Shown here: piece after piece, positions 1 through 64,000 of the stretch
How positions within the stretch are numbered: the stretch's first letter is position 1
How the letters are laid out: every line of letters begins with the position of its first letter
From: an uncultured Bacteriovoracaceae bacterium
Lineage (GTDB): Bacteria > Desulfobacterota > Desulfomonilia > UBA1062
Assembly: GCA_964618975.1 (NCBI GenBank)
Contig: CAZUDI010000010.1
Location: 4,378 to 68,377 of the forward strand
Length of the DNA: 64,000 nucleotides
Direction: 5' to 3'
Position numbers and translations under genes: made by a program
The notes under the pieces: model-generated
Database searches by the model: none
What the model was told of the DNA's origin: nothing
The model's input: the letters and a program-made list of their open reading frames with translations, nothing else

Positions 1-441
1 GGTGTTGAGCCCGGGATTTGCCTTTAACAGCCTGTCGTAATATCCCTTCCCATACCCCAGCCGGCAGCCTGTCCGATCAAAGGCCACCCCGGGAACGAGG
101 ATCAAATCGATCGCACCGGGGTCAACCACCACCGTTGAAATCGGCTCGGGAATCCCGTAGCTGCCGGTGGTGAAGTGATCCTTGCTGCCAGCCGGAGAAA
201 AAACCAGCGTGCTTCCCGCAACGCGGGGAAACACGCATTCCTTGTCTTGCTCACACCAGAGGGGACCGAGATCGACCTCCCCACGAATCGGCATGTAGAG
301 GGCGACAATGTGCGCCTCCAAAAAGGAAGGCGCCCTGCAGATATGCCTGCAGATGCTCTCTTCCCGGACAAGGCGCTCCGCGTGTGGCAGAGCGTTCCTC
401 CAGGAGAGCATCCGCTGCCTGATCTGCGTTTTTCCTTCCAT
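1..441 (-). CDS. 5-formyltetrahydrofolate cyclo-ligase, C-terminus runs off window start
   Basis: Minus-strand frame from ATG at 441 contains the family signature GYGKGYYDR (codons at 57..31). The ORF has no stop before position 1, so it is partial. E. coli-like synteny zapA-ssrS-ygfA supports the call. Confidence 0.75.
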   Translation of the reverse strand, partial: MEGKTQIRQRMLSWRNALPHAERLVREESICRHICRAPSFLEAHIVALYMPIRGEVDLGPLWCEQDKECVFPRVAGSTLVFSPAGSKDHFTTGSYGIPEPISTVVVDPGAIDLILVPGVAFDRTGCRLGYGKGYYDRLLKANPGLNT

Positions 442-469
442 ATCTCTCAGAGGAGAGGACCGCCATGCA

Positions 470-665
470 CGCAAGATATCAAGGGTGCCCCCGATGATGC
501 CGTGCCCCAGTGAACCTCGAGCCTGATCTATTCATCAGACCGGGCCTGACATGCTGCTTTTAAGGCTTTTCTCAAACGAGAACATGCACACCGCAGCTCT
601 TAAATCAGGCCACATCTTCTTCCAGTGTTGGCTCTGACGGGACAAAAAGGGATCACGGGCACCCC
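470..665 (-). ncRNA. ssrS: candidate 6S RNA (ssrS) in the zapA to 5-FCL intergenic gap
   Basis: The 236-nt non-coding gap lies between zapA and the cyclo-ligase on the same strand, which is the conserved position of ssrS in E. coli. The 3'-proximal segment (revcomp of 445-460, CCUCUGAGAGAU) resembles the E. coli 6S 3' end (CUCGGAGAU). Complementary GGGUGCCC/GGGCACCC segments sit at 655-662 and 496-503. Exact ends are not determined and the structure has not been folded. Confidence 0.35.
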
Positions 666-677
666 AGGGGCTCATTG

Positions 678-971
678 TTACGTCCGAGCATCGATCTGTT
701 GCAGCAGGGCGTCAATCCTTTCGGAAACCTCTTGCCTGAGGCTCTCCAACTCCGCCTTCGTCTGGGCAACATCATCTGCCATGTTCAACATAACCAAGGC
801 GATGAGTTCCGTGGTAGTGATTGCACTCCTTTGCTGTTGAACCTCCAACACCTTTGCATCGATATAATGCGACAATGAGCGCACATGCTCTGCATTGCCC
901 CCGGCCCTAACCTTATACGCCTGCCCCAATATCTTAATCGTTACCGTGTCTTGCAAAATGTTAAAACGCAT
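678..971 (-). CDS. zapA: cell division protein ZapA
   Basis: 97 aa with a ZapA-like N-terminal segment and a C-terminal coiled coil. Sits upstream of the 6S/5-FCL locus as in E. coli. Confidence 0.8.
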   Translation of the reverse strand: MRFNILQDTVTIKILGQAYKVRAGGNAEHVRSLSHYIDAKVLEVQQQRSAITTTELIALVMLNMADDVAQTKAELESLRQEVSERIDALLQQIDART

Positions 972-1173
972 CCAATGTGCTTATCAGTTGTGACACCTTC
1001 TGTTGGGTGTGTTCCCTCTCGGATGTGAGAGAGACGATCTCCTGTTTCAGCCCTCTTGCCTCTTCCTCCTTTTCCTTTAACGTATTTGCCAAGCCCTCAT
1101 TCTTCTGTTGCAGATCGTCTACCATTTCCAGTAAATGGATTATCTTTTTTTCAAGGATATCCAGCAACTCCAA
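961..1173 (-). CDS. zapB: ZapB-like coiled-coil cell division protein
   Basis: 70 aa, entirely heptad-repeat coiled coil (LEKKIIHLLEMVDDLQQKNEGL...). Directly upstream of zapA with an 11-nt overlap. Confidence 0.6.
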   Translation of the reverse strand: MELLDILEKKIIHLLEMVDDLQQKNEGLANTLKEKEEEARGLKQEIVSLTSEREHTQQKVSQLISTLDAF

Positions 1174-1518
1174 TCTTCTCTCCTTCTCAGTGCCTTATCT
1201 TTTAATTATACATCCAGTCTACCTACTTAAGTCAAGCGGCGAATGTGAAGACAATTTTCACAATCATGGGCATCATCTCCGGGACTAACCTTGGAACCCT
1301 CTTGATGCCACAAGCAGCTCAAGAGGCGCCCCAGAGTGATTTCCTCTCAAGATCTTCTACTCTCGCCCCCCCGAGGAAGCACCTGGAGGTCCACGTGGGG
1401 TATGGCCTTGGATTGCGACTTTCCCTTTTGCCTTCGGGTGTCGAACATGCTAAAGAATTCAGAAATCATCGGGATAGTTCCGATAGGTGTGATAAACGAA
1501 GCGCCGGGAGGACATACC

Positions 1519-2013
1519 ATGGAGCATTCCTATCTCGAAAAGGTCTACGATTTGGCCAAGGAACTCAATCGGGCCCTGGACATCAAATCCATCCTCGATA
1601 CCGTCACTGATCACCTGCCCGGGGTAATCGGCGCCAAATACTGCTCCCTGTTTGTCAGGAACGTCGCCTCGGGAGAACTGGAGATCAAGGCCCACAACCA
1701 CCCCGATATCGGCGAAGACCCCTTCATCCATGTCAACTCTGAGCAGGATAGCATCATGAACCTGGCGATCGCGCGCAACACCTCTCTTGTCATCCGTGAC
1801 ATCGAGGAGGAGATGGGCTTCCGGAACAAGGAAAAATACACCACGAAATCATTTATGTGCATCCTTCTGCGCCATGAGGACGAGATCAAGGGCATCATCA
1901 ATCTGGCCGACAAGACCAACAGTGGCTTTTCCCGGGAGGATATGATGATCGCCTCCACCATCGGGGAACTCCTCGGGGCGCTGCTCGCGCGCATCGACCT
2001 CGCCTCCATCTGA
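1519..2013 (+). CDS. GAF domain-containing protein
   Basis: Start chosen at ATG 1519 with a GGGAGG RBS 7 nt upstream. The longer ORF from 1336 has an Arg/Trp-rich, non-protein-like N-terminus. The remaining 164 aa show a GAF fold pattern. Confidence 0.6.
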   Translation: MEHSYLEKVYDLAKELNRALDIKSILDTVTDHLPGVIGAKYCSLFVRNVASGELEIKAHNHPDIGEDPFIHVNSEQDSIMNLAIARNTSLVIRDIEEEMGFRNKEKYTTKSFMCILLRHEDEIKGIINLADKTNSGFSREDMMIASTIGELLGALLARIDLASI

Positions 2014-2027
2014 CACCCTCAGATGCC

Positions 2028-3119
2028 ATGGGTTTCCTCTGCGGCATTGTCGGCATCCCCAACGCAGGCAAGTCCACCCTGTTCAATCTGCTCACACAGG
2101 CCGCCGCTCCGGCCGAAAACTACCCCTTCTGCACAGTGGACCCCAATATCGGGATCGTCACCGTGCCCGATGAGAACCTGGAAAGAATCGCCAGTCACAT
2201 CCATCCGGAAAAGATCACACCCACGACCCTGAAAATCTTCGATATAGCGGGTCTGGTTCAAGGGGCCCACCGCGGAGAGGGCCTGGGAAACCAGTTCCTG
2301 GGGCAGATCCGTGGGGTAGATACCATTATTCACGTGGTCAGATGTTTCGAAAACCCAAACATCAGCCATGTCTACAATGCGGTCAATCCGGTGCAGGACA
2401 TGGAGATCGTCCTCATCGAACTGGTGATGGCGGATCTGGAGATCGTCCAGCATAGGCAGGAAAGCGTCAGCAAGGCCCTGCGGGTAGGCAAAAGGGAACT
2501 TTCCCTCGGAGAGGAGGACCAGCTCTCGCGGATGAAGGACCACCTCTCCCGGGGCGAGCCCCTCTCAAGCAACTTACCTGTCGGTGAGCGCTCCCTCATG
2601 AAGGCCTGGGGAATCCTGACGGCCAAACCCGCCGTGATCGTTGCCAACATAGACGAAGACGACCTCACGGGCGAGTCCCCCCATCTGAAGCATATCCAGG
2701 ACTGGGGTCAGGCACACGGGGTCCCGGTGATTCCTATCTGCATACGCTTCGAACAGGAGGCCTCCCAGCTGGACCCTCACGAACGCTCCGCCTTCCTGGA
2801 GTCGGTCGGGATCACCAGTTCCGGCACGCACGATCTCATCCGAACCTGCTATGAACTCCTGGACCTCATCACCTTTTACACCCCGGTAGGACCTGAGCTC
2901 CGGGCCTGGACCCTGCAGAGAGGCCAGACCCTTCATGAAGCGGCAGGGCTTGTCCATACGGATATCCAGAAGGGCTTCATCAGGGCGGATGTCATCGCCC
3001 TGAAGGACTTTCTCGCCCACGGCAGCATAGCCCGGGCCCGTGAGGCGGGCGTCGTCTTGACCGAAGGACGTGAATTCGTGGTCAGAGACACGGATATTGT
3101 GGTCATCCATTTCAGATAA
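2028..3119 (+). CDS. ychF: redox-regulated ribosome-binding ATPase YchF
   Basis: MGFLCGIVGIPNAGKSTLFN P-loop, Obg-type GTPase motifs and a C-terminal TGS domain. 363 aa is the canonical length. Confidence 0.95.
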   Translation: MGFLCGIVGIPNAGKSTLFNLLTQAAAPAENYPFCTVDPNIGIVTVPDENLERIASHIHPEKITPTTLKIFDIAGLVQGAHRGEGLGNQFLGQIRGVDTIIHVVRCFENPNISHVYNAVNPVQDMEIVLIELVMADLEIVQHRQESVSKALRVGKRELSLGEEDQLSRMKDHLSRGEPLSSNLPVGERSLMKAWGILTAKPAVIVANIDEDDLTGESPHLKHIQDWGQAHGVPVIPICIRFEQEASQLDPHERSAFLESVGITSSGTHDLIRTCYELLDLITFYTPVGPELRAWTLQRGQTLHEAAGLVHTDIQKGFIRADVIALKDFLAHGSIARAREAGVVLTEGREFVVRDTDIVVIHFR

Positions 3120-3262
3120 GAGGACTATGCGCGGGGATAAGAAGATACAGCCCCAGGAAACAACTTTATTTTCCCGTTGACATTCCGCGTCAAACAGGTA
3201 TAGCGTTATGGTGAGTGAGCAGTCGCTCTCCACTGAACTCTGTATAAGATAAGGAGGCGCAT

Positions 3263-4006
3263 ATGGCCAGAGACAAGGTTTTAGCGCGTATCAATCTCGA
3301 TGCAATCCTCTCCAACCTGGAAATCCTGGCGGCCGAGGACCATGAGTCCGCATCGCTCGCTGCACGCTGGAACGGGTGCATCGCCTTCAAGGTGGGTACC
3401 CGTGGACCGCGCACAACCCTCACCTTCTCCGATGGGGCGATATCAGTGAGGGCAGGCGTTGCCGACACCTCGGGGATCGTGCTTTTTTTCCCCAGCGAAC
3501 GCATGCTGAACAATATGTTCAGCGGGGAAGGTATCGGATTCCCCTTACCGCTGAAGGGGCTAATCAAAATCAAGGGGCTCCTCACGTTCATGAAACTGGC
3601 CCAGCGTATGGAGAAGATCCTCAAGGGCGACAATCCGCCCCTTGAGCTCAAGGCCAAGCTCATGTTGAACACCATTGCCAGGACCATGGCCGTGGTGGCC
3701 AACCATGACGAGGCACTCAAACCGAGCGCCGCCGAACTGAGAGGCACGGCCGAACTCCGAATCAAGGATGGTTATGCGGTGCATGTGAAGTTCGGCGGTC
3801 CGGTCGTGAGCGGTCACAGGGGTGCCGCACCCGACCCGGACCTGATCATGGAATTCAAGAACTCCCAGTTCTTTCTGGATCTGGCGGACGACAAGGTGGA
3901 TACTATGGCGGCCATCTGTCTGGAGGACATGCATCTGACAGGAGACCTGCACATGGGTGATATCGTGAACGGTTTTCTCGATAAAATCGGTGAGTATCTT
4001 GCATAG
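3263..4006 (+). CDS. tandem SCP2 (sterol-carrier-like) domain protein
   Basis: AAGGAGG RBS. Two repeats of an SCP2-like pattern (MF.GEG..F.....IKIKGL...MKL and EFKNSQFFLDLADDKVDTMAAICLEDMHLTGDLHMGD). No catalytic motif recognised. Confidence 0.55.
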   Translation: MARDKVLARINLDAILSNLEILAAEDHESASLAARWNGCIAFKVGTRGPRTTLTFSDGAISVRAGVADTSGIVLFFPSERMLNNMFSGEGIGFPLPLKGLIKIKGLLTFMKLAQRMEKILKGDNPPLELKAKLMLNTIARTMAVVANHDEALKPSAAELRGTAELRIKDGYAVHVKFGGPVVSGHRGAAPDPDLIMEFKNSQFFLDLADDKVDTMAAICLEDMHLTGDLHMGDIVNGFLDKIGEYLA

Positions 4007-4017
4007 GAGGATCACAG

Positions 4018-5253
4018 ATGGCCTATACATTCGCTAAATCAAGGGATCTGTTCGTGAGGGCAAACAAGGTGATCCCCCAGGGGGTCTACGGACACTTCAA
4101 TTCGGCCACCACGGTCCCCGGGTCATACCCGTACTTCATATCCAAAGCCAAGGGCCCGCGCTTCTGGGACGTGGACGGCAACGAATATATCGACTATGTC
4201 TGTGCCTACGGCCCCATGATTCTTGGGTATGCCAACGATACGGTCGACAAGGCCTTTGCCCGTCAGGCCAAGAACGGCACGGCCACCATGCCGCCCTCGA
4301 CCCTGCTCATCGATCTGGCGGAGCGCATGGTGGCGGTCAACGATTGCGCCGACTGGGCGATGTTTGCCAAGAACGGGGCCGACACCACCTCCTGGGCCCT
4401 GTACATTGCCCGCGGTTACCGCAAGCGCAACAAGATCATCCTCACCAAGGGTGGCTACCACGGGACCCAACCCTGGGCCGGCAGCAATCACACTGGCATT
4501 TCCCCCAATGACACCAAGGATATCGTCCTGGTGCCCTGGGGTGACCCGGTGGCCTTCCAGCAGGCCGTGGAGGAGAACAAGGGTCAGATCGCCGGCGCCA
4601 TGTTCACGCCCTATCACCACCCGGTCTTCGCTCACTCGCAGCTTCCCGCCCCTGGCTTCTGGAACACCATCAGACGCATCTGTGACGAAAACGAGATCGT
4701 GCTTATCATCGACGATGTGCGAGCGGGATGGAGACTCGACCTGAAGGGGTCGGCCCACCTGTTCGGGTTCAAGCCCGACCTGGCCTGCTATTGCAAGGCC
4801 ATTGCCAATGGTTATCCCATATCGGCCTTGGTAGGCTCCGAGAAGATGAAGCAGACGGCCTCCAAGGTCTTCCATACCGGTTCTTACTGGAACAACTCGC
4901 CGGAGATGGCCGCGGCATTGGCATGTATCGACGAGATGGAACGCATCGACGCCCCCCGCATCTGCAGGGAACGCGGTGAGCAGCTGCGCGAGGGACTCAT
5001 TGCCCGGGCACAGGCGCACGGGCTTCAGTTCGAGGTTTCAGGCCCAATGGCGATGCCGTTCATCAAATTCGCCAACGAGACCAATTTCAAACGCTCCCAG
5101 CTCTTCTGCAAGGAGTGCTCGCTTAGGGGGGTGTATTTCCTGTGGCATCACAACATGTTCATCTCCGCCGCCCACACCGCAAAGGATATCAAGCAAACCC
5201 TGGAGGTGTCGGATGAGGCCTTCAAGATCGTGAAGAAGGAATTCGGTTCCTGA
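4018..5253 (+). CDS. class-III PLP aminotransferase (glutamate-1-semialdehyde aminomutase-like)
   Basis: AGGAGG RBS. Aminotransferase class-III fold with DDVRAGWR in the position of the GSA-aminomutase DEVMTGFR motif. 411 aa. Confidence 0.85.
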   Translation: MAYTFAKSRDLFVRANKVIPQGVYGHFNSATTVPGSYPYFISKAKGPRFWDVDGNEYIDYVCAYGPMILGYANDTVDKAFARQAKNGTATMPPSTLLIDLAERMVAVNDCADWAMFAKNGADTTSWALYIARGYRKRNKIILTKGGYHGTQPWAGSNHTGISPNDTKDIVLVPWGDPVAFQQAVEENKGQIAGAMFTPYHHPVFAHSQLPAPGFWNTIRRICDENEIVLIIDDVRAGWRLDLKGSAHLFGFKPDLACYCKAIANGYPISALVGSEKMKQTASKVFHTGSYWNNSPEMAAALACIDEMERIDAPRICRERGEQLREGLIARAQAHGLQFEVSGPMAMPFIKFANETNFKRSQLFCKECSLRGVYFLWHHNMFISAAHTAKDIKQTLEVSDEAFKIVKKEFGS

Positions 5254-5257
5254 GAAC

Positions 5258-5299
5258 GGCCTCTGCGCTTGCCCCCCCGAGGGGGCAAGCGCAGAGGCC
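5258..5299 (+). terminator. GC-rich 19-bp perfect stem-loop 5 nt after the aminotransferase stop
   Basis: ggcctctgcgcttgcccccc-cga-gggggcaagcgcagaggcc. No U-tract follows, so it is either a terminator lacking a T-run or an mRNA-stabilising hairpin. Confidence 0.5.
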
Positions 5300-5350
5300 G
5301 CAGTCCTGCCTGGTGCTATTTCGGCCTTCGTCCACAGCCCGCCCTGATCC

Positions 5351-5450
5351 CCTCGACGCTGCAAGTAGTAAGGGCATTGGTCCCATAGCGAATCAGGGGT
5401 CTAAACCCCAGGGCAAGCCTAAGGATCCTGCTTTCCGCTGCAAGCAGCGG
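5351..5450 (+). repeat. composite copy of the dispersed intergenic repeat family (hairpin+Y modules, then X+hairpin modules)
   Basis: cctcgacgctgcaagtagtaagggcattggtcccatagcgaatc, then ccccagggcaagcctaaggatcctgctttccgctgcaagcagcgg. Matches the copies at 21731, 52232, 54468(rc) and 61032. Confidence 0.8.
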
Positions 5451-5708
5451 TAAATTTGCCCCTCAGGCAATCAAAGGCCGCCCCTCCACCATGGGGGAGA
5501 TTGCGAGTCCTGCGCGAAAATGCTCTCCATAGGATCAAGCAAGTCGCCCCCGGGACAAAGGGGGCCTTACGGCAGATCTGCAGAACATCGCCCAACTCAT
5601 CCCCTGAACCCAGGACCCATGGTCCAGAGATAAGGTGTCTTGAAGTATCGGGCGAATCTGCGACTTCTGGGGATGGTGATCCCCAGGGTTTAAGCTTCAG
5701 GAAAACTC

Positions 5709-5741
5709 CGGCAGCCCTTCCCCCGCGGGGAAGGGCTGCCG
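5709..5741 (-). terminator. rho-independent terminator for the DUF3332 lipoprotein gene
   Basis: cggcagcccttcccc-gcg-gggaagggctgccg stem. On the minus strand it is followed by GAGUUUUCC. Confidence 0.6.
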
Positions 5742-5761
5742 CGTGAAGAAGCCTTTATTCT

Positions 5762-6304
5762 TTATTGGACGATGAGCCCCTGTCGCCCCTGCTCGACTTC
5801 CTGCGGCGAGAAGTATCTGATCAGGTGCTGGTTGCCGTCATACACAGAGACCCCTCCCAGCGTGTCGCGAGAAGAGGTGTAAAGGATCTTTCCGCCACCA
5901 TCGTGCATAAGCACTCCGGCAGGATCACGCTCCAGGATCAGCGCCCCGGGGGCACCCTCCGCCTCGATGGTGACTGTGTCCGCAATCTGGTCATAATGCA
6001 TGACGGCACCCTGTGCTTGCTTGCTCACCACATTGGTATTGCTGTTGCCTGAGGCCAGCGGATTCTCGCCGGTCCAGAACTCGATCGTATTGAATATCAC
6101 GGCATCACCGATCATGGCGATGCTGTAAACCGGCACGATCACGACTGCCAGGAAAATCAGCTCGTCCATCCATTTTTCCTGTTGCTGCCGGTGAATATCA
6201 TAAACGGCCCTGGTGAGCTTGAACGTGCCCGTACACCCGGTGAAGATCATACCGATAACCGCCAGTGCCACAACCAACCTTTTCATGAGATCCCTCCTGG
6301 TCAA
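5762..6304 (-). CDS. DUF3332-family lipoprotein
   Basis: Lipobox-like signal (LAVIGMIFTGC). Conserved DUF3332 core (YDIHRQQQEKWMDELIFLAVVIVPVYSIAMIGDAVIFNTIEFWTGENP). Confidence 0.7.
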   Translation of the reverse strand: MTRRDLMKRLVVALAVIGMIFTGCTGTFKLTRAVYDIHRQQQEKWMDELIFLAVVIVPVYSIAMIGDAVIFNTIEFWTGENPLASGNSNTNVVSKQAQGAVMHYDQIADTVTIEAEGAPGALILERDPAGVLMHDGGGKILYTSSRDTLGGVSVYDGNQHLIRYFSPQEVEQGRQGLIVQ

Positions 6305-6446
6305 AAGATTTAGTGCTTCAACGTATGGTTATAATCATTTCTGGTGGTGAATGCAACGGCTGTCCGGATACCTTTCCTGGCCTTTCGCCGCTGACACCCC
6401 AGGAAGCATGTCTGGGACCAGGACAGGGCTCCGAGGGAGCGGCACT

Positions 6447-6722
6447 TTACGGTTCAGCCCCTTTAAACCGGTTCATACGGTAGACGAAGGCCAGAATCTC
6501 GGCCACCACCTGGTAGAGTTCCTCGGGAATCTCTTCATTAATCTCAAGATGATAGAGGGCATCCAACAGGGCCTTGTCCCTCTGGATGGGTATATTGTTT
6601 TCCCGGGCCAAGGCGAGGATCCTATCCGCAAGGTCCCCGGCGCCCCGCGCCGTTACCCGCGGGGCTGGATCGCGCCCCCGTTCGTACCTCAGGGCCACCG
6701 CCTTGCGTCTTTCGCCATTCAT
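6447..6722 (-). CDS. FlhB C-terminal domain-like protein (YlqH/EscU family small protein)
   Basis: 91 aa. ARGAGDLADRILALARENNIPIQRDKALLDALY matches the FlhB/YscU C-terminal cleavage-domain fold. Confidence 0.8.
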   Translation of the reverse strand: MNGERRKAVALRYERGRDPAPRVTARGAGDLADRILALARENNIPIQRDKALLDALYHLEINEEIPEELYQVVAEILAFVYRMNRFKGAEP

Positions 6723-7471
6723 ACCAGCACATCCAAACCTGTCGGCCGGGGCCTGTGGAGTACTTCCAGCCGTTTGATACCCAAGGATTCGAGCCGTTCG
6801 AAGAGCTCGATGGCATGGTCCCGCAGAAGATCCGCACTCTCAGGTGTCTCGGTGAAAATCTCCACATCCAAACCGTCATCTAGCCGTGCCGTGGATTCGA
6901 TATGTCCCAGATGATCGGTGTGCATGTCAAAGCGGACGAGGTAGCCCCGGGATTGACCCCTCTCGATGGTCACCCGCGCCCTTCCTCCCGAGTCGTCGTC
7001 CACCACGGGGATAAGCAGGGTGGCCAAGGCCTCGGGGTGTCCCAGCAGATCATCCAGCAGGGTCCCAATGGCCTGTGCGTGAGAGGCGTCCTTGGGTGCC
7101 TGCAGGGCCTGTTCAAGGATGTTCTGAACGCTGAAGGAGCGCACCGGTCTGTCTCCCAGTCTGCCCACCAGACGCTCGACAAAGGCTTCAAGAATCCGTG
7201 TATTCTCCTGAGACCGGCTCGCTTCCGGCTCCACCTTGAGGACCACCCGGGGATGGACGGCCTGCACCTTCAGATTGAGGACCTCGCCCTTGACCAGTTT
7301 CATTGAGGTCTCGACGCTCAGCCTGCGGCCAAACAGGGACACCAGCACCTGTCCATTCTTTGGTCGGCCCAGCACCGTCACCACCACCCTTCTTCCCACC
7401 TGCAGTGAAGGGACCGCTTCGCGGACAAAGATTCTGCCGGATTTCGAAGAAGCAAGGGGGGTTATCTGCAT
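6719..7471 (-). CDS. hypothetical protein, possible FliK-like hook-length-control domain protein
   Basis: 250 aa ORF overlapping its neighbours by 4 and 10 nt, consistent with an operon. Sits immediately upstream of the FlhB-C-like gene, as FliK-like genes do in other genomes. The domain assignment is uncertain. Confidence 0.55.
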   Translation of the reverse strand: MQITPLASSKSGRIFVREAVPSLQVGRRVVVTVLGRPKNGQVLVSLFGRRLSVETSMKLVKGEVLNLKVQAVHPRVVLKVEPEASRSQENTRILEAFVERLVGRLGDRPVRSFSVQNILEQALQAPKDASHAQAIGTLLDDLLGHPEALATLLIPVVDDDSGGRARVTIERGQSRGYLVRFDMHTDHLGHIESTARLDDGLDVEIFTETPESADLLRDHAIELFERLESLGIKRLEVLHRPRPTGLDVLV

Positions 7472-7908
7472 CCGGATCCGCCCTCATCAGGGGCATTGAG
7501 CTTGATCATGAGCTGAATCTCTCCCAGGGGGATGCCGGTCAGACGTGCAATGTTTTCGGGTTTCGATCCTTCCCGGTAGAGGTTCATGACCTCAGCCTTG
7601 GAATAGTGCCTGGGCTGATGATCCCCTCTGTCTGCCGAGGGCCGCAACTGCTGTACGGCCTCATCCGCGTCCCGGATCCTCTTCTCGAGGTCCTGCATAA
7701 GGCAGGTGATGAAATCTGCCTTCTCCTGTACCTGACGTACGAATTCATCGGAGAGATGGCGGGCGTCCTCGATGGCCGCGCGAAGTGCATCTATGGCCTC
7801 GGGGGAAACTCGTCTTCTGCGCTCCCGCAATATGAGGATCACGATGAACATGAGCAGGACGATCTGGACAATGATTTGTGTATAAAGGACAATCCGGGAT
7901 GGATCCAA
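7462..7908 (-). CDS. membrane-anchored protein with C-terminal HTH (DUF2802-like)
   Basis: N-terminal transmembrane segment (IVLYTQIIVQIVLLMFIVILIL) and a C-terminal sigma-70 region-4-like HTH (NIARLTGIPLGEIQLMIKL). Confidence 0.55.
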   Translation of the reverse strand: MDPSRIVLYTQIIVQIVLLMFIVILILRERRRRVSPEAIDALRAAIEDARHLSDEFVRQVQEKADFITCLMQDLEKRIRDADEAVQQLRPSADRGDHQPRHYSKAEVMNLYREGSKPENIARLTGIPLGEIQLMIKLNAPDEGGSGCR

Positions 7909-7910
7909 GG

Positions 7911-8228
7911 CTATATCACCAGATCAATGAGGTGCTTCTCTTCCGTTTCAGGGGTGTTTGTCGCATCGGACGCCTCTTTCGCCTTTGCCGCTCCTGGCCT
8001 GCCCCGCGCGGTGCCGCTCCCGGACCGACGATCTTCGGTCTGAATGGCCTGCCCCTTCTTGGACGCATTCACCTCACGGTTGCGCCTGAGACGCTCACGC
8101 GCCTCTTCCTCGGTGAGGATCTGACGGCTCACTTCGGACTGGGCAAAGGGACTCTGATTGACCTTCTCTATCCTGCCCGCCTGGGACAGTATGGTCGATA
8201 TATCAGAGGGACCAGCCATCTCTTCCAC
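7911..8228 (-). CDS. hypothetical protein
   Basis: 105-aa ORF at the head of the minus-strand cluster. Low-complexity, charged C-terminus. No motif recognised. Confidence 0.4.
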   Translation of the reverse strand: MEEMAGPSDISTILSQAGRIEKVNQSPFAQSEVSRQILTEEEARERLRRNREVNASKKGQAIQTEDRRSGSGTARGRPGAAKAKEASDATNTPETEEKHLIDLVI

Positions 8229-8306
8229 CTCTTAAACATGTATCGACCATATTGCATATCACCTTAAATCCCTGTTGGCAATTCATTGATAGATCAAAGC
8301 ACCTTT

Positions 8307-8391
8307 GATCATGGGTATGAGTCTCTGGCAGCCCCGGCACCCTCCCCTCAAAAAGCCATAAGCAGCGGGGAATGCGGCCCTTAGCAATCGA
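8307..8391 (+). repeat. copy of the dispersed intergenic repeat family (X..Y modules)
   Basis: gatcatgggtatga...agcagcggggaatgcggcccttagcaatcga. Confidence 0.7.
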
Positions 8392-8419
8392 CTGTCCGCT
8401 TGTCGACGAGCGGACAGTC
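8390..8419. terminator. perfect inverted repeat abutting the repeat copy
   Basis: gactgtccgct-tgtcgacg-agcggacagtc. Confidence 0.45.
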
Positions 8420-8482
8420 ACGGCACAGACGGAACGAGGAGTTTCTCACGCTGCATGTTCCCCGGCACCGTCCATGGCTTGC

Positions 8483-9628
8483 TTATAGAGAATCACCCAG
8501 CAGTTCGAACAGATCAGCAATCTCCTGATCCGTGTGGGTGATCTCGACGGCCATGCCATCATCGTCACTCCTGAGCACCCGCCCCTCGACATTCATGAAC
8601 TGTCCGAAACGATCGCCGAAGAGGTTGGCGTTGACATACAACCCGGCCTCGAGGGGATGTCGCGTCCTGATGAACATCCCGTTCCGGCTGATGTTGGCCA
8701 GACGGGCCATCTCCTCGGAGACGCTCCCTTCGCGGCGATAAACCACCTGCGAATCGGCGTCGACGCGTCTCTCCCTGCGACGATCACTGGCGGCAAGGGC
8801 CTCTTCAGATGGTGCCAGCCCCCGCCCGGCAAGCCTTTCCTGGAGCCATTCGGTCAATCGGGGCGAGAGGCGGGAGAGGTAATAAATCGCCCGCCAGTTG
8901 TTCGTCAGGATGAGAAAGCGTCCTGTGAGCATACCACGCAGCAAGGCATCTGCCGCCTCATCGGGCGCAAGGGGTTTCATCCGCCGGGAGAGGGACCGCA
9001 ATCCCGGCCGCGGTGCAAGCTCGAGTTTTTCATGCAGAGGGGTCTTCGTGTTGTGAGGGCAGAATACCGACACCGAGATCCGGTGCGGTTTCATCTCCTG
9101 GCGCAGGGCCTGACTGAAACCGATAACGGCGGCCTTCGAGGCCCCGTAGGCGGCCAGGCTCCTGCCATTCATGATACCGGCACTGGCAGCCACGTTGACC
9201 ACATATCCACCATGTTCCTTCATCAGGGGAAGACAGGCCCGGCACATGTTCACTGTGCCGAAACAATTCACCCGCATCTGCCGCTCCATAATTTCCAGCG
9301 GCATGCCCTCGAAATAGGCCGCCCGGGCGATGCCGGCGCAGTTAAGGAGTATATCTACCGTCCTATTTTCCGTATGATAAACCTGAACCCACCGTGCCAC
9401 CTGTTCGTAATCCCCTACGTCAACGCTTGCCCACTGTATCTGCTGGGAGGGAAATCTTGTCCGGGACCTCACCTCCGCAGCCGCATCCCCCAAGGCATCC
9501 TCCCTTCTGGCCAGCAGGTACACATGCGCCCCCCCAGCGGCCAGCAGCCCGGCCGCCGCCTTGCCGATCCCGCTCGATCCCCCGGTGATAACGGCGTTCC
9601 TACCGCTGAATCTCTCGTAACCCTTCAT
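8483..9628 (-). CDS. SDR-family oxidoreductase fused to a C-terminal PilZ (c-di-GMP-binding) domain
   Basis: N-terminal TGGSSGIGKA Rossmann motif and a YxxxK-type SDR core. The C-terminus carries RRRERR (RxxxR) and NISRNGM (D/NxSxxG) PilZ signatures 22 residues apart. Confidence 0.85.
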   Translation of the reverse strand: MKGYERFSGRNAVITGGSSGIGKAAAGLLAAGGAHVYLLARREDALGDAAAEVRSRTRFPSQQIQWASVDVGDYEQVARWVQVYHTENRTVDILLNCAGIARAAYFEGMPLEIMERQMRVNCFGTVNMCRACLPLMKEHGGYVVNVAASAGIMNGRSLAAYGASKAAVIGFSQALRQEMKPHRISVSVFCPHNTKTPLHEKLELAPRPGLRSLSRRMKPLAPDEAADALLRGMLTGRFLILTNNWRAIYYLSRLSPRLTEWLQERLAGRGLAPSEEALAASDRRRERRVDADSQVVYRREGSVSEEMARLANISRNGMFIRTRHPLEAGLYVNANLFGDRFGQFMNVEGRVLRSDDDGMAVEITHTDQEIADLFELLGDSL

Positions 9629-9863
9629 AACGCCCCCCGTCTTTCGTCGCTTTGCCGGAACCCGTGTCTGACGAATAATTCAGAAGCACGAAGAGGAACA
9701 CGGAGTGGGCAAGACCGGGCTGCACACTCCGCACTATGTGAAATAATATGGGTAAGGTAACCTTCAGACCTGGAAAGTCAATATTGATGATTCGCGCGTG
9801 TAAGCGGCGCAGGTATTACCTCAATCGGTCGGATGATCGTCTGTCTTAACGTGATGCGGCGTA

Positions 9864-9905
9864 CCCTTCCCGGTGAATGCACTAAACATGCATTCACCGG
9901 GAAGG
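9864..9905. terminator. 18-bp perfect-stem hairpin, likely terminator of the DRTGG/nfn transcription unit
   Basis: cccttcccggtgaatgca-ctaaaca-tgcattcaccgggaaggg. Confidence 0.55.
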
Positions 9906-9942
9906 GGAAGACATCATAGTGTGCGTCCTTACAAGGTCTGCC

Positions 9943-10311
9943 TCATTCGCATTCATCCCCCACCTTGACGACAGAGCCCTGCATGCCGGCCTCGTACAGC
10001 CTGCCGCAAGCCTCGAACATGATGAAACGTGTGGCAAGCAGCGGGATCTGCTTCGTCTGCGCCAACTCGACAGCCTCGACCTGCGGACGTTTGCCGCGCA
10101 CGAAGATGATGGCACTCAGGTCCATGGTATCGGCGGTACGTACCACCAGGGGATTGGTCAAACCCGTGAGAAGCACCGAGCGTTCCTTGGAAAAAGAGAG
10201 CACGTCGCTCATCAGATCGGCGCCGAAGGCAATGCTCACATCCATTCCGAGCATCTCTTTGCCGACGATGACGTCCGCATCAAGGATCGCTCTGATCTCC
10301 TCAAGGGTCAT
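9943..10311 (-). CDS. DRTGG domain-containing protein
   Basis: 122 aa matching the DRTGG domain (SDVLSF....VLLTGLTNPLVVRTAD). Immediately downstream of nfnB. Confidence 0.75.
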   Translation of the reverse strand: MTLEEIRAILDADVIVGKEMLGMDVSIAFGADLMSDVLSFSKERSVLLTGLTNPLVVRTADTMDLSAIIFVRGKRPQVEAVELAQTKQIPLLATRFIMFEACGRLYEAGMQGSVVKVGDECE

Positions 10312-10324
10312 ATCCTTACTTCCC

Positions 10325-11731
10325 TTACTTCTTCGACATCACGTATTCGTGCATGGCCCGGGCGGCATTGCGGCCGGCCCCCATGGCCAGGATCACGGTG
10401 GCGGCGCCGGTAACGATGTCGCCGCCGGCATAAACACCCTCCCGGGAGGTCTCGCCGGTCTCTTCGTTGGCCACGATGTTGTTCCATCTGTTCACGTCGA
10501 GTCCCGGGGTGGTGCTCTGCACCAGCGGGTTGGCGCCGGAACCGATGGCCACCACGACCGTGTCTACATCCCAGAAAAATTCACTGCCCTCAATAGGCAC
10601 CGGCCTGCGCCGACCGGAATCGTCGGGCTCGCCGAGTTCCATACGCAGACATTCCATGGAGGTGACCCAGCCCTTGTCGTCGCCAATGTACCGGATGGGG
10701 GTGGTGAGCAGGTTCAGTTGCACGCCCTCTTCCTCGGCATGATGGACCTCTTCGATACGGGCGGGCATCTCATCACGTGAACGGCGGTAAACCAGGTAGA
10801 CGTTGTCGGCCCCGAGCCTCAGGGCGGTGCGCGCCGCGTCCATGGCCACATTGCCGCCGCCGATGACCGCCACGTTCTTGCCCTTGACTATGGGGGTGTC
10901 GTACTCTGGGAAACGGTAGGCCTTCATGAGATTGGAGCGGGTAAGATACTCATTGGCCGAGTAGACACCGTTGAGGTTCTCGCCCGGGATCTTCATGAAA
11001 CTCGGCGCACCGGCGCCTGTGCCCAGAAAGATGGCGTCGAATCCTTCGGCAAAGAGTTCGTCCACGGTGGCCACCTTGCCGATTACGTGCGAGGTCTCCA
11101 CCTTGACCCCCATGCCCTTGAGGAAGTCCACCTCGGCCTGTACGATGGCCTTGGGGAGCCGGAACTCGGGGATCCCGTACACGAGCACCCCGCCCGCCTT
11201 GTGCAGGGCCTCGAAGATGGTGACCTCATGTCCGAGCTTGATCAGATCGCCGGCCACGGTGAGCCCGGCGGGTCCGGATCCGACAATGGCGATGCGCTTG
11301 CCCGTAGGGGGGGCGATCGCGGGGATTTCCACCGCGCCCTGGGCGCGCTCGTAATCCGCCACGAAACGCTCGAGCCGTCCGATGGCCACGGGCTCGCCCT
11401 TCTTGCCGCGCACACAGAACTGTTCGCACTGGCTCTCCTGCGGGCACACCCGGCCGCAGACGGCCGGCAGGACGTTCGTTTCCTTGATCTTCTTGGCCGC
11501 CCCGATAAAATCACCCTCGGCTACCTTGGCAATGAAGGCGGGGATATCGATCTCCACCGGACACCCTTCCACACAGGGCTTGTTCTTGCACTGGATGCAC
11601 CTCAGGGCCTCTTCCTTGGCCATCTCCACCGTATATCCCAAAGGCACCTCGTCAAAATTCTTGGACCTGACCTTCGGTTCCTGTTCCGGCATGGGGTGAC
11701 GAAGGATCTTCATCCTTTCCTTCATATCCAT
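10325..11731 (-). CDS. nfnB: NADH-dependent reduced ferredoxin:NADP oxidoreductase large subunit (NfnB/GltD/SudA-like)
   Basis: Two 4Fe-4S Cys clusters (CKNKPCVEGCPV... CGRVCPQESQCEQFC) followed by FAD/NADPH GxGxxG motifs (IAIVGSGPAG, VAVIGGGNVAMD). 468 aa. Confidence 0.85.
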   Translation of the reverse strand: MDMKERMKILRHPMPEQEPKVRSKNFDEVPLGYTVEMAKEEALRCIQCKNKPCVEGCPVEIDIPAFIAKVAEGDFIGAAKKIKETNVLPAVCGRVCPQESQCEQFCVRGKKGEPVAIGRLERFVADYERAQGAVEIPAIAPPTGKRIAIVGSGPAGLTVAGDLIKLGHEVTIFEALHKAGGVLVYGIPEFRLPKAIVQAEVDFLKGMGVKVETSHVIGKVATVDELFAEGFDAIFLGTGAGAPSFMKIPGENLNGVYSANEYLTRSNLMKAYRFPEYDTPIVKGKNVAVIGGGNVAMDAARTALRLGADNVYLVYRRSRDEMPARIEEVHHAEEEGVQLNLLTTPIRYIGDDKGWVTSMECLRMELGEPDDSGRRRPVPIEGSEFFWDVDTVVVAIGSGANPLVQSTTPGLDVNRWNNIVANEETGETSREGVYAGGDIVTGAATVILAMGAGRNAARAMHEYVMSKK

Positions 11732-11732
11732 A

Positions 11733-12584
11733 TCAGTTCCCCCCCTTCTGTGCTGCGCAGGTGCAGTAATGATCCATACAGATCTTTTCCTCGCCCAGGT
11801 AGATGCACTGTCTGTTCACCAGTTCCTGGAAGTCCACCTCATGTCCGTCGAACTCGGGCCCGTCGACACATACGAACTTGGTCTTGCCGCCGACCGTCAC
11901 GCGGCAGGCCCCGCACATACCGGTCGCATCCACCATGATGGCGTTGAGCGAGACCAGGGTATGCACATCGTACTTCTTGGTTACCGAGCAGACCGCACGC
12001 ATCATCGGTACCGGACCAATGGCCACGACCAGGTCGATCTTGGTGCCCTTCTTGAGGTAGAGTTCCTCAAGGGCCTGGGACACGAACCCGTGAAACCCGT
12101 ATGAACCGTCGTCGGTGGTCACGACGATCTCGTCGCTGACGGCCTTCATCTCCTCCTCAAGAATGAGCAGACCCTTGTCCCGTGAACCGATGATCGAGAT
12201 CACATGGTTGCCGGCCTGTTTCATGCCCTGTGTGATGGGGTAGACCGGTGCCACGCCCACGCCTCCGCCGATGCACACCACGGTCCCGATCTTCTCGATA
12301 TGGGTGGGCGTGCCCAGGGGTCCAACCAGATCCAGGACCTCATCACCCACCTCGAGCCGGGAGAGGTGCTTGGTGGACTTTCCGACCGTCTGGAAGATCA
12401 GGGTCAGGGTTCCCTTCTTAGCATCCGCATCCGCTATCGTAAGGGGCACACGCTCTCCCTCTTCATGGATTCTCAGAACAATGAACTGCCCCGGTTTACG
12501 TTTGGCCGCGATCCTCGGGGCATCAAAGACCATCTTAAAAAGATTATCTGCCAGTTTTTCCTTTTCCAATACCTTCGCTGCCAT
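11733..12584 (-). CDS. nfnA: ferredoxin-NADP reductase-like small subunit (NfnA/SudB, PyrK-like)
   Basis: FNR-like FAD/NAD domains plus a C-terminal 2Fe-2S Cys cluster (CGACRV...C..C). Sits directly upstream of nfnB. Confidence 0.85.
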   Translation of the reverse strand: MAAKVLEKEKLADNLFKMVFDAPRIAAKRKPGQFIVLRIHEEGERVPLTIADADAKKGTLTLIFQTVGKSTKHLSRLEVGDEVLDLVGPLGTPTHIEKIGTVVCIGGGVGVAPVYPITQGMKQAGNHVISIIGSRDKGLLILEEEMKAVSDEIVVTTDDGSYGFHGFVSQALEELYLKKGTKIDLVVAIGPVPMMRAVCSVTKKYDVHTLVSLNAIMVDATGMCGACRVTVGGKTKFVCVDGPEFDGHEVDFQELVNRQCIYLGEEKICMDHYCTCAAQKGGN

Positions 12585-12602
12585 AAAGCCCTCCCTCTTT
12601 CC

Positions 12603-13190
12603 CTATCGTTTTTCCAAAGCTGCAAACAGACCGGTGAGAAGCCCCAGCGTCAGGAATGCACCGGGGGGCAGAATCATGACCAGTACCGGCTGAAAGGAGC
12701 TCCCGAAGATAGCCATATCGAAGATGGTACCGTTGCCGAACAGCTCGCGTATACTGCCCAGGATAACCAGGGCCAGGGTGAAACCCATGCCCATGCCGAT
12801 CCCGTCCGCAATCGAGGGCAGCAGGGAATTTTTCGAGGCAAAGGCCTCGGCCCGCCCCAGGATGATGCAATTCACCACGATAAGGGGGATGAACAGCCCC
12901 AGAGAGTGGTGCAGGCTTCGGAAATAGCCGCTCATCACCAGATCCACCACCGTCACGAAGGACGCGATGATCACGATGAAGACCGGAATACGCACCTTAT
13001 CCGGTACGAGGGGCCGTACGAGAGAGACCACCCCGTTAGAACATACCAGCACGAAGGTAGCCGCCAGTCCCATGCCCACTCCGTTGATCGCATTCGTGGT
13101 GACAGCGAGCACCGGACACATGCCGAGCACCAGCACAAACACCGGGTTTTCTTTCCATATTCCCTTGGTGAGTTCCTTACTGAACGACAT
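12603..13190 (-). CDS. rnfE: Rnf electron transport complex subunit E
   Basis: Start placed at the ATG preceded by GGAGG (MSFSKELTKGIWKENP...). RnfE/RnfA-family polytopic protein. Confidence 0.9.
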   Translation of the reverse strand: MSFSKELTKGIWKENPVFVLVLGMCPVLAVTTNAINGVGMGLAATFVLVCSNGVVSLVRPLVPDKVRIPVFIVIIASFVTVVDLVMSGYFRSLHHSLGLFIPLIVVNCIILGRAEAFASKNSLLPSIADGIGMGMGFTLALVILGSIRELFGNGTIFDMAIFGSSFQPVLVMILPPGAFLTLGLLTGLFAALEKR

Positions 13191-13752
13191 GTGCGCCTCC
13201 GAGAATCTGTGCCTTGGTCTCGGCATACCGATCAAGACCCTCTTTGACCGCCGCGGTTACCGCCCGCGGAGAGATGGTCGCGCCGGAGATCTGCTCGAAA
13301 TCGCCGCCATCCTTTTTCACGGCCCAGTTGACGTTGTCCAGGGTCTTGCCCTTGTACTGACCCTTGAACCTGTCTTCGGCGATCTTTGATCCCAGCCCCG
13401 GGGTCTCCTTCTGTTCCAGAATGCCGATCCCGATAATATTTCCTTCGGGCTGTACCCCTACCAGAACCCTGATCAATCCGCTGTAGCCCTTCTCCGTGGA
13501 GGTTTCGAAGGCCACCCCGTTGATGTCCGCTCCTGATCGGGAAAGATAGTATACCCTGTCCCCGACGGTAACCGTATCATTGTCGGGCTCGTTGTCATGC
13601 TCAGGCAACACCAGGTTCAGGGCCCGGAGTTTTTCCAGTTTGTCCTGATAGGCCCGCGCTCCGCGGGTGGCATCGTTCACGAATGACAGGCAAAGGCCGG
13701 ATATCATGCATACCACCGTCAAAACCGTTATGAGTTTCACCACTTCCTTCAT
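13177..13752 (-). CDS. rnfG: Rnf complex subunit G (FMN-binding)
   Basis: N-terminal transmembrane segment and an FMN-binding domain with the conserved SGATISPRAV motif. Confidence 0.9.
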   Translation of the reverse strand: MKEVVKLITVLTVVCMISGLCLSFVNDATRGARAYQDKLEKLRALNLVLPEHDNEPDNDTVTVGDRVYYLSRSGADINGVAFETSTEKGYSGLIRVLVGVQPEGNIIGIGILEQKETPGLGSKIAEDRFKGQYKGKTLDNVNWAVKKDGGDFEQISGATISPRAVTAAVKEGLDRYAETKAQILGGAHVVQ

Positions 13753-13755
13753 CGC

Positions 13756-14733
13756 TTACGCTCCAAACTTCCCTGGCCTGGTCGCCTTGTTGATCAGCGG
13801 CACAAAGGCGTTCATGATGAGGATGGCGAAGGAAACCCCTTCGGGGTAGCCTCCCCAAAGCCTGATGACCACGGTAATCAGGCCGCAGCCGACGGCAAAG
13901 ATGATCTTGCCGGAATTCGTGATCGGCGAGGTGACCATGTCCGTAGCCATGAAAAACGCGCCGATCATCAGTCCGCCGGAGATCATGTGAAAGGCCGGAT
14001 TTGCATAGAGAGTGGGGTCGATGAGCCAGAAGATGCCCGTAAAAAGCGCCACACTGCCGATGAAGCACACCGGGATATGCCAGGTTATGATGCGCCGCGC
14101 AATCAGGTAGATGCCGCCTATGATGAGTGCCAGGGCCGATATCTCACCCAGGGAACCCCCCACGTTCCCCAGGAAGGGATCCATGAGGCTGATCCCGGGG
14201 GCGGACTCAAGGCTTCCGTGCTCGAAAACGGCGTTCTTGAGCGCCCCCAGTGGGGTGGCGCTGCTCACCGCGTCGGTGCCCTGCTGGAAGAAGAAGGCCC
14301 GCGGGGCTGCCCAGGTGGTCATCTGCACCGGGAAGGAGATCAGCAGGAAGACCCGCGCCACCAGCGCCGGATTGAAGGGATTGTTGCCGAGTCCGCCATA
14401 GACGTGTTTGCCGAGACCCATGGCGATCACCGACCCGAGCACCACCAGCCACCATGGCGCCCCCGACGGCAGGTTCATCGCCAGCAGCAGACCGGTCAGA
14501 GCCGCGGAACCATCCGAGATGGTGATCGTCTTGCCGATGAGCTTCTGAATCAGGGCCTCTGAGGCTACACAGGTGACCACACAGAGGACGATGACCATCA
14601 GGGCCGGCAGGCCGAAAAAGTACAGGCCCACCAAGGCGCCGGGGATCAAGGCGTAGATCACTTGGCGCATGATCCACGGTATATCCTCAGGGGAATGTAC
14701 ATGTGGCGAACTGGAAATGTATAACTCTTTCAT
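13756..14733 (-). CDS. rnfD: Rnf complex subunit D
   Basis: NqrB/RnfD-family membrane protein, 325 aa. Confidence 0.9.
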   Translation of the reverse strand: MKELYISSSPHVHSPEDIPWIMRQVIYALIPGALVGLYFFGLPALMVIVLCVVTCVASEALIQKLIGKTITISDGSAALTGLLLAMNLPSGAPWWLVVLGSVIAMGLGKHVYGGLGNNPFNPALVARVFLLISFPVQMTTWAAPRAFFFQQGTDAVSSATPLGALKNAVFEHGSLESAPGISLMDPFLGNVGGSLGEISALALIIGGIYLIARRIITWHIPVCFIGSVALFTGIFWLIDPTLYANPAFHMISGGLMIGAFFMATDMVTSPITNSGKIIFAVGCGLITVVIRLWGGYPEGVSFAILIMNAFVPLINKATRPGKFGA

Positions 14734-14734
14734 C

Positions 14735-16054
14735 TCATGCCCCTTTTTTCTTGGCCGCCGCGGCCCTCTGCAGCGCCTTCAGATGCTTTACGAAATGGAC
14801 GATCGGACGGTGGGCAGGACAGACGTAGGTGCAACTGCCGCATTCCACACAATCGAGGAGATCGTAGGCCAGGGCATCTTCAAACCGTCCCTTCTCGCCG
14901 CATTTGCTCAGGGTAGAGGGGATCAGGCGCATGGGACAGGCCTCGACACAGCGGCCACAGGCGATGCATGAGGCAAAGTAACTCAGGTCGGTCTCTTCAG
15001 CGGTGAGGACCAGCACCCCCGAGGTCCCCTTCATGACGGGAATGTCCGTAGTGTACTGGGCAATGCCCATCATGGGACCGCCATAGATGATCTTGGCCGC
15101 CTCTTTAAGACCGCCACAAAATTCCAGGATCTCGCTTAGGGGCGTACCCACTCGCACCCGCAGGTTGCGAGGCTCGGCGATCCCCCGCCCGGTCACCGAG
15201 GTGATACGCTCAATCAGGGGCAGGCCTTTAGCGCAGGCGTCCCAGACCGCGGCCACGGTCCCGGTGTTCTGGACCAGGGCCCCCACGTCCATGGGGAGCC
15301 CCCCCGAGGGGACCTCCCTGCCCGTGATGGCGTTGATGAGCTGTTTTTCCGCCCCCTGCGGATATTTCACCTTCAGGGCCTCGACCCTGATCCCGGAGGG
15401 GACCTTCTCCCGCATGACCTTGATCGCTTCGGGCTTGTTGGCCTCGATCCCGATGACGGCGCTTCCAAGGCCCAGAATTCTCATCACCACCTGGATGCCG
15501 GCAATGACACGGTCCGGTTCTTCAAGCATGAGCCTGTAGTCCGCCGCCAGGTAGGGCTCGCACTCGGCCCCGTTGATGATGAAGGTATCGATGGGCTTGT
15601 CCTTGGGGGGAGAGAGCTTCACGTGGGTGGGAAAGGTGGCCCCCCCCATTCCCACCAGCCCTGCGGACTGTATGATCTTCAGGAGTTCCTCGCTGCTGAG
15701 CGCCAGGGGGTCCCGACTCAAGGGCAGGCCGTCCGCCCACTGATCATGACCGTCAGCCTCGAGAACGACGCAGGGGGCGAGCATCCCGGTCACGGGATGG
15801 ACGCAGCGGGCGATCTCCCTGATGGTCCCCGAGGTGGGGGCATGGACCGGGGCCGAAACAAACCCCAGGGGTTCGGACAAGACCTGCCCCTTCTTAACCG
15901 TGTCGCCCTTATGGACCACGGGCTTGGAAGGCGCACCAATGTGCTGTTGCAGGAGTATCCGATATTCCGCAGACAGCGGCATATTGACGAGCTCACACCC
16001 TTTTACGAGGTCCTTGTTTCCGGGTGGATGGACCCCTCCCTTGAATGTCTTCAT
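14735..16054 (-). CDS. rnfC: Rnf complex subunit C
   Basis: NADH-binding region and two 4Fe-4S motifs (CIACGRCVEACP, CVECGSCTYVCP). Confidence 0.9.
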   Translation of the reverse strand: MKTFKGGVHPPGNKDLVKGCELVNMPLSAEYRILLQQHIGAPSKPVVHKGDTVKKGQVLSEPLGFVSAPVHAPTSGTIREIARCVHPVTGMLAPCVVLEADGHDQWADGLPLSRDPLALSSEELLKIIQSAGLVGMGGATFPTHVKLSPPKDKPIDTFIINGAECEPYLAADYRLMLEEPDRVIAGIQVVMRILGLGSAVIGIEANKPEAIKVMREKVPSGIRVEALKVKYPQGAEKQLINAITGREVPSGGLPMDVGALVQNTGTVAAVWDACAKGLPLIERITSVTGRGIAEPRNLRVRVGTPLSEILEFCGGLKEAAKIIYGGPMMGIAQYTTDIPVMKGTSGVLVLTAEETDLSYFASCIACGRCVEACPMRLIPSTLSKCGEKGRFEDALAYDLLDCVECGSCTYVCPAHRPIVHFVKHLKALQRAAAAKKKGA

Positions 16055-17022
16055 GTATCAAGCCTCTCTATGGCGTCAGATGGGCACTTCGCCATGCAGA
16101 TCCCACAGCCGATGCACCGGCCGGTATCTACAGTGTAGGCCGCCTTGGGTCTTCCGGAGATGGCGTCCACAGGGCATACCTGCGCACAGATGCTGCATCC
16201 CTTGCATTTCTCTTCAATCACCCGCACCCTTGCTGGCGACACCGTGAGCTTGATCACACCCGTAGGACAGACACCGATACACAGTCCGCATCTGCGGCAC
16301 CGTTCCTGATCGATGAAGGCCGCGGCCGTCTTCGAGACCGTGATGGCATCATAGGGGCAAATCTGCTCGCAGAAACCGCATTTGATGCATCCCACCGCAC
16401 ACAAGGTCTTCATCTCCTTGGCGGGATCCTGGGAAATACACGCGACACACGCCACCGACCCGGCCGGAACGAGTTGGATGATGTGTCGCGGACAGGCATC
16501 AAGGCACTTGCCGCAGCCCACACAGACCTCTTTGTCCACATGCGGCAGGCCGTCCTCGCCCATGTGGATGGCCGCAAACGGGCAGGCCTCCACGCAACTT
16601 CCCAACCCGAGGCAGCCGAAGGCACACGCCTTTGATCCGCCGGCAATGAGCTGGGCCGCCTGGCAGTCCCGGGGGCCAACGTACTGATAGCGGTTTGCGG
16701 CCTGCTCCGGCGTGCCCGTACATCGTACGGCCGCCACCAGTGCCCCGCCCCCCCCGAGCTCCCGCTCGAGTATCTCCGAAAGCACCTTGATGGCCGCCTC
16801 GTTGACCGCCGGACAGGCCATTTCGGTCGCAGGATTGACGGTCAATTCGTGGGCAAAGGCCGCACAACCGGCATATCCGCAGGCTCCGCAGTTTGCCCCG
16901 GGGAGCTGATCGAGAACCGCCTTTTCTCGGGGATCCATCTTTACGGCAAAGGTTACCGCCGAGATCCCCAGGATCAGGGCGGCAATGAAGCCGATTCCAC
17001 CTACCATCACGACAGCTGTCAT
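16051..17022 (-). CDS. rnfB: Rnf complex subunit B (polyferredoxin)
   Basis: N-terminal transmembrane segment plus multiple CxxCxxCxxxCP ferredoxin motifs. ATGA overlap with rnfC. Confidence 0.9.
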   Translation of the reverse strand: MTAVVMVGGIGFIAALILGISAVTFAVKMDPREKAVLDQLPGANCGACGYAGCAAFAHELTVNPATEMACPAVNEAAIKVLSEILERELGGGGALVAAVRCTGTPEQAANRYQYVGPRDCQAAQLIAGGSKACAFGCLGLGSCVEACPFAAIHMGEDGLPHVDKEVCVGCGKCLDACPRHIIQLVPAGSVACVACISQDPAKEMKTLCAVGCIKCGFCEQICPYDAITVSKTAAAFIDQERCRRCGLCIGVCPTGVIKLTVSPARVRVIEEKCKGCSICAQVCPVDAISGRPKAAYTVDTGRCIGCGICMAKCPSDAIERLDT

Positions 17023-17023
17023 C

Positions 17024-17599
17024 TTATTTCACCAGTCCCGAAAATCCCATGAAGGCCAGGGAAAGGATCCCTGCGGTAATGAGAGCGATGGGCGTTCCCT
17101 TAAAGGCCTTGGGTATGTTGTTGTATTCAAACTCCTCACGCATTCCGGCAAACACGACCAGGGCGATCCCGAAGCCCAGCGAGGCCCCGATGGCGAAGAT
17201 ACACGCATCCAGGAGGGAGTACTTGAGCTGAATGTTCAGGATGGCGGCGCCGAGCACCGCACAGTTGGTCGTGATCAGCGGCAGGAAGATGCCCAGGGCC
17301 TGATAGAGCGGAGGGCTAACGCGCTGAATGATCATCTCCACGAGCTGAACCAGCGAGGCAATCACCAGGATGAAGGCGATGGTCTGAAGATACTGCAGAT
17401 CGAATCGGATGAGCAGGTAATAGTTGATCAGCCAGGTGACGAAACACGCCAGCGTCAGCACGAAGATCACGGCCATGCTCATCCCCACGGCGGTATCGAT
17501 CCGTTTGGAAACCCCCATAAACGGACAGATACCGAGGAAGCGCGAGAGCACGAAGTTGTTCACCAATGCAGCGCCAACGATCAGCAAGACATAATACAT
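17024..17599 (-). CDS. rnfA: Rnf complex subunit A
   Basis: RnfA/NqrE-family membrane protein, 191 aa. First gene of the rnfABCDGE operon. Confidence 0.9.
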   Translation of the reverse strand: MYYVLLIVGAALVNNFVLSRFLGICPFMGVSKRIDTAVGMSMAVIFVLTLACFVTWLINYYLLIRFDLQYLQTIAFILVIASLVQLVEMIIQRVSPPLYQALGIFLPLITTNCAVLGAAILNIQLKYSLLDACIFAIGASLGFGIALVVFAGMREEFEYNNIPKAFKGTPIALITAGILSLAFMGFSGLVK

Positions 17600-17632
17600 A
17601 AGTCTCTACCCCCCAGTTTTCAGGCCCTTCTG

Positions 17633-17660
17633 ATTATTCTAAAGATTCCTTTCCTGTCAA
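17633..17660 (-). promoter_or_regulatory. sigma70-like promoter of the rnf operon
   Basis: Minus-strand TTGACA (revcomp of 17655-17660), a 16-nt spacer, then AATAAT (revcomp of 17633-17638). It lies about 35 nt upstream of the rnfA ATG in an AT-rich island. Confidence 0.5.
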
Positions 17661-17679
17661 GATTTCTTTATAATTACTT

Positions 17680-17703
17680 GTTTAAAGATGACAAAATACT
17701 TCC
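17680..17703 (-). promoter_or_regulatory. GTTTAAAG-N8-ATACTTCC motif copy upstream of the rnf promoter
   Basis: gtttaaag-atgacaaa-atacttcc, 19 bp upstream of the -35. Same motif and orientation as 27225, 27293 and 29603. Confidence 0.5.
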
Positions 17704-17900
17704 AGCTAATGAATGGCTATTCAATTCAAGTATCTTCCTGCAGTGTTCCTCCCTCGTGCAACTCATACTTCAGGAAAATGGATCGGGGTTACTTCAGCTG
17801 CGCATGAAGGCATACGCAGGAGGTAGTGTGCCGGGGGGGTGTCCAGACAAAGACACAGGATCACCCCCCGGCCGAGATTCATGCCATCTAGACGGAAACT

Positions 17901-19202
17901 CTACTCATCCTCTCTCGGACCCGTCATGGCCGCATCATCCTGCACCGCACTGATCTGCCGGTAGACACCCCGGGCGAGGATCAGGGCAATGAAGAAGAGC
18001 AGGATCAGTGACACGATGACCACCGTAATGCTGGATTTCTGCCAGCGTGCAACCTTCTGCTGGATTTCCTTTACCTTTTCCTGACTGAGGTTGTGATATC
18101 GGTCGATATCCACCATCATGCCGACCCAACCGAAGCCCTGAGGCTTGCTGAGTCCGGCCCCATAAAAGGCGATCGGGGCATAGGCCGCAAAGATGCGGCT
18201 GTTCCCCAGGGTATAAGTGAAGGATCCGTTTTTGCCTTCCGAGGCCAGGGCATGCATCCGCGGATAATTCTCGTCCAAGAATCCCATCTTGGTGACATTC
18301 ATGGCCCCGTTGCCCGAGGCGAGCAGGGCCTCATAATTGTCCGCGTCCATGTCAGATACGGGCTGCTGATTCTCCCCGAAACCCTTGATCAGATAATCCG
18401 CCGGATGGGACAACACATAACCCTCCCGATCCACCAGGAAGGCATAGTTCTTATCCTCCATCTGCACGGCAGCATATACCTTACCGGCCTCGGTAGGGAT
18501 AATATGATCCGTGAATTCCATAACATGTACGAAATTCAGGGCCAATTCCACCACCCCGGCAAAACCCGTAGAATCAAAAACCGGCGCCGCCATGCGGATA
18601 ATGCCGTCAAAACGCTTGCCGCTATCGAACTCCGCCTTGCTCACATGCCGACCGGTTACGGGTCCCATGAAAAATTCACCGGGCGGCAGGGTCTTGGCCT
18701 GATCGAAATACCCCTCGCCCTGAACACCTTCCACGCCGGCCACATTCCGCAACTCACTAGCCGGCACTGGGCCATCGGCGTTGACCTTGAGGATCTCCAT
18801 ACCCTCCTTGTCGACGAAGGCGATCTCACGATAGATGGGGACGGGAATCTTCACTATACCTACATCGGAGGCCTTCACAACCCCCCTCACGTTGGAATTC
18901 AAGAACGTCGTGTATGACTCTACGTCCCGCGGAAGAATCGAGGCAATCCGGATGTCCTTTTCGCGTTCACTGAAGAACTGGGCGATCGCCTCGGCAATAT
19001 TGGCGGCACGCCCTTCGATGAGCTGCTTCTGACTCTCATCAAGAATACGCAGGTTCGCCTGCGTCGCTTCCTCCCCCACCTTCACCACCCCCTTGCTGAT
19101 CACCACTCCGGTAATAGCCAGGGGCAGCACGATGAGAATGATGAAGCTCAGCGCGATGCCTGCGAAGCTGAAACGGGTCTTTCCTTCCTGGTCCATATCC
19201 AT
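17901..19202 (-). CDS. Cache-like periplasmic sensor domain membrane protein with no output domain
   Basis: Two transmembrane segments (about residues 12-35 and 395-420) bracket a periplasmic domain of roughly 330 aa with a double-Cache-like pattern. The cytoplasmic tail is only about 20 aa. Confidence 0.65.
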   Translation of the reverse strand: MDMDQEGKTRFSFAGIALSFIILIVLPLAITGVVISKGVVKVGEEATQANLRILDESQKQLIEGRAANIAEAIAQFFSEREKDIRIASILPRDVESYTTFLNSNVRGVVKASDVGIVKIPVPIYREIAFVDKEGMEILKVNADGPVPASELRNVAGVEGVQGEGYFDQAKTLPPGEFFMGPVTGRHVSKAEFDSGKRFDGIIRMAAPVFDSTGFAGVVELALNFVHVMEFTDHIIPTEAGKVYAAVQMEDKNYAFLVDREGYVLSHPADYLIKGFGENQQPVSDMDADNYEALLASGNGAMNVTKMGFLDENYPRMHALASEGKNGSFTYTLGNSRIFAAYAPIAFYGAGLSKPQGFGWVGMMVDIDRYHNLSQEKVKEIQQKVARWQKSSITVVIVSLILLFFIALILARGVYRQISAVQDDAAMTGPREDE

Positions 19203-19379
19203 CTCCTGACCATGTTATTCAATTCGCAGCACAATGAATAACAAGCACTCTGTTGACCGGCGCGAGGGCGACCCCATGGATGGCAGGAGGGATGAGCCGC
19301 ACCTCACCCCCCGCGCATATCGATCCGGTGTTCCCGACGGTCCTCTTCCCTCTCGCGGAATCATATCTCCCTATCTGCA

Positions 19380-19739
19380 CTACCCCAGGATAATGGCCTT
19401 GTATGGATTGGCATAGAGAATAATGAGCGTGATAACCAGAGCATAGATGGCGATGGACTCGGTCATGGCCAACCCGACCATCATGGTCAGCATGATCTTG
19501 CCCTGAGAGCCAGGGTTCCGGCCTACGGCCTCAGACGCACCCGAGGTTGCATTTCCCATTCCAGCACCAGCGCCGATCGCACCGAGGCCCATACAGAGAC
19601 CTGCACCGAGGATCGATGCCGCGACATAGATGATCTTGGCCCAGTCGACAAATCCACCGGCCACATCAGCCGCCATAGCTGCACTGGAAACCGCAAACAG
19701 CATGAACGCCGCAAACACAAAAACTCGTAATCCTCCCAT
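19380..19739 (-). CDS. atpE: F0F1-type ATP synthase subunit c (proteolipid) with N-terminal extension, orphan gene
   Basis: GLGAIGAGAGMGNATSGASEAVGRNP...MTESIAIYALVI c-subunit hairpin. Start at the ATG with an AAGGAGA RBS (the ORF track's 19745 is a GTG two codons upstream). No other atp genes are nearby. Confidence 0.7.
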   Translation of the reverse strand: MGGLRVFVFAAFMLFAVSSAAMAADVAGGFVDWAKIIYVAASILGAGLCMGLGAIGAGAGMGNATSGASEAVGRNPGSQGKIMLTMMVGLAMTESIAIYALVITLIILYANPYKAIILG

Positions 19740-19915
19740 TAGCACTCTCCTTGTTAGTTAATATATTATACGCATGAATTCAGAGCATTATTCTGAACCA
19801 CGATTCATTAAATACACGATAGGGCAGCCTTATGCAAGTGAAATTTGCCGTGATATGAAAAATGATTCAGGGCTCAGAATGAGGGAATATCCCCTCATGA
19901 CAGGCCCTTAACCCC

Positions 19916-21469
19916 TCAGCGTTCCAGGAGAGCTCCGAACAGATCCTTGTTAAAAAAGGGCTCGTCCTCAAGACTGGCCCGGGGTATTTTGCCGGCCCTG
20001 ACGGCGAACGCCAAGCTCTCCTCGAGAGGAAAATACTCGCCCTGCAGGGAGGTGGCCTGCCCTTTGATATAGTAAATCTTGCCGTCTCTGATATAGGTCT
20101 GCACGCGCTTGGTCCCGATGAGCATCTCCCAGATGAGGATCTGCCTCTCATCGGTCCGGGCGCCAACCATGCGCTGGGAGAACACCCCCACGAGGGAGCG
20201 GGCGAACATGGCCTTCAGGTAGTCGTCTGAGAGCGTGGAGAGATACTGCTCCAGGGCGCTGAACACATCCGTAGCCGTAATGCCGGCGATGACGAGGATG
20301 CCCTTCTGGGCGGCGATGATGGATGCCTCCACCATGGAGCGGTTCTTGAGATTGGAGAGCACGAGCACATCCGGATCGTGCCGAAAGACGTGTTCGAAAA
20401 GCTGGGCGGAGTCCTTGCTGGTGTCGCGTCCGATCTCGCGCTGGTTGACATTGGAACGCTTGTGGTAATGCAGATATTCGATGGGGTCTTCGAAGGTGAT
20501 GATGTTACAGGTCCGGCTGGCGTTGATATGATCGACGAGGGCGGCGAGGGTGGCATCCTTGCCGTGTCCTCCGGGGGAACTCACCAGGAGGACACCCTTG
20601 CGCTCCAGTAGTGCAAGCAACCCTTCGGGGAGACCGAGGGCGGCGCTGCTAGGTATATCCTCCACGATCTTGCGTGCGGCCACCGCAATCTCCCCGCCCC
20701 GGTGCATATAGACATTCATGCGGTAGCGTCCCGTGCCGGCCCGGTTATAGGTATATTCGACCTCCTTGTTCTCACGCAGTTCGGCCTGCTGTTCCTGCGG
20801 TAGGATCTCCCGGATCAGGGAATCCATGAGCTCGGGGGTCACCATAGGCATGTTGCTTCTTACCAGGGTTCGGCCGCGCCTTAAGGCCGGCGGGATCCCG
20901 ATGGTGATGTGCAGGTCAGAATATTCGGGTTGCTCCAGGAGCCGCAGGATGTTGTCCGGGCTCATGTCCTGCACGGTTATGGAAGGGGTGCTCCGGGGCA
21001 CGTCCTTCAACACGAGGTCCTCCCGGCCGCAGCCGGATCGTTCTAGGGCCTTCAGGATATCCCGGATCTGCACCTGAGAGGCAAGCACAGGGGACACCTC
21101 GCGGTTGATCAGAAACTTGACGTTCTCCACCGAGACGTAATTCAGCGGGTCGGCAAAGGCCACGGTGGCAAGGCGCTCCTTGACCGCCAGGGGCACGACC
21201 AGCATTTCGTGCATGCGATCCTGGGGCAGAAGCACCTGGGCATCCTTCCTGATAACCCCCTCTTCCATGTCCAGGGTAGGCACATTGATGAGATTCTTGA
21301 GGATGCCGAGCACCTGGTCCTCTCTGAGGTAGGCCAGATGGATCAGGGTTTCCCCGAGCTTGAGATTGTGCTGCTGGGAAACCTCCAGGGCATGACGCAG
21401 CCGGTGTTCATCGATCAGACCCAGCTCGACGAGGACATCCCCCATGCGCCGGTTGTTTCTCTCTCCCAT
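19916..21469 (-). CDS. MshEN (c-di-GMP-binding) N-domain fused to a PilT-like type-IV-pilus ATPase domain with degenerate catalytic motifs
   Basis: N-terminus carries two MshEN repeats (LGDVLVELGLIDEHRLRHALEVSQQ, LGETLIHLAYLREDQVLGILKNL). The Walker A is SPGGHGKDAT instead of GPTGSGKST. The Asp and His boxes are degenerate (DPDVLVLSNLKN, VIAGITATD). Confidence 0.85.
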   Translation of the reverse strand: MGERNNRRMGDVLVELGLIDEHRLRHALEVSQQHNLKLGETLIHLAYLREDQVLGILKNLINVPTLDMEEGVIRKDAQVLLPQDRMHEMLVVPLAVKERLATVAFADPLNYVSVENVKFLINREVSPVLASQVQIRDILKALERSGCGREDLVLKDVPRSTPSITVQDMSPDNILRLLEQPEYSDLHITIGIPPALRRGRTLVRSNMPMVTPELMDSLIREILPQEQQAELRENKEVEYTYNRAGTGRYRMNVYMHRGGEIAVAARKIVEDIPSSAALGLPEGLLALLERKGVLLVSSPGGHGKDATLAALVDHINASRTCNIITFEDPIEYLHYHKRSNVNQREIGRDTSKDSAQLFEHVFRHDPDVLVLSNLKNRSMVEASIIAAQKGILVIAGITATDVFSALEQYLSTLSDDYLKAMFARSLVGVFSQRMVGARTDERQILIWEMLIGTKRVQTYIRDGKIYYIKGQATSLQGEYFPLEESLAFAVRAGKIPRASLEDEPFFNKDLFGALLER

Positions 21470-21730
21470 GACCTACCCCCCGTATTCTTTATTGTCCCTA
21501 TTATCGGAAACAAGGGCCCTGGGCCTTAATGGATTCTCCCCCAAGATGGGGCCTCCCTGCTGCACAACCCTGGCAGGGGTCCTGTTGTATGCATATCGCC
21601 CGTGACCAACCCCGAGGCCCCCAGGGCCTTCATTCATATTTCCTGTGGCACTTGGTTGGCGTCAATGATATGAAAAGCTTGGGCATGAATGCTAGGGCAG
21701 GCCTCGGAATCCCTGCTCGTCACAGACGGA

Positions 21731-21832
21731 GGGGCACGCGGCCCTTAGCGGATCATGGGTATGAACCCCAGGAAAAACCTGCCCCCCCCTCGACGCTGCA
21801 AGAGGCAGGGAATGCGGCCCATAGCGATTAAA
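21731..21832 (+). repeat. full copy of the dispersed intergenic repeat family, ending 3 nt before the histidine kinase start codon
   Basis: ggggcacgcggcccttagcg-gatcatgggtatgaaccccagg-...-ctcgacgctgcaagaggcaggg-aatgcggcccatagcgattaa. Confidence 0.85.
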
Positions 21833-21835
21833 ACT

Positions 21836-22762
21836 ATGAAAAATACCAAGAGATGGCCATCCATCACCATCTTCGTGATCATGCAGGTCGCCTGGGTGTC
21901 CGTTGTGACGCTCTGGATCATCTGGTATATCAAATATTGGTATGTCAAATACCACTATGCCCTCATCGAACACATCGGGGCCTGGGACATTGTCGTCATC
22001 GTCGAGGTATCCATCCTGCTGCTGCTGATTCTCATCGGCATCGTGATCCTCTTCGTACTTTACCAGCGCCAGGTTACCCTCACCCGCACCCAGACGCACC
22101 TCATCTCCGCCATTACCCATGAATTCAAGACCCCCCTGGCCACGACCCAGCTCTACCTGGAGACCATGCTGAAGCGGGAGCTGCCCGAGGAAACCCGGCA
22201 ACAACTCCTCACCGGCCTGCTCTCGGAAAATCAGCGGCTTAAATCCCTGGTGGAAAACTATCTGGAAAGCGCGCGACTGAGTTACCGGAACCGCTCTCAG
22301 AATCTCTCCCCACAGGCTATCAGCGAGATCATCTCGCGCTTTCTCAAGCGCCATGAGACGCTCGTCGGCCCGGTCGAGGTCTCCCTCGAGATCGAGGAGG
22401 GCCTGCTGGTCAACGTCGATGAAGACGCCTTTGATCTCGTCCTTTCCAACCTCACCGAAAACGCCATCCACTATTCCTCCGGTAGGGCACGCATTGACAT
22501 CCGTGCCTGGTCGGAGGCCAAGAGGACCTACATCGATTTCTCCGACGCGGGCATCGGCATCCCCCGCGAGCGGCATAAGGATGTATTCAAGATGTTCCAG
22601 CGGCTCCCGGAGGGGATCGCCCTGTGGGGAACAGGCACCGGTATGGGGTTGTATGTGGTCAAGGAAATTATCAAGGCCCATGGGGGCAAGATCAGGGTCA
22701 GGCCATCCTCGTCTGAGAACGGAACCTCGTTCCTCATCCAACTGCCGAGGGCGACAGCATGA
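21836..22762 (+). CDS. sensor histidine kinase
   Basis: Start at ATG 21836 (MKNTKRW). The upstream part of the long ORF is repeat-encoded. Two transmembrane segments, H-box ITHEFKTPL, N/G1/G2 ATP-binding motifs. Confidence 0.85.
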   Translation: MKNTKRWPSITIFVIMQVAWVSVVTLWIIWYIKYWYVKYHYALIEHIGAWDIVVIVEVSILLLLILIGIVILFVLYQRQVTLTRTQTHLISAITHEFKTPLATTQLYLETMLKRELPEETRQQLLTGLLSENQRLKSLVENYLESARLSYRNRSQNLSPQAISEIISRFLKRHETLVGPVEVSLEIEEGLLVNVDEDAFDLVLSNLTENAIHYSSGRARIDIRAWSEAKRTYIDFSDAGIGIPRERHKDVFKMFQRLPEGIALWGTGTGMGLYVVKEIIKAHGGKIRVRPSSSENGTSFLIQLPRATA

Positions 22763-23448
22763 GCATCAGATGGAGGGTACTCGTCATCGAGGATGACCAG
22801 GCGCTCGCCCTGGGACTGCGCATCAATCTGGAGGCGGAAGGTTATGCGGTGGTCCACGTCCTCACCGGCGAAGAGGGCCTTTCCGTAGTGCAGGACGGCG
22901 GTGTCGATCTGGTAGTGCTCGATCTCATGCTGCCGGGCATGGACGGCATCCAGACCCTGCAACGCATCCGGCGTGACGATCCGCGGATCCCGGTGCTGAT
23001 CCTGACGGCCAAGTCGGCCATGGAGGACAAGGTCACGGGGCTGCGCGCCGGTGCGGATGACTACCTCACCAAACCCTTCCATCTCGAGGAATTTCTCCTC
23101 AGGGTGAAGCGCATCCTCGACCGCTACGAATGGTACCGCTCCAGCGATATCCTGGAACTGGGCGCAGCCACGGTCGATTTCTCCACCCTCGAGGCCGTCG
23201 ACCCCCAGGGTCATAGACATCGCATCACACCGCACGAGGCCCGCCTGATCCAGTATCTCGTGGCCTATCAGGAACGCATCGTCACCCGGGCGGAACTCCT
23301 CAAAAACGTATGGGGCCTGGATCCCTCGCTGGAAACGCGCACGGTGGATACCTTTATCTCCCGTATCCGCCGCTATCTGGAACCCACCCCCTCACGGCCC
23401 ACGCACATCATCAGCATCCGGGGGAAAGGCTACCGCTACATCCCCTAA
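22759..23448 (+). CDS. OmpR-family response regulator
   Basis: Receiver domain (VLVIEDD...DLVVLDLMLPGMDG) plus a winged-helix trans_reg_C domain. ATGA overlap with the kinase gene. Confidence 0.9.
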   Translation: MSIRWRVLVIEDDQALALGLRINLEAEGYAVVHVLTGEEGLSVVQDGGVDLVVLDLMLPGMDGIQTLQRIRRDDPRIPVLILTAKSAMEDKVTGLRAGADDYLTKPFHLEEFLLRVKRILDRYEWYRSSDILELGAATVDFSTLEAVDPQGHRHRITPHEARLIQYLVAYQERIVTRAELLKNVWGLDPSLETRTVDTFISRIRRYLEPTPSRPTHIISIRGKGYRYIP

Positions 23449-23472
23449 GGAATCAAGGAGGACGCCATTTTC

Positions 23473-24219
23473 ATGAATTCTCTCAATGGATATGAACGCT
23501 TCAAAAAGTCTCTGGCCCGCTCGACCAGCCCGGCGGTCAACGATTTCCTCGTCTCGCGTCCCGATACGCTGCCGATGATCATCACGGGCGCTCCCAGTAC
23601 CAAGATCGATCTCACCACCATCACCACGGTGGGCATCGAAAATTTCTCGGTCAAACTCGTCCATGGTTTCGCCGTGATAGATGCCTCCCTGCACTGTCTG
23701 CTGGACAGTGCGCAGTATCTCGAACAACCCCCTTCTGGCACCTCACATCTCCACCGCATGCGCTACGTCTATATGCACATCGAACAGTATCTCAACGAGA
23801 CCTGCCTGCTCCGCGGCCGCATCAACGACTACCTGAAAGTGATCCCCCGGCTGTACCGCAGAGATCCGTGGTATCAGAGCCTGCTGGAGACCACGGCCAC
23901 GCTTACGGCACGTGTGAACGCCACCTTTGATCTCATTCTGAACGATGGCGACAATCATCTCGAAGAGACGCGTCAGAGGGATGCGCGCCTGGACACGCTA
24001 ATGGCCTTCGGCGCCTATCCGATCATCAAAACAGAGGCCTTCACCTCCATGTATACACGCGAGTTCCAGGCCATTCATGCACAATGGCTTCACCATGTCA
24101 TCGAGTACAATCAGCACATCACGGATCTGGCGGATTTATGCTTCGGGCAGCTCCATACCACCCTCTTCGATACCGAAGAGGCCCTGATCTATCCCAAACG
24201 TCTCGAGGTCTGCATCTGA
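23473..24219 (+). CDS. hypothetical protein (third gene of the two-component operon)
   Basis: GGAGGA RBS, 248 aa, no recognisable motif. Its amino-acid composition is protein-like rather than GC-skewed. Confidence 0.55.
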   Translation: MNSLNGYERFKKSLARSTSPAVNDFLVSRPDTLPMIITGAPSTKIDLTTITTVGIENFSVKLVHGFAVIDASLHCLLDSAQYLEQPPSGTSHLHRMRYVYMHIEQYLNETCLLRGRINDYLKVIPRLYRRDPWYQSLLETTATLTARVNATFDLILNDGDNHLEETRQRDARLDTLMAFGAYPIIKTEAFTSMYTREFQAIHAQWLHHVIEYNQHITDLADLCFGQLHTTLFDTEEALIYPKRLEVCI

Positions 24220-24322
24220 AGACAAGCCCTTCCCCCGCCGCGCACGAGAATATCCCATGCACCCAGGACCGCCCCCGATGCAACCCGTGGGCGGCAGGCC
24301 GCACATCCGGTGCATCTCGCCT

Positions 24323-24351
24323 TTGACAGAGCGGCGGCAATGCTTTATAGT
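24323..24351 (+). promoter_or_regulatory. near-consensus sigma70 promoter of the merR-family gene
   Basis: TTGACA at 24323-24328, an exact 17-bp spacer, then TATAGT at 24346-24351. An AT-rich dyad (tagctttaagctta) lies between the -10 and the RBS. Confidence 0.6.
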
Positions 24352-24391
24352 ATAGGTTATAGTTTAGCTTTAAGCTTAATAAGGAGATCCC

Positions 24392-25090
24392 ATGGGCATC
24401 AAGATCGGTGAGATTGCCAGGAGGAGCGGTGTCCCACCGTCGACCATCCGATACTACGTGCGTCAAGGTCTGCTGCCGGAGCCGGACAAGGTGAACAAGA
24501 GCATGGCCTACTACGACGAAGGCTGTATCGAGAAGATCCAGGCCATCCGTTATCTGCAGGAGACACGCTACTTCCCCCTGTCCGTCATCTGCAATATCCT
24601 GCGCCGAATGAACGATGGCCTCAGCCTGGAGGAGGCGGAGTCCATCGAAGATGCGGTCTTCGGTACCCAGGGAGACCTCATTGAGAGGGAGGGCTTCCTG
24701 CGGGCCACCGGACTGACGGGCGAGGAACTGGACCAGGCCGAAGGCATGGGTCTGCTCCTGCCCTATATCCAGGAACCCGGGCGCACCCGCTACAACCAGG
24801 AGGATATCCGTTTCGGCAAGGAGATCCTCAAGGCCTACCTCGACCTGGGAGGTGAGTTCAAGGACCTGGATTTCTACGTCACCCTCGGCAAAGAGATCAT
24901 GGACCACGAACAGAGCCTGCGTAAGAAGATGGTCCGCGGAAAAAACAAGAAGGAGAACATCCTCATCACCGCCGGCATCTCCAAGATCGCTGACTTCTTA
25001 AGGGGATACATCCTGAGACGACTATTTCAACGCACCGTCCAGGAAAGCATCGTCAAGAGTCTCGATAAGGACGCATCGCCTCCACGCTAA
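24392..25090 (+). CDS. MerR-family transcriptional regulator
   Basis: N-terminal MerR HTH (IGEIARRSGVPPSTIRYYVRQGLLPEP) and a long C-terminal effector domain. Confidence 0.85.
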   Translation: MGIKIGEIARRSGVPPSTIRYYVRQGLLPEPDKVNKSMAYYDEGCIEKIQAIRYLQETRYFPLSVICNILRRMNDGLSLEEAESIEDAVFGTQGDLIEREGFLRATGLTGEELDQAEGMGLLLPYIQEPGRTRYNQEDIRFGKEILKAYLDLGGEFKDLDFYVTLGKEIMDHEQSLRKKMVRGKNKKENILITAGISKIADFLRGYILRRLFQRTVQESIVKSLDKDASPPR

Positions 25091-25133
25091 AGCGTTTCCC
25101 CCCTTGTGGCCCATACAGACGCAATGTCGTCAC

Positions 25134-25160
25134 GGCTCAAGGGTCTGCCTCCCTTGAGCC
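25134..25160. terminator. hairpin between the convergent merR-family and fadH-like genes
   Basis: ggctcaaggg-tctgcctc-ccttgagcc. Confidence 0.45.
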
Positions 25161-25188
25161 ATGGCAAGGCACTGGGCACATCCAAGGC

Positions 25189-27207
25189 TCAGCCCTTGGG
25201 CGCCTCCCCGGCAACCCGATACCCGGCCTCAAAGCCCTCATGGATGGCCTCGAACGCCTTGCGGGGACGGCGTGCATCGCCCACCGTGACAACCTGCGGC
25301 ACATGGGGACGCACCTTCTCCACCAGGGAGTCATCCCTGCGTGTCCCCACGGCCAGGACCACCGTGTCACAGGCAATAAGGCGCTCAGATCCATCCTGTT
25401 CCACCAGGACACCCTCAGGAACGATCGCACTGGCCTTCGTACTGACCAGGGTATGCACATGGTAGCGCCTGAGCATCTGCAGTTCCACCCAGCGATTGCT
25501 GAGCCCGATATCGGTCCCCAGGCGCGGAAGCATTTCGATGATCGTCACCCCTTTGATGCCGCAGGTCGCGAGCCTTTTCAGCGTCTCCACCTCCTCGGCC
25601 TGATGCAGGAAGAGAAACTCGAGCGTCGCCGCATCGATCGTGCCGATCTGGGCCAGCAGGATCCCGGTCTCAATGCCCACCGCCCCGCCGCCAATGATCA
25701 CCACCTCCTTTCCTACGCTGGCCCGGCCTGCCAACACATCCCAGGCCTGCACCACATTCTGCCCCTCGGCTCCGGGGATGCCCGGCATGATGGGGCATCC
25801 CCCCGTGGCCACGACCACGGCCATGGGTCTTTCCTGTCCCACGCTGGCCGCATCCGCCCGGGTGCCAGTCCTGATTTCAACGCCGCTCAGGTGTGCCTGA
25901 CGCGTCAGGACCCGCACGAGGGTGTTGAATTCATCCCGCGACTGAAGCGCACCGGCCAGGTGCAACTGACCGCCCGGACGTTCACTTTCCTCAAAGAGCA
26001 CGACTCGCAGTCCCGCAGTGGCAGCGCTGATGGCGGCCGAGAGTCCCGCCGGCCCACCGCCCGCCACCACCAGCGTCTGCCCCTTTCCGGCCCCGGCCCG
26101 GGAAGGGAATTCCTCCTCGCGGCCCGCCCGGGGGTTGACCATGCAGGCCACCGACCCCAGACTTACGAGCCTGTCGAAACAGCCCTGGTTGCACCCGATG
26201 CAGGACACGATATCCTCGCATCTTCCCGCACGCGCCTTGTTCGGGAGCTCCGGGTCGGCGATGAGGCCACGGGCGAAGCCCACCATGTCCGCCAGGCCTT
26301 CGCGGATGATGGCCTGTGCCGCGCGGGGATCCGTGATGCGGTTGCAGGCGATCACGGGTTTTTTCACCGCCTCCTTGATGCCGCGGGCAAGGTAGACGTA
26401 AGCCCCGCGGGGTACCTCCATGGGTATCTGGGGAATACGTGTCTCATGCCAGCCCCCGGTGACATTGAAGGCGTCGACCCCGGCGTGCTCTAGCGCAAGG
26501 GCAAAGCTTTGCGCCTCGCGGTTGGTGTGGCTGCCCGGGATGAAGTCGTTGCCCGCGATCCTGAAAATCACGGGATAACCCTCGCCCACCGCGCCCCGGA
26601 TGGCCTCGGCCACCTCGATACCGAAACGCATACGGCGCTTCAGATCACCTCCGTAGGCGTCCCCCCTCAGATTCGTGACCGGCGATAGGAACTGCGAGAT
26701 CAGATAGCCAGCCGAGGCGATAACCTCCACCACATCCAGACCGGCCGCCTTGACCCGAGCCGCCGCCGTGGCATAGGCCTCGATGACGCCGTGAATCTCT
26801 TCAAGGGTCATCTCCCGCGGCTCTTCCCTGGTGAAATGGGAGGTCACGGCCGAAGGGGCCAGGGCCTGCCGGCCGATGAGGGCCGAGTGGGCGTAGCGTC
26901 CTGCCTGATATAGCTGGGCACCTATGCAGGCACCATGGGCCTTGACCGCCAGCGCCAGCCGCCTGAGCCCGGGGATGAAACGCTCATCGTCCAGGCCGAT
27001 GAGCCACTCTCCCCCGCTGTAGGCGTCGATGCGGCAGCCGCCGATCAGTATCAGGCCAGCCCCGCCGCGAGCGCGCTCCGTATAGAAGGCGATGAGCCGA
27101 TCGGTCACCTCGCCCGTGGGGGTATAGTTGAGGTGCATGGCCGGCATGACAATCCGATTCCTTAACATGGCATTCCCGATGCAAAGCGGGGAAAAAAGGG
27201 CATCCAT
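25189..27207 (-). CDS. 2,4-dienoyl-CoA reductase-like flavoenzyme (OYE-family FMN domain plus FAD/NAD(P)-binding domain)
   Basis: 672 aa. N-terminal Old-Yellow-Enzyme TIM-barrel motifs, a 4Fe-4S Cys cluster (CIGCNQGC) and a C-terminal GGGPAG dinucleotide fold, matching FadH/enoate reductase architecture. AGGAGG RBS. Confidence 0.88.
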   Translation of the reverse strand: MDALFSPLCIGNAMLRNRIVMPAMHLNYTPTGEVTDRLIAFYTERARGGAGLILIGGCRIDAYSGGEWLIGLDDERFIPGLRRLALAVKAHGACIGAQLYQAGRYAHSALIGRQALAPSAVTSHFTREEPREMTLEEIHGVIEAYATAAARVKAAGLDVVEVIASAGYLISQFLSPVTNLRGDAYGGDLKRRMRFGIEVAEAIRGAVGEGYPVIFRIAGNDFIPGSHTNREAQSFALALEHAGVDAFNVTGGWHETRIPQIPMEVPRGAYVYLARGIKEAVKKPVIACNRITDPRAAQAIIREGLADMVGFARGLIADPELPNKARAGRCEDIVSCIGCNQGCFDRLVSLGSVACMVNPRAGREEEFPSRAGAGKGQTLVVAGGGPAGLSAAISAATAGLRVVLFEESERPGGQLHLAGALQSRDEFNTLVRVLTRQAHLSGVEIRTGTRADAASVGQERPMAVVVATGGCPIMPGIPGAEGQNVVQAWDVLAGRASVGKEVVIIGGGAVGIETGILLAQIGTIDAATLEFLFLHQAEEVETLKRLATCGIKGVTIIEMLPRLGTDIGLSNRWVELQMLRRYHVHTLVSTKASAIVPEGVLVEQDGSERLIACDTVVLAVGTRRDDSLVEKVRPHVPQVVTVGDARRPRKAFEAIHEGFEAGYRVAGEAPKG

Positions 27208-27224
27208 GAGTTCCTCCTATTATA

Positions 27225-27248
27225 GTTTAAAGTTATACTTTATACTTC
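27225..27248 (-). promoter_or_regulatory. GTTTAAAG-N8-TATACTTC motif copy 1, overlapping the core promoter of the fadH-like gene
   Basis: gtttaaag-ttatactt-tatacttc. On the gene strand, CTTTAAAC directly abuts a TATAAT hexamer (revcomp of 27219-27224) and the AGGAGG RBS. Confidence 0.5.
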
Positions 27249-27292
27249 ATTATGCCTGCGGCCACACCCTGTCAAGTCCAAACCGTCAAAAG

Positions 27293-27316
27293 TTTAAAGT
27301 TAGACTTAATACTTTA
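27293..27316 (-). promoter_or_regulatory. GTTTAAAG-N8-AATACTTT motif copy 2, 68 bp further upstream in the same orientation
   Basis: gtttaaag-ttagactt-aatacttt. Confidence 0.45.
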
Positions 27317-27428
27317 TGTTTTGCTTGCATGCCACGCAAACTTGTGGCATTCTCATAAAATCATCATGCAAGGGACGCCATCACGGACCATACCGGTATG
27401 GCACTCTAATATCCTAAAGGAGCATGTC

Positions 27429-28478
27429 ATGAAAACACGCATTACAGAACTCTTTGGCGTCAAACACCCCATTATCCTCTCCGGCATGAGCTGGATCAGC
27501 GTGCCCAAGATGGTAGCCGCGGTATCCAATGCTGGCGGTTTGGGCATTCTCGCTACCGGCCCCCTGGACGCCTCCCAGACCAGGGCTGCCATCCGCGAGA
27601 TCCGCAGCTATACCGACAAACCCTTCGGGGCCAACGCCTCCCTGCTCTTCCCCGGGGCGGCCGACAATGCCAGGGTTCTTCTCGAAGAGCAGGTGCCGGT
27701 GATCAACTTCGCCCTCGGCAAGGGCGACTGGATTTGTGAAGCCGCGCACAAGTACGGCGGCAAGGTGGTGGCCACGGTGACCAACGCCCGACACGCCAAG
27801 AGGGCCCAAGATTACGGCACGGATGCCGTGATCGTCACCGGACACGAGGCCGCGGCCCATGGCGAGGCGGCCACGACCTTTTGCCTCATCCCAAGTATCT
27901 CCGCCGTGCTCGACATCCCGGTGATCGCCGCCGGCGGCGTGGGCGACGGTCGCGGTCTGGCCGCGGCCCTGGCGCTGGGCGCCGAAGGCGTGGCCATGGG
28001 GACCCGTCTCATGGCCACCCAGGAGAGCCCGCTGCACGAGAACTACAAGCAGCTCTCGGTGGAAAAACAGGTCTACGACACCCTTTTCTCCAAGCGCTTC
28101 GACGGTCTATGGTGCCGGGTGCTGGACACCCAGGGTGCCCGCAAGGCCGTCAAGCAGGGACTCAACCCCCGCAAACTGCTGGAGGCCATCCCCAACTCTA
28201 TGGATATTGCCCGGCAGCTGCATATGCCCTACCCCAAGCTCTTTATCGGCGTCCTGCTCTCCGGCTGGGAGAACGCCAGGCAGCTCGCCTTCCTGGCAAA
28301 CGCCTTCAAGCTCATCCGCATCGCCACCGAGGACGGGGACACGACCGAAGGTGTGCTGCCCGTGGGGCAGGTGACCGGCATCATCAAGGACATCCCTACC
28401 GTGGAACAACTCTTCGAGCGCACCGTGAAGGAGGCCGAGGGGGTCTCGAAAAGGCTGGCCAAGCAGGTCAAGGACTAG
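27429..28478 (+). CDS. nitronate monooxygenase / enoyl-ACP reductase II (FabK)-like FMN oxidoreductase
   Basis: Start at ATG 27429 with an AAGGAG RBS (MKTRITELFGVKHPIILSGMSWIS). NMO/NPD-family TIM barrel. Confidence 0.85.
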   Translation: MKTRITELFGVKHPIILSGMSWISVPKMVAAVSNAGGLGILATGPLDASQTRAAIREIRSYTDKPFGANASLLFPGAADNARVLLEEQVPVINFALGKGDWICEAAHKYGGKVVATVTNARHAKRAQDYGTDAVIVTGHEAAAHGEAATTFCLIPSISAVLDIPVIAAGGVGDGRGLAAALALGAEGVAMGTRLMATQESPLHENYKQLSVEKQVYDTLFSKRFDGLWCRVLDTQGARKAVKQGLNPRKLLEAIPNSMDIARQLHMPYPKLFIGVLLSGWENARQLAFLANAFKLIRIATEDGDTTEGVLPVGQVTGIIKDIPTVEQLFERTVKEAEGVSKRLAKQVKD

Positions 28479-28585
28479 CCCATTTCATCCGCAAGACCAA
28501 AACGGCCGCTGCGCCCCCTTAGGGGACGCAGCGGCCTGCAGCGGGGCCTCTCTGATGCACTCAGGCGCACCGCCGCACATGGTGT

Positions 28586-29575
28586 TCATGTCAGGCGGGC
28601 CTGTGTTTTCTGCAGGCAGGCCACGGCCTCGCTATGCATACGGCTGAGCAGTTGCTCGCAGGTCAGTATCTCGTGAATGAACCCAATGGACTGCCCCACC
28701 ATGAGCGGCGCCTCCTCGGGGTTCCCCGATTCCCAGGCCTCCTTGACGCGTTCGCCGCCGATGAGGGGTATAAGCTCTTCGAGCCCGCCACCGCGGGCCT
28801 CGATCTCCTGAACGGTCCGGGTGATGCGGTTCTTGAGCGACCGGCCCTGCAGGCCGAGCGACTTGCAAAAGATTGTGGTGTCGTTCTCTTGGCGCCGGAT
28901 GAGCTCGTCCTTGATGTTCCGGTGCACCTCGCATTCCTCGGTGGCGATGAACCGACTCGCCATCATCACGCCCTGAGCCCCCAGGGTCAGGGCCGCGGCC
29001 AGTGAGCGGCCGTCCGAGATCCCACCCACGCTCACCACAGGGATATTCACCGAGTCCACGATGCGCGGGGTCAGGACCATGGTGGTCACGTCGTCATCCA
29101 GGGGGTGTCCCCCCTCCTCGAATCCGGCGGCATAGACCCCGTCATAGCCGGCCTTCTGGGCATGCAGGGCGTGGCGCACCGAGCCCACCTTATGGAAGAG
29201 CTTCACACCCGCCTTCTTCAACTCTTCGACCCCCGCAGGCCCGGCCACCTTGTCGATGGGCGTGCCCGACACCTCGATCCCGGCCACCTGTTCCTGGGCA
29301 CATACGCGGATGTACATCTGGTGGTGTTCCTGCGTGATGCGGATAGAGGGCAGCAGGGTCAGCCCCACCATAAAGGGCTTGTCCGTAAGCGTTCGCGTCT
29401 CGCGGATGGCGGCGCGGAATTCTTCCTCGGTTTCGTAATTACCGGCGGTGAGGTTGCCCAGGCCACCGGCATTACTGATAGCGGCACACAGTTTGGGCCG
29501 GCAAAGCCACATCATGGCCCCGCAGATGACCGGATAGCGGATGGCGAACATGTCGGTAATAGCGGTCTTGATCAT
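28586..29575 (-). CDS. nitronate monooxygenase-family FMN oxidoreductase (second paralog)
   Basis: MIKTAITDMFAIRYPVICGAMMW and GGISDGRSLAAALTLGAQGVMMASRF are NMO-family motifs. GGGAGGA RBS. Confidence 0.85.
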   Translation of the reverse strand: MIKTAITDMFAIRYPVICGAMMWLCRPKLCAAISNAGGLGNLTAGNYETEEEFRAAIRETRTLTDKPFMVGLTLLPSIRITQEHHQMYIRVCAQEQVAGIEVSGTPIDKVAGPAGVEELKKAGVKLFHKVGSVRHALHAQKAGYDGVYAAGFEEGGHPLDDDVTTMVLTPRIVDSVNIPVVSVGGISDGRSLAAALTLGAQGVMMASRFIATEECEVHRNIKDELIRRQENDTTIFCKSLGLQGRSLKNRITRTVQEIEARGGGLEELIPLIGGERVKEAWESGNPEEAPLMVGQSIGFIHEILTCEQLLSRMHSEAVACLQKTQARLT

Positions 29576-29602
29576 AATTCCTCCCTGACGTTGGATAGGT
29601 AA

Positions 29603-29626
29603 GTTTTAAGTTGTACTTCATGCTTC
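29603..29626 (-). promoter_or_regulatory. GTTTTAAG-N8-CATGCTTC motif copy 3, upstream of the second NMO gene
   Basis: gttttaag-ttgtactt-catgcttc, 28-51 bp upstream of the start codon. Confidence 0.45.
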
Positions 29627-29790
29627 ATAATATCCGCGCATGCGCTTGTCAAGGTGATTCCTTGTTGGGACAAGGCGGTGCCTATGTCAGGAAGGAGCAA
29701 GCGTCTGTCATGCGGGGACACGCCCGGTTGCGGATGGAAGTCACCCTGCCAGTCGGCCCTTTCATCACCCCGGCAGCCATGGTACTATAT

Positions 29791-29830
29791 TGATTATGGG
29801 TATGAACCTCAGGACAGACCCTGGAATCCC
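29791..29830 (+). repeat. partial copy (X module) of the dispersed repeat family
   Basis: tgattatgggtatgaacctcagg. Confidence 0.5.
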
Positions 29831-30191
29831 CACTACACTGCCAGCGGCGGCGTATTCGCCTCACAACGATTGAATCTTGAAGAGATGGGGTTAATTAAAG
29901 GAGGGAGGTGCATGGGATGCATGGGAATATCTTGACCCAGATCGACAACACCCTGGAAAGGGCCCTCAGACGGGTTTGCCTAATACCCCATGGACGACGA
30001 CGTTCCCTGTCCCCGGAACCCGGCCGCTGTGAAGTCGGGCCCCTCCTGCAGTCTGGCGCTACGCTGCCACGCGCGCGTCGGCCCAAACACACCGAGGACC
30101 TACCCTTTAGCGCACCCTATCTCGTCCGGCATACTGAACCGCACTCCCCAGTCTTCCACGGGCCCCTTATCACCTTGCCGCAGGAGGATCA

Positions 30192-31184
30192 ATGCTGATC
30201 GTGGGAGATCTCGGCGCAACCAAGACCAGACTCGGGTTCTTCGAGCGTGGGTCCAACCCGCGCACCCCCCTCGTGGAGGTCACCGTGCCAAGTGCCGACT
30301 TCAGTGGGCTCGAGGACATGATCCACACCTTCATTTCCACCTACGACCTCCGTCCCGAGCGCGCGGTCTTCGGAGTGGCCGGTCCCGTGGTCGAGGGACG
30401 TGCCGTGATCACCAACCTGGGGTGGGTCATCGAGCAGGAGTCTCTGGCCTCCGCCCTGGGCTTCGAAGAGGTCCTGCTGATGAACGACCTCCAGGCGATC
30501 GCCTATGGTATCGGCCTCATGGAGGAACACGACCTGTTCACCCTCCAAGAGGGGCACCCCCTGTCGACGGGTACCCGCGCCGTGATCGCCCCGGGCACCG
30601 GTCTGGGCGAGGCCTTCCTCACCAGTTATGGATCACACCCCCAGGTGCATGCCTCCGAAGGCGGCCATGCGGACTTCGCCCCCATGGACGACCTACAGGC
30701 GCGGCTGCTGACCTTTCTGAGATCCCGCCTCGGGCACGTAAGCTACGAGCAGGTGTGTTCCGGACGGGGGCTGCCCAACATCTATGACTTTCTCAAGCAG
30801 TCTTCCCTGGCCGACGAGCCGGGCTGGCTTAAGTCCGACCTGAGCGCGGCGCCCGATCCGACCCCGGTCATCGTGCAGTCCGCGCTCGACAGGGAGCGAC
30901 CCTGCCCGATCTGCTCGCAGTCACTGCAGATCTTCGTATCCATCCTCGGGGCCGAAGCCGGCAACCTGGCCCTCAAGGTGCTCGCCACCGGGGGGGTCTA
31001 TCTGTGCGGTGGCATCCCCCCCCGCATCATCGAGATCCTCTCTCAGGAAGGCTTCCTGCAATCCTTCAGGGCCAAGGGCCGGCTCGCCCCTCTCATGGGC
31101 CAGATTCCGGTCAAGGTGGTCCTGCATCCCGACATCGCCCTCATTGGGGCCGCCAGTGCCGGACTGAAAACCATACCAGCATGA
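30192..31184 (+). CDS. glk: glucokinase
   Basis: [16 protein letters not shown]-terminal ATP motif of the Glk family. 330 aa. AGGAGG RBS. Confidence 0.85.
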
Positions 31185-31198
31185 ATGGAGCTTCTCTT

Positions 31199-33217
31199 AT
31201 GACTACCTCCCATGAACTGACTCAGGACGCCGTCAACACCCTGCGTTTCCTGGCGGCGGATATGATGCAACAGTCACATTCGGGCCGACCCGGACTGCCC
31301 ATAGGCGCCGCGCCCATGGCCTATGTGCTGTGGCTGAACCACCTCCGTCACAACCCCTCCAATCCCCGCTGGGTCGACCGTGACCGTTGCGTGCCCTCGA
31401 CCGGGTATGGCTCCATATTGCTCTATGCCCTGCTGCACCTCTCCGGCTACAGCCTATCCCTCGATGATCTCAAGACCTTCCGCCCATGGAACAGCCCCAC
31501 CCCCGGGTTGGAGGCCACCACCGGTCCGTTGGATCAGGGCATCGCCAACGCCGTAGGCATGGCGATCGCCGAGGCGCACCTGAGTGAGCGCTACAACCGA
31601 CCCGGCCACAGCATCATAGATCACCACACCTATGTCCTTTCCGGGGCCGGCGAGGACATGCAAGGCGCCTCGATCGAGGCCTGCTCGCTGGCCGGTCACC
31701 TGGGTCTGGGCAAGCTCATCCTCCTGTATGACGACAACCGCATCTCACTGGAGGGCTCCACCTCCCGGAGCTTCGGCGAGGACACCCGGGCCTGTCTGGC
31801 CGCCTACGGCTGGCACACCCAGATCGTTGCCGACGGTAACGATCTGGCCGCCATCGACGCGGCGCTCCTGCGCGCCCGGCAGGAGCTGGAGCACCCTTCT
31901 CTCATCGCAGTCAGGACCAGCATCGCCCCAACCAATCAGGGGCGCTCCACGGTGTACGGCAGTCCACGGGGGGAAGAGGAGCTTCAAGATCCCAAAAAAC
32001 ACCTGGGCTGGCAGCATGATGCACGCTTCCATATCCCCGACGAGGTCAAGAAACTCTTCCGCGGCGCACTCACCAGTGGACACGAACTCGAAGGCCAGTG
32101 GCAGCAGCGCTTCTTCCGCTACAGCCGGTCGTATCCGGACCTCGCTCAAGAATTCAAGCACAGGATCTCAGGAGCGCTGCCAGAGAAGTGGGATAAGGGC
32201 CTGCCGCATTTCACGTCACCCATCTCGACGAGTGCAGCCTCCGGGCAGATCATTCAGGGCCTCGCGGCCTCCCTCCCGGAGTTCGTGGGCTGCTCGGCGG
32301 ATCCGAACCCCTCCTCGCCCTCCAGGATCCAGGACTCTGGCGACTTCCAGTCACCCGCAGCCCATCACCAGAATATCGGGGACGCGGTTGACGCCCCCCG
32401 GGGGTATGCGGGTCGCAATCTGCACTTCGGGATGCACCAGCACTCCATGGGGGCCATCGCCTCCGGCATGGCCCTGCACGGAGGCCTCATCCCCTACATG
32501 TCGACCTTCCTCACCTTTTCGGACTACCTGCGCCCGGCCATACGCCTGGCCGCCCTGTCCGGACTGCAGGTTGTCTTCCTGTTCACCCACGACGGCAGCA
32601 CCCCCGGCGAAGACGTCCCCACACACCAGCCCATCGAGCACCTTATGTCTCTGCGCCTGATCCCCAACCTCACCGTCATCCGCCCCTGCGATGCCGCCGA
32701 GACCGTCGAGGCCTGGCGGGCGGCCATCGAGAACACGGCCGGCCCCACGGCCCTGATCCTCTCCCGCCAGGAACTACCGCTGCTGGACCGCCACCGTCTG
32801 GCGCCGGCCACAGGGCTCCGACAGGGGGCCTACATCCTGAAAGACTCCGGCAAGAAATCACCCCAGGTGATCCTCATCGCCACCGGCGCGGAGGCGCACC
32901 TGGCCCTGGAGGCCGCCGCCCGGCTGACCCGCAAGGGCCTGGCGGTGCGGTTGGTCTCCATGCCGAGTTGGGAGCTCTTCGCTCGCCAGACACAGCCTTA
33001 TCGAGACCAGATCCTGCCCCCGCAGTCACCGGTACGTATCGCCGTAGAGGCCGGAATCCGCCTGGGGTGGGAACACCATGTCGGCCTGGTCGGAGAGGTC
33101 ATTGGCCTGGACGGATTGGGGGCCTCAGCCCCGGGGCTCTTGGAGAGATCCGGCATCACCGCGGAGGAGATTGTCAGGGCCGCGGAGGCACTCCTGCGCC
33201 AGGTCCCGCGATCGTGA
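31199..33217 (+). CDS. tkt: transketolase
   Basis: Start at ATG 31199 ([39 protein letters not shown] aligns to the TktA N-terminus). An alternative ATG at 31181 overlaps the glk stop as ATGA. TPP-binding and transketolase C-terminal domains. Confidence 0.9.
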
Positions 33218-33518
33218 CGCGGACCGCAGTCCCGCAAAGAATGCACTCCAGCATCCTTCATCACCGCCCCCAGTTTCACATCGTCAGGGGAAGCGTCCCG
33301 CTCGGGGAAGAAGGGGTTCTAAGCATGGAATGACTCCGAAAGGGGGCCCTACCAGATCCAGCGGGGTGCATTGACATTCACGCAGGTCCCGTTATTTATA
33401 TTTATAATGGTTCCATGGACTTGTTCTCACAGCCACCCACACCCTGGTGAATAGCCTGCATGTTCCTTCCTGGAGTCCAGGCACCATCGGGACAGCACGG
33501 ATAAGGAGGCAAAACCCA

Positions 33519-33833
33519 ATGCAAGAGAGAAGAACGCAGAAACGGGTTAACATGAACGGACGTCTCAACGTGGACTTTTCCTCCCAGGACAATCCGGATC
33601 TCATCAAACGGGGACTACTGATGAATATCAGTAACGGGGGGATGTATATCCGCACCGTGGCCGCCTTGAAAAAGGGCGCCCTGATCTCCGCCTCTCTGAA
33701 TGCGGATGACCTGGGAAAGGTTATCCCGGTGCAGGGCTGGGTGGTAAGGAGTGTCTCCAACGGGCTGGCCATCGAATTCAGCGATGCGGATCAGCGGGGG
33801 ATTCACGAACTCATGTCACCGGCCTTTCCGTAA
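33519..33833 (+). CDS. stand-alone PilZ domain protein
   Basis: AAGGAGG RBS. RRTQKR (RxxxR) and NISNGGM (D/NxSxxG) signatures. 104 aa. Confidence 0.8.
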   Translation: MQERRTQKRVNMNGRLNVDFSSQDNPDLIKRGLLMNISNGGMYIRTVAALKKGALISASLNADDLGKVIPVQGWVVRSVSNGLAIEFSDADQRGIHELMSPAFP

Positions 33834-34128
33834 TAACCCCAGCCACATCGAGCGGCCTCGGACCATAAGCGTTTCCCTCCACTCGGGGCAGGGGTCTTAA
33901 CGGAAGGCTTCGCCGGCCCTTGCATCACGCGGCAAACGCCCCCCCAGCAGAGGCACAGAGCACCCGTTCCAGGCACAGCAGGCAGAAAACGCACCTCATG
34001 CCACCATCATCACCACCCCGGCATACCCCTATGCCTCAGTAGGCACCCAGCCCGAATCCGTCTGGCAGCTCGACCTTGTCCTTTTGCGGAGCCTGTGATA
34101 GGAAATAGGGCGCATATTTTTTGAGGAG

Positions 34129-35349
34129 GTGTTGGTCTTGAATTACCGTTTTTCCGTAGTGGACTACGTGGTGTTGATCCTGAGCTATCTCTTCTTCGGC
34201 CTGTTCGTGGCCGATCTGCAGGGCGTCATAGCCTTCGTCCTCCCGCTGGATGTCCCCTCCTGGATCTACCTCGTCATCGCCGGCGGCCTCAACCTCTGGA
34301 TCATCCCCATCCCCGGCATCCACCCGCGCACCCCCCCCATGATCACAGGGGAGACGTCCGCTGCCATGCAACTAGCCCCCCCCGAGGGCGCCCCCCATGT
34401 GGCCAGGCCTTCGAAACCCGCCCGGGAGCGTGTGCCCTCTTCCGGCGAGCGCCTGGCCAAGGGACTGAGCAAGACCCATAAGGGCTTCATCGAACGCATC
34501 TCGACCGTCTTCAGACAGTCGACCACCCTGGACGAGGAGGTGCTCACGCACCTGGAAGAGACCCTCGTGGGAACCGACATCGGAGTGAAGACCGCCTACA
34601 GGCTCTTCGAGGATATTCAGGGCAAGGCGGGCTCCATGGACGGACCGGAAGCAGCCATGGCCTTCATCAAGCAGGAGATCGAAGGCATCCTTGCCACCCG
34701 CGAAGAGCAGCTCGTCCTTCCCGTAGGGATTAAGCCCTTCGTCATCATGGTCACTGGGGTCAATGGCTCCGGCAAGACCACCACCATCGCCAAGATCGCC
34801 CGGCGGCTGATCAACGACGGCAAATCCGTGATCGTCGCCGCCGGGGACACCTTCCGGGCCGCCGCCATCGAACAGCTCGAGCACTGGGCCACCAAGGTCG
34901 GCGCCGACTTTGTCCGTTCGCAGGAAGGCGCCGACCCCTCTTCAGTCGCTTATGATGGACTCCAGGCGGCCATAGCCCGTGGCCACGATGTACTCATCAT
35001 CGATACCGCTGGCAGACTGCACACCAAGGAAAACCTCATGGAGGAACTCAAAAAGACCAAACGGGTGCTGAACAAACAGCAAGACGGCACCCCCCACGAA
35101 GTCCTGCTCGTGCTGGACGCCACCCTCGGTCAGAATGCCCTCGAGCAGACACGCCAGTTCAATGCTGCCCTGGGGGTAACGGGCATCGTCCTGACCAAGC
35201 TCGACGGTACGGCCAAGGGCGGGGTCATTGTCGGCATCGCCAATGAATTCGAGATCCCCATCCGTTTCATCGGAATTGGGGAGGATATGGACGATCTGCA
35301 GCCGTTTACGGCCCAGGACTTTACCAACGCCCTTTTTCTTGACAATTGA
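34129..35349 (+). CDS. ftsY: signal recognition particle receptor FtsY
   Basis: N-terminal membrane anchor and an SRP54-type NG domain (GVNGSGKTTTIAKIA, DTAGR, TKLD). The start is ambiguous: GTG 34129 overlaps the GAGGAGG RBS, and TTG 34138 has better spacing. Confidence 0.9.
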   Translation: MLVLNYRFSVVDYVVLILSYLFFGLFVADLQGVIAFVLPLDVPSWIYLVIAGGLNLWIIPIPGIHPRTPPMITGETSAAMQLAPPEGAPHVARPSKPARERVPSSGERLAKGLSKTHKGFIERISTVFRQSTTLDEEVLTHLEETLVGTDIGVKTAYRLFEDIQGKAGSMDGPEAAMAFIKQEIEGILATREEQLVLPVGIKPFVIMVTGVNGSGKTTTIAKIARRLINDGKSVIVAAGDTFRAAAIEQLEHWATKVGADFVRSQEGADPSSVAYDGLQAAIARGHDVLIIDTAGRLHTKENLMEELKKTKRVLNKQQDGTPHEVLLVLDATLGQNALEQTRQFNAALGVTGIVLTKLDGTAKGGVIVGIANEFEIPIRFIGIGEDMDDLQPFTAQDFTNALFLDN

Positions 35350-35367
35350 TCACCTTTACTAAATAGT

Positions 35368-36372
35368 GTGCAAATGCTCAGAATTGCAGAGCCCAGACTG
35401 ATCGAAATCCTGCATTCCATGCAATCCAAGACCATCATGGTCCTGGGTGATCTCATGTTGGACGAGTTCATCGAGGGGACGGTAGAGCGCATCTCCCCTG
35501 AGGCACCCGTGCCTGTGGTCCTGGTGCACAATGAATACTATCGACTCGGTGGGGCGGGAAACGTGGCCAACAACCTCATGAGCCTCGGGGCCAAGGTGGT
35601 CATGGCCTCGGTCACCGGGAGCGACGATCAGCACATGCGCCTCGAAGAACTGCTCCGGGCGCGGGGGATCGCCACCGACCACATCCTGGCCGACCCCGGC
35701 CGCCGGACCATTGTCAAGACCCGGCTCATCGCCGAAAAACAGCAGGTCGCACGGGTCGACCGGGAAGACCGCACCTCTATCAGTGCCGCACTGCGCGAGG
35801 AGTTGCTTGCGGCAGTACGCTCCCTCGCCCGCGAGCTTGATGCGATCATCATCTCGGACTATGGCAAGGGGGTTGTCAGTCGGGAGCTCATCGAAGCGCT
35901 GGTCTCCATTGCACATGAGCATGGGGTCATGGTTAACGTGGACCCCAAGGAACGCAACTTCCCCTTCTATCTCAAGGTCGACCTGATCACCCCCAATACC
36001 CGGGAACTCAGCTTCGGCGCCGGCATCAAGATCGAGAACGATCACGACCTAGTCGAGGCGGCCTCCAAGGTCAAATCCACACTTCACTGTCGCATGGTGC
36101 TCGTCACCAGGGGCGAACAGGGCATGAGCCTCTTCGGGGCCGACGGCGACCGGGTCGACATTCCCACCGCCGCTCTCGAGGTGTATGACGTGACCGGGGC
36201 CGGAGACACGGTGATCTCCTGTCTGACCCTGGCCATGGCGGCAGGTGCCACCCCCATCGAGGCGGCCACCATCGCCAATGTAGCGGCCGGACAGGTGGTG
36301 GCCGTACACGGCACGGCGCATGTCCAATGGGATGACCTATACCGCCGCTGTATGGAGAACATCCGTGGGTAA
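35368..36372 (+). CDS. D-glycero-beta-D-manno-heptose-7-phosphate kinase (RfaE/HldE domain I, PfkB family)
   Basis: VLGDLMLDEFIEGTVERISPEAPVPVV and DVTGAGDT are PfkB/RfaE-I motifs. The adenylyltransferase domain II is absent. Confidence 0.78.
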   Translation: MQMLRIAEPRLIEILHSMQSKTIMVLGDLMLDEFIEGTVERISPEAPVPVVLVHNEYYRLGGAGNVANNLMSLGAKVVMASVTGSDDQHMRLEELLRARGIATDHILADPGRRTIVKTRLIAEKQQVARVDREDRTSISAALREELLAAVRSLARELDAIIISDYGKGVVSRELIEALVSIAHEHGVMVNVDPKERNFPFYLKVDLITPNTRELSFGAGIKIENDHDLVEAASKVKSTLHCRMVLVTRGEQGMSLFGADGDRVDIPTAALEVYDVTGAGDTVISCLTLAMAAGATPIEAATIANVAAGQVVAVHGTAHVQWDDLYRRCMENIRG

Positions 36373-36898
36373 AGCGAGCCTCCCCCGCGATGTGCTGCTC
36401 TTTTCCAGCCTCCTCTATCGGGAGGAGGAGTGCGCGTTCAGCGCGTGCAAGGCCCTCGAAGCGCGCTTCGGTGCCCCCCGCTACACGAGCGCCCCCTTGG
36501 CCTTTTCCTTCAGCGATTATTATGCCCGCGAGATGGGCCACCCGCTTCAGAGGCGGGTGCTGGCCTTTGAAGATCTCGTGCCCCGGGATGCCCTGCCGGA
36601 GATCAAGCTCGCGACGAATGCGATCGAGGAGTCCCTGGCCAGAGAGAAGGCTCGCACGGTCAACATCGATCCGGGCCTGCTCAGTCTGGAAAACGTCTGT
36701 CTGGCAACCACCAAGCCCTACAGCCACCGCATCTATCTGAGGTACGGCATCTGGGCCGAGGTCACCCTCATCTACCGGGGGAACTCCTACCAGGCCCTGG
36801 AATGGACCTACCCCGACTATGCCTCCGATAATATGATCTATATCTTTAATTTATTAAGAGAAAAATACAGGGAGCAACGGCAATGCCCAGAAGCATGA
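36365..36898 (+). CDS. DUF4416 domain protein
   Basis: GTG 36365 with a GGAGA RBS, overlapping the upstream stop (GTGGGTAA). FSFSDYYAREMG is the DUF4416 core. Longer alternatives start at 36320 or 36332. Confidence 0.6.
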   Translation: MGKASLPRDVLLFSSLLYREEECAFSACKALEARFGAPRYTSAPLAFSFSDYYAREMGHPLQRRVLAFEDLVPRDALPEIKLATNAIEESLAREKARTVNIDPGLLSLENVCLATTKPYSHRIYLRYGIWAEVTLIYRGNSYQALEWTYPDYASDNMIYIFNLLREKYREQRQCPEA

Positions 36899-37746
36899 CC
36901 GGATTCGGACAGGCGGAAAGTGACGGCTACCGCATCGAGATCAAAGGCCTCAACCATCGTTATCGCGAGCTCAGACTCAAGCTTCCCCGTGAGTTGGGTT
37001 CGCTGGAGATGCTGCTTAGGGAACAGCTCACCGAGCAGATCAAACGCGGCAAGGTGGAGGTCGTCATCACCCGGAGTTCCCCGGCCGGCCAGGAAGGTGC
37101 CTTTGCCGTCAACTGGCCGCAGGCGAGGGCCTGTGAGCACGAGCTGCGGGCCATGGCCGCGGAGTTCGGCGGAGAGGTGAGCTTTCGGGAAATCCTCTGG
37201 ATCCCCGGGGTGATCCAGGAAACTCCCGGCGATGCACAGTCCGAACTGGCCAGGATCCAGACCTGTCTGCAACAGGCCATGCAGGACTTCAACGCCTCCA
37301 AGGAACGCGAGGGCGCGCGCCTTAAGACCGACATGGTCGGACGCATACAACAACTGCTCGCCCTGCAGGAGGCCATGCAGCGAGAGGCCGAACATGTCCC
37401 CCAAGTGTACCGCGAGAAGCTCGCTACTCGACTGAATGTCCTCCTAGCGGGACATGGCCAGGACATCGACGAGATGCGGCTGGCCCAGGAGGTGGCGATC
37501 CTGGCCGACAAGGCGGATATCACCGAGGAACTCGTCCGTCTCAAGAGCCATCTCTCCGGCTTCATCGAGGTGCTCTCCCAGACCAAGGAGCCCGTGGGCC
37601 GACGCCTCGATTTCATCCTTCAGGAAATCAACCGTGAGATCAATACAATCGGTTCCAAATCTCAGCTCGCGCCCCTCAGTCACCTGGTCATCGATGCCAA
37701 GACCGAGGCGGAAAAAATCCGCGAGCAGGTTCAGAATATCGAATAA
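36883..37746 (+). CDS. yicC: YicC/YloC-family stress-induced protein (endoribonuclease YicC)
   Basis: MTGFG N-terminus and a C-terminal YicC domain. 287 aa. Confidence 0.85.
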   Translation: MPRSMTGFGQAESDGYRIEIKGLNHRYRELRLKLPRELGSLEMLLREQLTEQIKRGKVEVVITRSSPAGQEGAFAVNWPQARACEHELRAMAAEFGGEVSFREILWIPGVIQETPGDAQSELARIQTCLQQAMQDFNASKEREGARLKTDMVGRIQQLLALQEAMQREAEHVPQVYREKLATRLNVLLAGHGQDIDEMRLAQEVAILADKADITEELVRLKSHLSGFIEVLSQTKEPVGRRLDFILQEINREINTIGSKSQLAPLSHLVIDAKTEAEKIREQVQNIE

Positions 37747-37776
37747 TTTTTTTCAAGAGGAGAAAGGAGCGCTATC

Positions 37777-38058
37777 ATGGGCCAGAACGACTACAAGCTG
37801 CTGAACATCGGATTCAATAATGGCGTGGTTGCCGCGCGCATAGTCGCCATCGTCAACCCTTCATCCTCCCCCATGAAACGCTTTCGCGAGGAAGCCCGTC
37901 AGCGCGGGCAGCTGATCGATGCCACCCAGGGGAGAAAAACCCGCTCCATCATCATCACCGACAGCTCGCACGTCATCCTGAGCGCCATCCAGGCCGAAAC
38001 CATTGCCAACCGCCTGCTGGACGGCGGCTCCAAGGATGGAGACAAGGAGAAGGCTTGA
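37777..38058 (+). CDS. remA: RemA/YlzA (DUF370) family protein
   Basis: [72 protein letters not shown] matches RemA. The yicC-remA-gmk order is as in Bacillus. Confidence 0.85.
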
Positions 38059-38651
38059 GGCTGCTTCTATCCGGCCCCTCCGGGGTCGGCAAATCTACCC
38101 TCATCAAGGAACTTCTCGCGCGGCAGGAGGATCTGGTCCTGTCCGTCTCCGCTACCACCCGTCCCCCGCGCCCGGGGGAACGCGAAGGCATCGACTACCA
38201 CTTCGTGAGCCGCGAGATCTTCGAGGAGATGCTTGCCCAGGATGCCTTTCTGGAGTGGGCCCGCGTTCACGACCACCTCTACGGCACCCCGCTGGCATGG
38301 ATCAGTGCGCAGGAGCGCGCCGGCAGGAATATCCTCTTCGACATCGACGTTCAGGGCGTGGCCCAGGCCCAAGAAAAACACTTCCAGGGCTGCTATGTCT
38401 TCATCGTGCCCCCCGATCTTGAGGAGCTCGAGAGGCGACTGAACCGGCGGGGGACCGAGGACACGGGGGCCCTCTCCCGGCGTCTGGCCAATGCCAGGCT
38501 GGAGCTCGCACGCTGGAGGATGTATGACTACGTGGTCATCAACCGGGATATCCCCCAGGCGCTGAAGGATATCGAGACAATCATGCGCGCCTACCGTCTC
38601 TCCACCCCCTTCGCACAGGAGCGTCTTCCATGGCTTTCAATGATAGAGTGA
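38055..38651 (+). CDS. gmk: guanylate kinase
   Basis: TTG start with an [20 protein letters not shown]-loop and the Gmk fold. Confidence 0.9.
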
Positions 38652-39361
38652 TCTTCGCCCTCGACGTGGGCAATGCCCGGGCAGCCCGGGATTGGGTAAG
38701 CCGGCTAGAATTCGAGGTGGGCTATTTCAAGGTAGGCCTCGAGCTCTTCACGGCCGAAGGCCCGCCCATGGTAGCCATGCTCAGGGATGCCGGCAGGCGG
38801 TGTTTCCTCGACCTGAAGTTCCATGATATTCCCAACACCGTGCGCGGGGCGGTGCAATCGGCCACTCGACTCGGCGCCGAGATCATGACCGTGCACCTCT
38901 CCGGAGGCATGGCCATGCTGCGGGCAGCCAAGGAGGCCTCGCTGGCCGAGGCCCATGCGCTCAGGATTGCCGCCCCCAAAATCGTCGGAGTCAGTGTGCT
39001 GACCTCACTGGCGGACGAAGACCTGCCGTCGCTGGGCATTGACGGCACCGTATCCGAACAGATCCTGCGCCTAGCCGACCTGGCCCGCGCCAGCGGCATC
39101 GACGGCATGGTCTGCTCGCCGGCCGATCTGAGTGTCCTCAGAAAGGCCGTGCCGCCGGACTTCCTACTCATCACCCCCGGGGTCAGACCGTCTGGGACGG
39201 GCAGGGGCGATCAGGCGCGCGTGGCCACACCCGGAGAAGCCATCGCTCTAGGCGCCGACCTGCTGGTCATCGGACGCCCCATCTCGCAGGCCGCCGATCC
39301 TGTCCTGGCGGTGAGGCATATCGTGCAGGAGATGGAGGCGTGCCACGGCAGCCGGCGCTGA
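38630..39361 (+). CDS. pyrF: orotidine-5'-phosphate decarboxylase
   Basis: IFALDV...DLKFHDIPNTV catalytic motifs. Confidence 0.9.
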   Translation: MAFNDRVIFALDVGNARAARDWVSRLEFEVGYFKVGLELFTAEGPPMVAMLRDAGRRCFLDLKFHDIPNTVRGAVQSATRLGAEIMTVHLSGGMAMLRAAKEASLAEAHALRIAAPKIVGVSVLTSLADEDLPSLGIDGTVSEQILRLADLARASGIDGMVCSPADLSVLRKAVPPDFLLITPGVRPSGTGRGDQARVATPGEAIALGADLLVIGRPISQAADPVLAVRHIVQEMEACHGSRR

Positions 39362-39480
39362 AGGTCCGCCCTGCGGGCCATCGTGGTCATATGGATCGAT
39401 TGGAACCTTGCATTTTGCCCCGGGCTTGAGTAAAAAGTGGCAGTCACCCTGATGACATATGATAAAGGATTACGTCTTTC

Positions 39481-40374
39481 ATGCTGGTACCAAACATTCT
39501 GAGCCAGAGAAGCATCACCTTCAGTTTTGAGTTCTTCCCGCCCAAGACCGAAGGCACCTGGGAGCGGCTCTTTCTGACTATCGCGGATCTCATGCCGCTC
39601 AAGCCCTCGTGGGTGAGCGTGACCTATGGGGCGGGCGGCTCCACTCGTGACCGCACCCATGACCTCGTGGTGCGCATCAAACGCGAGACCGACCTCACGG
39701 TGGTCTCGCACCTCACGTGCGTGGGCTCGTGCCGGGACGAGATTACGGGCATCCTCGATCGCTACGACGGGGCCGGGGTCCACAACATCCTGGCCCTCAA
39801 GGGCGACCCGCCCCAGGATGCGACGGACTGGAACCCCACTGGTGACGACTTCACCCATGCCGCCGACCTGGTAGGCTTTATCAAGAGGCACTTCCCCCAC
39901 ATGAGCGTGGGGGTGGCGGGATTCTGTGAGGGTCACCCGGCGACCCCCAATCGCATCCGCGAGATCGAGCATCTCAAGGCCAAGGTCGATGCCGGGGCCG
40001 ACTACATCATCACCCAGCTCTTCTTCGACAACCGCGATTTCTACGACTTCCGCGAGCGCTGCGAACTGGCGGGCATCCACGTGCCCATCATCGCGGGCAT
40101 CATGCCCGTCATCAGCCGTTCCGGCATGTACCGCATGGCCGAGCTCGCCGCCGGAGCCCGAGTGCCGGCGCGCCTGCTCAAGGCCATCTCGCGCGCCCAG
40201 ACCGACGAGTACGTGGAGAAGATCGGCATCCACTGGGCCACCGAGCAGGTGCGCGATCTCATCGACAATAACGTGCGCGGGGTGCATTTCTATACCCTGA
40301 ACAACTCCCGCGCCACCCTGAGCATCTACGAGTCGCTCGGGGTGCGCGATTCGCTCCAGCTCTCCGAGCCCTGA
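39481..40374 (+). CDS. metF: 5,10-methylenetetrahydrofolate reductase
   Basis: FSFEFFPPKT and THLTCVG MetF signatures. 297 aa. Confidence 0.9.
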   Translation: MLVPNILSQRSITFSFEFFPPKTEGTWERLFLTIADLMPLKPSWVSVTYGAGGSTRDRTHDLVVRIKRETDLTVVSHLTCVGSCRDEITGILDRYDGAGVHNILALKGDPPQDATDWNPTGDDFTHAADLVGFIKRHFPHMSVGVAGFCEGHPATPNRIREIEHLKAKVDAGADYIITQLFFDNRDFYDFRERCELAGIHVPIIAGIMPVISRSGMYRMAELAAGARVPARLLKAISRAQTDEYVEKIGIHWATEQVRDLIDNNVRGVHFYTLNNSRATLSIYESLGVRDSLQLSEP

Positions 40375-41366
40375 TGCACGCCTTGACGCCCCCGCCCCGG
40401 GTGAAGCGCCTTCCCGGAAGAAAGCCACGCGTCGCCGCACTCGCGGCCGTCCTCCTTGTGGTATGGTACGGCTTTGCCCCGGCCGGAACACAAACCGGCC
40501 TGGTGCAAGCAACCCTGACCCATGACGGCCTCGAGCGCACCTATGCCTACTACTGTCCGGCCGAACTGCCGCAGAAGGCCCCGCTCGTCTTCGTTCTCCA
40601 TGGTTCATATGGCTCGGGACGTTCCATCCGCAGGACCCTGCAGGGCCGCCTCGAGCAACTGGCCGACCAGGAAGGCTTCGTGGTCGTTTATCCCGACGGC
40701 TATCGGAAGCACTGGAATGGGTGCCGGACGACCCCTAAGGATGCGGCACACAAAATGAACGTGGACGATGAGGGTTTTTTATGCGCCCTCATCGATACCC
40801 TGGTCCGCAAACACGACATCGACCGCACCCGCGTCTATGCTGTAGGGTTCTCCAACGGGGGTCATCTGTGTTTTCGTCTGGCCCATGAGGCCCCCCTGCA
40901 TTTTGCGGCCCTGGCCACAGTGGCTGCCCAGCTCCCCGCCCCGCACAATTCTGCCTGCCGAAAGCCCCCCGGGGCCGTGCCGTTCCTGTTCATCAACGGC
41001 ACGCATGATCCCATCAGTCCCTTCGAAGGTGGGCAGGTACGCCTCTTGGGTCTCTGGAGTAAAGGGCACGTGCTCTCCGCCTGGGCCAGCGCTACCGAGC
41101 TCGCCAAGGCCAACGGCCAGCAGGGGGAGCCTTGCCGGATAGATTTACCGGACATGTCCACCCGGGACAGGTCCCGGGTGGAGTTGATCAGCTGGGACAA
41201 GGATGTGCACCTGTACGTAGTGCACGGCGGAGGGCATACCCTGCCCGGAGCGCGGCAGTATCTCCCGGCCCTGCTCGTAGGCAGGACGAACCGGGATATA
41301 TGTACAGCGGATGTGATCTGGAACTTCTTCAAACAACACCATGCACGGCCGGATACGGCGCCATGA
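40374..41366 (+). CDS. secreted alpha/beta-hydrolase esterase (PHB-depolymerase/LpqC-like family)
   Basis: Signal peptide, GFSNGG nucleophile elbow and a YPDGY motif. Confidence 0.7.
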   Translation: MHALTPPPRVKRLPGRKPRVAALAAVLLVVWYGFAPAGTQTGLVQATLTHDGLERTYAYYCPAELPQKAPLVFVLHGSYGSGRSIRRTLQGRLEQLADQEGFVVVYPDGYRKHWNGCRTTPKDAAHKMNVDDEGFLCALIDTLVRKHDIDRTRVYAVGFSNGGHLCFRLAHEAPLHFAALATVAAQLPAPHNSACRKPPGAVPFLFINGTHDPISPFEGGQVRLLGLWSKGHVLSAWASATELAKANGQQGEPCRIDLPDMSTRDRSRVELISWDKDVHLYVVHGGGHTLPGARQYLPALLVGRTNRDICTADVIWNFFKQHHARPDTAP

Positions 41367-41791
41367 TCCGCATTACCGACACGATCGGCCTTGACGAGAG
41401 GGAGGTGGTCGAGGAGTTCATCCGTGCCTCGGGTCCGGGCGGACAGAATGTCAACAAGGTGTCCTCAGCCGTGCAGTTGCGCTTCGACCTTGGCCACTCG
41501 AGCTGCCTGCCGGAGGAGGTGCGCACGCGAGTGATGCAGCTCGCCGGCAGACGTCTGACACGGGAGGGGCACCTCATCATCACAGCCCGCCGCTTCCGCA
41601 CCCAGCACCGCAACCGGCTCGACGCCTGGCAACGTCTCATCGCGCTCATCCGTGAGGGGACCTCCCCGCCCCGGGAGCGCCGCAGGACGCGCCCGAGCCG
41701 GGCGGCGCTGTCACGCCGGCGTGAGGAAAGGTGCAAGCAGTCCTTGCGCAAGGCGCGGCGCGCCCCAGTGGGATCACGGGACCGTGACTGA
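41363..41791 (+). CDS. arfB: alternative ribosome-rescue factor ArfB (peptidyl-tRNA hydrolase, GGQ class)
   Basis: Start at ATG 41363 overlapping the upstream stop (ATGA). SGPGGQNVNKV GGQ motif and a basic C-terminal tail. Confidence 0.85.
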   Translation: MIRITDTIGLDEREVVEEFIRASGPGGQNVNKVSSAVQLRFDLGHSSCLPEEVRTRVMQLAGRRLTREGHLIITARRFRTQHRNRLDAWQRLIALIREGTSPPRERRRTRPSRAALSRRREERCKQSLRKARRAPVGSRDRD

Positions 41792-41847
41792 AGGGGCCAG
41801 CCCCCTAAACTCTGCGCGCCGAGAAACCGAAGAGCTATGCTATGCAT

Positions 41848-41873
41848 CGTGGATGCGTCCAGACGCATCCACG
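41848..41873. terminator. perfect palindrome between arfB and the DHH gene
   Basis: cgtggatgcgtc-cag-acgcatccacg. Confidence 0.4.
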
Positions 41874-41898
41874 CGAAAGACAATGCAAGGAGTATGCT

Positions 41899-42819
41899 AT
41901 GAGACTTCTCACCCGTTCGGATTTCGACGGACTCGGCTGTGCTGTTCTGCTCAATGAGGTTGGTATCATCGACGAGATCAAGTTCGTGCACCCCAAGGAC
42001 GTGCAGGACGGCATGGTCGAGGTGACCGCCGACGATCTGCTGGCCAACATCCCTTATGTCCCCGGCTGCGGCCTGTGGTTTGACCATCACTCCAGCGAGG
42101 CCGAGCGCAGGGCCTTCGGCGCCTTTGCCGGGGCGAGTGACCCCGCGGCTCCATCTGCAGCCCGCGTGGTGTATGACTACTACAACGACGGGAAGCGTTT
42201 CCGGGACAAGCACTTTGAGGAGCTCGTTGCAGCGGTGGACAAGGCCGATTCGGCCGCTTTCACGGCCGACGAGATCCAGAACCCCACAGGGTGGGTGCTG
42301 CTCTCCTTTATCATGGATCCGAGAACCGGTCTGGGACGCTATCACGACTACCGCATCAGCAACTATCAGCTCATGATGGACATGATTGGATATTGTCGCA
42401 CCAGGCATATAGATGAGATCCTCGCCCAGGAGGACGTGCAGGAACGCGTGCAGCGCTACTTCGAGCAGGATCGGCTCTTCCGGGAGATGGTCACGGCCCA
42501 CACAACCATCCGCGGCAACGTCATCGTGCTGGACCTGAGGGACCAGGAAGAGATCTTCACGGGTAACCGCTTCCTGCTCTACAGCCTTTATCCCGCACAG
42601 AACATCTCCATCCAGGTGATCTGGGGTCTTAGACGGCAGAACGTCGTCATGACCTGCGGCCACAGCATCATCAACAAGACCTCCAAGACCGATGTGGGCT
42701 CCCTCATGCTGCGCTACGGCGGTGGCGGACATCACCGGGTGGGTACCTGCCAGGTTCCCACCCCTAAGGCGGATACCATACTGGAAGAACTCGTCTGCCA
42801 CATGAATGCGGACGGCTGA
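41899..42819 (+). CDS. DHH-family phosphoesterase (NrnA-like)
   Basis: Start at ATG 41899 with an AAGGAG RBS. DHH motif (DFDGLGCAVLL, GLWFDHH) and a DHHA1-like GGGGHHRVG. Confidence 0.7.
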   Translation: MRLLTRSDFDGLGCAVLLNEVGIIDEIKFVHPKDVQDGMVEVTADDLLANIPYVPGCGLWFDHHSSEAERRAFGAFAGASDPAAPSAARVVYDYYNDGKRFRDKHFEELVAAVDKADSAAFTADEIQNPTGWVLLSFIMDPRTGLGRYHDYRISNYQLMMDMIGYCRTRHIDEILAQEDVQERVQRYFEQDRLFREMVTAHTTIRGNVIVLDLRDQEEIFTGNRFLLYSLYPAQNISIQVIWGLRRQNVVMTCGHSIINKTSKTDVGSLMLRYGGGGHHRVGTCQVPTPKADTILEELVCHMNADG

Positions 42820-43017
42820 GCTTATAGACGTGGCCCATCCAGGAAAACCGCACAAGGAGATGCAATATTTCCCGTTGATATTCTCCGGGTCTTTCCTGTA
42901 AGAGGGGTGCTTGGCGCAAGCATGACGGGGTACGCCCCATATCCCTTATGAAACCATACGTGGCGGGGAAGGCGCCCCATAGCGGATGCGTGAGTAATAT
43001 CGAGGTAACATGAGAGA

Positions 43018-44082
43018 ATGAATACGAAACTGTCACCATCAATGTTCATCGGGATCCAGGGCGACGATATCATCTCCTTCGGTTCTGGGCAACCCGACCT
43101 GCCCCCCCCGAGCGCCGTCTACAAGATCCTGCCCGACTACAACAAGTTCAAATACGGGCTCGTCCAGGGACAGTCCAACCTGAGAGAGGCCCTGGCCCAG
43201 CAGTACCCCTACTCCACCGCGGACAGCTTTGTCATCACCAACGGTGCCTCCGAGGCGTTGGACCTTGTGCTGCGGGTGATCGCCCAAAACGGTTCCGGCA
43301 AGAAGAACAAGGTGCTCCTGACCCGCCCGTACTACTACTCCTATCTGCCCATGGTGCAGATGGCCGGCATGGAACCGGTCTTCACGGATCAGGTGGAAGG
43401 CCGGATCGACTTCGACGACTTCGCACAGAAGGTCCCCGAATGCAAGGCGGTCATCATCAACTCGCCCTCCAACCCCACGGGTCGGGTGGAGTCGGTGGAT
43501 ACGCTCAAGCGGATCGAGAGTCTCACGAGCGAGTTGGGGGTCTACGTGCTCTCGGACGAGGTCTACAAGGACCTCATCTATGTGCGCGAGAACTACCTGA
43601 TCAAGGGACCGCACGTGGTCACCATCAACTCCTTCTCCAAGACCTACGCCATGTGCGGCTTCCGCGTTGGCTATCTCTGGTCGCTGGATCAGGACCTGGT
43701 GGAGCGGGTCATCGAGGCCAAATCGCACACCTCCATGAACACGAACATCCTCGGACAGGAAATGGCCTTTGAGGCCACCAAGGTCCCGGAGAGCTTCATC
43801 AGCAACCAGCTCGAGATCTGGGAAAGCCGGCGTGACCTCATCTTTGAGGGCCTCAGATCGCTGGGCTTCGATCTCTGGAAACCCGAGGGAGCCTTCTACG
43901 TGCTGCCCAGGGTCAAAAACCCTGAAGACTTTGTCAGCACCATGTTTTACAAGTACAAGGTCATAACGTATCTGGGGGAATGGTTCGGGGCTCCCGAACG
44001 GGTCAGATTCTCCTATGCCCTGGATGTGGACAAGATCGAGGAGGGGCTCAGGAGAATCGAGCAGTATCTGCAGGAGGCCTGA
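43018..44082 (+). CDS. class I/II PLP-dependent aminotransferase
   Basis: NSPSNPTG and SFSKTYAMCGFRVGY (PLP-lysine region). Confidence 0.85.
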   Translation: MNTKLSPSMFIGIQGDDIISFGSGQPDLPPPSAVYKILPDYNKFKYGLVQGQSNLREALAQQYPYSTADSFVITNGASEALDLVLRVIAQNGSGKKNKVLLTRPYYYSYLPMVQMAGMEPVFTDQVEGRIDFDDFAQKVPECKAVIINSPSNPTGRVESVDTLKRIESLTSELGVYVLSDEVYKDLIYVRENYLIKGPHVVTINSFSKTYAMCGFRVGYLWSLDQDLVERVIEAKSHTSMNTNILGQEMAFEATKVPESFISNQLEIWESRRDLIFEGLRSLGFDLWKPEGAFYVLPRVKNPEDFVSTMFYKYKVITYLGEWFGAPERVRFSYALDVDKIEEGLRRIEQYLQEA

Positions 44083-44098
44083 CAGGCCAGGAGAGGCG

Positions 44099-44812
44099 AT
44101 GAAGGACAACAGGACCACACCGCCTGAGGATGGCTGCTTCTTTTCCGACAGCGACCTGACGGTTGCCGAACAGATCCATCTGTGCACCAACCTCATCCAG
44201 AACTGCGCCGTGGCCATCTTCGCCATCGACATGCATCATCTGGTGATCCACTGGAACAAGGCCTGCGAGGAGCTAACCGGCATTCCGGCATCCGACATGC
44301 TGGGAAGCAGCAACCACTGGAAGCCCTTCTACCGGCACAAACGCCGCTGTCTCTCGGACATCGTCATCGATCATGAGCGCAGCGCGAACGAGACCTACAG
44401 CGTCTACGGCCCCTCGGTGCTGATCCCCGGCGGCCTGCACGCCGAAGGCTGGTATGCCGACCTCGGCGGACACGACCGCTACATCATCTATGACGCCGCC
44501 CCCCTCCTGGACAACACCGGCAGGATACTCGGCGCCGTGGAATCCCTGCAGGACATCACCACGCTCAAGCGCATGGAAGAGGAGCGTACGCGCCTGTATA
44601 CCGAACTCAAAGAGGCCACCAACAAGATCAAGACGCTCAAGGGCCTCATTCCCATCTGCGCGGCCTGCAAGAAGATCCGGGACGATACGGGTTACTGGAA
44701 CCAGCTCGAGTCCTACCTTGAGCTGCACTCCGAGGCCGAGTTCAGCCATGGCCTGTGCCCGGAGTGCAAAAGGCGGCTCTTCCCCCCGGATTCCACCAAC
44801 GACCCGGACTGA
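44099..44812 (+). CDS. PAS-domain protein with Cys-rich C-terminal module
   Basis: Start at ATG 44099 with an AGGAGAGG RBS. PAS fold, a coiled-coil linker, then a conserved tail (IPICAACKKIRDDTGYWNQLESYLELHSEAEFSHGLCPEC). Confidence 0.75.
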   Translation: MKDNRTTPPEDGCFFSDSDLTVAEQIHLCTNLIQNCAVAIFAIDMHHLVIHWNKACEELTGIPASDMLGSSNHWKPFYRHKRRCLSDIVIDHERSANETYSVYGPSVLIPGGLHAEGWYADLGGHDRYIIYDAAPLLDNTGRILGAVESLQDITTLKRMEEERTRLYTELKEATNKIKTLKGLIPICAACKKIRDDTGYWNQLESYLELHSEAEFSHGLCPECKRRLFPPDSTNDPD

Positions 44813-45016
44813 GGCGCTGCCACGCGGCAGGACCTCAGTCCGACCGCAAGCAGGCAGGAACCTCCATCAAGCCCTGACCTCCTCTTCCATTCAACATACA
44901 GCCGGAAAGGCACCCCCCCTGCGGGCCCCATCAGATACGCCTTGTCACAGCTCAGAAGCGCTCCTTGCGACCCTCAAACGGGAATATCCTTCAAAATCAT
45001 TGTCCTGTATCTCGGG

Positions 45017-45113
45017 CAATGGTATGAGGAAGCAGGGGCATGGCGCCCAGGGCACACCCTGGCCCCCCGTTGACGAGCAAGCGGTAAGGGAATGGACCCC
45101 TAGCGATTAAGGG
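45017..45113 (+). repeat. degenerate copy of the dispersed repeat family, ending 10 nt before the nnr start codon
   Basis: caatggtatgagga...cgttgacgagcaagcgg...gggaatggacccctagcgattaaggg. The Y module runs into the GGGAGG RBS of nnr. Confidence 0.6.
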
Positions 45114-45122
45114 AGGTGGCAC

Positions 45123-46688
45123 ATGCAGGTGAGCACGGTCGCGGAAATGCGGGCCATGGACCGCTCGGCCAGCGAGGACTACGGGATTCCCGCACAACTG
45201 CTCATGGAAAACGCCGGACTGGCCTCGTTTATGGCGATCAGCCGACAAATGTCCGTTGCCGGCAGGAGCTTCCTCGTCTTATGCGGCCCGGGCAACAATG
45301 GCGGCGACGGCTTTGTCGTGGCACGCAAACTACACGCGGCCAAAGGCCACGTCAGGGTCCTGATCCTGGGCGAACCTCAGCGCTACCAGGGGGCCGCCCG
45401 GCTGAACTATGAGATCATCACCCGGCTGGGCCTCGAGATCAAACCGCAACCGGAAACGAGTGACCTGCGGCAGGCGCTTATGGACTGCGATGCGGTGGTC
45501 GACGCACTGCTGGGTACCGGACTGACCCGGGAGGTAAGCGGTTCCTTCAGGGAGGCTATCGACGGCATCAATACCTGCGGCAAACCCGTCTTCAGCCTCG
45601 ATATCCCTTCGGGAATCAACGGCGACACCGGTCAGGTCATGGGGGCCGCCGTGAGGGCCGAGATCACCGTCACCTTCGGGCTGCCCAAGCTCGGCAACCT
45701 GCTCTTGCCGGGCTTCGACCACTGCGGCCGGCTGATAGTGACCCGCATCTCCTTTCCGCCCGCACTGCCTGTACCCGGGAAGCTCCTGGTGGAGCTCAAT
45801 CGACCATCGGCCCTGCCACCGCGCAATCCCACAGGCCACAAGGGGACCTTCGGCGACCTGCTCTGTATCGCCGGGGCCAAGGGCTACTACGGGGCCCCGG
45901 CCTTCGCGGCACTATCCTTCCTGAAGGCCGGCGGCGGCTACGCGCGCCTGGCCGCGCCTGCGGGCATGCTCCCACACCTGGCCCCGCTTGCCAGCGAGGT
46001 CGTTTTCCTGCCTCAGCCGGAAACCGCCTCCGGCAGCCTGGCACGCTCCAGCCTGGAGGCACTGCTCGAGCTCGCGCAACGGGTGGACATGGTGGTGCTG
46101 GGGCCGGGCCTGTCCCTAAATGAGGAGACCGTCTCCCTGGTGCGCGAGCTGGCCGGACGCCTCCCCAGGCCTCTCATCATCGACGGGGACGGACTCACCG
46201 CCCTGGCGACCTCTCCCGAGGTCATCCGCGCGCGGGAGGCGCCGACCGTTCTGACCCCCCACCTGGGCGAGATGGCGCGTCTGACAGGGAGACCCGCCGC
46301 GGCGATCGAACAGGACCGGGTTGCCATATTGCAATCCAGTGCCCACGATCTCAAGTGTCACATCGTGCTCAAGGGTGCCCACTCGCTCATCGCCTGCCCT
46401 AACCGGCGCGTCTGCATCAACCTCAGCGGCAACCCGGGCATGGCCACGGCCGGCGCGGGCGACGTGCTTACCGGGACCATCGCCGCCATGTACGGACTGG
46501 GCCTGCCCTTCGAGGAGGCCGTCAAGAAGGGCGTCTTCATGCACGGGGCTGCCGGCGACCTGGCCGCCGAAGAGAAGGGTCAAGACGGCGTCATCGCCGG
46601 GGATATCCTAGCGGCGCTGCCCCGCGCGCTTCACCAGGAGCGGCAGGGGCTCCTTGATAAGCGCTATGCCATCGAGGAGATCCTTTAG
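45123..46688 (+). CDS. nnr: bifunctional NAD(P)H-hydrate repair enzyme (epimerase + ADP-dependent dehydratase)
   Basis: YjeF-N domain (LVLCGPGNNGGDG) plus YjeF-C carbohydrate-kinase domain (GAGDVLTG). 521 aa. Confidence 0.9.
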   Translation: MQVSTVAEMRAMDRSASEDYGIPAQLLMENAGLASFMAISRQMSVAGRSFLVLCGPGNNGGDGFVVARKLHAAKGHVRVLILGEPQRYQGAARLNYEIITRLGLEIKPQPETSDLRQALMDCDAVVDALLGTGLTREVSGSFREAIDGINTCGKPVFSLDIPSGINGDTGQVMGAAVRAEITVTFGLPKLGNLLLPGFDHCGRLIVTRISFPPALPVPGKLLVELNRPSALPPRNPTGHKGTFGDLLCIAGAKGYYGAPAFAALSFLKAGGGYARLAAPAGMLPHLAPLASEVVFLPQPETASGSLARSSLEALLELAQRVDMVVLGPGLSLNEETVSLVRELAGRLPRPLIIDGDGLTALATSPEVIRAREAPTVLTPHLGEMARLTGRPAAAIEQDRVAILQSSAHDLKCHIVLKGAHSLIACPNRRVCINLSGNPGMATAGAGDVLTGTIAAMYGLGLPFEEAVKKGVFMHGAAGDLAAEEKGQDGVIAGDILAALPRALHQERQGLLDKRYAIEEIL

Positions 46689-47652
46689 ACCGCAAGACAT
46701 GGGGGCGCGTCAGCAGCGGGAGGCCTTGAGGTATGCCGCGCCAGTGTCCAGATGCCACTATTGCGCCTGTGCGGGGTCTGCACATGGAGACAATCCCGTG
46801 ATCAATCATGGGGATACCCCCCAGGGCAAGCCTTGGACCCTCTTGGTCACCGCAAGTGGTGGGGAATGCGACCCTCAAACGATTCAAGGCTTCGAGCGGG
46901 GACTGCACCTGCGGGAGGTACAGGTTTCCCCCTCGCGCGGCACGATCCTCTATGTGCATGGCCTGGGGGAATCGGGCCAGTGCTTCGAGCCCCTCATGCA
47001 GAACGCCAGACTGGCCCCCTGGTCGCACCTGGCACCCGACCTGCCCGGTTATGGTCAGAGCCCGGACTTGCCCGGGGGACTTGCGGGCCATGCGGATCAT
47101 CTCTCCGACTGTCTGCGTCGACACTCGGCCCCGCCAGTGGTGGTCCTTGGCCACTCCATGGGAGGGGTGGTGGGGCTCCTGCTCTGCGAACGCCACCCTG
47201 ATCAGGTGGCCGCCTTCGTCAATGTGGAGGGCAATCTCACGCCTTCCGATTGCACCTTCAGCGCCCGCATCGCGACCATGGGGGCAGAGGCCTTCATCGC
47301 GCACGGTTTTAACCGGTTACGGCAGGACCTTGAGCAGATGGCCGTTTTAGACCCTGTGCTGCAGGGCTATCACGCGCGCATGGGACAGTGCGATCCCCGG
47401 CGTCTTTATGCCGACAGCCTCGAGCTTGTCGAGTATTCAAAAGCGGGCAGACTCGCTGATCGCCTGGCCGCGCTGTGCGTTCCCACCCTATATATTTCCG
47501 GATACCCGCGGGGCATAGGTGAACCCACCCGCGAAATCCTCAGGGTCAGCGGCCTGGCCTGGCAGGAGCTTCCCGGCGCCGGGCACTGGGTCTTCCTCGA
47601 CCAGCCAAGACGCTTCATCGACGCGCTCAAGGGATTCCTGGTCCGTCTCTAG
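46654..47652 (+). CDS. alpha/beta hydrolase
   Basis: LYVHGLGESG ... GHSMGG nucleophile elbow. The N-terminal roughly 75 codons of the listed ORF overlap nnr by 35 nt and are encoded by a repeat copy at 46801-46889. The true start is probably downstream (a candidate TTG sits at 46843). Confidence 0.75.
   Translation: MISAMPSRRSFRPQDMGARQQREALRYAAPVSRCHYCACAGSAHGDNPVINHGDTPQGKPWTLLVTASGGECDPQTIQGFERGLHLREVQVSPSRGTILYVHGLGESGQCFEPLMQNARLAPWSHLAPDLPGYGQSPDLPGGLAGHADHLSDCLRRHSAPPVVVLGHSMGGVVGLLLCERHPDQVAAFVNVEGNLTPSDCTFSARIATMGAEAFIAHGFNRLRQDLEQMAVLDPVLQGYHARMGQCDPRRLYADSLELVEYSKAGRLADRLAALCVPTLYISGYPRGIGEPTREILRVSGLAWQELPGAGHWVFLDQPRRFIDALKGFLVRL
46801..46889 (+). repeat. full copy of the dispersed repeat family, lying at or in the 5' end of the hydrolase ORF
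   Basis: atcaatcatggggatacccccagggcaagccttggaccc-tcttggtcaccgcaagtggtgg-ggaatgcgaccctcaaacgattcaagg. Confidence 0.75.
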
Positions 47653-47659
47653 AGAACCT

Positions 47660-48067
47660 TCAGGGGCAGAGGGGGGGCAGCGCCCTCTCGAGCGTGGAGA
47701 GGTATGCCACGATGACAGATAGCTCGTTTTCGTCAAGCACGGCACCTTTATCCCGCATACGCGTCACGGTCGTTTCCCACCCATCCGGGGCCTTGCTGCC
47801 GATTTGCTTACAGACCCGTGACACCTTATGGCAGACGCCGCAGCGCTGGGACACCAGGCGGGCGGTTTCTCCCTGGGAGGTATCACCGCCCAGGAGGGGT
47901 CCAGGCCGGACCAGCAGCGCCAGGGCCAGGAGAACCAGCAGCACGCCTCTCGGAGACCCTGACCCCTGACTTCTCCGGTATACCCCGGTGATGGTGGCCC
48001 CTTTGTCTTCTGCTGTTTTCGCGTCTCCATCGAGTGACATTTTCCACACCCATCCTTCTGTACTCAT
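47660..48067 (-). CDS. small putative c-type cytochrome (single CxxCH)
   Basis: Start at ATG 48067 with a GGGAGGAG RBS. Signal-like hydrophobic stretch (VLLVLLALALLV) and a CGVCH haem-binding motif. Confidence 0.5.
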   Translation of the reverse strand: MSTEGWVWKMSLDGDAKTAEDKGATITGVYRRSQGSGSPRGVLLVLLALALLVRPGPLLGGDTSQGETARLVSQRCGVCHKVSRVCKQIGSKAPDGWETTVTRMRDKGAVLDENELSVIVAYLSTLERALPPLCP

Positions 48068-48246
48068 CTGCTCCTCCCCTGAAAGCATGCATCCCAAGGC
48101 AAACCCTGGCACCCACATGCGACCGCCCGCATTAAGGGCATGCTACCCTTAGCGATTGTTGAGCCGGTGGCAGTGGACTGGCACCGGGGACCTGCCCGGA
48201 TTCGCTGAGCCTCGAGGACGGCCTCGGACGAGCAGCCCTCGGAGCT

Positions 48247-48939
48247 TCAGAAACGCGGGTTACAATCCGGATCGTGGATCTCCCCGTTGGCCACCAGCCA
48301 CGGCAGGACGAACAGAAAGGTCCGCAGGATCTCCCGCAGGGTCCAGATCTCCTGCCGGCCAACCTCGAGCACGTAATCCCCGGCTGAGTCTCCCCCTATC
48401 TCAGGCACCCAGACATAGATGTAGTATATCCCGCTTTTCCCGGGGTTTTCCCAGATGAAATCCGGCCCGCCGAAGTACCATTTGTGCGCAAAGAACTCGA
48501 AGAAGGTATCTCGTACCTGCCCCCCGGCCAGATCATAGTTCTCGACGATCACGAGCGGATCGTCGCTGATGAGGTTCTCTTCCAGCCGGGTGTATCCGAG
48601 AGCCTTTACCTCTTCCCGCTTCAGCGCCCCGGGATATCCTTCAAGGCCCGCACCGGCCACAGCTATGTAGGGCAGAAACGCCGCATAACACTCGCAACGC
48701 GGCACAAGGGAGGAGACAAAAACCAAGGACTCATCCCCTCTGAGCGTGAAACAAAAGACATCCACATCGTCCACGTCCTCGAGCCAGGCATAGACGGCGA
48801 TGGATTTCTCCACCGTGCCGGCGATAACTCCCGGTTTGGCGGCGCTGAAGTCTGAACATTCAATGACCGGCACATGCGCCTGAGCTGTCGAAACCAGGCC
48901 AATGACCACGACGCCTATCAAAACGACCGTGCGCTGCAT
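48247..48939 (-). CDS. secreted hypothetical protein
   Basis: Start at ATG 48939 with a GGGAGG RBS. Signal peptide (MQRTVVLIGVVVIGLVSTAQA). No motif recognised. Confidence 0.6.
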   Translation of the reverse strand: MQRTVVLIGVVVIGLVSTAQAHVPVIECSDFSAAKPGVIAGTVEKSIAVYAWLEDVDDVDVFCFTLRGDESLVFVSSLVPRCECYAAFLPYIAVAGAGLEGYPGALKREEVKALGYTRLEENLISDDPLVIVENYDLAGGQVRDTFFEFFAHKWYFGGPDFIWENPGKSGIYYIYVWVPEIGGDSAGDYVLEVGRQEIWTLREILRTFLFVLPWLVANGEIHDPDCNPRF

Positions 48940-49220
48940 GGGCACCTCCCTTCCCGGCCATATCCTGGGGGCCATCCGTGACAACCTCAAGCTCGAGGCC
49001 CCTGCCCTCACAGACAAATCTGTCGACCCTCTGCCTCACATGCTAACGCGGCCCTGAGACCTCACGGACCATAAACGCCACAGCCCGGCCGGTTGAGAAT
49101 GAATGATAAGCCCCTGGGGTTCAATGTCAATGAAAGCCGCAGCCTTTTCGCACAGGCGCACAAGCATGCCTTTGCAGCTAAGGTCTCTGGTATACACGAA
49201 AGCCCCTGGGGGGTATAACT

Positions 49221-49255
49221 AAGGGCGGCCCCGGTCCAAGACCGGGGCCGCCCTT
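49221..49255 (-). terminator. GC-rich hairpin terminator downstream of the SDR gene
   Basis: aagggcggccccggtc-caag-accggggccgccctt. Confidence 0.5.
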
Positions 49256-49281
49256 AGTGCGTTCAGGACGCCCGCGGCATT

Positions 49282-50112
49282 TCAGCGGTTGTAGGCGTCT
49301 TTCCTTCCGGTCATATGCTGCGACGACTGGGCAATGCCCAGGAGCCGGCAGACGAAATCCATGACAAAAGGCGGCAGGATAACCTTGATCACGGGCAGGA
49401 AGTACACCGAGGAAGGCACACCGATCATGGCGCGGTTGTCCTTGATGCCCGCAATCACCTTACGCGTCACATCCTCGGCCGTGAGCATGCGGGTGCCCTT
49501 CACCGGGGAGGCCCCCTCGAACATGCCCGTGGACACGGTATTGGGGCACACATGGCTGAAATGGATCCCACGGTGTCCGGCAAGCTTCATCTCCTGCCGC
49601 AGCGACTCGGTCAATCCCACCACGGCAAACTTGGTGGCACAGTAATCGCTGATATAGGGCACCCCCAGCAGGCCACCGGCCGAGGCAAAGTTCACTACAT
49701 GTCCCTGCCCGCGCTGCATCATGCCCGGCAGAAAGGCCCTGATGGTCCAGAATATGGCCATCAGGTTCACCCCTACGGTACGCTCGATCATCGCATCGCT
49801 TTTCTCCAGGAAGGGCCGTGAATTCACGATACCGGCCACATTCACCAGGATATCGATGGGCCCAAACTCCCGCTCCACCGTCTCCGCCATCTGGGCAATC
49901 TTCTCGCGATCGGAGACATCGCACATATAAGCGGCGATGCGCCCCCGGGAGGCCAGTTCCTCGCGTGTGCGCTCAAGTTCGTCGGCTCTAACATCCACGA
50001 TCGCCACCGCCGCGCCTTCCTCCAGGAATAACTCCGCCAGCGAGCGACCCATTCCCATGGCCCCGCCCGTGATGAGAACATTCTTGCCTCGAATCTCGGT
50101 TTTCTTTCTCAC
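49282..50112 (-). CDS. SDR-family oxidoreductase
   Basis: TGGAMGMG Rossmann motif and the NxAG, Y, K catalytic pattern. Confidence 0.9.
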   Translation of the reverse strand: MRKKTEIRGKNVLITGGAMGMGRSLAELFLEEGAAVAIVDVRADELERTREELASRGRIAAYMCDVSDREKIAQMAETVEREFGPIDILVNVAGIVNSRPFLEKSDAMIERTVGVNLMAIFWTIRAFLPGMMQRGQGHVVNFASAGGLLGVPYISDYCATKFAVVGLTESLRQEMKLAGHRGIHFSHVCPNTVSTGMFEGASPVKGTRMLTAEDVTRKVIAGIKDNRAMIGVPSSVYFLPVIKVILPPFVMDFVCRLLGIAQSSQHMTGRKDAYNR

Positions 50113-50185
50113 CTTCTATGTCCCTCCCCTATCTTTGATCTTTTTGTCCTCAAACGTGCGGCCATCCATGCACCGCATCACTCCC

Positions 50186-50250
50186 AATCATGGGGGTGAC
50201 CCCCAGGGCAGGATTCCCTTGACGCCACAAACCTTAAGGGAATTAGCCAC
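50186..50250 (+). repeat. partial copy of the dispersed repeat family
   Basis: aatcatgggggtgacccccagggcaggattccc...cttaagggaattagcc. Confidence 0.55.
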
Positions 50251-50258
50251 ATAAGGCC

Positions 50259-50942
50259 CTATTCGTCCGGCCCCACCCACTCCCTGGGTGGCCCAATGAG
50301 CACGAAGGGGCCGGGATTGAGGGGACCACCTCCCAGGGACATGTAGCCCGCACAGATATAAAGTCGCTCGTTCACCCGGCGCACCTCATCGTGCATGGAA
50401 TGGACCACATCGTCGTTGTAGGGTCCGTAGTCCAGATGATATGCATCCCGGCCGTCCTTGCCGATCGTGGTGGGCCCGACCCAGTTGTTCATCCTGCGCC
50501 GACGCAGGGTCTGCGTTGTGCCGTCCGGCCTTCTGACGTTGAAGATGTTGTATCCCCAACCTCGGTTGCGGCCCTCAGGGTTGAAGGCCTTGCCCTCCCA
50601 GCTGGCCTTGAGAATCGGCCTGCCCGAGGGGAAGACATGGTGCGTAAAGAGGGCCGTGGGGCGACCCAGCAACCCGCCGCTCAGGACCCGGGCCTGATAC
50701 TCGCCCTTCATCTCCTGGAACTCGGGCACCTCGGCGGCATAGAACAACTGCATGGTGTCCCGGCGTGAGAGCCGTTCGACATCCTCCCAGGTTGCCTGCC
50801 TGGGATCCTTCCCCAGGATCTGTGCCATGGTCCGGCCGTCGGGCCTGCGGCTGCCCGCCTGCAGGATGTTGATCAGCAAACCTGTCAGATTGGAGAGCAG
50901 CACCCCTGCCGCGACGAAAATCACCTTGTGGAACACCTTCAT
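50259..50942 (-). CDS. hypothetical N-terminally anchored protein
   Basis: Start at ATG 50942 with an AAGGAGG RBS. N-terminal transmembrane or signal segment. In an operon arrangement with the SDR gene downstream of marR. Confidence 0.65.
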   Translation of the reverse strand: MKVFHKVIFVAAGVLLSNLTGLLINILQAGSRRPDGRTMAQILGKDPRQATWEDVERLSRRDTMQLFYAAEVPEFQEMKGEYQARVLSGGLLGRPTALFTHHVFPSGRPILKASWEGKAFNPEGRNRGWGYNIFNVRRPDGTTQTLRRRRMNNWVGPTTIGKDGRDAYHLDYGPYNDDVVHSMHDEVRRVNERLYICAGYMSLGGGPLNPGPFVLIGPPREWVGPDE

Positions 50943-51161
50943 ATGCACCTCCTTGATTGATCGCCTTCGATAATCATCATCCACCCCCCGGCCTTCCTCC
51001 CCAGAGGAGAGAGGGCAGGGGCGAGAACGTGGTCACGCATGCACATGCCCACATCATCACAGGAGGACTCCCCTCCGAATCAATCCGGAACAGCAAGGCG
51101 GATATGGGACATTTATCGCCATGGGTCGCCTTTCCCGTCGCCCTTCACGGCAAAAGGGCCT

Positions 51162-51680
51162 TCACCCCTCATCAGGGGGTGGATCTGCCTTTTCTTCAAG
51201 GGCCCCCTCGTCCGGATCACCCGCGGCCGGGACCCTGAGAAGATGCTTCAGCCCGGCGGCGGTGCGTACGAAGGCCTCTGTCTCGACCGCATTAAAGCGT
51301 CCAAGGTTGCGGGTAACTATCGCATGGGTGTGATCCTCCACCCGGCGCACGATACGCTCCCCGGCAGGCTCGAGCGAAACCAGGATATTGCGCTTGTCGT
51401 GCGTGTCGCGCCGGCGGGACACCAGGCCTCTGGCCTGCAGGCGGTCGACGAGGCGCGTGGCGGTGCTGACGGGGATATCCATCTCGCGGGCCACCTCCTT
51501 CATGCGCGCCGAGGAACGGCGGCGCAGGAACTGCAACAGGTAAATCGTCGTATAGTCCAGTTCGAAGCAGGATACCTTAGAGCGCTCGAAGCGATACATG
51601 GCCACCATGGCTTCGAAAAGCAGCTGATCGAAATCCTCCCTGGTCAGTTCCAGTATCCCGGGAATCCGATCCCATTCCAT
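51162..51680 (-). CDS. MarR-family transcriptional regulator
   Basis: Winged-helix MarR core (LLQFLRRRSSARMKEVAREMDIPVSTATRLVDRLQARGLVSRRRDTHDKR). Confidence 0.85.
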   Translation of the reverse strand: MEWDRIPGILELTREDFDQLLFEAMVAMYRFERSKVSCFELDYTTIYLLQFLRRRSSARMKEVAREMDIPVSTATRLVDRLQARGLVSRRRDTHDKRNILVSLEPAGERIVRRVEDHTHAIVTRNLGRFNAVETEAFVRTAAGLKHLLRVPAAGDPDEGALEEKADPPPDEG

Positions 51681-52231
51681 GTTTAGACCTTAGCATTTTT
51701 ATTTGCATGCTGCAATCTTTTTCTTATGGCCTTCGATTGACAGGCATAGTCCGTCATGCCTGAGAGGCTGACCCATCCCGCCAAATCCGCTTCAATCATG
51801 GAAATGAACCCCGGGGCCTGGCAGGACTCCCTCAAGGATGCCCCGGGTGTTGCGCAAAGCGATTCCGGACGTCTGCAACAGGACTGGCCTGCCTGCCCAC
51901 GAATCCCTTGAAGGCCGCGGTTACATTGCCCGTGACGTTGTGTACCTCATCATGCACACCGGAAAGACCACCGGCGTCGATCAACCGGTGAGGCCCTGGA
52001 GTCTGAAACAACAGAGGCTTCGTTTGCGTTATGCAATCAATAATATCGGCTGTGTCCTTGACCGTAAATCATATCGATTGCATCACGGCCGTACCATCGA
52101 TATTATCAATGATATGACATGAAAGGCTTCTCCGTCATGGTATGCTCACAGGAGACCACCGCCCGGCGGTCTTTCCCGGGGCAAGCCCTGCAGCCTGTGC
52201 AAACTGCCAGCGGAGAGGGAGACATGTCTTT

Positions 52232-52312
52232 CAATCATGGGTATGAACCCCGGCAAGCCCAGGCATCCTCTTGTTAACGCTAACGGCGGGGACCTCGACC
52301 CATAGTGATAAA
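52232..52312 (+). repeat. full copy of the dispersed repeat family, ending 15 nt before the carboxylesterase start codon
   Basis: tcaatcatgggtatgaaccccggcaagcccaggcatcc-tcttgttaacgctaacggcgg-ggacctcgacccatagtgataaag. Confidence 0.8.
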
Positions 52313-52327
52313 GAAGGGGGTAAAAGC

Positions 52328-54367
52328 ATGAAGCGTTTCATTATCCTGGTCACGCTGATGTGTCTGTTGTCTTGCGGGTGCCAGATCTCCGGGACGGTGC
52401 GCCTGGATGACGCCGGGCTCTCCGGCGTCCCGGTGACCCTTTCCGGCGACACAACCCGGGCCACGCTCACCGACCATCAGGGCCGCTACGTCTTCAGGGG
52501 CATCACAAGCGGCCACTATACGGTCGCGGTCGCCGCCGAGGACGACTGGTGCCGATCCGCAAGCCGCCACATCGAGAAATCGCAGGCCTGGCAGGACCTG
52601 ACGGACGTGGACTTCACGGCCCACAGCGCCACCCGGCGCAGCCTCACGAGCGGCACGCTCATCGGCTCCGTCGCCGAGAGCGGGGCGCATATCTGGCGGG
52701 GCATCCCCTATGCCGCTCCTCCCGTGGATGATCTGCGCTGGCGTGCCCCGCGCCCGGTCGGGGCCTGGGAAGGCACCCTGCCGGCGCTGACCAGGGCCCC
52801 CCTGTGCACCCAGTTCACCGGCATCCTCACGAGTGACGACACGGAGCGCTACGGGCAACCCATGGGCTGCGAGGACTGCCTCTACCTCAATGTCTACGCC
52901 CCGCCCGAGGCGGCCTCCGCCGGGGAGGGCGGCCTGCCGGTCATGGTCTGGATCCACGGCGGCGGCAACACCATCGGCCACGGCGGAGGGTATGACGGAC
53001 AGGACCTGGTCCTCAGGCACGACACAGTCGTGGTGACCTTCAACTACCGCCTGGGCCCCCTGGGCTGGTTCAGCCACCCGGCCCTGCACGACGAGGAGGA
53101 CTCTTTGCTCGACCGTTCGGGCAATTACGGCACCCTGGACATCGTTCAGGCCCTTGAGTGGGTGCAGGACAACATCGGCGCCTTCGGCGGCGATCCGACC
53201 AACGTGACCGTCTTCGGCGAGTCCGCCGGCGGCCTCAACACCCTCACCCTGCTGCTCTCGCCCCTGGCGCAGGGCCTCTTCCAGCGCGCCATCGTGCAGA
53301 GCGGCGGGCTGGAAGCGGCCACCATGGCCGAGGCGCAGAACTACCGCGACGACCCCGAGCCCGGCGATCCCTTCAGCGCGCGGGAAGTGGTCAACCGGCT
53401 GCTGATCCGAGACAGGCTCGCCTCCGGCAGGGAGGCGGCCCGCAAGGTGCAGGAATCCCTTTCCCTGCCGGAGCTGGCCGCCTATCTCAGGGACAAGGAT
53501 GCCGGCGAGATCCTCATGGCCTATGAGTACGGCTACGGCGGCATGTTCTCCATGCCCAAGGTGCTGCGCGACGGGGTGGTCCTGCCCGCGGGGGACTTCC
53601 TCGAGGTCCTGTCGACCCCGGGGGCCTGCAACCGGGTGCCCGTCCTGATCGGCAGCAACCGTGACGAGCAAAAGCTCTTCATGGTCCTCGACCCCCTCTA
53701 CGTGGAAGAGATCTTCGGGCTGCCGCTGATTGTCAAAGACCCAGTCGAGTACGCCCTCGTGGCCAGCTACCTGAGCGACGCCTGGAAGGCGCGCGGGGTC
53801 GACTCCATCGCCGAGCGCCTCTCATCCCTCCAGCCCGACGAGGTCTTCGCCTACCGCTTCGACTGGGACGAGGAGACCTGTCTTCTGGGTGTGGACGTGG
53901 GCTTCATGCTCGGCGCGGCCCACAGCGTGGAGATCCCCTTCATCTTCTGTGATTTCAGCTCGTTCATCTCTTCGGCACTCACCCCGCTCATCTTTCCCGA
54001 CGAGAGCGCCTTGCCCCGGGATACCCTCTCGCAGGCCATGTCGTCCTACTGGGTGGCCTTCGCCCGCGACGGCACACCCGGGACCGGCCTGAGCGGGGAG
54101 CTGCCCCCCTGGCTGCCCTGGGAGACCTCCTGCGGCAGGTTCATCGTCCTCGACACCGCCAGCGGGGGCGGCATCCGCATGTCGCACAACACCGTCACGC
54201 TTAAGGCGCTCAAATACCGGCTGCTCTCCGAGACCGGATTTAGCCGCCAGGAAAAGCACTGCGAGATGTACGTGCGCCTCTTCTACGGCAGCGCCTTGTG
54301 GGATGACGAGGAGTACGCGCACCTGGGTGAGTGCGGCTGCAGCGCCTATGCCCCGCAGGATTTTTAG
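52328..54367 (+). CDS. type-B carboxylesterase lipoprotein with N-terminal carboxypeptidase-regulatory-like domain
   Basis: Start at ATG 52328 with an AAGGGGG RBS. Lipobox (LLSCGC), a CarbopepD_reg-like beta-sandwich, then a carboxylesterase B core (GIPYAAPP, GESAGG). Confidence 0.9.
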   Translation: MKRFIILVTLMCLLSCGCQISGTVRLDDAGLSGVPVTLSGDTTRATLTDHQGRYVFRGITSGHYTVAVAAEDDWCRSASRHIEKSQAWQDLTDVDFTAHSATRRSLTSGTLIGSVAESGAHIWRGIPYAAPPVDDLRWRAPRPVGAWEGTLPALTRAPLCTQFTGILTSDDTERYGQPMGCEDCLYLNVYAPPEAASAGEGGLPVMVWIHGGGNTIGHGGGYDGQDLVLRHDTVVVTFNYRLGPLGWFSHPALHDEEDSLLDRSGNYGTLDIVQALEWVQDNIGAFGGDPTNVTVFGESAGGLNTLTLLLSPLAQGLFQRAIVQSGGLEAATMAEAQNYRDDPEPGDPFSAREVVNRLLIRDRLASGREAARKVQESLSLPELAAYLRDKDAGEILMAYEYGYGGMFSMPKVLRDGVVLPAGDFLEVLSTPGACNRVPVLIGSNRDEQKLFMVLDPLYVEEIFGLPLIVKDPVEYALVASYLSDAWKARGVDSIAERLSSLQPDEVFAYRFDWDEETCLLGVDVGFMLGAAHSVEIPFIFCDFSSFISSALTPLIFPDESALPRDTLSQAMSSYWVAFARDGTPGTGLSGELPPWLPWETSCGRFIVLDTASGGGIRMSHNTVTLKALKYRLLSETGFSRQEKHCEMYVRLFYGSALWDDEEYAHLGECGCSAYAPQDF

Positions 54368-54412
54368 GAACAGGTGCATGACAGGAAACATGACATAAGA
54401 GGCCTTGCTGAA

Positions 54413-54458
54413 TCTGTCAGGGGAAACCTTCCGGATAAGAAGTTTTCCCCTGACAGAC
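54413..54458. terminator. bidirectional rho-independent terminator between convergent genes
   Basis: tctgtcaggggaaa-...-ttttcccctgacaga, a 14-bp stem with a T-run. Confidence 0.6.
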
Positions 54459-54467
54459 CCCTTTCAA

Positions 54468-54556
54468 GAAGCTTAAGGACTATGGGTCTGATTCCCCGCT
54501 GCTTGCAGCGGAAAGCAGGGGCCTTAGGCTTGCCCTGGGGTTCATAACCATGATTG
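54468..54556 (-). repeat. full copy of the dispersed repeat family in inverted orientation
   Basis: The reverse complement reads atcatggttatgaaccccagggcaagcctaaggcccctgctttccgctgcaagcagcggggaatcagacccatagtcc. Confidence 0.85.
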
Positions 54557-54590
54557 GCCTGAGGGTCGCATTCCCCGCCGCTGGCGGTGC

Positions 54591-56729
54591 CTAAGTGGGG
54601 TCTTTCGCCTTACAGCCCCGCCCTTTGCCGGGCTGACCGGCGATGCGCATGCGGGCGTCCAGGGCCAGCACGCCCTGCCCGTTCACCATCACGCGCACCG
54701 GGTTGAGATCGAGCTCGCCTATCTGCGGAAAGGCCGCCAGCAGGTGCGAGACGCGCACCAGGAAATCGACGAAGACCGGCAGGTCGCTCTTGACCCCGCC
54801 GCGGGCACCGGTGAGCAGGGGGAAGCAGGCAAGCCCCATGAGGCGCTGCATGATCTCCTCGCGCGGGGCCGGGCACAGACAGCAGGCCACATCGCGGAAA
54901 ATCTCCACGTAGATGCCGCCCAGGCCGAAGTAGAGCACCGGTCCGAAAGAGGCATCCTGCGTACCGCCCACGAACATGTCCACCCCCGCTGGCGCCGTCG
55001 CCTGCAGGCGCACCCCGTCGAAGCGGGCCTGCGGCAGGCTGACTTCAAGGTTTTCCCGCAGGCGCGCGAAGGTGCGCCTTACCCCCTCCTCGTCGGCCAC
55101 CCCCAGGGCCACCCCGCCCACCTCGGTCTTGTGCAGGGCCGCAGGCGAGATCACCTTCATGACCACCGGGAAACCCAGTTCGCCGGCCGCCAGGACGGCC
55201 TCCTCCGGGGAGGTGGCCACCCGGGAGGCGGCCACCCGCATCCCGAAGGTCTCGCACAGCTCCAGGGCCTCTTCGCCGCAGTCACCGCCTGCGCCCTCCA
55301 GCCAGGCCCGGGCACGCGCCTGATCGATGCCGTCGGGTGGCCGGGGTGGCGCATAGGGGGTGCGGGTGTGGAAATGCATCTGCATGGCCATGGCGCGCAC
55401 GAGCTCCTCAGGGCTGTTGAAGATGGGGAAATTCACCGCCTTCTTGGTCTGCAAGGTCAGCTTGGAAGGGCCGAAGAGGCACACCCCCATAGGCTTGCCG
55501 GCCGAGAGGATCGCCCCCCAGGTCTCCTTGGACAGGTCGGTCAGGAACATGCGGTGAAAGACCGTGTCGCCGGGGGGCATGTGGGGATACTGGGTCACGA
55601 GCAACGCCCCGTCGATCTTCTCCGAATGCATCACCGAGTAGATGACATGCGCGGTGAGCTGCGGGTCGTAGATATCGCCCATGTCCAGCGGGTTCGAGAA
55701 GCGGATGACCCCGGCGTTGCCGTAGTTCCTAAGCCCCTCGTAGAAATCCCGGCCCGGATCGGCGAAGGCGAAGCCCGCCTTCTCGCACAGATCGGCCGTG
55801 ATCACCGAGAACCCTCCCGCCGGGCTCATGACCATGACCCGCCGGCCGCGCATGGGCGGCAGGCTGAAGGCCTTGGCCGCGGCGAAGAAGTCATGGTAGT
55901 TGTGGATGCGCAGGATGCCGGCACGCTCGAAGGCGGCATCGATGATCTCTTCGTCGTTGCTCAGAGCCGCGGTATGGCTCATGGCCGCCTTCGCTCCGGC
56001 CGGGGTGGAGTTGGCCTTGTAGACCACGATGGGCTTGTCGATGTGGGATGCCGCCTCGATCAGCGCCTGGCCGCGTTCGATGCTCTCCACATACAGGCAG
56101 ATGACCCGGGTCTCGGGGTCCCGGCCATAGTATTCCAGGAAGTCCACCTCGTCCAGATCGAGCTTGTTGCCGATGCTGGCGAACTTGGCGATCCCGATGT
56201 TTTCGTCCACGAGGTAGTTGAAGATCATGATCGAGACGCCCCCGCTCTGCGAGATGATGGACATGCCGCCCTTGGGCGCCCGGCACAGGGGGATGAAGGG
56301 CAGGCACAGCCCGCTGGAGGTGTCCGCCACGGTCAGCCCGTTGGGCCCCACGATGCGCACCCCGAAGGCACGGGCCTGCTCCAGGGTGAGCGCGGCCAGC
56401 TGCTTGCCTTCCGCGCTGAACTCGGAAAACCCGCCCGAGGGCACGGCCATGTGCCGGATGCCGAAGCGCCCGCAGCGTTCCACCATCTCGGGCACGTGCC
56501 GCGCCGGGACCAGGCAGAAGGCCAGATCGGGCACCACGGGCAGGTCCTCGATATCCCGGTACATGCGGATACCGTCCACCTGCTCCTCCGTCCCCTTAGG
56601 GTTGACCCCGAAAATGCGCCCGCGATACCCCCAGCGCAGGGTGTTTTCGAGCGTGATGCGGGGGATGTTGTTCGGCTTGGACGACAGACCGATGATCGCA
56701 AGTGATGCGGGCGCAAACAGTTTCTCCAT
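54591..56729 (-). CDS. acetate/acyl-CoA ligase (ADP-forming) family protein (CoA-binding + ligase-CoA + ATP-grasp)
   Basis: Start at ATG 56729 with an AAGGAGG RBS (MEKLFAPASLAIIGLS CoA-binding N-terminus). C-terminal ATP-grasp domain. 712 aa. Confidence 0.9.
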   Translation of the reverse strand: MEKLFAPASLAIIGLSSKPNNIPRITLENTLRWGYRGRIFGVNPKGTEEQVDGIRMYRDIEDLPVVPDLAFCLVPARHVPEMVERCGRFGIRHMAVPSGGFSEFSAEGKQLAALTLEQARAFGVRIVGPNGLTVADTSSGLCLPFIPLCRAPKGGMSIISQSGGVSIMIFNYLVDENIGIAKFASIGNKLDLDEVDFLEYYGRDPETRVICLYVESIERGQALIEAASHIDKPIVVYKANSTPAGAKAAMSHTAALSNDEEIIDAAFERAGILRIHNYHDFFAAAKAFSLPPMRGRRVMVMSPAGGFSVITADLCEKAGFAFADPGRDFYEGLRNYGNAGVIRFSNPLDMGDIYDPQLTAHVIYSVMHSEKIDGALLVTQYPHMPPGDTVFHRMFLTDLSKETWGAILSAGKPMGVCLFGPSKLTLQTKKAVNFPIFNSPEELVRAMAMQMHFHTRTPYAPPRPPDGIDQARARAWLEGAGGDCGEEALELCETFGMRVAASRVATSPEEAVLAAGELGFPVVMKVISPAALHKTEVGGVALGVADEEGVRRTFARLRENLEVSLPQARFDGVRLQATAPAGVDMFVGGTQDASFGPVLYFGLGGIYVEIFRDVACCLCPAPREEIMQRLMGLACFPLLTGARGGVKSDLPVFVDFLVRVSHLLAAFPQIGELDLNPVRVMVNGQGVLALDARMRIAGQPGKGRGCKAKDPT

Positions 56730-56951
56730 GATCTCCCTCCTTGATGAGAACCTCCATCCCTGACGCCAGGCGCAGGTATCGAAGCCGACCTCCGTGGGGG
56801 GTGGGCATTTCCGCCCCCCACACAGGTATGCCCGGCCTCCCTTTCGAGCCTCCTTACCGCAGACGCATGCCGCCCATGGATATGCGGCGTCCATATCAAT
56901 GGCCCGGCGTCACCACCTTTTGACGCCGGGCCGACCCCCTTTTTGCTCTCT

Positions 56952-58796
56952 TTATGAGGCGAAACTCTCCAAAGCGATTTCCATAACCGAGAGGTCCTCA
57001 CTCTTGATGGCCGTGCAGGCGGCATCCGCCTCGGGCAGCACGTGGTTGATAAAATACTTAGCCGAAGCGAGCTTGCCGGCGTAGAAGGCGGCTTCCCGGT
57101 TCTCACGGATGAACTCCGCATCGAGTTCCTTGCCTTGGCTGGTCTTTTCCAGATTCTCCTGGGCCACGCGGGCCTGCCACAGCAGCAGCCAGGCACACAC
57201 CACCTTGCCCATCAGCATCAGGAAGGGGTAGGCATTGGTCAGCGGCACGAGGAATTTGCCCTCACGCCCGCATTGGCCGAAATACAGCGCCAGCTCTGCC
57301 AGGGAATCGATACGCTGCTGCACCTTGCCGGCCAGGTCCTTCAGGGACGGCTGCCCGGTGCAGGCGGCCACGGTGGCGTTCATCTCGCCCAGCAGGTTCA
57401 TGAAATAGCGGCCCTTCTTCATGGCGAGCTTGCGGCCCACGAGGTCGAGGGCCTGGATGCCATTGGCCCCCTCGTAGATGGAGGCAATCTTCTCGTCGCG
57501 CAGAAACTGCTCCACCGGGTACTCGGCACAGAAGCCATAACCGCCGTAGACCTGCACCGCGTTCTCGCACACCCTGAAGGCCACATCCGAGCAATAGGCC
57601 TTGCAGATGGGCGTGAGCACCTCCAGGATACCCTGCCACTTGTCCTGTTCCTCCTCGCCTGCGGCGGTGCGTTCGCGATCGACGGCCAAGGCGGCGTAGT
57701 ACATCAGTGCCCGCATGCCCTCGACGTTGGACTTCATCCACAGCAGCATGCGCCGCACGTCCGGGTGCTGGATGATGGGCACACGCGGGGCCTGCGGGTC
57801 CTTGAAGTCCATGAGCGATGAGCCCTGGAGGCGTTCCTTGGCGTAGCTCACGGCATGCAGATAGGCGATGGAGGCGCTGCCCAACCCCTGCATGCCCACC
57901 AGGATGCGGGCCTCGTTCATGAGCTGGAACATGACCTTCATACCCTCGCGTTCCTGCCCCAGCAGCTCGGCATAGCACGCGCCATTGTCGCCGAAGTTGA
58001 TCAGGCAGGTGGAGCTGCCGTGGATGCCCATCTTCTCCTCGATGCCGGCGATCTCGAAGTCGTTGCGCGCCCCCAACGTCCCGTCGTCGTTGACCAGGTA
58101 CTTGGGCACCAAGAAGATGGAGATGCCCTTGGTGCCGGGGGGATCGCCCTCAATACGCGCCAGCACGGGATGGATCACGTTGGGGGTGATGTCGTTGTCG
58201 CCGGCAGTGATGAAAATCTTGGTGCCCTGGATGCGGAAGGTGCCGTCCGGCTGCCGGATGGCCTTGGTGCTCAGATTGCCCACATCGCTGCCGGCGCCCG
58301 GCTCGGTCAGGCACATGGTGCCGCCCCACTCGCCGCTGACCATCTGCGGGTGGTACTTGCGCAACTGCTCCGGGGTGCCGTAGGTCTCCACCAGGTGCGC
58401 CGCCCCCTCCCCCAGCCCGGGGTAGGACATGAAGGCGAAATTGTGGGCGAACCACTCATGGGCCGCGGTCTTGATGATCTCGGGCAGGCCCTGGCCGCCG
58501 TGCTCGGGGGGCACGCCCATGGCATTCCAGCCGCCCTCACAGAAAAGCCGGTAGGGCTTGTGGAAGCACTGTGGCACGTAGACCTGCCCGTTCTCCAGCC
58601 GGCAGCCCACCTTGTCCGATTCGGCCAGGGTGGGAAAGACCACACCCTCGGCGAATTTCTGGGCCTCGCTGAGAATCATGTCGAACATGTCCGGCGCAAA
58701 GTCTGCGTACCTCTGGCTCTGACAGAGCTCCTCCACCTTGAGCATCTCGTTCAGCACAAACCGCTGGTCCCGCTCATCCACAATCAGACTTGACAT
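56952..58796 (-). CDS. acyl-CoA dehydrogenase (long form, about 600 aa)
   Basis: ACAD N, middle and C-terminal domains (GSSTCLINF, YGGYGF, IYEGANGIQ) with an additional C-terminal extension. Confidence 0.9.
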   Translation of the reverse strand: MSSLIVDERDQRFVLNEMLKVEELCQSQRYADFAPDMFDMILSEAQKFAEGVVFPTLAESDKVGCRLENGQVYVPQCFHKPYRLFCEGGWNAMGVPPEHGGQGLPEIIKTAAHEWFAHNFAFMSYPGLGEGAAHLVETYGTPEQLRKYHPQMVSGEWGGTMCLTEPGAGSDVGNLSTKAIRQPDGTFRIQGTKIFITAGDNDITPNVIHPVLARIEGDPPGTKGISIFLVPKYLVNDDGTLGARNDFEIAGIEEKMGIHGSSTCLINFGDNGACYAELLGQEREGMKVMFQLMNEARILVGMQGLGSASIAYLHAVSYAKERLQGSSLMDFKDPQAPRVPIIQHPDVRRMLLWMKSNVEGMRALMYYAALAVDRERTAAGEEEQDKWQGILEVLTPICKAYCSDVAFRVCENAVQVYGGYGFCAEYPVEQFLRDEKIASIYEGANGIQALDLVGRKLAMKKGRYFMNLLGEMNATVAACTGQPSLKDLAGKVQQRIDSLAELALYFGQCGREGKFLVPLTNAYPFLMLMGKVVCAWLLLWQARVAQENLEKTSQGKELDAEFIRENREAAFYAGKLASAKYFINHVLPEADAACTAIKSEDLSVMEIALESFAS

Positions 58797-58859
58797 AACG
58801 TTCTTTCCTCCTTTAGCTGTTATTTCTATCTCTTGTTGTCTTGTACATCTCTAAGGGTG

Positions 58860-60266
58860 TTATATTGCCGCAACAGCCACAGGCTGATCTGCATCCTGGC
58901 AGACCCCCAGCTTCTTCGTGAGTGCTCGTGAATATTCATGGGAGACGACCAGGGCCCGCACCGCCTCCTCCGGTGAGAGGAAGACCGGGATCTGGTGCGT
59001 ACTGCGGATATCGAGGATCTTCTCCACCGTGTTGGGGATGTAGATGGCAGCAGGCTTGCCGAATTCACGGCACATGGCCACCAGCTCCCGCGTGGCATCG
59101 ATGATGAAATCCTGCCAGACATTCGGGATGGGCAGCAGCCCGTCCACGCTGTCCGACGAGAGCAGGATCTCGTAGATATCGAGGAAGGTCTGGATGTTCA
59201 GGGCCGGCCCGAGGTCGATGGGGTTGGCGGCGTTGTAGAGCTGCCCGACCTTGCGCAGCCGTGACTGGACATCCTCGCTCAGACGGGCCATCTCGAGCCC
59301 CCCAGACACGAGCAGGTCCGCCGTGATGCCACCCAAGGCCCCGGTATTCGAAATCACGGCGATGCGCCGACCCTTGAGGGGCGGCATGGTGGTGAAGATC
59401 TTGGGCAGGCTGAAGAGTTCGCTGATGGCCTGCACGCGGATCAGCCCTCCCTGGCGACAGGCGTTCTCGAAGACCACGTCGTTGTTGGCCATGCCGGCGG
59501 TATGGCTCAGGGCGGCCCGGGCGCCGGCCTCGGTCCGGCCCACCTTGTAGACCAGGATGGGCTTTCTCACGCGGCGGGCGGTCTGAAGCAGCTTGGTGCC
59601 CTGACGCACGTTCTCCAGGTACATGCCGATGACCTCGGTATTATCGGAGGCGAAATAGGCCAGCAGGTCGGCCTCGTCGATATCCGCCTTGTTGCCGATG
59701 GAGACCAGCTTGTTGATCTTGGCCACATCCCGTTCCATGGATTCGAGAATCAGCGCCCCCACCCCCCCGCTCTGGACGATGTACGAGCAGGTTCCCGGGT
59801 GGGCAAAGACGTCGCCGTACTTCTCAGGCGCCCCGCCGAAGAGGCAGCAGAAGCGGCTGTGCGCATCCAGCAGGCCCAGGCAGTTGGGGCCGATGAAGCG
59901 CATGCCGAAATGCCCTGCTATCTCATCCACCTCGGCCTGTAACCGACGCCCCTCCGGTCCCTCCTCGGCGAATCCCGCCGACTGGATGATGAAGCGGCGG
60001 ATTCCCTTGACGCCGCAGGCGCGCACCGTCTCGGGGACCAGACGTGCCTGGATGATGATCACCGCCAGATCCGGGCATTCCGGCAGGGCCTCCACCGCGC
60101 TGAATCCGGGATAGTCGTGCGACGGCTCTCCCCGGGGGTTGACCACGCAAACCTTCCCGGCATAGTCGATATGACGCAGCAGCTTGCAGATCGTGGAGCC
60201 GAGGTTGAAGGGGCTGTTCGAGGCGCCCACGATCACCACCGACCGCGGATTGAAAAACTTATCCAT
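58860..60266 (-). CDS. CoA-binding domain protein (alpha-subunit-like part of an ADP-forming acyl-CoA synthetase, lacking ATP-grasp)
   Basis: Start at ATG 60266 with an AGGAGG RBS (MDKFFNPRSVVIVGASNSP). Succinyl-CoA-synthetase-like CoA-binding and ligase-CoA domains. Confidence 0.85.
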   Translation of the reverse strand: MDKFFNPRSVVIVGASNSPFNLGSTICKLLRHIDYAGKVCVVNPRGEPSHDYPGFSAVEALPECPDLAVIIIQARLVPETVRACGVKGIRRFIIQSAGFAEEGPEGRRLQAEVDEIAGHFGMRFIGPNCLGLLDAHSRFCCLFGGAPEKYGDVFAHPGTCSYIVQSGGVGALILESMERDVAKINKLVSIGNKADIDEADLLAYFASDNTEVIGMYLENVRQGTKLLQTARRVRKPILVYKVGRTEAGARAALSHTAGMANNDVVFENACRQGGLIRVQAISELFSLPKIFTTMPPLKGRRIAVISNTGALGGITADLLVSGGLEMARLSEDVQSRLRKVGQLYNAANPIDLGPALNIQTFLDIYEILLSSDSVDGLLPIPNVWQDFIIDATRELVAMCREFGKPAAIYIPNTVEKILDIRSTHQIPVFLSPEEAVRALVVSHEYSRALTKKLGVCQDADQPVAVAAI

Positions 60267-60309
60267 CAAGGCCTCCTGGTTGCATACGCATGTCTTGAGC
60301 CCACGGCCC

Positions 60310-60843
60310 TTATATGTCACCCGCTGGGGGGGAAAGGGATCTCCGGCGGAGTTCCTCCGCATATTTCGCCTTGAGCCCCTCGAGCATGTCGATGATGGTC
60401 AGCAGCACGAAGCGCCCGTTCTCGTCGGCCACCTCGCAGGTCTCAATCTCCATCTGCCGCAGGTCCTCGAGCTGTTCGTCCAGGGCGGAGATCTCGGAGA
60501 CGAACTGCTCGAGGATCTGTCCCCCCTCGAGGAAACGGAAGAAGAAGGCCCGCGTAAGGAAGTCGATCTGATAGTCCACCGGCGTGGGCGCGGCGGTGAG
60601 CTTCTTGTAGAAGAGCTCCCGGCCCTGGGTCGTGACCGTATAGACGTGCTTGTTGGGCTTGCCGGTCTGAATGACTACCTCCTTGCGCACCAGGTCGGAC
60701 TCCTCGAGTTTGCGCAGGGCGGGATAGATCTGATTGAGACTGAGGTTATAGGAAACCATCATCTTGCCCGAGATACGCTTGATCTTGTAGCCGGTCTTGG
60801 GTCCGGACATGAGGAAGCCCAGGATCATCAGTCCTGTATCCAT
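60310..60843 (-). CDS. PadR-family transcriptional regulator
   Basis: PadR winged helix (ILGFLMSGPKTGYKIKRISGKMMVSYNLSLNQIYPALRKLEESDLV). Confidence 0.85.
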   Translation of the reverse strand: MDTGLMILGFLMSGPKTGYKIKRISGKMMVSYNLSLNQIYPALRKLEESDLVRKEVVIQTGKPNKHVYTVTTQGRELFYKKLTAAPTPVDYQIDFLTRAFFFRFLEGGQILEQFVSEISALDEQLEDLRQMEIETCEVADENGRFVLLTIIDMLEGLKAKYAEELRRRSLSPPAGDI

Positions 60844-60892
60844 CTCAATACTCTCCGTAACAACTATTTCAATTTAAATTGCTTTATATGAA

Positions 60893-60913
60893 TATACTTT
60901 ATTTGAAAGTATA
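60893..60913. promoter_or_regulatory. AT-rich inverted repeat upstream of padR (candidate PadR operator)
   Basis: tatacttt-atttg-aaagtata (8 of 9 dyad positions), 50 bp upstream of the padR start. Confidence 0.45.
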
Positions 60914-61031
60914 CCTGTTCCCCTTGCCTGTCAAGTACCATCATCCACCCAGGGGCGCCCGGACGTTTCAAACTCAGGGTCCGTACAGACGGCCTGCCCT
61001 CCGGAAAGATAACGCCTTCGTTTATTTCGCG

Positions 61032-61116
61032 TAATCATGGGTATGAACCCCAGGGCAAGCCTAAGGACCCAGCTTTTTGCTGCAAGCAGCCAGGGAATTC
61101 GACCCATAGCGATTAA
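61032..61116 (+). repeat. full copy of the dispersed repeat family (closest to consensus)
   Basis: taatcatgggtatgaaccccagggcaagcctaaggacccagctttttgctgcaagcagccagggaattcgacccatagcgattaac. Confidence 0.85.
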
Positions 61117-61238
61117 CACGTTTAAAAAAAAGCCAACCAGTGGTATGTTTAAAACAATGTAGTGAGGTATGAATTGGGGATTGTTGGTGCCGTGGGGGGG
61201 AGAGCCATGCAGGTAAATCTCGGGGGTGATCGCACACC

Positions 61239-63635
61239 ATGAACAGAGTCGTGCGCTTAAGTGTCTATCACCCTCTCTGGGTCATCGCCGTCATAACGTT
61301 AATCTCGGTGCTTTTTGCCCTCGCGCTGCCCGGAATCCGCATCGACAGCCGTATCGAAATCTTCATCCCCACCGACAATCCGGTGCGGATGCTCTATGAA
61401 GAGAACCGCGCGGCATTTGACTCCCGCGAGGAGACCATCATCGGCATGGTGGCCGACTCCATCTATACCCCGGGCACCTTAAACAAGATTCACGCCATGA
61501 GTGAGGCCATCAGCGCGATCCCCCTGGTGGACCAGGTGACGAGCATCCTCACGATCGACTCCATCACCGGGGACGCCACGGGGATCACGGTGGCCCCTCT
61601 GGTGGACGAGGATAGCCTCCCGCAGAGCGCCCCGGAGATGGAGACCCTGCGGCAGAAGATTGAGGCGTGGGATTTCTATGAGGGCCTGGTCGTCACCCCG
61701 GACGCCCGGGGGGCGCTGATGGCGGTGACCTTCGAGCAGGGCACCGAGACCGACGCGATCACCCCGGTCTATCACGAGCTCGAGGCCATCGCCGACGCCT
61801 ATCGCGGCCCCGAGCATATCTTCATCTCGGGTGTGCCCGTGGTCAGCGCACTGACGGGCGAGTACATGCTGCGTGACATGCAGATCTTCGTGCCCTTCGT
61901 GAATCTCGTGATCATCGTTTCACTCCTGATCTTCTTCCGGCGGCTGGTCGGCGTGGTGCTGCCCCTGCTGACGGTGAGTATCTCCACCCTGTGGACCTTC
62001 GGGCTCATGGCCCTGCTCGGAATCCCCATCACCACGGTCACAAGCGCCTTGCCGGTGATCCTCGTGGCCCTCGGCAGCGCCTACGGCATCCACGTGCTGG
62101 AGAGCTTCCTCTCGGAGTATGCCGGCCAGGAGGCCGGCAGGGAGGGCGTCGTGCGCGCGGTCGAGCGCGTGAGCGCCCCCGTGATCATGGCCGGGCTTAC
62201 CACCATGGCGGGCTTCGCCTCGCTGCTGACCTCGGAGGTGGTGCCCATCGCCCAGCTCGGCCTGCTGGCAACCTTCGGTACCGGCGTGGCCTTCTGTGTC
62301 TCGCTGAGTCTGATCCCCGCCATCCTGTCACTGTGGGTCGGCCCGGGGTCGCGACGCGTCCCCGGGGTGCACTCCCGACACGACCTGATCGGGCCGATCC
62401 TGGGGCAGCTGTCGCGCCTGGTTCGCTCTCACAGCCGGGGTGTGCTCGCCTTAAGCGCGCTAGTCCTGGCCCTCTCCCTCGTTGGATCACTGCGGCTTGA
62501 GAGCGATATGGATCCGGTCAAACATTTCCGCACCGACAGCCCCCTCCGCCAGGCGGATGATGCCCTCAACGAAATCTTTGGCGGGACTTCCATGTTCAAT
62601 GTGGTTATCCAAGGCGAGGATCCGGACGCCGTCAAGGACCCCGAGGTACTGCACCTGATCGATGCGCTCCAGCGCAAGCTGGCCGCCATCGAGGGGGTCG
62701 GCAAGGCCGCTTCCCTCGTGGACCTCATCAAGAGGATGAATCAGGCCATGCACGCGGGCGACCCGGCCTTTTATACCATCCCCGAATCCCGGGACCTCGT
62801 GGCCCAGTACCTGCTGCTCTACTCCTTTGCCGGCGGCAGCGGGCTCGAACGTTTCGTGGACTACGATTATCGTTCTTCCCAGATCGTGCTGCAGCTCAAG
62901 TCTCAGAGCGGACTGCTGGCCGAGAAGGTCCTCGCGTCCCTTGAGGAATTCCGGCGTGCCGAGGCACCTGTGTCCAACCTCGAGATCTTCGCCACCGGGA
63001 TTGCGGCCATCACGCGCGAATTCAACCGCATCGTGATCAAGGGCCAGATCGCGAGCTTCATTACCTCGCTGGTCCTGGTTCTGCTCATCACCACGCTCAT
63101 TTTCCGCTCGCTGAGACTCGGGGCTTTCAGTCTGCTGCCGCTGTGCGTGCCCATTATCCTGAACTTCGCCGTCATGGGGATTACCGGCATCACCCTGAAT
63201 GCGGCCACGGCCATGATCGCCTGCGTCACCATCGGGGTGGGCATCGACTATTCCATCCATCTCATCGCGCGCTGGCGGCACGAGGTGCGCGCGGGCCACG
63301 AGCCCGAAGACGCCATCTATATCGCCATCGGCACTGTCGGCCGGGCCATCTTCTACAACGCCCTGGCGGTGGCCGCGGGATTCCTGGTGCTCCTGCCTTC
63401 GAAGTTCGTGCCCATCGTGCAGATGGGGCTGCTCACCGCCCTGGTGATGCTGGCCAGCGCCGTGGCCGCCGTCACGCTGCTGCCGGCAGCGCTGAAGCTG
63501 TCCATCCCGTACCTGTCCGGGAAGGAGAGATACGGGCGTCAGGCAAACATGGCCTGGGAAAAACATGCCACCGGTCCTCAGAAAACGGGAACTCAGAGAC
63601 ATGCCGTTGGTGCCAGGAGAATCAAGCCTCATTGA
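61239..63635 (+). CDS. MMPL/RND-superfamily exporter (HpnN-like)
   Basis: 798 aa with two 6-transmembrane bundles separated by periplasmic loops. MMPL/SSD pattern. Confidence 0.85.
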   Translation: MNRVVRLSVYHPLWVIAVITLISVLFALALPGIRIDSRIEIFIPTDNPVRMLYEENRAAFDSREETIIGMVADSIYTPGTLNKIHAMSEAISAIPLVDQVTSILTIDSITGDATGITVAPLVDEDSLPQSAPEMETLRQKIEAWDFYEGLVVTPDARGALMAVTFEQGTETDAITPVYHELEAIADAYRGPEHIFISGVPVVSALTGEYMLRDMQIFVPFVNLVIIVSLLIFFRRLVGVVLPLLTVSISTLWTFGLMALLGIPITTVTSALPVILVALGSAYGIHVLESFLSEYAGQEAGREGVVRAVERVSAPVIMAGLTTMAGFASLLTSEVVPIAQLGLLATFGTGVAFCVSLSLIPAILSLWVGPGSRRVPGVHSRHDLIGPILGQLSRLVRSHSRGVLALSALVLALSLVGSLRLESDMDPVKHFRTDSPLRQADDALNEIFGGTSMFNVVIQGEDPDAVKDPEVLHLIDALQRKLAAIEGVGKAASLVDLIKRMNQAMHAGDPAFYTIPESRDLVAQYLLLYSFAGGSGLERFVDYDYRSSQIVLQLKSQSGLLAEKVLASLEEFRRAEAPVSNLEIFATGIAAITREFNRIVIKGQIASFITSLVLVLLITTLIFRSLRLGAFSLLPLCVPIILNFAVMGITGITLNAATAMIACVTIGVGIDYSIHLIARWRHEVRAGHEPEDAIYIAIGTVGRAIFYNALAVAAGFLVLLPSKFVPIVQMGLLTALVMLASAVAAVTLLPAALKLSIPYLSGKERYGRQANMAWEKHATGPQKTGTQRHAVGARRIKPH

Positions 63636-63676
63636 AAGAAAAACCAGGTCCTGTGACCGGGGGGAGAGGAGGAACC

Positions 63677-64000
63677 ATGAAAGGCAAATCCACCTGTATG
63701 AAGATGCTCTTGGGTGCCGGCTGCCTGCTGATTTTTGCGGGCAGCGGCTGGGGCACGGAGCCCGACGCTTACGGGATCGTACGCCAATCACGGGACCTGA
63801 TGGACCAAGCCCGTGACAGTGTGGCCGAGATGACCATGACACTCGTCAACCCCAAGGGGGGGCAGCGTCTCCGAAAGCTGATCACCTATGCCCGGCGGGA
63901 TGAGGACGGCCGGGATAAAAGCCTTCTGGTCTTCAAGTCCCCGCCGGACGTCAAGGGCACGAGCTTCCTCGTCTGGAGCGATCCCGAGGGGGATGCGGAC
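63677..64000 (+). CDS. outer-membrane lipoprotein-sorting (LolA-like) protein, runs off window end
   Basis: GAGGAGG RBS and a signal peptide (MKMLLGAGCLLIFAGSGWG). Family members typically partner MMPL transporters. Truncated at position 64000. Confidence 0.7.
   Translation, partial: MKGKSTCMKMLLGAGCLLIFAGSGWGTEPDAYGIVRQSRDLMDQARDSVAEMTMTLVNPKGGQRLRKLITYARRDEDGRDKSLLVFKSPPDVKGTSFLVWSDPEGDAD

Follow-up and report, generated by a model that had tools for sequence, protein, structure and literature searches.

Short intergenic repeats with inverted ends and covarying hairpins, probably non-autonomous mobile elements, in an uncultured Syntrophales-like bacterium

The window (the whole 64-kb stretch of DNA that was analysed) contains housekeeping operons (Rnf, YchF, NnrD) and, spaced apart by them, copies of a repeat unit of about 85 nt. 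A covariance model recovered 17 copies at 14 loci, with a clear score gap below, at a density of about one element per 4–5 kb (Table 1). The same 17 copies were obtained with filters off (E ≤ 5e-5, 19.9–91.8 bits), the best match outside them in the window reaching 11.6 bits, and they were also retrieved by an HMM built from the copies. The strings given for modules X and Y in the preliminary description matched three and two sites, respectively, with up to three mismatches (shuffle expectation 0.00). All 11 sites listed there, and both of its "weaker fragments", are real copies of a dispersed repeat by the HMM and the covariance model, although several extend further than stated (29791–29876, 48082–48162, and 50185–50264) and the supposed fragment near 1258 is in fact a good full-length copy of 57.5 bits. 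One weak copy (51793–51869) had gone unlisted. There is also a possible eighteenth, degenerate copy at 52132–52220 (11.1 bits), which might be a partner of c11.

Table 1. Copies of the repeat and tandem pairs in the window.
Feature	Position	Strand	State	Setting	Score and other matches
c1	1261-1346	+	full-length	divergent intergenic, 56 nt 5' of GAF gene (1402-2013 +)	57.4-57.5 bits
c2a	5316-5388	+	5'-truncated/decayed, H-Y only	tandem upstream partner	33.4 bits; nhmmer 5322-5395
c2b	5390-5477	+	full-length	tandem downstream partner, convergent intergenic region	72.6 bits
c3	8306-8394	+	full-length	between two minus-strand genes, antisense to both	56.2 bits
c4a	21674-21748	+	diverged	tandem upstream partner	46.5 bits; nhmmer match
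c4b	21750-21834	+	full-length	ends 1 nt 5' of histidine kinase gene ATG (21836)	73.2 bits
c5	29791-29876	+	full-length	divergent intergenic after NMO gene (28586-29575 -)	72.7 bits
c14	42917-42992	+	decayed 5' half	25 nt 5' of aminotransferase gene start (43018)	46.5 bits
c6	45029-45113	+	full-length, GC-rich	ends 9 nt 5' of NnrD gene start (45123)	58.1 bits
c7	46803-46889	+	full-length	between NnrD and alpha/beta hydrolase genes	82.5 bits
c8	48082-48162	+	without recognisable X module	between two minus-strand genes, antisense	50.3 bits
c9	50185-50264	+	decayed	between two minus-strand genes, antisense	41.3 bits
c10	51793-51869	+	weak, degenerate	MarR divergent region	19.9 bits, E 4.7e-5; repeat family D14
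c11	52232-52315	+	full-length	12 nt 5' of carboxylesterase gene start (52328)	73.3 bits
c12b	54472-54556	-	full-length	convergent spacer, carboxylesterase (+) / CoA-ligase-like (-) genes	81.9 bits; inverted repeats I1, I2
c12a	54559-54631	-	5'-truncated	tandem upstream partner of c12b	39.7 bits; inverted repeat I3
c13	61032-61119	+	best copy, closest to consensus	PadR/MMPL divergent region, 119 nt 5' of MMPL start	91.8 bits; exact X match
tandem pair, site 5351	5316-5388 + 5390-5477	+			
tandem pair, site 21731	21674-21748 + 21750-21834	+			
tandem pair, site 54468	54559-54631 + 54472-54556	-			

The copies are 73–89 nt long, 15 on the plus and two on the minus strand, and their preservation is uneven, with scores from about 92 down to about 20 bits and 5'-truncated copies among them. 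Because mean pairwise identity is only 59% (range 44–83%), the family looks old in this genome, many copies having the appearance of decaying relics. None of the 17 is inserted in a gene body according to the gene calls, no reading frame is open in all copies, and their indels are not multiples of three, in keeping with the intergenic, non-coding dispersed repeat that had been proposed. Neither a promoter nor a terminator consensus was found within any window copy. Nine of the 14 loci lie upstream of a gene and in sense with it, several of them ending 1–25 nt 5' of the start codon, three are antisense and two lie 3' of genes; the genes that follow are functionally unrelated (histidine kinase, aminotransferase, NnrD, hydrolases, MMPL). 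The plus strand carries 13 of the 14 loci (two-sided binomial p ~0.002), including three of the four within minus-strand gene blocks, and GC skew is negative throughout the window, which points to a single replichore. As to individual copies, c2a stands 3' of a terminator-like hairpin of an aminotransferase gene, the tail of c6 overlaps the ribosome-binding site of the NnrD gene, and c12a overlaps the last codons of a gene ending at 54591.

The unit is bounded by imperfect terminal inverted repeats, AATCATGGG ... CCCAT(AGC)GATT, with a left end AATCAT-GGGTATGAACCCC and a right end GGG-N7-CCC-AT(AGC)GATT, so that the terminal pair ATGGG/CCCAT described previously is present but reaches further out, to AATC/GATT. 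In 18–19 of 22 sequences the GGG/CCC core of these ends is paired, and for the outer helix as a whole pairing amounts to 57–67%, while in copies from Smithella genomes the arms are near-perfect complements (e.g., GGGTATGAACCCCAAAGCG/CGCTTTGGGGTTCATACCC in locus L012). The terminal repeats flank the small stem-loops P2 and H, both with a G(CAAG)C tip, and the unit has two alternative folds, a single long branched hairpin and a set of four local ones. The three modules originally recognised, X, H, and Y, are all real, but X hides P2 (CCAGGG-CAAG-CCTTGG) and the modules are hence four. Their supposed permutation did not hold, since the arrangements Y-X-H-Y and H-Y-X-H are head-to-tail tandem copies with a truncated or decayed upstream partner and a constant junction, TAGCG[A/G]ATCA, in all three tandems (sites 5351, 21731, and 54468). 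If the two copies shared a TA or TTAA target, each junction should be 3 nt longer. Modular deletion variants arose between the two GCAAGCT loops.

Compensatory changes, on which the suggestion of a selected hairpin with compensated variants in H had been based, were confirmed, with 11 pairs altered on both sides, a count attained by four of 500 shuffles. The pair of the H stem has the composition AU7/CG6/UA5/UG2/GU1 and one pair of P2 AU19/GC17, and the stems are slightly better kept than in column shuffles (78.6 vs. 73.3% paired). G-U cells (31) are about as frequent as A-C cells (40), and therefore neither strand is favoured as the folding strand. Rfam gave no match on any copy at the gathering threshold, on the whole window at E ≤ 10, or when filters were relaxed for single copies; RNAalifold found no consensus structure, and the folding z-scores of the copies ranged from +0.6 to −2.1. 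The structured RNA motif that the preliminary description offered as an option thus gains no positive evidence from Rfam, folding scores, or strand preference.

Homologous elements with unrelated flanks, up to three per 8 kb, were found in Smithella, Syntrophaceae, and "delta proteobacterium" MAGs, and element modules also in genuine Bacteroidota contigs with type IX secretion genes; the presence of relatives in other genomes shows that the repeat is not a local duplication. In about 80 kb of sequence from the nearest relatives (NnrD identity 63%), the covariance model detected no element. Judging from these sequence matches, the distribution is patchy and covers two bacterial phyla. Bacteroidota and Syntrophales-like genomes with G+C contents of about 40, 45, and 60% have the same 18-nt left module, AUCAUGGGUAUGAACCCC, next to stems that covary; because the scan required exact matches, ascertainment accounts for part of this identity. 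Many Smithella copies, too, precede a gene that is read in the same direction. The elements of the relatives adjoin or are fused with other small repeats, Smithella-type loci consisting of X-P2-H-Y plus a small hairpin and a "module 2", and two Smithella loci (L037 and L040) contain both orientations within a few kb. There were no orthologous flanks or empty sites among the fetched loci, and the contigs of the population, which is near clonal, showed no insertion polymorphism.

In the search for a mobilising enzyme, tblastn with the RAYT of locus L019 found no IS200-type (RAYT-like) transposase in the window, and neither a Y1 transposase there nor TnpA or TnpB nearby was detected. Pfam revealed neither transposase nor integrase domains among some 30 element-flanking ORFs, in agreement with the earlier statement that the window lacks a transposase, and no transposase carrying the element's own ends was found in the window or any fetched locus. 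The RAYT of L019, the only one near a family member, was rejected as a partner: it has another REP, GTAGGGACAGGTCGCGACCTGTCCCTAC, which lies around and inside the RAYT genes of L019, L055, and L056, interrupting them in frame, and there are no X or Y modules beside it or its homologues. An integron attC array was likewise discarded, as the window copies have no RYYYAAC...GTTRRRY cores and housekeeping operons lie between them. Matching flanks are suggestive at three copies (TA/TA at c13, TCA/TCA at c7, and TG/TG at c5) and absent at c1, c3, c6, and c11, target-site duplications being absent or inconsistent at most of the copies, which are old; the 5' flanks have only an A at position −1 in common.

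We consider it likely that the family is one of small MITE- or REPIN-like mobile repeats that encode nothing and, being non-autonomous, depend for their movement on an enzyme gene located elsewhere in the genome. The non-autonomous element already suggested is therefore favoured, as a MITE-like family rather than an established member of the MITEs or REPs in the strict sense, target-site duplications being inconsistent and no cognate transposase having been found. The enzyme would act in trans through the conserved ends; a conventional transposase that uses the inverted repeats is slightly preferred to a single-strand HUH enzyme. Copies would survive only in intergenic DNA. Insertion of a new copy precisely against the right end of an older one may be frequent, which would give head-to-tail pairs with a more decayed upstream partner. 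A copy within a transcription unit would add 5' or 3' UTR hairpins and could incidentally alter mRNA stability or translation; a dedicated host function is not indicated. This explanation has in its favour the copy number, intergenic placement, graded decay, inverted ends, and compensated hairpins, the non-coding nature, lack of an Rfam family, and unrelated downstream genes, as well as the patchy distribution, deletion variants, fusion with other small repeats, and suggestive flanks. Against it stand the failure to find a transposase with matching ends or an empty site in the fetched sequence, the missing or inconsistent target duplications, the tandem junctions 3 nt short, and a strand bias not usual for inverted-repeat transposons, and the upkeep of the stems together with the invariant 18-nt module would also fit a selected function.

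The strand bias in what seems to be one replichore, maintained even inside minus-strand gene blocks, could be accounted for by a unit resembling REPINs or PATEs whose single-stranded DNA is mobilised by a HUH (Y1) transposase (such as a RAYT or an IS200/IS605 TnpA). At the replication fork the enzyme would recognise, as hairpins, two inverted REP-like units, each a conserved single-stranded tail plus a short GGG...CCC hairpin, and insertion would be strand-specific, with no duplication of the target. The compensated hairpins, the lack of consistent target duplications, the constant junctions (as for insertion 3' of a fixed sequence), and the equal G-U and A-C frequencies (as for DNA-level palindromes) all agree with this, yet we regard it as doubtful: the sole nearby RAYT belongs with a different REP, the GTAG tail is missing, the arm hairpins are merely 3–5 bp, the outer ends are inverted whereas those of IS200/IS605 are direct, and Smithella loci have both orientations close together. 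Moreover, the patchy, cross-phylum distribution contrasts with the mostly vertical inheritance of REPIN-RAYT systems reported in a RAREFAN preprint.

Functional alternatives have less to recommend them. A structured RNA (cis-regulatory leader, processing or stability element, or small ribozyme), one that shares transcripts with adjacent genes and has increased in number through usefulness or self-propagation, would explain why unpaired and junction segments (ATCATGGGTATGAACCCC and the loop CAAG) are conserved while stems vary, why so many loci are sense-upstream close to start codons in the window and in Smithella, and why the 18-mer is identical across phyla. It seems quite unlikely given the Rfam and RNAalifold results, z-scores near zero, no preference for G-U over A-C, truncation or decay of many copies, a density far above that of any known regulon, and the absence of copies from some 80 kb of the closest relatives. 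A riboswitch or cis-regulatory leader in particular was rejected on the mixture of sense-upstream, antisense, and 3' loci, next to unrelated genes and with many copies decayed. The covarying stems and the identity of AUCAUGGGUAUGAACCCC at about 40–60% G+C lead to a broader reading, to which we likewise give little credence, namely a functional structured nucleic acid common to phyla rather than a decaying transposon relic, either a UTR RNA module or the core of an undescribed mobile system. In the latter variant AUCAUGGGUAUGAACCCC might be the recognition or catalytic core, for example in an element that bears a ribozyme or is mobilised as a single strand, with a new enzyme. Finally, immobile, BIME-like architectural binding sites for a nucleoid-associated or regulatory protein would suit the intergenic placement, the highly conserved 18-nt block, and the strand bias inside one replichore; this is very improbable, as an 85-nt unit with covarying hairpins far exceeds a protein binding site, the copies are truncated and decaying, the unit has unrelated flanks in other phyla, and no candidate binding protein was identified.

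Among the closest known systems, compared here by their descriptions, are MITEs such as Correia of Neisseria, RUP of pneumococcus, and Chunjie of Geobacter uraniireducens. They are also short (the element lies well below the limit of about 500 bp), non-coding, intergenic, and variably preserved; their terminal inverted repeats allow folding into a long hairpin, and they are often located just 5' of genes and co-transcribed; partial copies have been reported for Chunjie (PMC10969869). Unlike MITEs, the element has no clear target-site duplication, no internal promoter consensus, and no parent insertion sequence (none with the same ends or movement in the window, fetched loci, or population contigs), and it does have two internal covarying stem-loops and a strong strand bias in the window. 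With REPINs it shares two inverted short units, a hairpin of about 70–110 nt, many extragenic copies, GC-rich stems, and the absence of a consistent target duplication, but its tails are ATCAT and ATAGCGAT instead of GTAG, and no RAYT flanked by the element appeared in the window or in L019, L055, and L056. The subterminal hairpins, lack of a consistent target duplication, and strand-biased insertion recall PATEs (IS200/IS605-derived), from which its inverted ends and the absence of a fixed 4–5 nt target before the left end, as well as of TnpA/TnpB nearby, set it apart. Mosaic clusters (BIMEs of E. coli, BOX/RUP/SPRITE of S. pneumoniae) are modular and tandem, with modules alone, fused, or nested as in Smithella-type loci, and similar bunching and mutual insertion have been described for the pneumococcal repeats (PMC10969869); unlike them, the window has one unit type and head-to-tail rather than alternating tandems, and the element is not known to be related to them in sequence.

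The repeat family is undescribed and probably of an ordinary kind, a small parasitic mobile element, abundant in the poorly studied genomes of uncultured Thermodesulfobacteriota (Syntrophales-like). The modules common to Smithella and Bacteroidota imply that very small elements pass horizontally from phylum to phylum in anoxic habitats, and a mobilising enzyme, if found, could show how an 18-nt end is kept constant in elements that otherwise follow the base composition of their host. Copies can also break metagenome assemblies, and they distort gene calling, as three public gene starts (21812, 46798, and 51838) lie inside an element or read through one: the histidine kinase gene call begins within c4b, at 21812, and the alpha/beta hydrolase start at 46798 makes the called ORF traverse c7.

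The repeat of about 85 nt dispersed in this window represents a real and undescribed element family of a known kind, probably the selfish non-autonomous mobile repeats. Allowing up to three mismatches, the consensus previously proposed for module X was found at three sites and that of module Y at two (shuffles expect 0.00), and a repeat finder, unaided, grouped seven to eight copies. We aligned 17 candidate copies (A1), made an HMM from this alignment and trained a covariance model (R1) with 16 window copies plus six copies from other genomes, and the same copy set was recovered by both. With all filters off, R1 retrieved exactly 17 copies at E ≤ 5e-5 (19.9–91.8 bits, the next match having 11.6 bits), 15 on the + strand and two on the - strand, distributed in 14 loci. 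All the sites listed in the preliminary description were real copies in the HMM and R1 searches, although several copies extend further than described, and the description lacked one weak copy and, in three tandem pairs, the second unit. Some copies are intact and others truncated, with every degree of preservation in between, and the mean pairwise identity is 59%. What had been taken for permuted modules corresponds instead to two head-to-tail units at three loci, all three with the junction TAGCG[A/G]ATCA and, in each, with an upstream unit that is the truncated or more diverged partner. There may be a fourth pair of this type.

The consensus of the element reads, from left to right, AATCATGGGTATGAACCCC, AGGGCAAGCCTTGG, ACCCnCTTGACGC, CGCAAGCG, and GCGGGGAATGCGACCCATAGCGATTAA. 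Its outer ends are inverted repeats (left AATC-AT-GGG...CCC, right GGG...CCC-AT(AGC)-GATT) and both internal stem-loops, P2 and the already described H, share a G(CAAG)C tip. In the MAFFT alignment, 78.6% of the cells pair according to a four-hairpin structure, whereas slid partners give no more than 61.8% and column shuffles give 73.3%. This pairing is 80.6% on the model-based alignment (43 distinct sequences), in which both partners of 11 pairs are altered; 4 of 500 shuffles attain as many. The clearest covarying pairs belong to H (AU7/CG6/UA5/UG2/GU1) and P2 (AU19/GC17), and these changes on both sides, compared with the shuffles, bear out the compensated hairpin suggested at the outset. 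Neither strand is favored for the folding, nor RNA over DNA as the level at which the fold would matter: G-U cells are no commoner than A-C cells (31 versus 40), RNAalifold did not find a consensus structure on the noisy MAFFT alignment, and the folding z-scores of single copies are unremarkable on either strand (+0.6 to -2.1). When the two ends are instead paired with each other at long range, 57–67% pairing is obtained in this set and near-perfect pairing in Smithella copies.

All copies are intergenic or overlap a public gene call by just a few codons at its start or end. Nine of the 14 loci are located upstream of, and sense with, a gene, in some cases ending 1–25 nt before the start codon, two are 3' of genes in convergent spacers, and three are antisense, between minus-strand genes. 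A common regulon was ruled out, as the downstream genes are functionally unrelated. The + strand holds 13 loci (binomial p ~0.002), with genes split about evenly between strands and a GC skew that is negative along the entire window; a replication-strand rule was discarded, as it fits these 13 of 14 loci but not the Smithella ones, which have mixed orientations. Three public gene starts fall inside or just before copies, and the N-termini called there are probably wrong. Next to three element loci, where convergent or co-directional genes end, there are long GC-rich hairpins that probably have nothing to do with the repeat and represent terminators or structural elements of another type.

The window belongs to a 74.8-kb contig of an uncultured bacterium, with the sample accessions ERZ23495388 and SRR5112541. 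The same population is represented in public data by metagenome scaffolds, 99.6–100% identical to the window, in which no empty site was found, there being no indel at any copy, and none of the related loci has orthologous flanks. Differences between same-population assemblies elsewhere in the window are included in the table. The NnrD protein of the window has at most 64% identity to any other protein, its named matches being Deltaproteobacteria, Syntrophales, and Thermodesulfobacteriota MAGs. Relatives of the element were sought with the exact 18-mer ATCATGGGTATGAACCCC in one genome per species, giving 40 matches, ca. 16 of them with further element modules; the rest were set aside as coding-region (EF-G-like, etc.) or chance matches, L010 and L033 being probably among the latter. 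The genuine relatives come from Smithella, Syntrophaceae, and "delta proteobacterium" MAGs, retain X, P2, H, and Y, and score 54–76 bits with R1. Their stems compensate (AAAGCAAGCTTT replaces AGGGCAAGCCT and GCAGCATGCTGC replaces GCTGCAAGCAGC), they reach three per 8 kb in both orientations and with unrelated flanks, and shorter variants have a deletion between the two GCAAGCT loops. In these relatives, the unit generally forms a fusion with a small hairpin and with a second hairpin repeat, of ~60 nt (module 2). Clear Bacteroidota contigs, with type IX secretion proteins and a Bacteroidota-type RAYT as neighbours, carry X, a Y-like block GTATTATACCCTCC, and module 2. No copy was found in ~80 kb from the three closest NnrD relatives. 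With modules in both Syntrophales-like and Bacteroidota genomes and no copy in this sequence from the closest relatives, the family has a patchy distribution that extends across phyla. Nothing similar appeared in PLSDB and the exact 18-mer has no match in IMG/VR, so a plasmid or phage origin was discarded; literature searches gave nothing on the motif strings, nor on repeats in Smithella or Syntrophus.

Module 2, absent from the window, is common to Syntrophales-like and Bacteroidota MAGs and is also found alone. A small CCC...GGG hairpin precedes it, and its layout is ATWRTTCRAC, stem, GCGCTTCGC loop, stem, and GAGTYTCAYNAATAAA, with stems that differ in sequence and keep their complementarity; some copies contain an extra loop insert of ~40 nt (TGACCTTTAGGTTAT...).

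We favor a mobile repeat over a dedicated RNA or protein-binding site because of the high density, the intergenic restriction, and the spectrum of intact and truncated copies, together with the 59% mean identity, modular deletions, unrelated flanks, and patchy cross-phylum spread, and because the relatives cluster and fuse with other small repeats. The conservation of the 18-mer and the covariation of the stems would fit a functional RNA, which seems unlikely, the identity of the 18-mer across phyla being partly an effect of the exact-match search. A riboswitch or known RNA was rejected, with no Rfam match for the element at gathering or permissive thresholds in the window, 16 related loci, and single copies. 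A small protein or upstream ORF was discarded as well, since every frame is closed in at least one copy; the stretch ATG-GGT-ATG-AAC-CCC is conserved and begins frames that vary in length and phase from copy to copy, and two short Smithella ORFs ending in ATGA at the start of the next gene were judged coincidental. Promoter or terminator function was likewise rejected, no sigma-70 promoter or intrinsic-terminator consensus being found inside a copy from 44.5 to 62 kb, and a sigma-54-like reading of P2 and the CTTGAC motif has the wrong spacing, as checked by eye.

By architecture, the closest systems to this element are inverted-repeat MITEs (Correia, RUP, and Chunjie; review PMC10969869) and REPINs (PMC3116915 and PMC3337134). 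It cannot be placed strictly in either: flanks match at three copies (TA, TCA, and TG) and not at the others, no parent element is known, and a RAYT link fails where a RAYT could be examined. In the related locus L019, a composite containing X terminates 25 nt upstream of a gene with homologues annotated as "REP element-mobilizing transposase RayT". It is a true RAYT, from a family that possesses a distinct GTAG-type REP, GTAGGGACAGGTCGCGACCTGTCCCTAC, located beside and in frame inside the gene (L019, L055, and L056); since, in addition, no X or Y modules were found near its homologues, the link was rejected. No other transposase was found adjoining any copy. The main alternative is movement by a single-strand (HUH-type) mechanism, which would agree with the bias toward one strand, with a head-to-tail junction that is always the same, and with target duplications that are not clear; no Y1 transposase was found in the window. 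A TA or TTAA target shared by the two units of a tandem pair would give a junction 3 nt longer than the one observed. Cross-phylum sharing and strand bias are the two features of the element most worth pursuing.

In the Bacteroidota RAYT genes, GTAGGGACAGGTCGCGACCTGTCCCTAC appears upstream and also as in-frame, partly tandem inserts in the coding sequence, which alter the length of the protein (161–336 aa among homologues).

Coordinates of the features described in the window and in related public loci
Sequence	Position	Feature
Window	5316-5477; 21674-21834; 54631-54472 (-)	Head-to-tail pairs
Window	52132-52315	Possible fourth pair
Window	51793-51869	Weak copy
Window	8306; 48082; 50185	Antisense loci
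Window	21812; 46798; 51838	Public gene starts (histidine kinase; alpha/beta hydrolase; 94-aa ORF)
Window	5262-5300; 8395-8420; 54405-54470	Near-perfect GC-rich hairpins without T-run
Window	19461-19484	24-nt indel in ATP-synt_C-like gene between same-population assemblies
Window	near 37605	10-nt indel between same-population assemblies
Window	near 55540 (55533-55550)	Break or duplication splitting CoA-ligase-like gene in other same-population assemblies
Window	61173-61212	Stretch after c13 (best copy, 61032-61119), unaligned between same-population assemblies
Window	484-673 (-)	Probable 6S RNA gene
Window	678-971 (-)	zapA
L001	1132-1662	5-Formyltetrahydrofolate cyclo-ligase gene
Window	24354-24380; 27224-27250; 27291-27317; 29602-29628	Quasi-palindrome AGTTTAAAGTTATACTTTATACTT
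Window	55931-56036 / 59459-59564; 56135-56193 / 59660-59718	Direct repeats
Window	54591-56894; 58860-60362	CoA-binding / succinyl-CoA-ligase-like genes
L012	953-1013	Module 2
L039	1172-1232; 3657-3717	Module 2
L023	4679-4739; 4841-4895	Module 2
L037	3088-3148	Module 2
L041	4740-4798	Module 2
L019	5329-5377	Module 2
L019	5640-5800	GTAGGGACAGGTCGCGACCTGTCCCTAC
L055	4250-4460; 3850-3960	GTAGGGACAGGTCGCGACCTGTCCCTAC
L056	3960-3985; 4250-4320	GTAGGGACAGGTCGCGACCTGTCCCTAC

Other features of the window were also noticed. A full-length match to Rfam RF00013 (43.9 bits, gathering score 46.4, E 1.5e-5) is probably a 6S RNA gene, flanked by zapA and by a 5-formyltetrahydrofolate cyclo-ligase gene located just outside the window. 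This neighborhood is the classic ssrS-ygfA arrangement. An AT-rich quasi-palindrome of 24–27 nt is present four times, in the promoter regions of a MerR-family gene, of an FMN/OYE-type reductase gene and its divergent neighbor, and of a nitronate monooxygenase gene, and it is probably a common operator of one regulator. Finally, two sets of direct repeats (72–73% identity) reflect two paralogous CoA-binding / succinyl-CoA-ligase-like genes and not the element.

What the first reader, a model, noticed from the sequence alone, without database searches (positions are those of the whole stretch)
8483..9628. Short-chain dehydrogenase/reductase fused to a C-terminal PilZ domain
A single 381-aa polypeptide joins a complete SDR catalytic domain (TGGSSGIGKA ... 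YxxxK) to a PilZ domain with intact RxxxR (RRRERR) and (D/N)xSxxG (NISRNG) c-di-GMP-contact motifs. PilZ fusions to metabolic oxidoreductases are rare. The fusion predicts direct second-messenger control of a redox enzyme.
Basis: partly seen in the sequence, partly recalled or inferred. Interest (0 to 1): 0.6.

Follow-up and report, generated by a model that had tools for sequence, protein, structure and literature searches.

The report
SDR–PilZ fusion lacking catalytic serine
One gene really does join a short-chain dehydrogenase fold to a c-di-GMP-sensing PilZ domain, a very rare strain-specific fusion. The dehydrogenase half has lost its canonical catalytic serine, so it may be a signalling module, not a simply regulated enzyme.

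Summary
The 381-aa ORF at 8483-9628 (minus strand) is real and identical in three assemblies. It scores 164 bits on Pfam adh_short and 43.9 bits on PilZ (cut-off 22.5). The PilZ half is canonical. RRxxxR (R283-R288) and NxSxxG (N312-G317) lie in register with a solved c-di-GMP complex. Its model has six strands plus a C-terminal helix, and its best PDB matches are all PilZ domains.

The SDR half is not catalytically complete. The tetrad serine (position 148) is Ser in 40 of 40 relatives and Ala here. The cofactor motif, N121, Y161 and K165 are kept.

The fusion is very rare. No other adh_short+PilZ protein appeared in the large protein searches or in 72,556 plasmids. The closest syntenic relatives lack the gene, so the adjacency to flagellar and Nfn genes carries no functional weight.

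The nearest PilZ relatives (52% identity) sit on extended SDRs that lack the catalytic Tyr, and on alpha/beta-hydrolases.

Best reading: a c-di-GMP receptor coupled to an NADP(H)-binding SDR module with weakened or altered catalysis. This is a new variant of a known kind, of moderate interest.

The parts
8483..9628 (-). Whole gene: 381 codons plus stop
   Evidence: ORF list. The identical gene is called in L001-L003.
8825..9613 (-). Classical SDR module, residues 6-268: Rossmann core plus C-terminal helical extension (helices 243-268)
   Evidence: Pfam adh_short at 164 bits. NCBIfam PRK06181 matches residues 6-264 but below its cut-off. The AF2 model has pLDDT above 90 to about residue 270. 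Best Foldseek PDB matches are HSD17B13, 11beta-HSD1 and LigL.
9563..9586 (-). TGGSSGIG dinucleotide-binding motif (residues 15-22)
   Evidence: Translation. These columns are invariant or nearly invariant in alignment A1.
9503..9508 (-). R41-R42 after strand beta2. Basic residues here are typical of NADP(H)-preferring classical SDRs (inference from the published SDR coenzyme classification).
   Evidence: R41 is shared by 31 of 40 relatives.
9266..9268 (-). N121, the tetrad Asn (kept)
   Evidence: 36 of 40 relatives have N.
9182..9187 (-). A148-S149. The canonical catalytic Ser position is Ala, and a Ser sits one residue later.
   Evidence: Position 148 is Ser in 40 of 40 relatives and Ala here. 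Position 149 is M, L, I, A or V in relatives. PDB alignments agree.
9134..9148 (-). Y161-G-A-S-K165, the YxxxK of the tetrad (kept)
8786..8824 (-). Linker RGLAPSEEALAAS (residues 269-281), where SDR-only relatives end and stand-alone PilZ proteins begin
   Evidence: In alignment A1 the relatives end at about residue 270-280. Stand-alone PilZ proteins start 'MDERRK..'.
8486..8785 (-). Canonical PilZ domain (residues 282-381): six beta-strands plus a C-terminal, unusually acidic, helix
   Evidence: Pfam PilZ at 43.9 bits. Model of the tail with pLDDT 78. The top 42 Foldseek PDB matches are all PilZ-family domains, and the first 38 are canonical PilZ, mostly solved with c-di-GMP.
8765..8782 (-). 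RRRERR: the RRxxxR c-di-GMP-contact motif (R283, R284, R288) at the domain junction
   Evidence: It aligns in register with RQYPR of PA0012, solved with c-di-GMP.
8678..8695 (-). NISRNG: the (D/N)xSxxG c-di-GMP-contact motif (N312, S314, G317)
   Evidence: It aligns in register with DLSDTG of PA0012. It lies 23 residues after the RRxxxR motif.
9633..9638 (-). GGGGGG run 4 nt upstream of the ATG, a possible ribosome-binding site. The 314-bp 5' intergenic region suggests the gene has its own promoter (not identified).
   Evidence: Sequence. The sigma-70 consensus scan found nothing above chance.
8390..8419 (-). Hairpin 63 nt after the stop codon, a candidate terminator of the gene (no U-tract)
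   Evidence: Inverted repeat with 15-nt arms. Fold -26.5 kcal/mol, z = -2.6.
9864..9906 (-). Perfect 18-bp hairpin just after the upstream DRTGG gene, a candidate terminator that separates the rnf-nfn-DRTGG unit from this gene
   Evidence: Fold -43.1 kcal/mol, z = -9.9.
8241..8267 (-). Sigma-28-like promoter (TTAAGGTG-N12-GTCGATA) of the downstream orf102-DUF2802-FliK-like-FlhB-C unit. It marks that unit as separate from the SDR-PilZ gene.
   Evidence: It is the only match in the 64-kb window. It is conserved at the same place in L010, L014 and L020.

Best explanation
This is a genuine, lineage-specific, probably monocistronic gene for a soluble two-domain protein.

The N-terminal module is a classical SDR fold. 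It belongs to the branch that includes 3-ketodihydrosphingosine reductase-like, 11beta-HSD1-like and HSD17B13-like enzymes. It keeps the dinucleotide-binding site (probably NADP(H)) and the Asn, Tyr and Lys of the tetrad. It has Ala in place of the invariant catalytic Ser, and its substrate loop is altered.

The C-terminal module is a canonical PilZ c-di-GMP receptor.

Inferred mechanism: c-di-GMP binds between the RRxxxR motif, which lies exactly at the domain junction, and the NxSxxG motif on the beta-barrel. By analogy with two-domain PilZ proteins (VCA0042/PlzD, YcgR) and with BcsA, this clamps the linker and moves the PilZ barrel. The barrel would shift relative to the SDR's C-terminal helical extension, which in structural relatives shapes the substrate pocket and the dimer interface. 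The state of the SDR module would switch as a result.

Because the catalytic Ser is missing, the switched output is more likely weak or altered chemistry, or NADP(H)/hydrophobic-ligand binding and partner interaction, than a standard ketoreductase reaction.

Shown here: the gene, both domains, the motifs, the Ser-to-Ala change, the rarity, and the insertion relative to close relatives. Inferred: c-di-GMP binding, cofactor preference, the domain-closure mechanism and the nature of the output.
For: - ORF and domains.
- Identical gene in three assemblies.
- Host-like codon usage in both halves.
- PilZ motifs in register with a c-di-GMP complex.
- PilZ fold.
- Confident SDR fold with a C-terminal helical extension, and nearest structures HSD17B13 and 11beta-HSD1.
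- Ser148 to Ala against 40 of 40 relatives, plus G157S, Y158L, P192H, D193N and D195K. 39 of 44 family-conserved columns are kept, so the module is not decayed.
- In a classical SDR the equivalent S163A mutation abolished activity, and non-catalytic SDR subunits exist: PMC13418739.
- The nearest PilZ relatives are C-terminal add-ons to extended SDRs lacking the catalytic Tyr (P0122 has S...K, P0133 has F...M) and to alpha/beta-hydrolases.
- Hairpins on both sides and a separate sigma-28-like promoter downstream argue for an independent transcription unit.
Against: - No binding or activity data exist.
- Tyr161 and Lys165 are intact and Ser149 is adjacent. Real activity, possibly with an unusual substrate, cannot be excluded.
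- The inter-domain geometry was not modelled. The PilZ part of the full-length model has pLDDT below 50.
- Only one population carries the gene, so there is no comparative evidence of selection on the fusion.
- No promoter was identified.
- The PilZ C-terminal helix is acidic, unlike the basic helix described as typical (bioRxiv 10.1101/814665).
Confidence: 0.5

Rival explanations
1. One reading: a fully competent SDR oxidoreductase whose catalysis is switched on or off allosterically by c-di-GMP binding to the fused PilZ, as in BcsA.
For: The cofactor motif, N121, Y161 and K165 are intact, and 39 of 44 conserved columns are kept. The PilZ is canonical. The alpha/beta-hydrolase-PilZ relative P0177 keeps GxSxG, Asp and His by eye, so this PilZ clade does attach to apparently active enzymes. 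Ser149 might substitute for Ser148.
Against: Ser148 is invariant in 40 of 40 relatives and is Ala here. The Ser-to-Ala mutation abolishes activity in a tested classical SDR (PMC13418739). Substrate-loop positions 157, 158, 192, 193 and 195 are also changed. The sister extended-SDR-PilZ proteins lack the catalytic Tyr.
Confidence: 0.3
2. An evolutionarily young, neutral or decaying fusion with no selected function: an SDR gene that lost its stop codon next to a PilZ gene and is losing catalytic residues.
For: The gene is absent from the closest syntenic relatives. It is seen in a single strain-level population. The catalytic Ser is lost. No close homologue of the whole protein appears among 5.8 billion proteins.
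Against: The 381-codon frame is intact and codon usage is host-like. Both PilZ motifs and the cofactor motif are intact. Only 5 of 44 conserved columns are changed. Both halves are only about 40-52% identical to their nearest relatives, so the parts are old, not freshly duplicated. Analogous enzyme-PilZ fusions are conserved across organisms (P0122 and P0133 are 45% identical).
Confidence: 0.13
3. A flagellar-motor or motility regulator of the YcgR/MotI type, suggested by the flagellar genes immediately downstream (FliK-like, FlhB C-terminal-like, DUF2802).
For: The gene lies next to orf102, DUF2802, FliK-like and FlhB-C genes. PilZ proteins commonly control motility.
Against: In relatives the DRTGG gene abuts the flagellar unit with no SDR-PilZ gene between them. 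The flagellar unit has its own conserved sigma-28-like promoter and a hairpin separates the genes. There is no PilZN/YcgR N-terminal domain.
Confidence: 0.05
4. An assembly or sequencing artefact that merges two separate genes.
For: The data are metagenomic. One database fragment (P0001) is truncated.
Against: The gene is identical in three assemblies from different samples and an independent pipeline. There is no stop codon, and composition is continuous across the junction. P0001 itself spans the junction.
Confidence: 0.02

Closest known systems
BcsA cellulose synthase (GT2 catalytic domain with a C-terminal PilZ)
   Same: An enzyme fold is followed by a canonical C-terminal PilZ carrying RxxxR and DxSxxG. 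The BcsA PilZ is among the structural matches. It is the textbook case of c-di-GMP acting directly on a fused catalytic domain.
   Different: BcsA is a membrane glycosyltransferase with an intact active site and a gating loop. Here the partner is a soluble Rossmann-fold SDR lacking its catalytic Ser, and no gating element has been identified.
Two-domain PilZ receptors YcgR, PlzD (VCA0042) and MotI
   Same: The RRxxxR motif sits in the inter-domain linker, so ligand binding is expected to reorient the two domains. All are structural matches.
   Different: Their N-terminal domain is a PilZ-like (PilZN) barrel that targets the flagellar motor. Here it is an SDR, with no PilZN.
Extended-SDR-PilZ proteins found here (P0122 and P0133 clusters; I found no description of them in the searchable literature)
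   Same: They carry the closest PilZ (52% identity), also C-terminal to an NAD(P)-binding SDR-superfamily fold with a degenerate catalytic site. One family comes from the same habitat.
   Different: Their N-terminal module is the extended, epimerase/NmrA-like type with the Tyr lost. They have a conserved metallo-beta-lactamase-fold neighbour. They occur in other organisms, with about 50-53% GC against 60.5% in the window.
KDSR/TSC10-like, 11beta-HSD1-like and HSD17B13-like classical SDRs
   Same: The nearest sequence relatives are often labelled 3-dehydrosphinganine reductase by JGI. TSC10 is a PDB sequence hit. HSD17B13 and 11beta-HSD1 are the best structural matches, including the C-terminal helices.
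   Different: Identity is at most 45%, and no NCBIfam equivalog passes its cut-off. The catalytic Ser is missing, no sphingolipid genes lie nearby, and a PilZ is added.
Non-catalytic or moonlighting SDR-fold proteins (NmrA/HSCARG-type atypical SDRs; benzaldehyde synthase beta subunit)
   Same: The dinucleotide-binding fold is retained and the catalytic tetrad is incomplete. Roles include sensor or scaffold (PMC13418739; NmrA/HSCARG from general knowledge).
   Different: Those proteins lack the Tyr or Lys. Here only the Ser is missing, so loss of catalysis is less certain.

Membership tests
PilZ domain (PF07238), canonical c-di-GMP-binding type | Profile match above the curated threshold | tested here: met
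   43.9 bits against a gathering score of 22.5, residues 282-369.
PilZ domain (PF07238), canonical c-di-GMP-binding type | RRxxxR motif at the N-terminal edge of the domain | tested here: met
   R283-R284-x-x-x-R288. It aligns with RQYPR of PA0012, solved with c-di-GMP.
PilZ domain (PF07238), canonical c-di-GMP-binding type | (D/N)xSxxG motif about 20-30 residues later | tested here: met
   N312-I-S314-R-N-G317, 23 residues after R288.
PilZ domain (PF07238), canonical c-di-GMP-binding type | Six-stranded beta-barrel followed by a C-terminal alpha-helix | tested here: met
   The model has six strands plus a helix at tail residues 109-115, pLDDT 78. The top 42 PDB matches are all PilZ-family domains; the first 38 are canonical PilZ. 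The helix is acidic, not basic (sequence; compare).
PilZ domain (PF07238), canonical c-di-GMP-binding type | Binds c-di-GMP | not testable with these tools
   Needs DRaCALA, ITC or MST.
Classical SDR (PF00106) | Profile match and Rossmann fold | tested here: met
   164.2 bits. pLDDT above 90. Foldseek E-value about 1e-20 to classical SDRs.
Classical SDR (PF00106) | TGxxxGxG cofactor motif and N-N/C-A-G motif | tested here: met
   T15-G-G-S-S-G-I-G22 and N96-C-A-G99.
Classical SDR (PF00106) | Complete Asn-Ser-Tyr-Lys catalytic tetrad | tested here: not met
   N121, Y161 and K165 are present. Position 148 is Ala, where 40 of 40 relatives and PDB SDRs have Ser.
Classical SDR (PF00106) | NAD(P)(H)-dependent oxidoreductase activity | not testable with these tools
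   Needs enzyme assays on wild type and an A148S variant.
3-ketodihydrosphingosine (3-dehydrosphinganine) reductase | Orthology-level similarity to characterised KDSR/TSC10, or a curated equivalog model | tested here: not met
   The label exists only on relatives at 45% identity or less, as JGI automatic names. TSC10 (8jat) scores 65 bits and is not among the best hits. All NCBIfam hits are below their cut-offs.
3-ketodihydrosphingosine (3-dehydrosphinganine) reductase | Association with serine palmitoyltransferase or ceramide synthesis genes | tested here: inconclusive
   None lie among the immediate neighbours. The rest of the genome is unknown.
YcgR/MotI-type flagellar brake | N-terminal PilZN (YcgR) domain and conserved linkage to motility genes | tested here: not met
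   No PilZN hit. The gene is absent from the same flagellar neighbourhood in L010, L012, L014 and L020.
Atypical, non-catalytic SDR (NmrA-like) | Loss of the catalytic Tyr with the NAD(P)-binding site retained | tested here: not met
   Y161 is retained in the window protein. The feature is met in the sister extended-SDR-PilZ proteins P0122 and P0133.

The most novel reading that the evidence does not exclude
One PilZ clade may have been recruited repeatedly onto the C-terminus of catalytically degenerate SDR-superfamily dinucleotide-binding modules: the classical type here, and the extended NmrA-like type in P0122 and P0133. This would create receptors that integrate the NAD(P)H/NAD(P)+ redox state, or a lipid-like ligand, with c-di-GMP level. 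The window protein would be an independently formed member of an undescribed class of dual-input signalling adaptors, not a regulated enzyme.
Probability: 0.25. Interest if true: 0.7.

Novelty: new variant of a known kind. Interest (0 to 1): 0.45.

Why it matters
Well-studied c-di-GMP outputs concern motility, secretion, polysaccharide synthesis and transcription. Direct coupling to redox or cofactor-binding proteins is little explored. The full-text searches I could run turned up no described PilZ fused to an SDR fold. Together with the sister extended-SDR and hydrolase fusions, it offers a compact, soluble and testable system with clear control mutations (A148S and R283A/R288A). It could show how PilZ transmits ligand binding to a fused globular domain. 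It could also show whether c-di-GMP and NAD(P)H signals are integrated in anaerobes. The finding also carries a caution: a domain-level annotation of 'SDR' hides a missing catalytic residue.

Tried and rejected
- The word-indexed search with the PilZ tail alone returned nothing. With a PilZ profile it returned only stand-alone PilZ proteins. The architecture survey therefore rests mainly on the exhaustive phmmer run, which sees only PilZ domains close to this one.
- The genome-contig scan found only a remote SDR in a Nonlabens MAG. The organism is not among the GTDB representatives searched and its taxon remains undetermined. Cluster look-ups gave no names.
- Paper searches for the sample and run accessions found nothing.
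- Two attempts to build a two-domain alignment for full-length folding failed, because MAFFT placed the stand-alone PilZ rows on the SDR part (A3 and A6). The two halves were therefore modelled separately, and the inter-domain geometry is unknown.
- The afdb50 fold library was not available.
- Rfam found no family in the window, so no c-di-GMP riboswitch.
- The sigma-70 and terminator consensus scan was at chance level.
- The giant 'hits' P0121, P0124, P0127, P0155 and P0158 are repeat-driven false positives with no PilZ domain.
- Intergenic alignments with relatives were too divergent to define the exact insertion boundaries.
- A motif search for GGDEF and related signatures in the window found nothing informative.
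- Functional linkage to the flagellar and Nfn/Rnf neighbours was considered and rejected, because the synteny is not conserved.

Full report
**1. Observation**

The window holds one uninterrupted ORF of 381 codons at 8483..9628 on the minus strand. Pfam places adh_short on residues 11-202 (164.2 bits) and PilZ on residues 282-369 (43.9 bits against a gathering score of 22.5). NCBIfam gives only generic SDR models, all below their curated cut-offs. The best is PRK06181, covering residues 6-264.

The same 381-aa product is called on three contigs from two ENA assemblies of different samples and one Logan assembly. The gene has no nucleotide difference in any of them, and the flanks are 99.9-100% identical. 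GC, GC3 and a codon-adaptation-like index are alike in the two halves and match neighbouring genes. The fusion is therefore not a frameshift or chimera artefact.

**2. The PilZ half is canonical**

- In an alignment with its nearest relatives, the RRxxxR and (D/N)xSxxG columns are conserved.
- A profile of that alignment matches PA0012, solved with c-di-GMP, with both motifs in register.
- Folded with stand-alone relatives, the tail gives six beta-strands and a C-terminal helix (pLDDT 78).
- Its top 42 Foldseek PDB matches are all PilZ-family domains. The first 38 are canonical PilZ (PA0012, MapZ, Alg44, BcsA, MotI, PlzA, VCA0042, MrkH, YcgR), most of them solved with c-di-GMP.
- One oddity: the C-terminal helix (DQEIADLFELLGDSL) is acidic, whereas this helix is described as typically Arg/Lys-rich (bioRxiv 10.1101/814665).

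**3. The SDR half is folded but not catalytically complete**

The full-length model has pLDDT above 90 up to about residue 270, including a C-terminal helical extension (helices 243-268). The best structural matches are HSD17B13, 11beta-HSD1 and LigL.

In an alignment with 40 SDR-only relatives, the residue 13 positions before Tyr161 is Ser in 40 of 40 sequences and Ala148 here. This is the tetrad serine. A Ser follows at position 149, where relatives have M, L, I, A or V. PDB alignments agree, and there is no indel between N145 and Y161.

Other conserved active-site-loop positions are also changed: G157S, Y158L, P192H, D193N and D195K. Overall the protein deviates at 5 of 44 family-conserved columns, so it is divergent but not decayed. 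The cofactor motif, N121, Y161, K165 and the R41-R42 pair are retained. That pair suggests NADP(H) preference, which is an inference from the published SDR coenzyme classification.

In a classical SDR the equivalent S163A mutation abolished activity. SDRs lacking tetrad residues can serve structural roles (PMC13418739).

**4. Rarity and relatives**

- A full-length search of about 5.8 billion clustered proteins returned 293 hits. Only a fragment of the same protein (P0001) carries PilZ. The rest are SDR-only at 45% identity or less, and many carry the automatic JGI label 3-dehydrosphinganine reductase.
- tblastn against 72,556 plasmids found 3,785 records with SDR matches, none covering 80% or more of the query.
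- An exhaustive phmmer of the PilZ tail against 1.84 billion representatives gave 78 hits.
  - Several giant ones are repeat artefacts without PilZ.
  - Most are stand-alone PilZ proteins of about 100 aa.
  - The closest (P0122, 52% identity in the PilZ; also P0133 and fragments) are extended SDRs (epimerase/3beta-HSD/NmrA-like) with a C-terminal PilZ.
  - Others (P0177, P0188) are alpha/beta-hydrolases with a C-terminal PilZ.
- P0122 and P0133 are 45% identical over their full length and share an upstream metallo-beta-lactamase-fold gene.
- Where solved extended SDRs have YxxxK, P0122 has S...K and P0133 has F...M. That family lacks the catalytic Tyr.
- P0177 appears to keep its GxSxG, Asp and His residues (sequence).
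- P0122 comes from the same study as the window, but on contigs of about 50% GC against 60.5% here, so from another organism.

Full-text searches found no description of SDR-PilZ fusions.

**5. Genomic context**

On the minus strand the gene order is:

1. the rnf operon,
2. an NfnA/B-like pair,
3. a DRTGG gene,
4. the SDR-PilZ gene,
5. orf102,
6. a DUF2802/DUF6115 gene,
7. a FliK-like gene,
8. an FlhB C-terminal-like gene,
9. a DUF3332 gene.

The four closest syntenic loci from metagenomes are L020, L010, L012 and L014, with NfnB 81-90% identical. In all four the DRTGG gene is followed directly by orf102 and the flagellar genes. The gap is 178-440 bp, against 1,715 bp here. No SDR or PilZ match occurs in any of the 80 loci.

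The gene is therefore a lineage-specific insertion, and its neighbours give no functional evidence. A perfect 18-bp hairpin follows the DRTGG gene (z = -9.9). A 15-nt-arm hairpin follows the SDR-PilZ stop codon. A sigma-28-like promoter, unique in the window, is conserved upstream of orf102 in the relatives. Together these suggest a monocistronic gene. Its own promoter was not identified.

**6. Mechanism**

Shown: a canonical PilZ sits immediately after the C-terminal helices of an SDR fold, with the RRxxxR motif in the junction.

Inferred: as in two-domain PilZ receptors and BcsA, c-di-GMP binding would clamp the linker onto the barrel and reposition it against helices 243-268. In 11beta-HSD1-type SDRs these helices line the substrate pocket and the dimer interface. 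The state of the SDR module would change as a result.

Ala148 and the pattern in the sister fusions make me judge altered or weak catalysis, or cofactor/ligand sensing, somewhat more likely than a standard regulated ketoreductase (about 0.5 against 0.3). A neutral young fusion (about 0.13), a flagellar brake (about 0.05) and an artefact (about 0.02) are less likely.

**7. Comparison and verdict**

The protein meets every sequence and fold criterion for a canonical PilZ. It meets the fold and cofactor criteria for a classical SDR, but fails the complete-tetrad criterion. It cannot be filed as a KDSR, a YcgR-type brake or an NmrA-type atypical SDR.

It works most like the enzyme-PilZ fusions exemplified by BcsA. 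Its nearest kin are the undescribed extended-SDR-PilZ proteins. It is a new variant of a known kind, seen in only one uncultured population of undetermined taxon. Interest is moderate (0.45).

The most novel reading not excluded is a class of PilZ-coupled, non-catalytic dinucleotide-binding modules that integrate redox state with c-di-GMP (probability about 0.25).

Noticed in passing
window 33519-33833 (+): A stand-alone 104-aa PilZ of the same clade as the fused one, about 33-34% identical to it and identical to database protein P0159. It keeps RRxxxR and NISNGG. It lies between a transketolase-like ORF and an FtsY-like ORF.
   Followed up: partly
window 8241-8267 (-); L010 11919-11945, L014 12186-12212, L020 11939-11965: A sigma-28 (FliA)-like promoter, TTAAGnTG-N12-GTCGATA, is conserved upstream of the orf102-DUF2802-FliK-like-FlhB-C cluster. 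It is the only match in the 64-kb window and none occurred in shuffles.
   Followed up: partly
L005, L006 (1680-2963), L007 (6406-7716), L008: An undescribed family of extended-SDR (epimerase/NmrA-like) + C-terminal PilZ proteins. They lack the catalytic Tyr (P0122 has S...K, P0133 has F...M). A metallo-beta-lactamase-fold gene is conserved upstream.
   Followed up: partly
L009 3377-4639 (P0177); also P0188, P0144, P0179, P0170: Alpha/beta-hydrolase + C-terminal PilZ fusions from the same PilZ clade. The catalytic GxSxG, Asp and His appear intact. The gene sits next to an Oxidored_FMN/Pyr_redox_2 gene (old-yellow-enzyme-type FMN oxidoreductase domain) and a polyketide-cyclase-like gene.
   Followed up: no
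window 9864-9906: A perfect 18-bp stem with a 7-nt loop immediately after the DRTGG gene (-43 kcal/mol, z = -9.9). It has no U-tract. It is probably the terminator of the rnf-nfn-DRTGG unit, and it is absent from the relatives' intergenic regions.
   Followed up: partly
window 8233-8248 and 9883-9898: An imperfect 16-nt direct repeat (13 of 16 matches; TAAACATGTATCGACC and TAAACATGCATTCACC) flanks the roughly 1.65-kb inserted segment. It could be a remnant of the insertion event or chance.
   Followed up: no
window 9943-19202 (-): A conserved block of the rnf operon, an NfnA/B-like pair (283 and 468 aa) and a small DRTGG-domain gene. The NfnA/B-DRTGG part is syntenic in relatives with 81-90% identical NfnB. 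The role of the DRTGG protein at the end of this redox operon is unclear.
   Followed up: no
L001 3577-4894 versus window 14735-16054: The RnfC-like gene is called as 295 aa in assembly L001 but as 439 aa in L002 and in the window. The L001-window alignment has one gap, so this is probably an indel or frameshift in one assembly.
   Followed up: no
one search hits P0121, P0123, P0124, P0127, P0136: Giant proteins of 1,300-7,000 aa scored well against the PilZ tail through many short repeated stretches. Those scanned (P0121, P0124, P0127) carry chitin-binding peritrophin repeats and no PilZ, so they are repeat-driven false positives.
   Followed up: yes

Follow-up and report, generated by a model that had tools for sequence, protein, structure and literature searches.

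Among MerR-type repressors, HspR, CarH/LitR and GlnR/TnrA use the MerR-type domain to repress from operators overlapping normally spaced core promoters. Their effector domains are chaperone-dependent, B12 or glutamine synthetase; the HAIR operator reads CTTGAGT-N7-ACTCAAG, and the TnrA box reads TGTNA-N7-TNACA. Most characterised MerR proteins act within a long promoter spacer and not at the start site (PMC9909328, PMC5045206). FtsR is an activator that recognises the 25-bp repeat AACCCTAAAGTAAAGGTTGAGGGTA; the centre of this repeat is at -73 relative to ftsZ (PMC6683498). SCO5550 of Streptomyces coelicolor is reported, in a work cited in PMC5045206, as an activator of the neighbouring sco5551.

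Here we analysed a 64-kb stretch of DNA (the window) containing an AT-rich motif that is real, palindromic and conserved, and that most likely serves as an operator. We consider it likely that this is the operator of the adjacent, autoregulated MerR-type repressor, which would control the genes for a FadH/OYE-like enzyme, a nitronate-monooxygenase-like enzyme (NMO2) and probably its paralogue NMO1. The system is an ordinary local regulon that was previously undescribed. Literature searches did not find an operator half-site tied to MerR or a MerR repressor of nitronate monooxygenase acting via an inverted repeat, and returned nothing relevant on a MerR-family enoyl regulon in Syntrophus.

Form and position of the motif in the window

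The motif was originally described as four copies of a directional 24-mer that was not a dyad. The four sequences are present, with the third beginning at 27292 instead of 27293. Three of the four (27225, 27292 and 29603) have the form of the palindrome AAAGYTTAAAGT-N3-ACTTTAARCTTT, and the directional 24-mer was rejected in its favour. The core is a 9-3-9 palindrome, and TAAAG recurs 7 bp beyond each of its arms; this outer repeat is what had been read as a direct repeat in the second half of the motif. Enrichment beyond chance was confirmed for both forms: the dyad GTTTAAAGT-N3-ACTTTAAAC gave two matches with up to three mismatches (0.00 expected), and the 24-mer gave three (0.10 expected).

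A weight matrix was trained on 11 orthologous fadH sites, all from other genomes. Scanning the window with this matrix detected exactly four sites, which score 22-33 bits and fall within 24355-29623; no other non-overlapping match exceeded 5.5 bits. The highest-scoring site is located at fadH (27225-27252; 33.2 bits), with the core dyad GTTTAAAGT-TAT-ACTTTATAC at 27225-27245 and the promoter-side outer repeat extending to 27252. The site at NMO2 (29603-29623; 22.0 bits) reads GTTTTAAGT-TGT-ACTTCATGC. The site at merR (24355-24375; 25.9 bits) reads GGTTATAGT-TTA-GCTTTAAGC, lies 37 bp before the ATG, and is a predicted autoregulation site. A relative of the motif had been noticed near merR and called weak; it exists, but only its noted register (24362) is weak (5.6 bits by the matrix), and the strong site begins 7 bp upstream. 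As this site serves merR on the plus strand, the copies do not all point into minus-strand units, as had been stated.

The remaining site (27292-27312; 25.0 bits), GTTTAAAGT-TAG-ACTTAATAC, lies approximately 62 bp before the inferred start of fadH, within a 27-nt direct repeat paired with 27224-27250 (89% identical). It had been counted as a second copy for the FadH-like reductase, but it aligns with the NMO1 operators of three relatives (loci L084, L086 and L090) and is assigned by synteny to NMO1 on the plus strand.

The regulator, its predicted targets and their conservation

The MerR-family regulator (24392-25090, plus strand; 232 aa) is composed of a MerR winged helix-turn-helix and an Rv1828-like C-terminal domain, and is the proposed cognate repressor. 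Its N-terminal domain matched Pfam MerR_1 (E = 1.2e-18) and MerR (E = 1.6e-11), and it contains an invariant Cys45. The sequence matches in the PDB, MerR and CadR, covered the N-terminal domain only. The C-terminal domain gave nothing by sequence in the local Pfam copy and no PDB profile match; fold comparison alone succeeded and identified it as Rv1828-type. GlnR, TnrA, CarH and CarA were among the structural matches of the regulator. An internal duplication of the helix-turn-helix (residues 92-156 versus 1-78), considered as an explanation for the double repeats, was rejected (hhalign probability 0.7%).

The FadH/OYE-type Fe-S flavoenzyme gene (25189-27207, minus strand; 672 aa; Pfam Oxidored_FMN and Pyr_redox_2) is a predicted target. 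Its product has both the OYE-type FMN domain and the FAD/NAD(P)H domain, and scores below every NCBIfam equivalog cut-off (mycofactocin OYE_2, 493 bits vs 793; BaiCD, 476 vs 825). The NMO/FabK-like flavoenzyme genes are NMO1 (27429-28478, plus strand; 349 aa; Pfam NMO E = 8.2e-64), a probable target, and NMO2 (28586-29575, minus strand; 329 aa; E = 1e-55), a predicted target. Both proteins fall below the FabK equivalog TIGR03151 (240.1 and 238.6 bits, respectively, against a cut-off of 453.1). Two of the original proposals are supported: a shared cis-regulatory signal before the FadH-like reductase and the NMO paralogues, and the adjacent MerR protein as the right one to test.

We compared the loci of other genomes, which were read as 20-kb pieces. 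The dyad is located upstream of the fadH orthologues in L001-L005, L007 and L009-L014, and these orthologues are only approximately 60% identical. Outside the training clade (L001-L014), no match of at least 20 bits was detected elsewhere in approximately 1 Mb of fadH loci. In a strain variant (L081), the N3 spacer alone differs and both arms are unchanged. The MerR orthologue adjoins fadH in L001, L002, L007, L011 and L012; it is absent within 7 kb of fadH in L003, L006, L008, L009, L013 and L014, where it could be encoded elsewhere in the genome.

Relatives with a 61-68% identical MerR have dyads upstream of merR, NMO1 and NMO2. The dyad precedes merR at the same -37 offset in L084, L086 and L088, of which L085, L087 and L089 are near-identical copies, and at other offsets in L002, L007, L011 and L090. 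Syntenic 329-aa NMO2 orthologues with the dyad were found in L084, L086 and L090, and the orthologous NMO2 sites of relatives score 28-32 bits. L088 has a different gene context, in which dyads precede merR, a Flavodoxin_2/FMN_red gene and an FAD-oxidoreductase operon, as well as the ECH (enoyl-CoA hydratase) and BKACE (beta-keto acid cleavage enzyme) genes. Judging by the names of the closest homologues, the MerR subfamily is well conserved in uncultured Syntrophaceae relatives and other Thermodesulfobacteriota.

Promoter geometry and the mode of action

The merR promoter (24323-24351, plus strand) consists of TTGACA, a 17-bp spacer and TATAGT, with 11 of 12 matches in a promoter scan, and its layout is repeated in L084, L086, L088 and L090. 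The fadH promoter (27249-27275, minus strand) was read from the sequence: the -35 box TTGACA is at 27270-27275, and by inspection the -10-like element is either CATAAT at 27249-27254, which gives a 15-bp spacer, or TAATGA, which gives one of 17 bp. At fadH, 40 bp separate TTGAC from the centre of the dyad, in agreement with the orthologues. The -35 box of NMO2 (TTGACA, 29647-29652, minus strand), also read from the sequence, lies 39 bp from its dyad centre. The fadH and NMO2 promoters failed the strict promoter scan.

We measured the distance from the start of TTGAC to the dyad centre in 32 oriented sites, drawn from the window and from 15 loci of other genomes. In 31 of these, a TTGAC -35 box precedes the dyad centre by 28-46 bp (median 41), and the centre lies approximately 34 bp past the 3' end of the box. 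The ribosome-binding site begins 3-12 bases past the dyad in most sites. A dyad 28-46 bp downstream of the -35 box covers the -10 region and the transcription start, which is the geometry of a repressor. The copy at 27292 is the sole site lacking TTGAC within 70 bp and has no recognisable promoter on either side; thus, the control of NMO1 in this genome is uncertain.

These positions bear out the original observation that the motif abuts the -10 region. Of the modes of action proposed at that time, the third, a tandem-site repressor, is the closest to the evidence, whereas ordinary TTGACA -35 boxes and a site over the start argue against an activator or alternative-sigma element. Rex, also suggested, appears not to be involved: a search of the window for the Rex box TTGTGAA-N4-TTCACAA found none in promoter regions, and the sole match (two mismatches; 1.06 expected by chance) is inside the NMO1 coding region.

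We propose the following mechanism. The regulator, as a dimer or higher oligomer, would bind the palindrome over approximately 21-27 bp, directly past the -10 element of sigma-70-type promoters (approximately -3 to +18 from the inferred start). The predicted starts, set approximately 7 nt past each -10 element, are near 24358, 27242 and 29618. The bound regulator would block RNA polymerase and so repress merR itself, the FadH/OYE-type reductase, NMO2 and probably NMO1. Repression would be released by a signal; candidates are the binding of a hydrophobic or acyl-type molecule to the C-terminal, Rv1828-like domain and modification of the invariant Cys45.

The same operator might instead be bound by another transcription factor encoded elsewhere, which we consider unlikely. 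Several dyad-bearing fadH orthologues have no MerR gene within 7 kb, and MerR-family regulators do not usually bind over the transcription start (PMC5045206). However, in all contexts that we examined, L088 with its unrelated neighbourhood among them, the dyad is found upstream of this MerR gene, and no other regulator gene is consistently nearby; L086 and L088 lack the histidine-kinase/response-regulator pair.

Even less probable is the model in which a directional, non-palindromic activator or alternative-sigma element joins rnfABCDGE, the FadH-like reductase and NMO in a redox regulon. Exact GTTTAAAG and ATACTTC blocks do occur upstream of both rnf and fadH; a composite of them with a flexible gap gave two matches against 0.00 expected, and GTTTAAAG alone gave four against 0.25. 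In addition to the palindromic form of the motif and the standard TTGACA promoter boxes, the rnf copy itself speaks against this model. It scores -2.9 bits on the independently trained matrix because only one arm is present, and the 24-mer pattern failed to match it at up to three mismatches because the second block is 1 bp closer. Upstream alignment with the two closest relatives (87-88% identical) showed that the motif is not conserved before rnfA. No dyad was found upstream of rnfA in 80 scanned loci, no matrix match of at least 14 bits occurred in 330 kb of rnfA loci, and a composite-pattern search of all 170 loci gave no support for rnf membership. The right half of the rnf copy is a member of a local family of repeats, (A)TACTTC(C)AG, with copies at 17696, 17765 and 17790, which partly explains the resemblance. 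The rnf copy is thus outside the operator system, and the idea of a redox regulon of rnf plus the reductases falls; nor does the operator tie the energy-conserving Rnf complex to these enzymes.

A role for the palindrome at the mRNA level, as a hairpin in the 5' leader that affects translation or stability, is very improbable. The transcribed leader, from the -10 element to the ribosome-binding site, does contain most copies, and the L002 copy forms a stable fold (-16.2 kcal/mol, z = -4.35), but the leaders in the window are no more stable than shuffled sequence (z = -0.58, +0.53 and +0.64). Moreover, the arms keep their sequence in front of unrelated genes instead of covarying, the position is fixed to the -35 box and not to the ribosome-binding site, and the copy at 27292 has no upstream promoter. 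Canonical MerR activation, by distortion of a promoter whose -35 and -10 elements flank the dyad, would accord with the MerR-family DNA-binding domain and with a TATAAT just beyond the dyad in the fadH copy of the window, but can hardly be maintained, since no -35-like hexamer overlaps the left arm, a ribosome-binding site 3-12 bases past most dyads leaves no room for a -10 element and leader, TTGAC is approximately 34 bp from the dyad centre compared with 7-8 bp in canonical promoters (PMC5045206), and the merR spacer is 17 bp, not 19-20 bp.

Significance and comparison with described systems

Repression by the MerR-type regulator from the start site, if correct, provides a concrete predicted operator, promoter geometry and small target set for an uncharacterised MerR subfamily. 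It would add a case of a MerR-family protein that is probably a simple start-site repressor rather than a promoter distorter. Some interest also attaches to the structural relationship of the regulator to the Rv1828/FtsR domain, a domain with a poorly understood ligand; in practice, the result is useful for annotation and for designing a simple binding experiment. More speculatively, and with considerable doubt, MerR proteins of the Rv1828 fold may form a broad lipid/acyl-sensing class extending beyond Actinobacteria; the present member would repress enoyl-reductase-like flavoenzymes (FadH/OYE-type and FabK-like) as a higher-order oligomer on [TAAAG]x2-N3-[CTTTA]x2 over the start. If true, this would be the first predicted operator and regulon for an Rv1828-type domain outside Actinobacteria, and a tractable handle on what this domain senses.

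We know of no operator or target genes common to SCO5550 and the regulator of the window. The identity between the two proteins is 18-27% (SCO5550, PDB 2dg6). FtsR and Rv1828 have the Rv1828-type C-terminal domain after the MerR helix-turn-helix, as does our regulator, but the C-terminal domains are only 14% identical, and the regulator scores 35.8 bits on the NCBIfam equivalog TF_FtsR_Actino, below the cut-off of 150. The FtsR site is a 25-bp inverted repeat, AACCCT...AGGGTT, upstream of ftsZ (PMC6683498), whereas the palindrome described here precedes flavoenzyme genes. Unlike actinobacterial FtsR, the system is found in a Thermodesulfobacteriota-like host, has predicted flavoenzyme-gene targets, and has a site overlapping the start.

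The classical activators MerR, CueR and SoxR share the DNA-binding fold and a palindromic operator of approximately 20 bp with the present system. Their site is inside a 19-20 bp spacer and is centred 7-8 bp from the -35 element (PMC5045206, PMC9909328). In the window, merR has a 17-bp spacer and fadH, by inspection, one of 15-17 bp, and the centre is located approximately 34 bp past the -35 box. HspR, CarH/LitR and GlnR/TnrA differ from the window system in effector domains and operators, and the likeness to them would lie in plain repression by a MerR-type DNA-binding domain.

A conserved palindrome at flavoenzyme genes

We compared 32 sites in an alignment, taking the orientation of each from the gene downstream of it. 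The motif core was a 9-3-9 palindrome, GTTTAAAGT-N3-ACTTTAAAC, and conservation reached past these 21 positions (AAAGYTTAAAGT-N3-ACTTTAARCTTT), with two TAAAG repeats 7 bp apart in each arm. The original prediction described four directional 24-mers (17680, 27225, 27293, and 29603) as a direct repeat and not a dyad. Their sequences were correct, the third starting at 27292; the perceived direct repeat corresponds to the paired TAAAG repeats within each palindrome arm. All four TAAAG repeats are visible in the fadH operators of two related loci, L002 (2350-2385) and L005 (5-40), where the element is perfectly palindromic over about 31 bp (ATAAAGCTTAAAGTTAAACTTTAAGCTTTAT). A search of the window for the core palindrome with up to three mismatches gave 2 matches versus 0.00 expected; the directional pattern gave 3 versus 0.10 expected and did not recover the copy upstream of rnf. 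A fourth exact GTTTAAAG at 6461-6468 (−), inside an ORF (6447-6722, −) and lacking a dyad partner, is probably a chance occurrence.

We collected 80 fadH-like loci from other genomes, the closest about 60% identical and from Thermodesulfobacteriota or 'Deltaproteobacteria' assemblies. The dyad G[CT]TTAAAGT-N3-ACTTTAA[AG]C was present in 12 of the 14 closest (L001-L014) and absent from L006 and L008; it follows a TTGAC(A/C) box and precedes the gene by about 40–50 bp. A weight matrix was trained on eleven foreign fadH-site sequences, with window sequence excluded. It gave exactly four strong matches in the 64-kb window: 27225 (33.2 bits), in front of the OYE/FadH-type flavoenzyme gene (fadH-like; 25189-27207, −); 24355 (25.9 bits), in front of the gene for a 232-aa MerR-family protein (merR; 24392-25090, +); 27292 (25.0 bits), by synteny in front of the NMO/FabK-like flavoenzyme gene NMO1 (27429-28478, +); and 29603 (22.0 bits), in front of its counterpart NMO2 (28586-29575, −). 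The best non-overlapping match after these scored 5.5 bits. The fadH loci amount to about 1 Mb; apart from the L001-L014 training clade, they contained no match of at least 20 bits, and 330 kb of rnfA loci contained none of at least 14 bits. None of the OYE/FadH-type, NMO1, and NMO2 enzymes reached a curated equivalog cut-off. In a contig of the same organism from another sample (L081, 9783-9803), the 27225-27245 site has identical arms and a single-base change in the N3 spacer (TAT to TTT). A contig from another sample (L082, 3183-4232) has NMO1 split into two ORFs of 215 and 119 aa, versus the intact 349 aa, owing to a frameshift or an assembly error.

The fadH-like gene and NMO2 each have a TTGACA-spacer-(−10) promoter, which on the minus strand is followed directly by the 27225 and 29603 copies, respectively. 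For 31 of the 32 sites, the dyad centre was preceded at 28–46 bp (median 41) by a TTGAC box; a ribosome-binding site followed the dyad within a few bases. From this spacing, the dyad is predicted to cover roughly −3 to +18, a typical repressor geometry. The sole exception was 27292, which lacks a TTGAC in the 70 bp flanking it on each side. Because this site aligned with the NMO1 operators of relatives and formed a 27-nt direct repeat with the fadH operator (27224-27250 and 27291-27317; 89% identity, 67 bp apart), we read it as the putative NMO1 operator. One copy probably derives from the other by local duplication, which may have occurred when fadH came to adjoin NMO1. The NMO1 leader (27324-27372) also contains the inverted repeats ATGCCAC-N8-GTGGCAT (27329-27350) and CTTGCATG/CATGCAAG (27324-27331 and 27365-27372).

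Association of the dyad with merR

The 24355-24375 site lies directly past a TTGACA-17-TATAGT promoter, 37 bp before the merR start codon. A weaker relative predicted near the merR ribosome-binding site (24360) had the right locus, with a register 7 bp off that scored only 5.6 bits. A MerR orthologue was convergent with fadH in L001, L002, L007, L011, and L012. We also retrieved contigs surrounding MerR homologues (61–68% identity) from other metagenomes. L084-L087 and L090 keep the synteny merR ... NMO1(+)/NMO2(−) ... pfkB-DUF4416-yicC-remA-gmk without fadH, and carry dyads upstream of merR (offset −37 in L084-L087), NMO1, and NMO2. The L088 neighbourhood is unrelated, yet merR, a divergent Flavodoxin_2/FMN_red gene, and an FAD-oxidoreductase operon each have TTGACA-N17-TATAGT followed by a dyad in their upstream region; dyads also occur between genes for a beta-keto acid cleavage enzyme and an enoyl-CoA hydratase. 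Thiolase and acyl-CoA synthetase genes adjoin its dyad-bearing regions (4208-4459 and 8946-13845), and these neighbours hint at a link to acyl-CoA metabolism.

The motif, kept with merR in both contexts, therefore travels with this gene. We consider it quite probable, from these sequence comparisons, that the dyad is a true operator, conserved across genomes, for an uncharacterised MerR-type repressor, probably autoregulated, that controls a small flavin oxidoreductase gene set. Binding by a different regulator, encoded at an unlinked site, is doubtful: in the loci compared, no regulator other than MerR was consistently near the dyads. The MarR and PadR genes considered earlier (51162-51680 and 60310-60843) are 22 and 31 kb distant, and no Rex box was found near the dyad promoters. 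Action of the palindrome as an RNA hairpin is unlikely, as folding of the window leaders was no more stable than that of shuffled sequence.

The rnf copy

In the rnf copy (17680-17703), a single arm (GTTTAAAG) is intact, and the ATACTTC block is 1 bp nearer to it than at fadH; the copy lies 19 bp upstream of the rnf promoter (TTGACA-16-AATAAT, 17660-17633); rnfA is at 17024-17599 (−). A composite pattern of the rnf and fadH sites gave 2 matches versus 0.00 expected from base composition, in a post hoc test of a pattern derived from the same sites, and occurred in no other locus searched save other-sample copies of the window's genome. Membership of rnf in a shared redox regulon, as originally proposed, was not supported: the copy scored −2.9 bits on the foreign matrix, the two closest rnfA relatives (87–88% identical) lacked the 24-mer while retaining the −35 box, and the ATACTTC block is one of a family of repeats local to the rnf upstream region, (A)TACTTC(C)AG at 17696, 17765, and 17790. 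We judge the rnf copy, on its sequence, a non-member of the dyad regulon, with a slight chance of some weak function; the regulon appears to be a small local system.

Two 19-mers upstream of rnf (17696-17714 and 17765-17783) share 74% identity at a distance of 69 bp, and the direct repeats at 17696-17797 may serve as an array of sites for a different rnf regulator. Also upstream of rnf, an isolated small gene (19380-19745, −), annotated in L081 as having an ATP-synthase c-subunit domain, is flanked by genes for a Cache-domain membrane protein and a T2SSE-type ATPase.

Comparison with characterised MerR-family regulators

Members of the MerR protein family share about 65% identity across many metagenomes and are named only generically 'MerR family'; a single cysteine (C45) is invariant, and a C-terminal helix is conserved. 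At canonical MerR promoters, the site centre is 7–8 bp from the −35 box, within a 19–20 bp spacer (PMC5045206, PMC9909328), a geometry that the dyad sites do not show. FtsR/Rv1828 proteins bind a 25-bp repeat and activate ftsZ (PMC6683498). This repeat differs from the dyad predicted to be bound here, and the NCBIfam FtsR model scored far below its cut-off on the MerR protein, which therefore shares the FtsR architecture and is not an FtsR orthologue. Fatty acids are listed in a review as an Rv1828 effector (PMC9909328); on this sole basis, we would guess that the MerR protein senses a lipid-type ligand.
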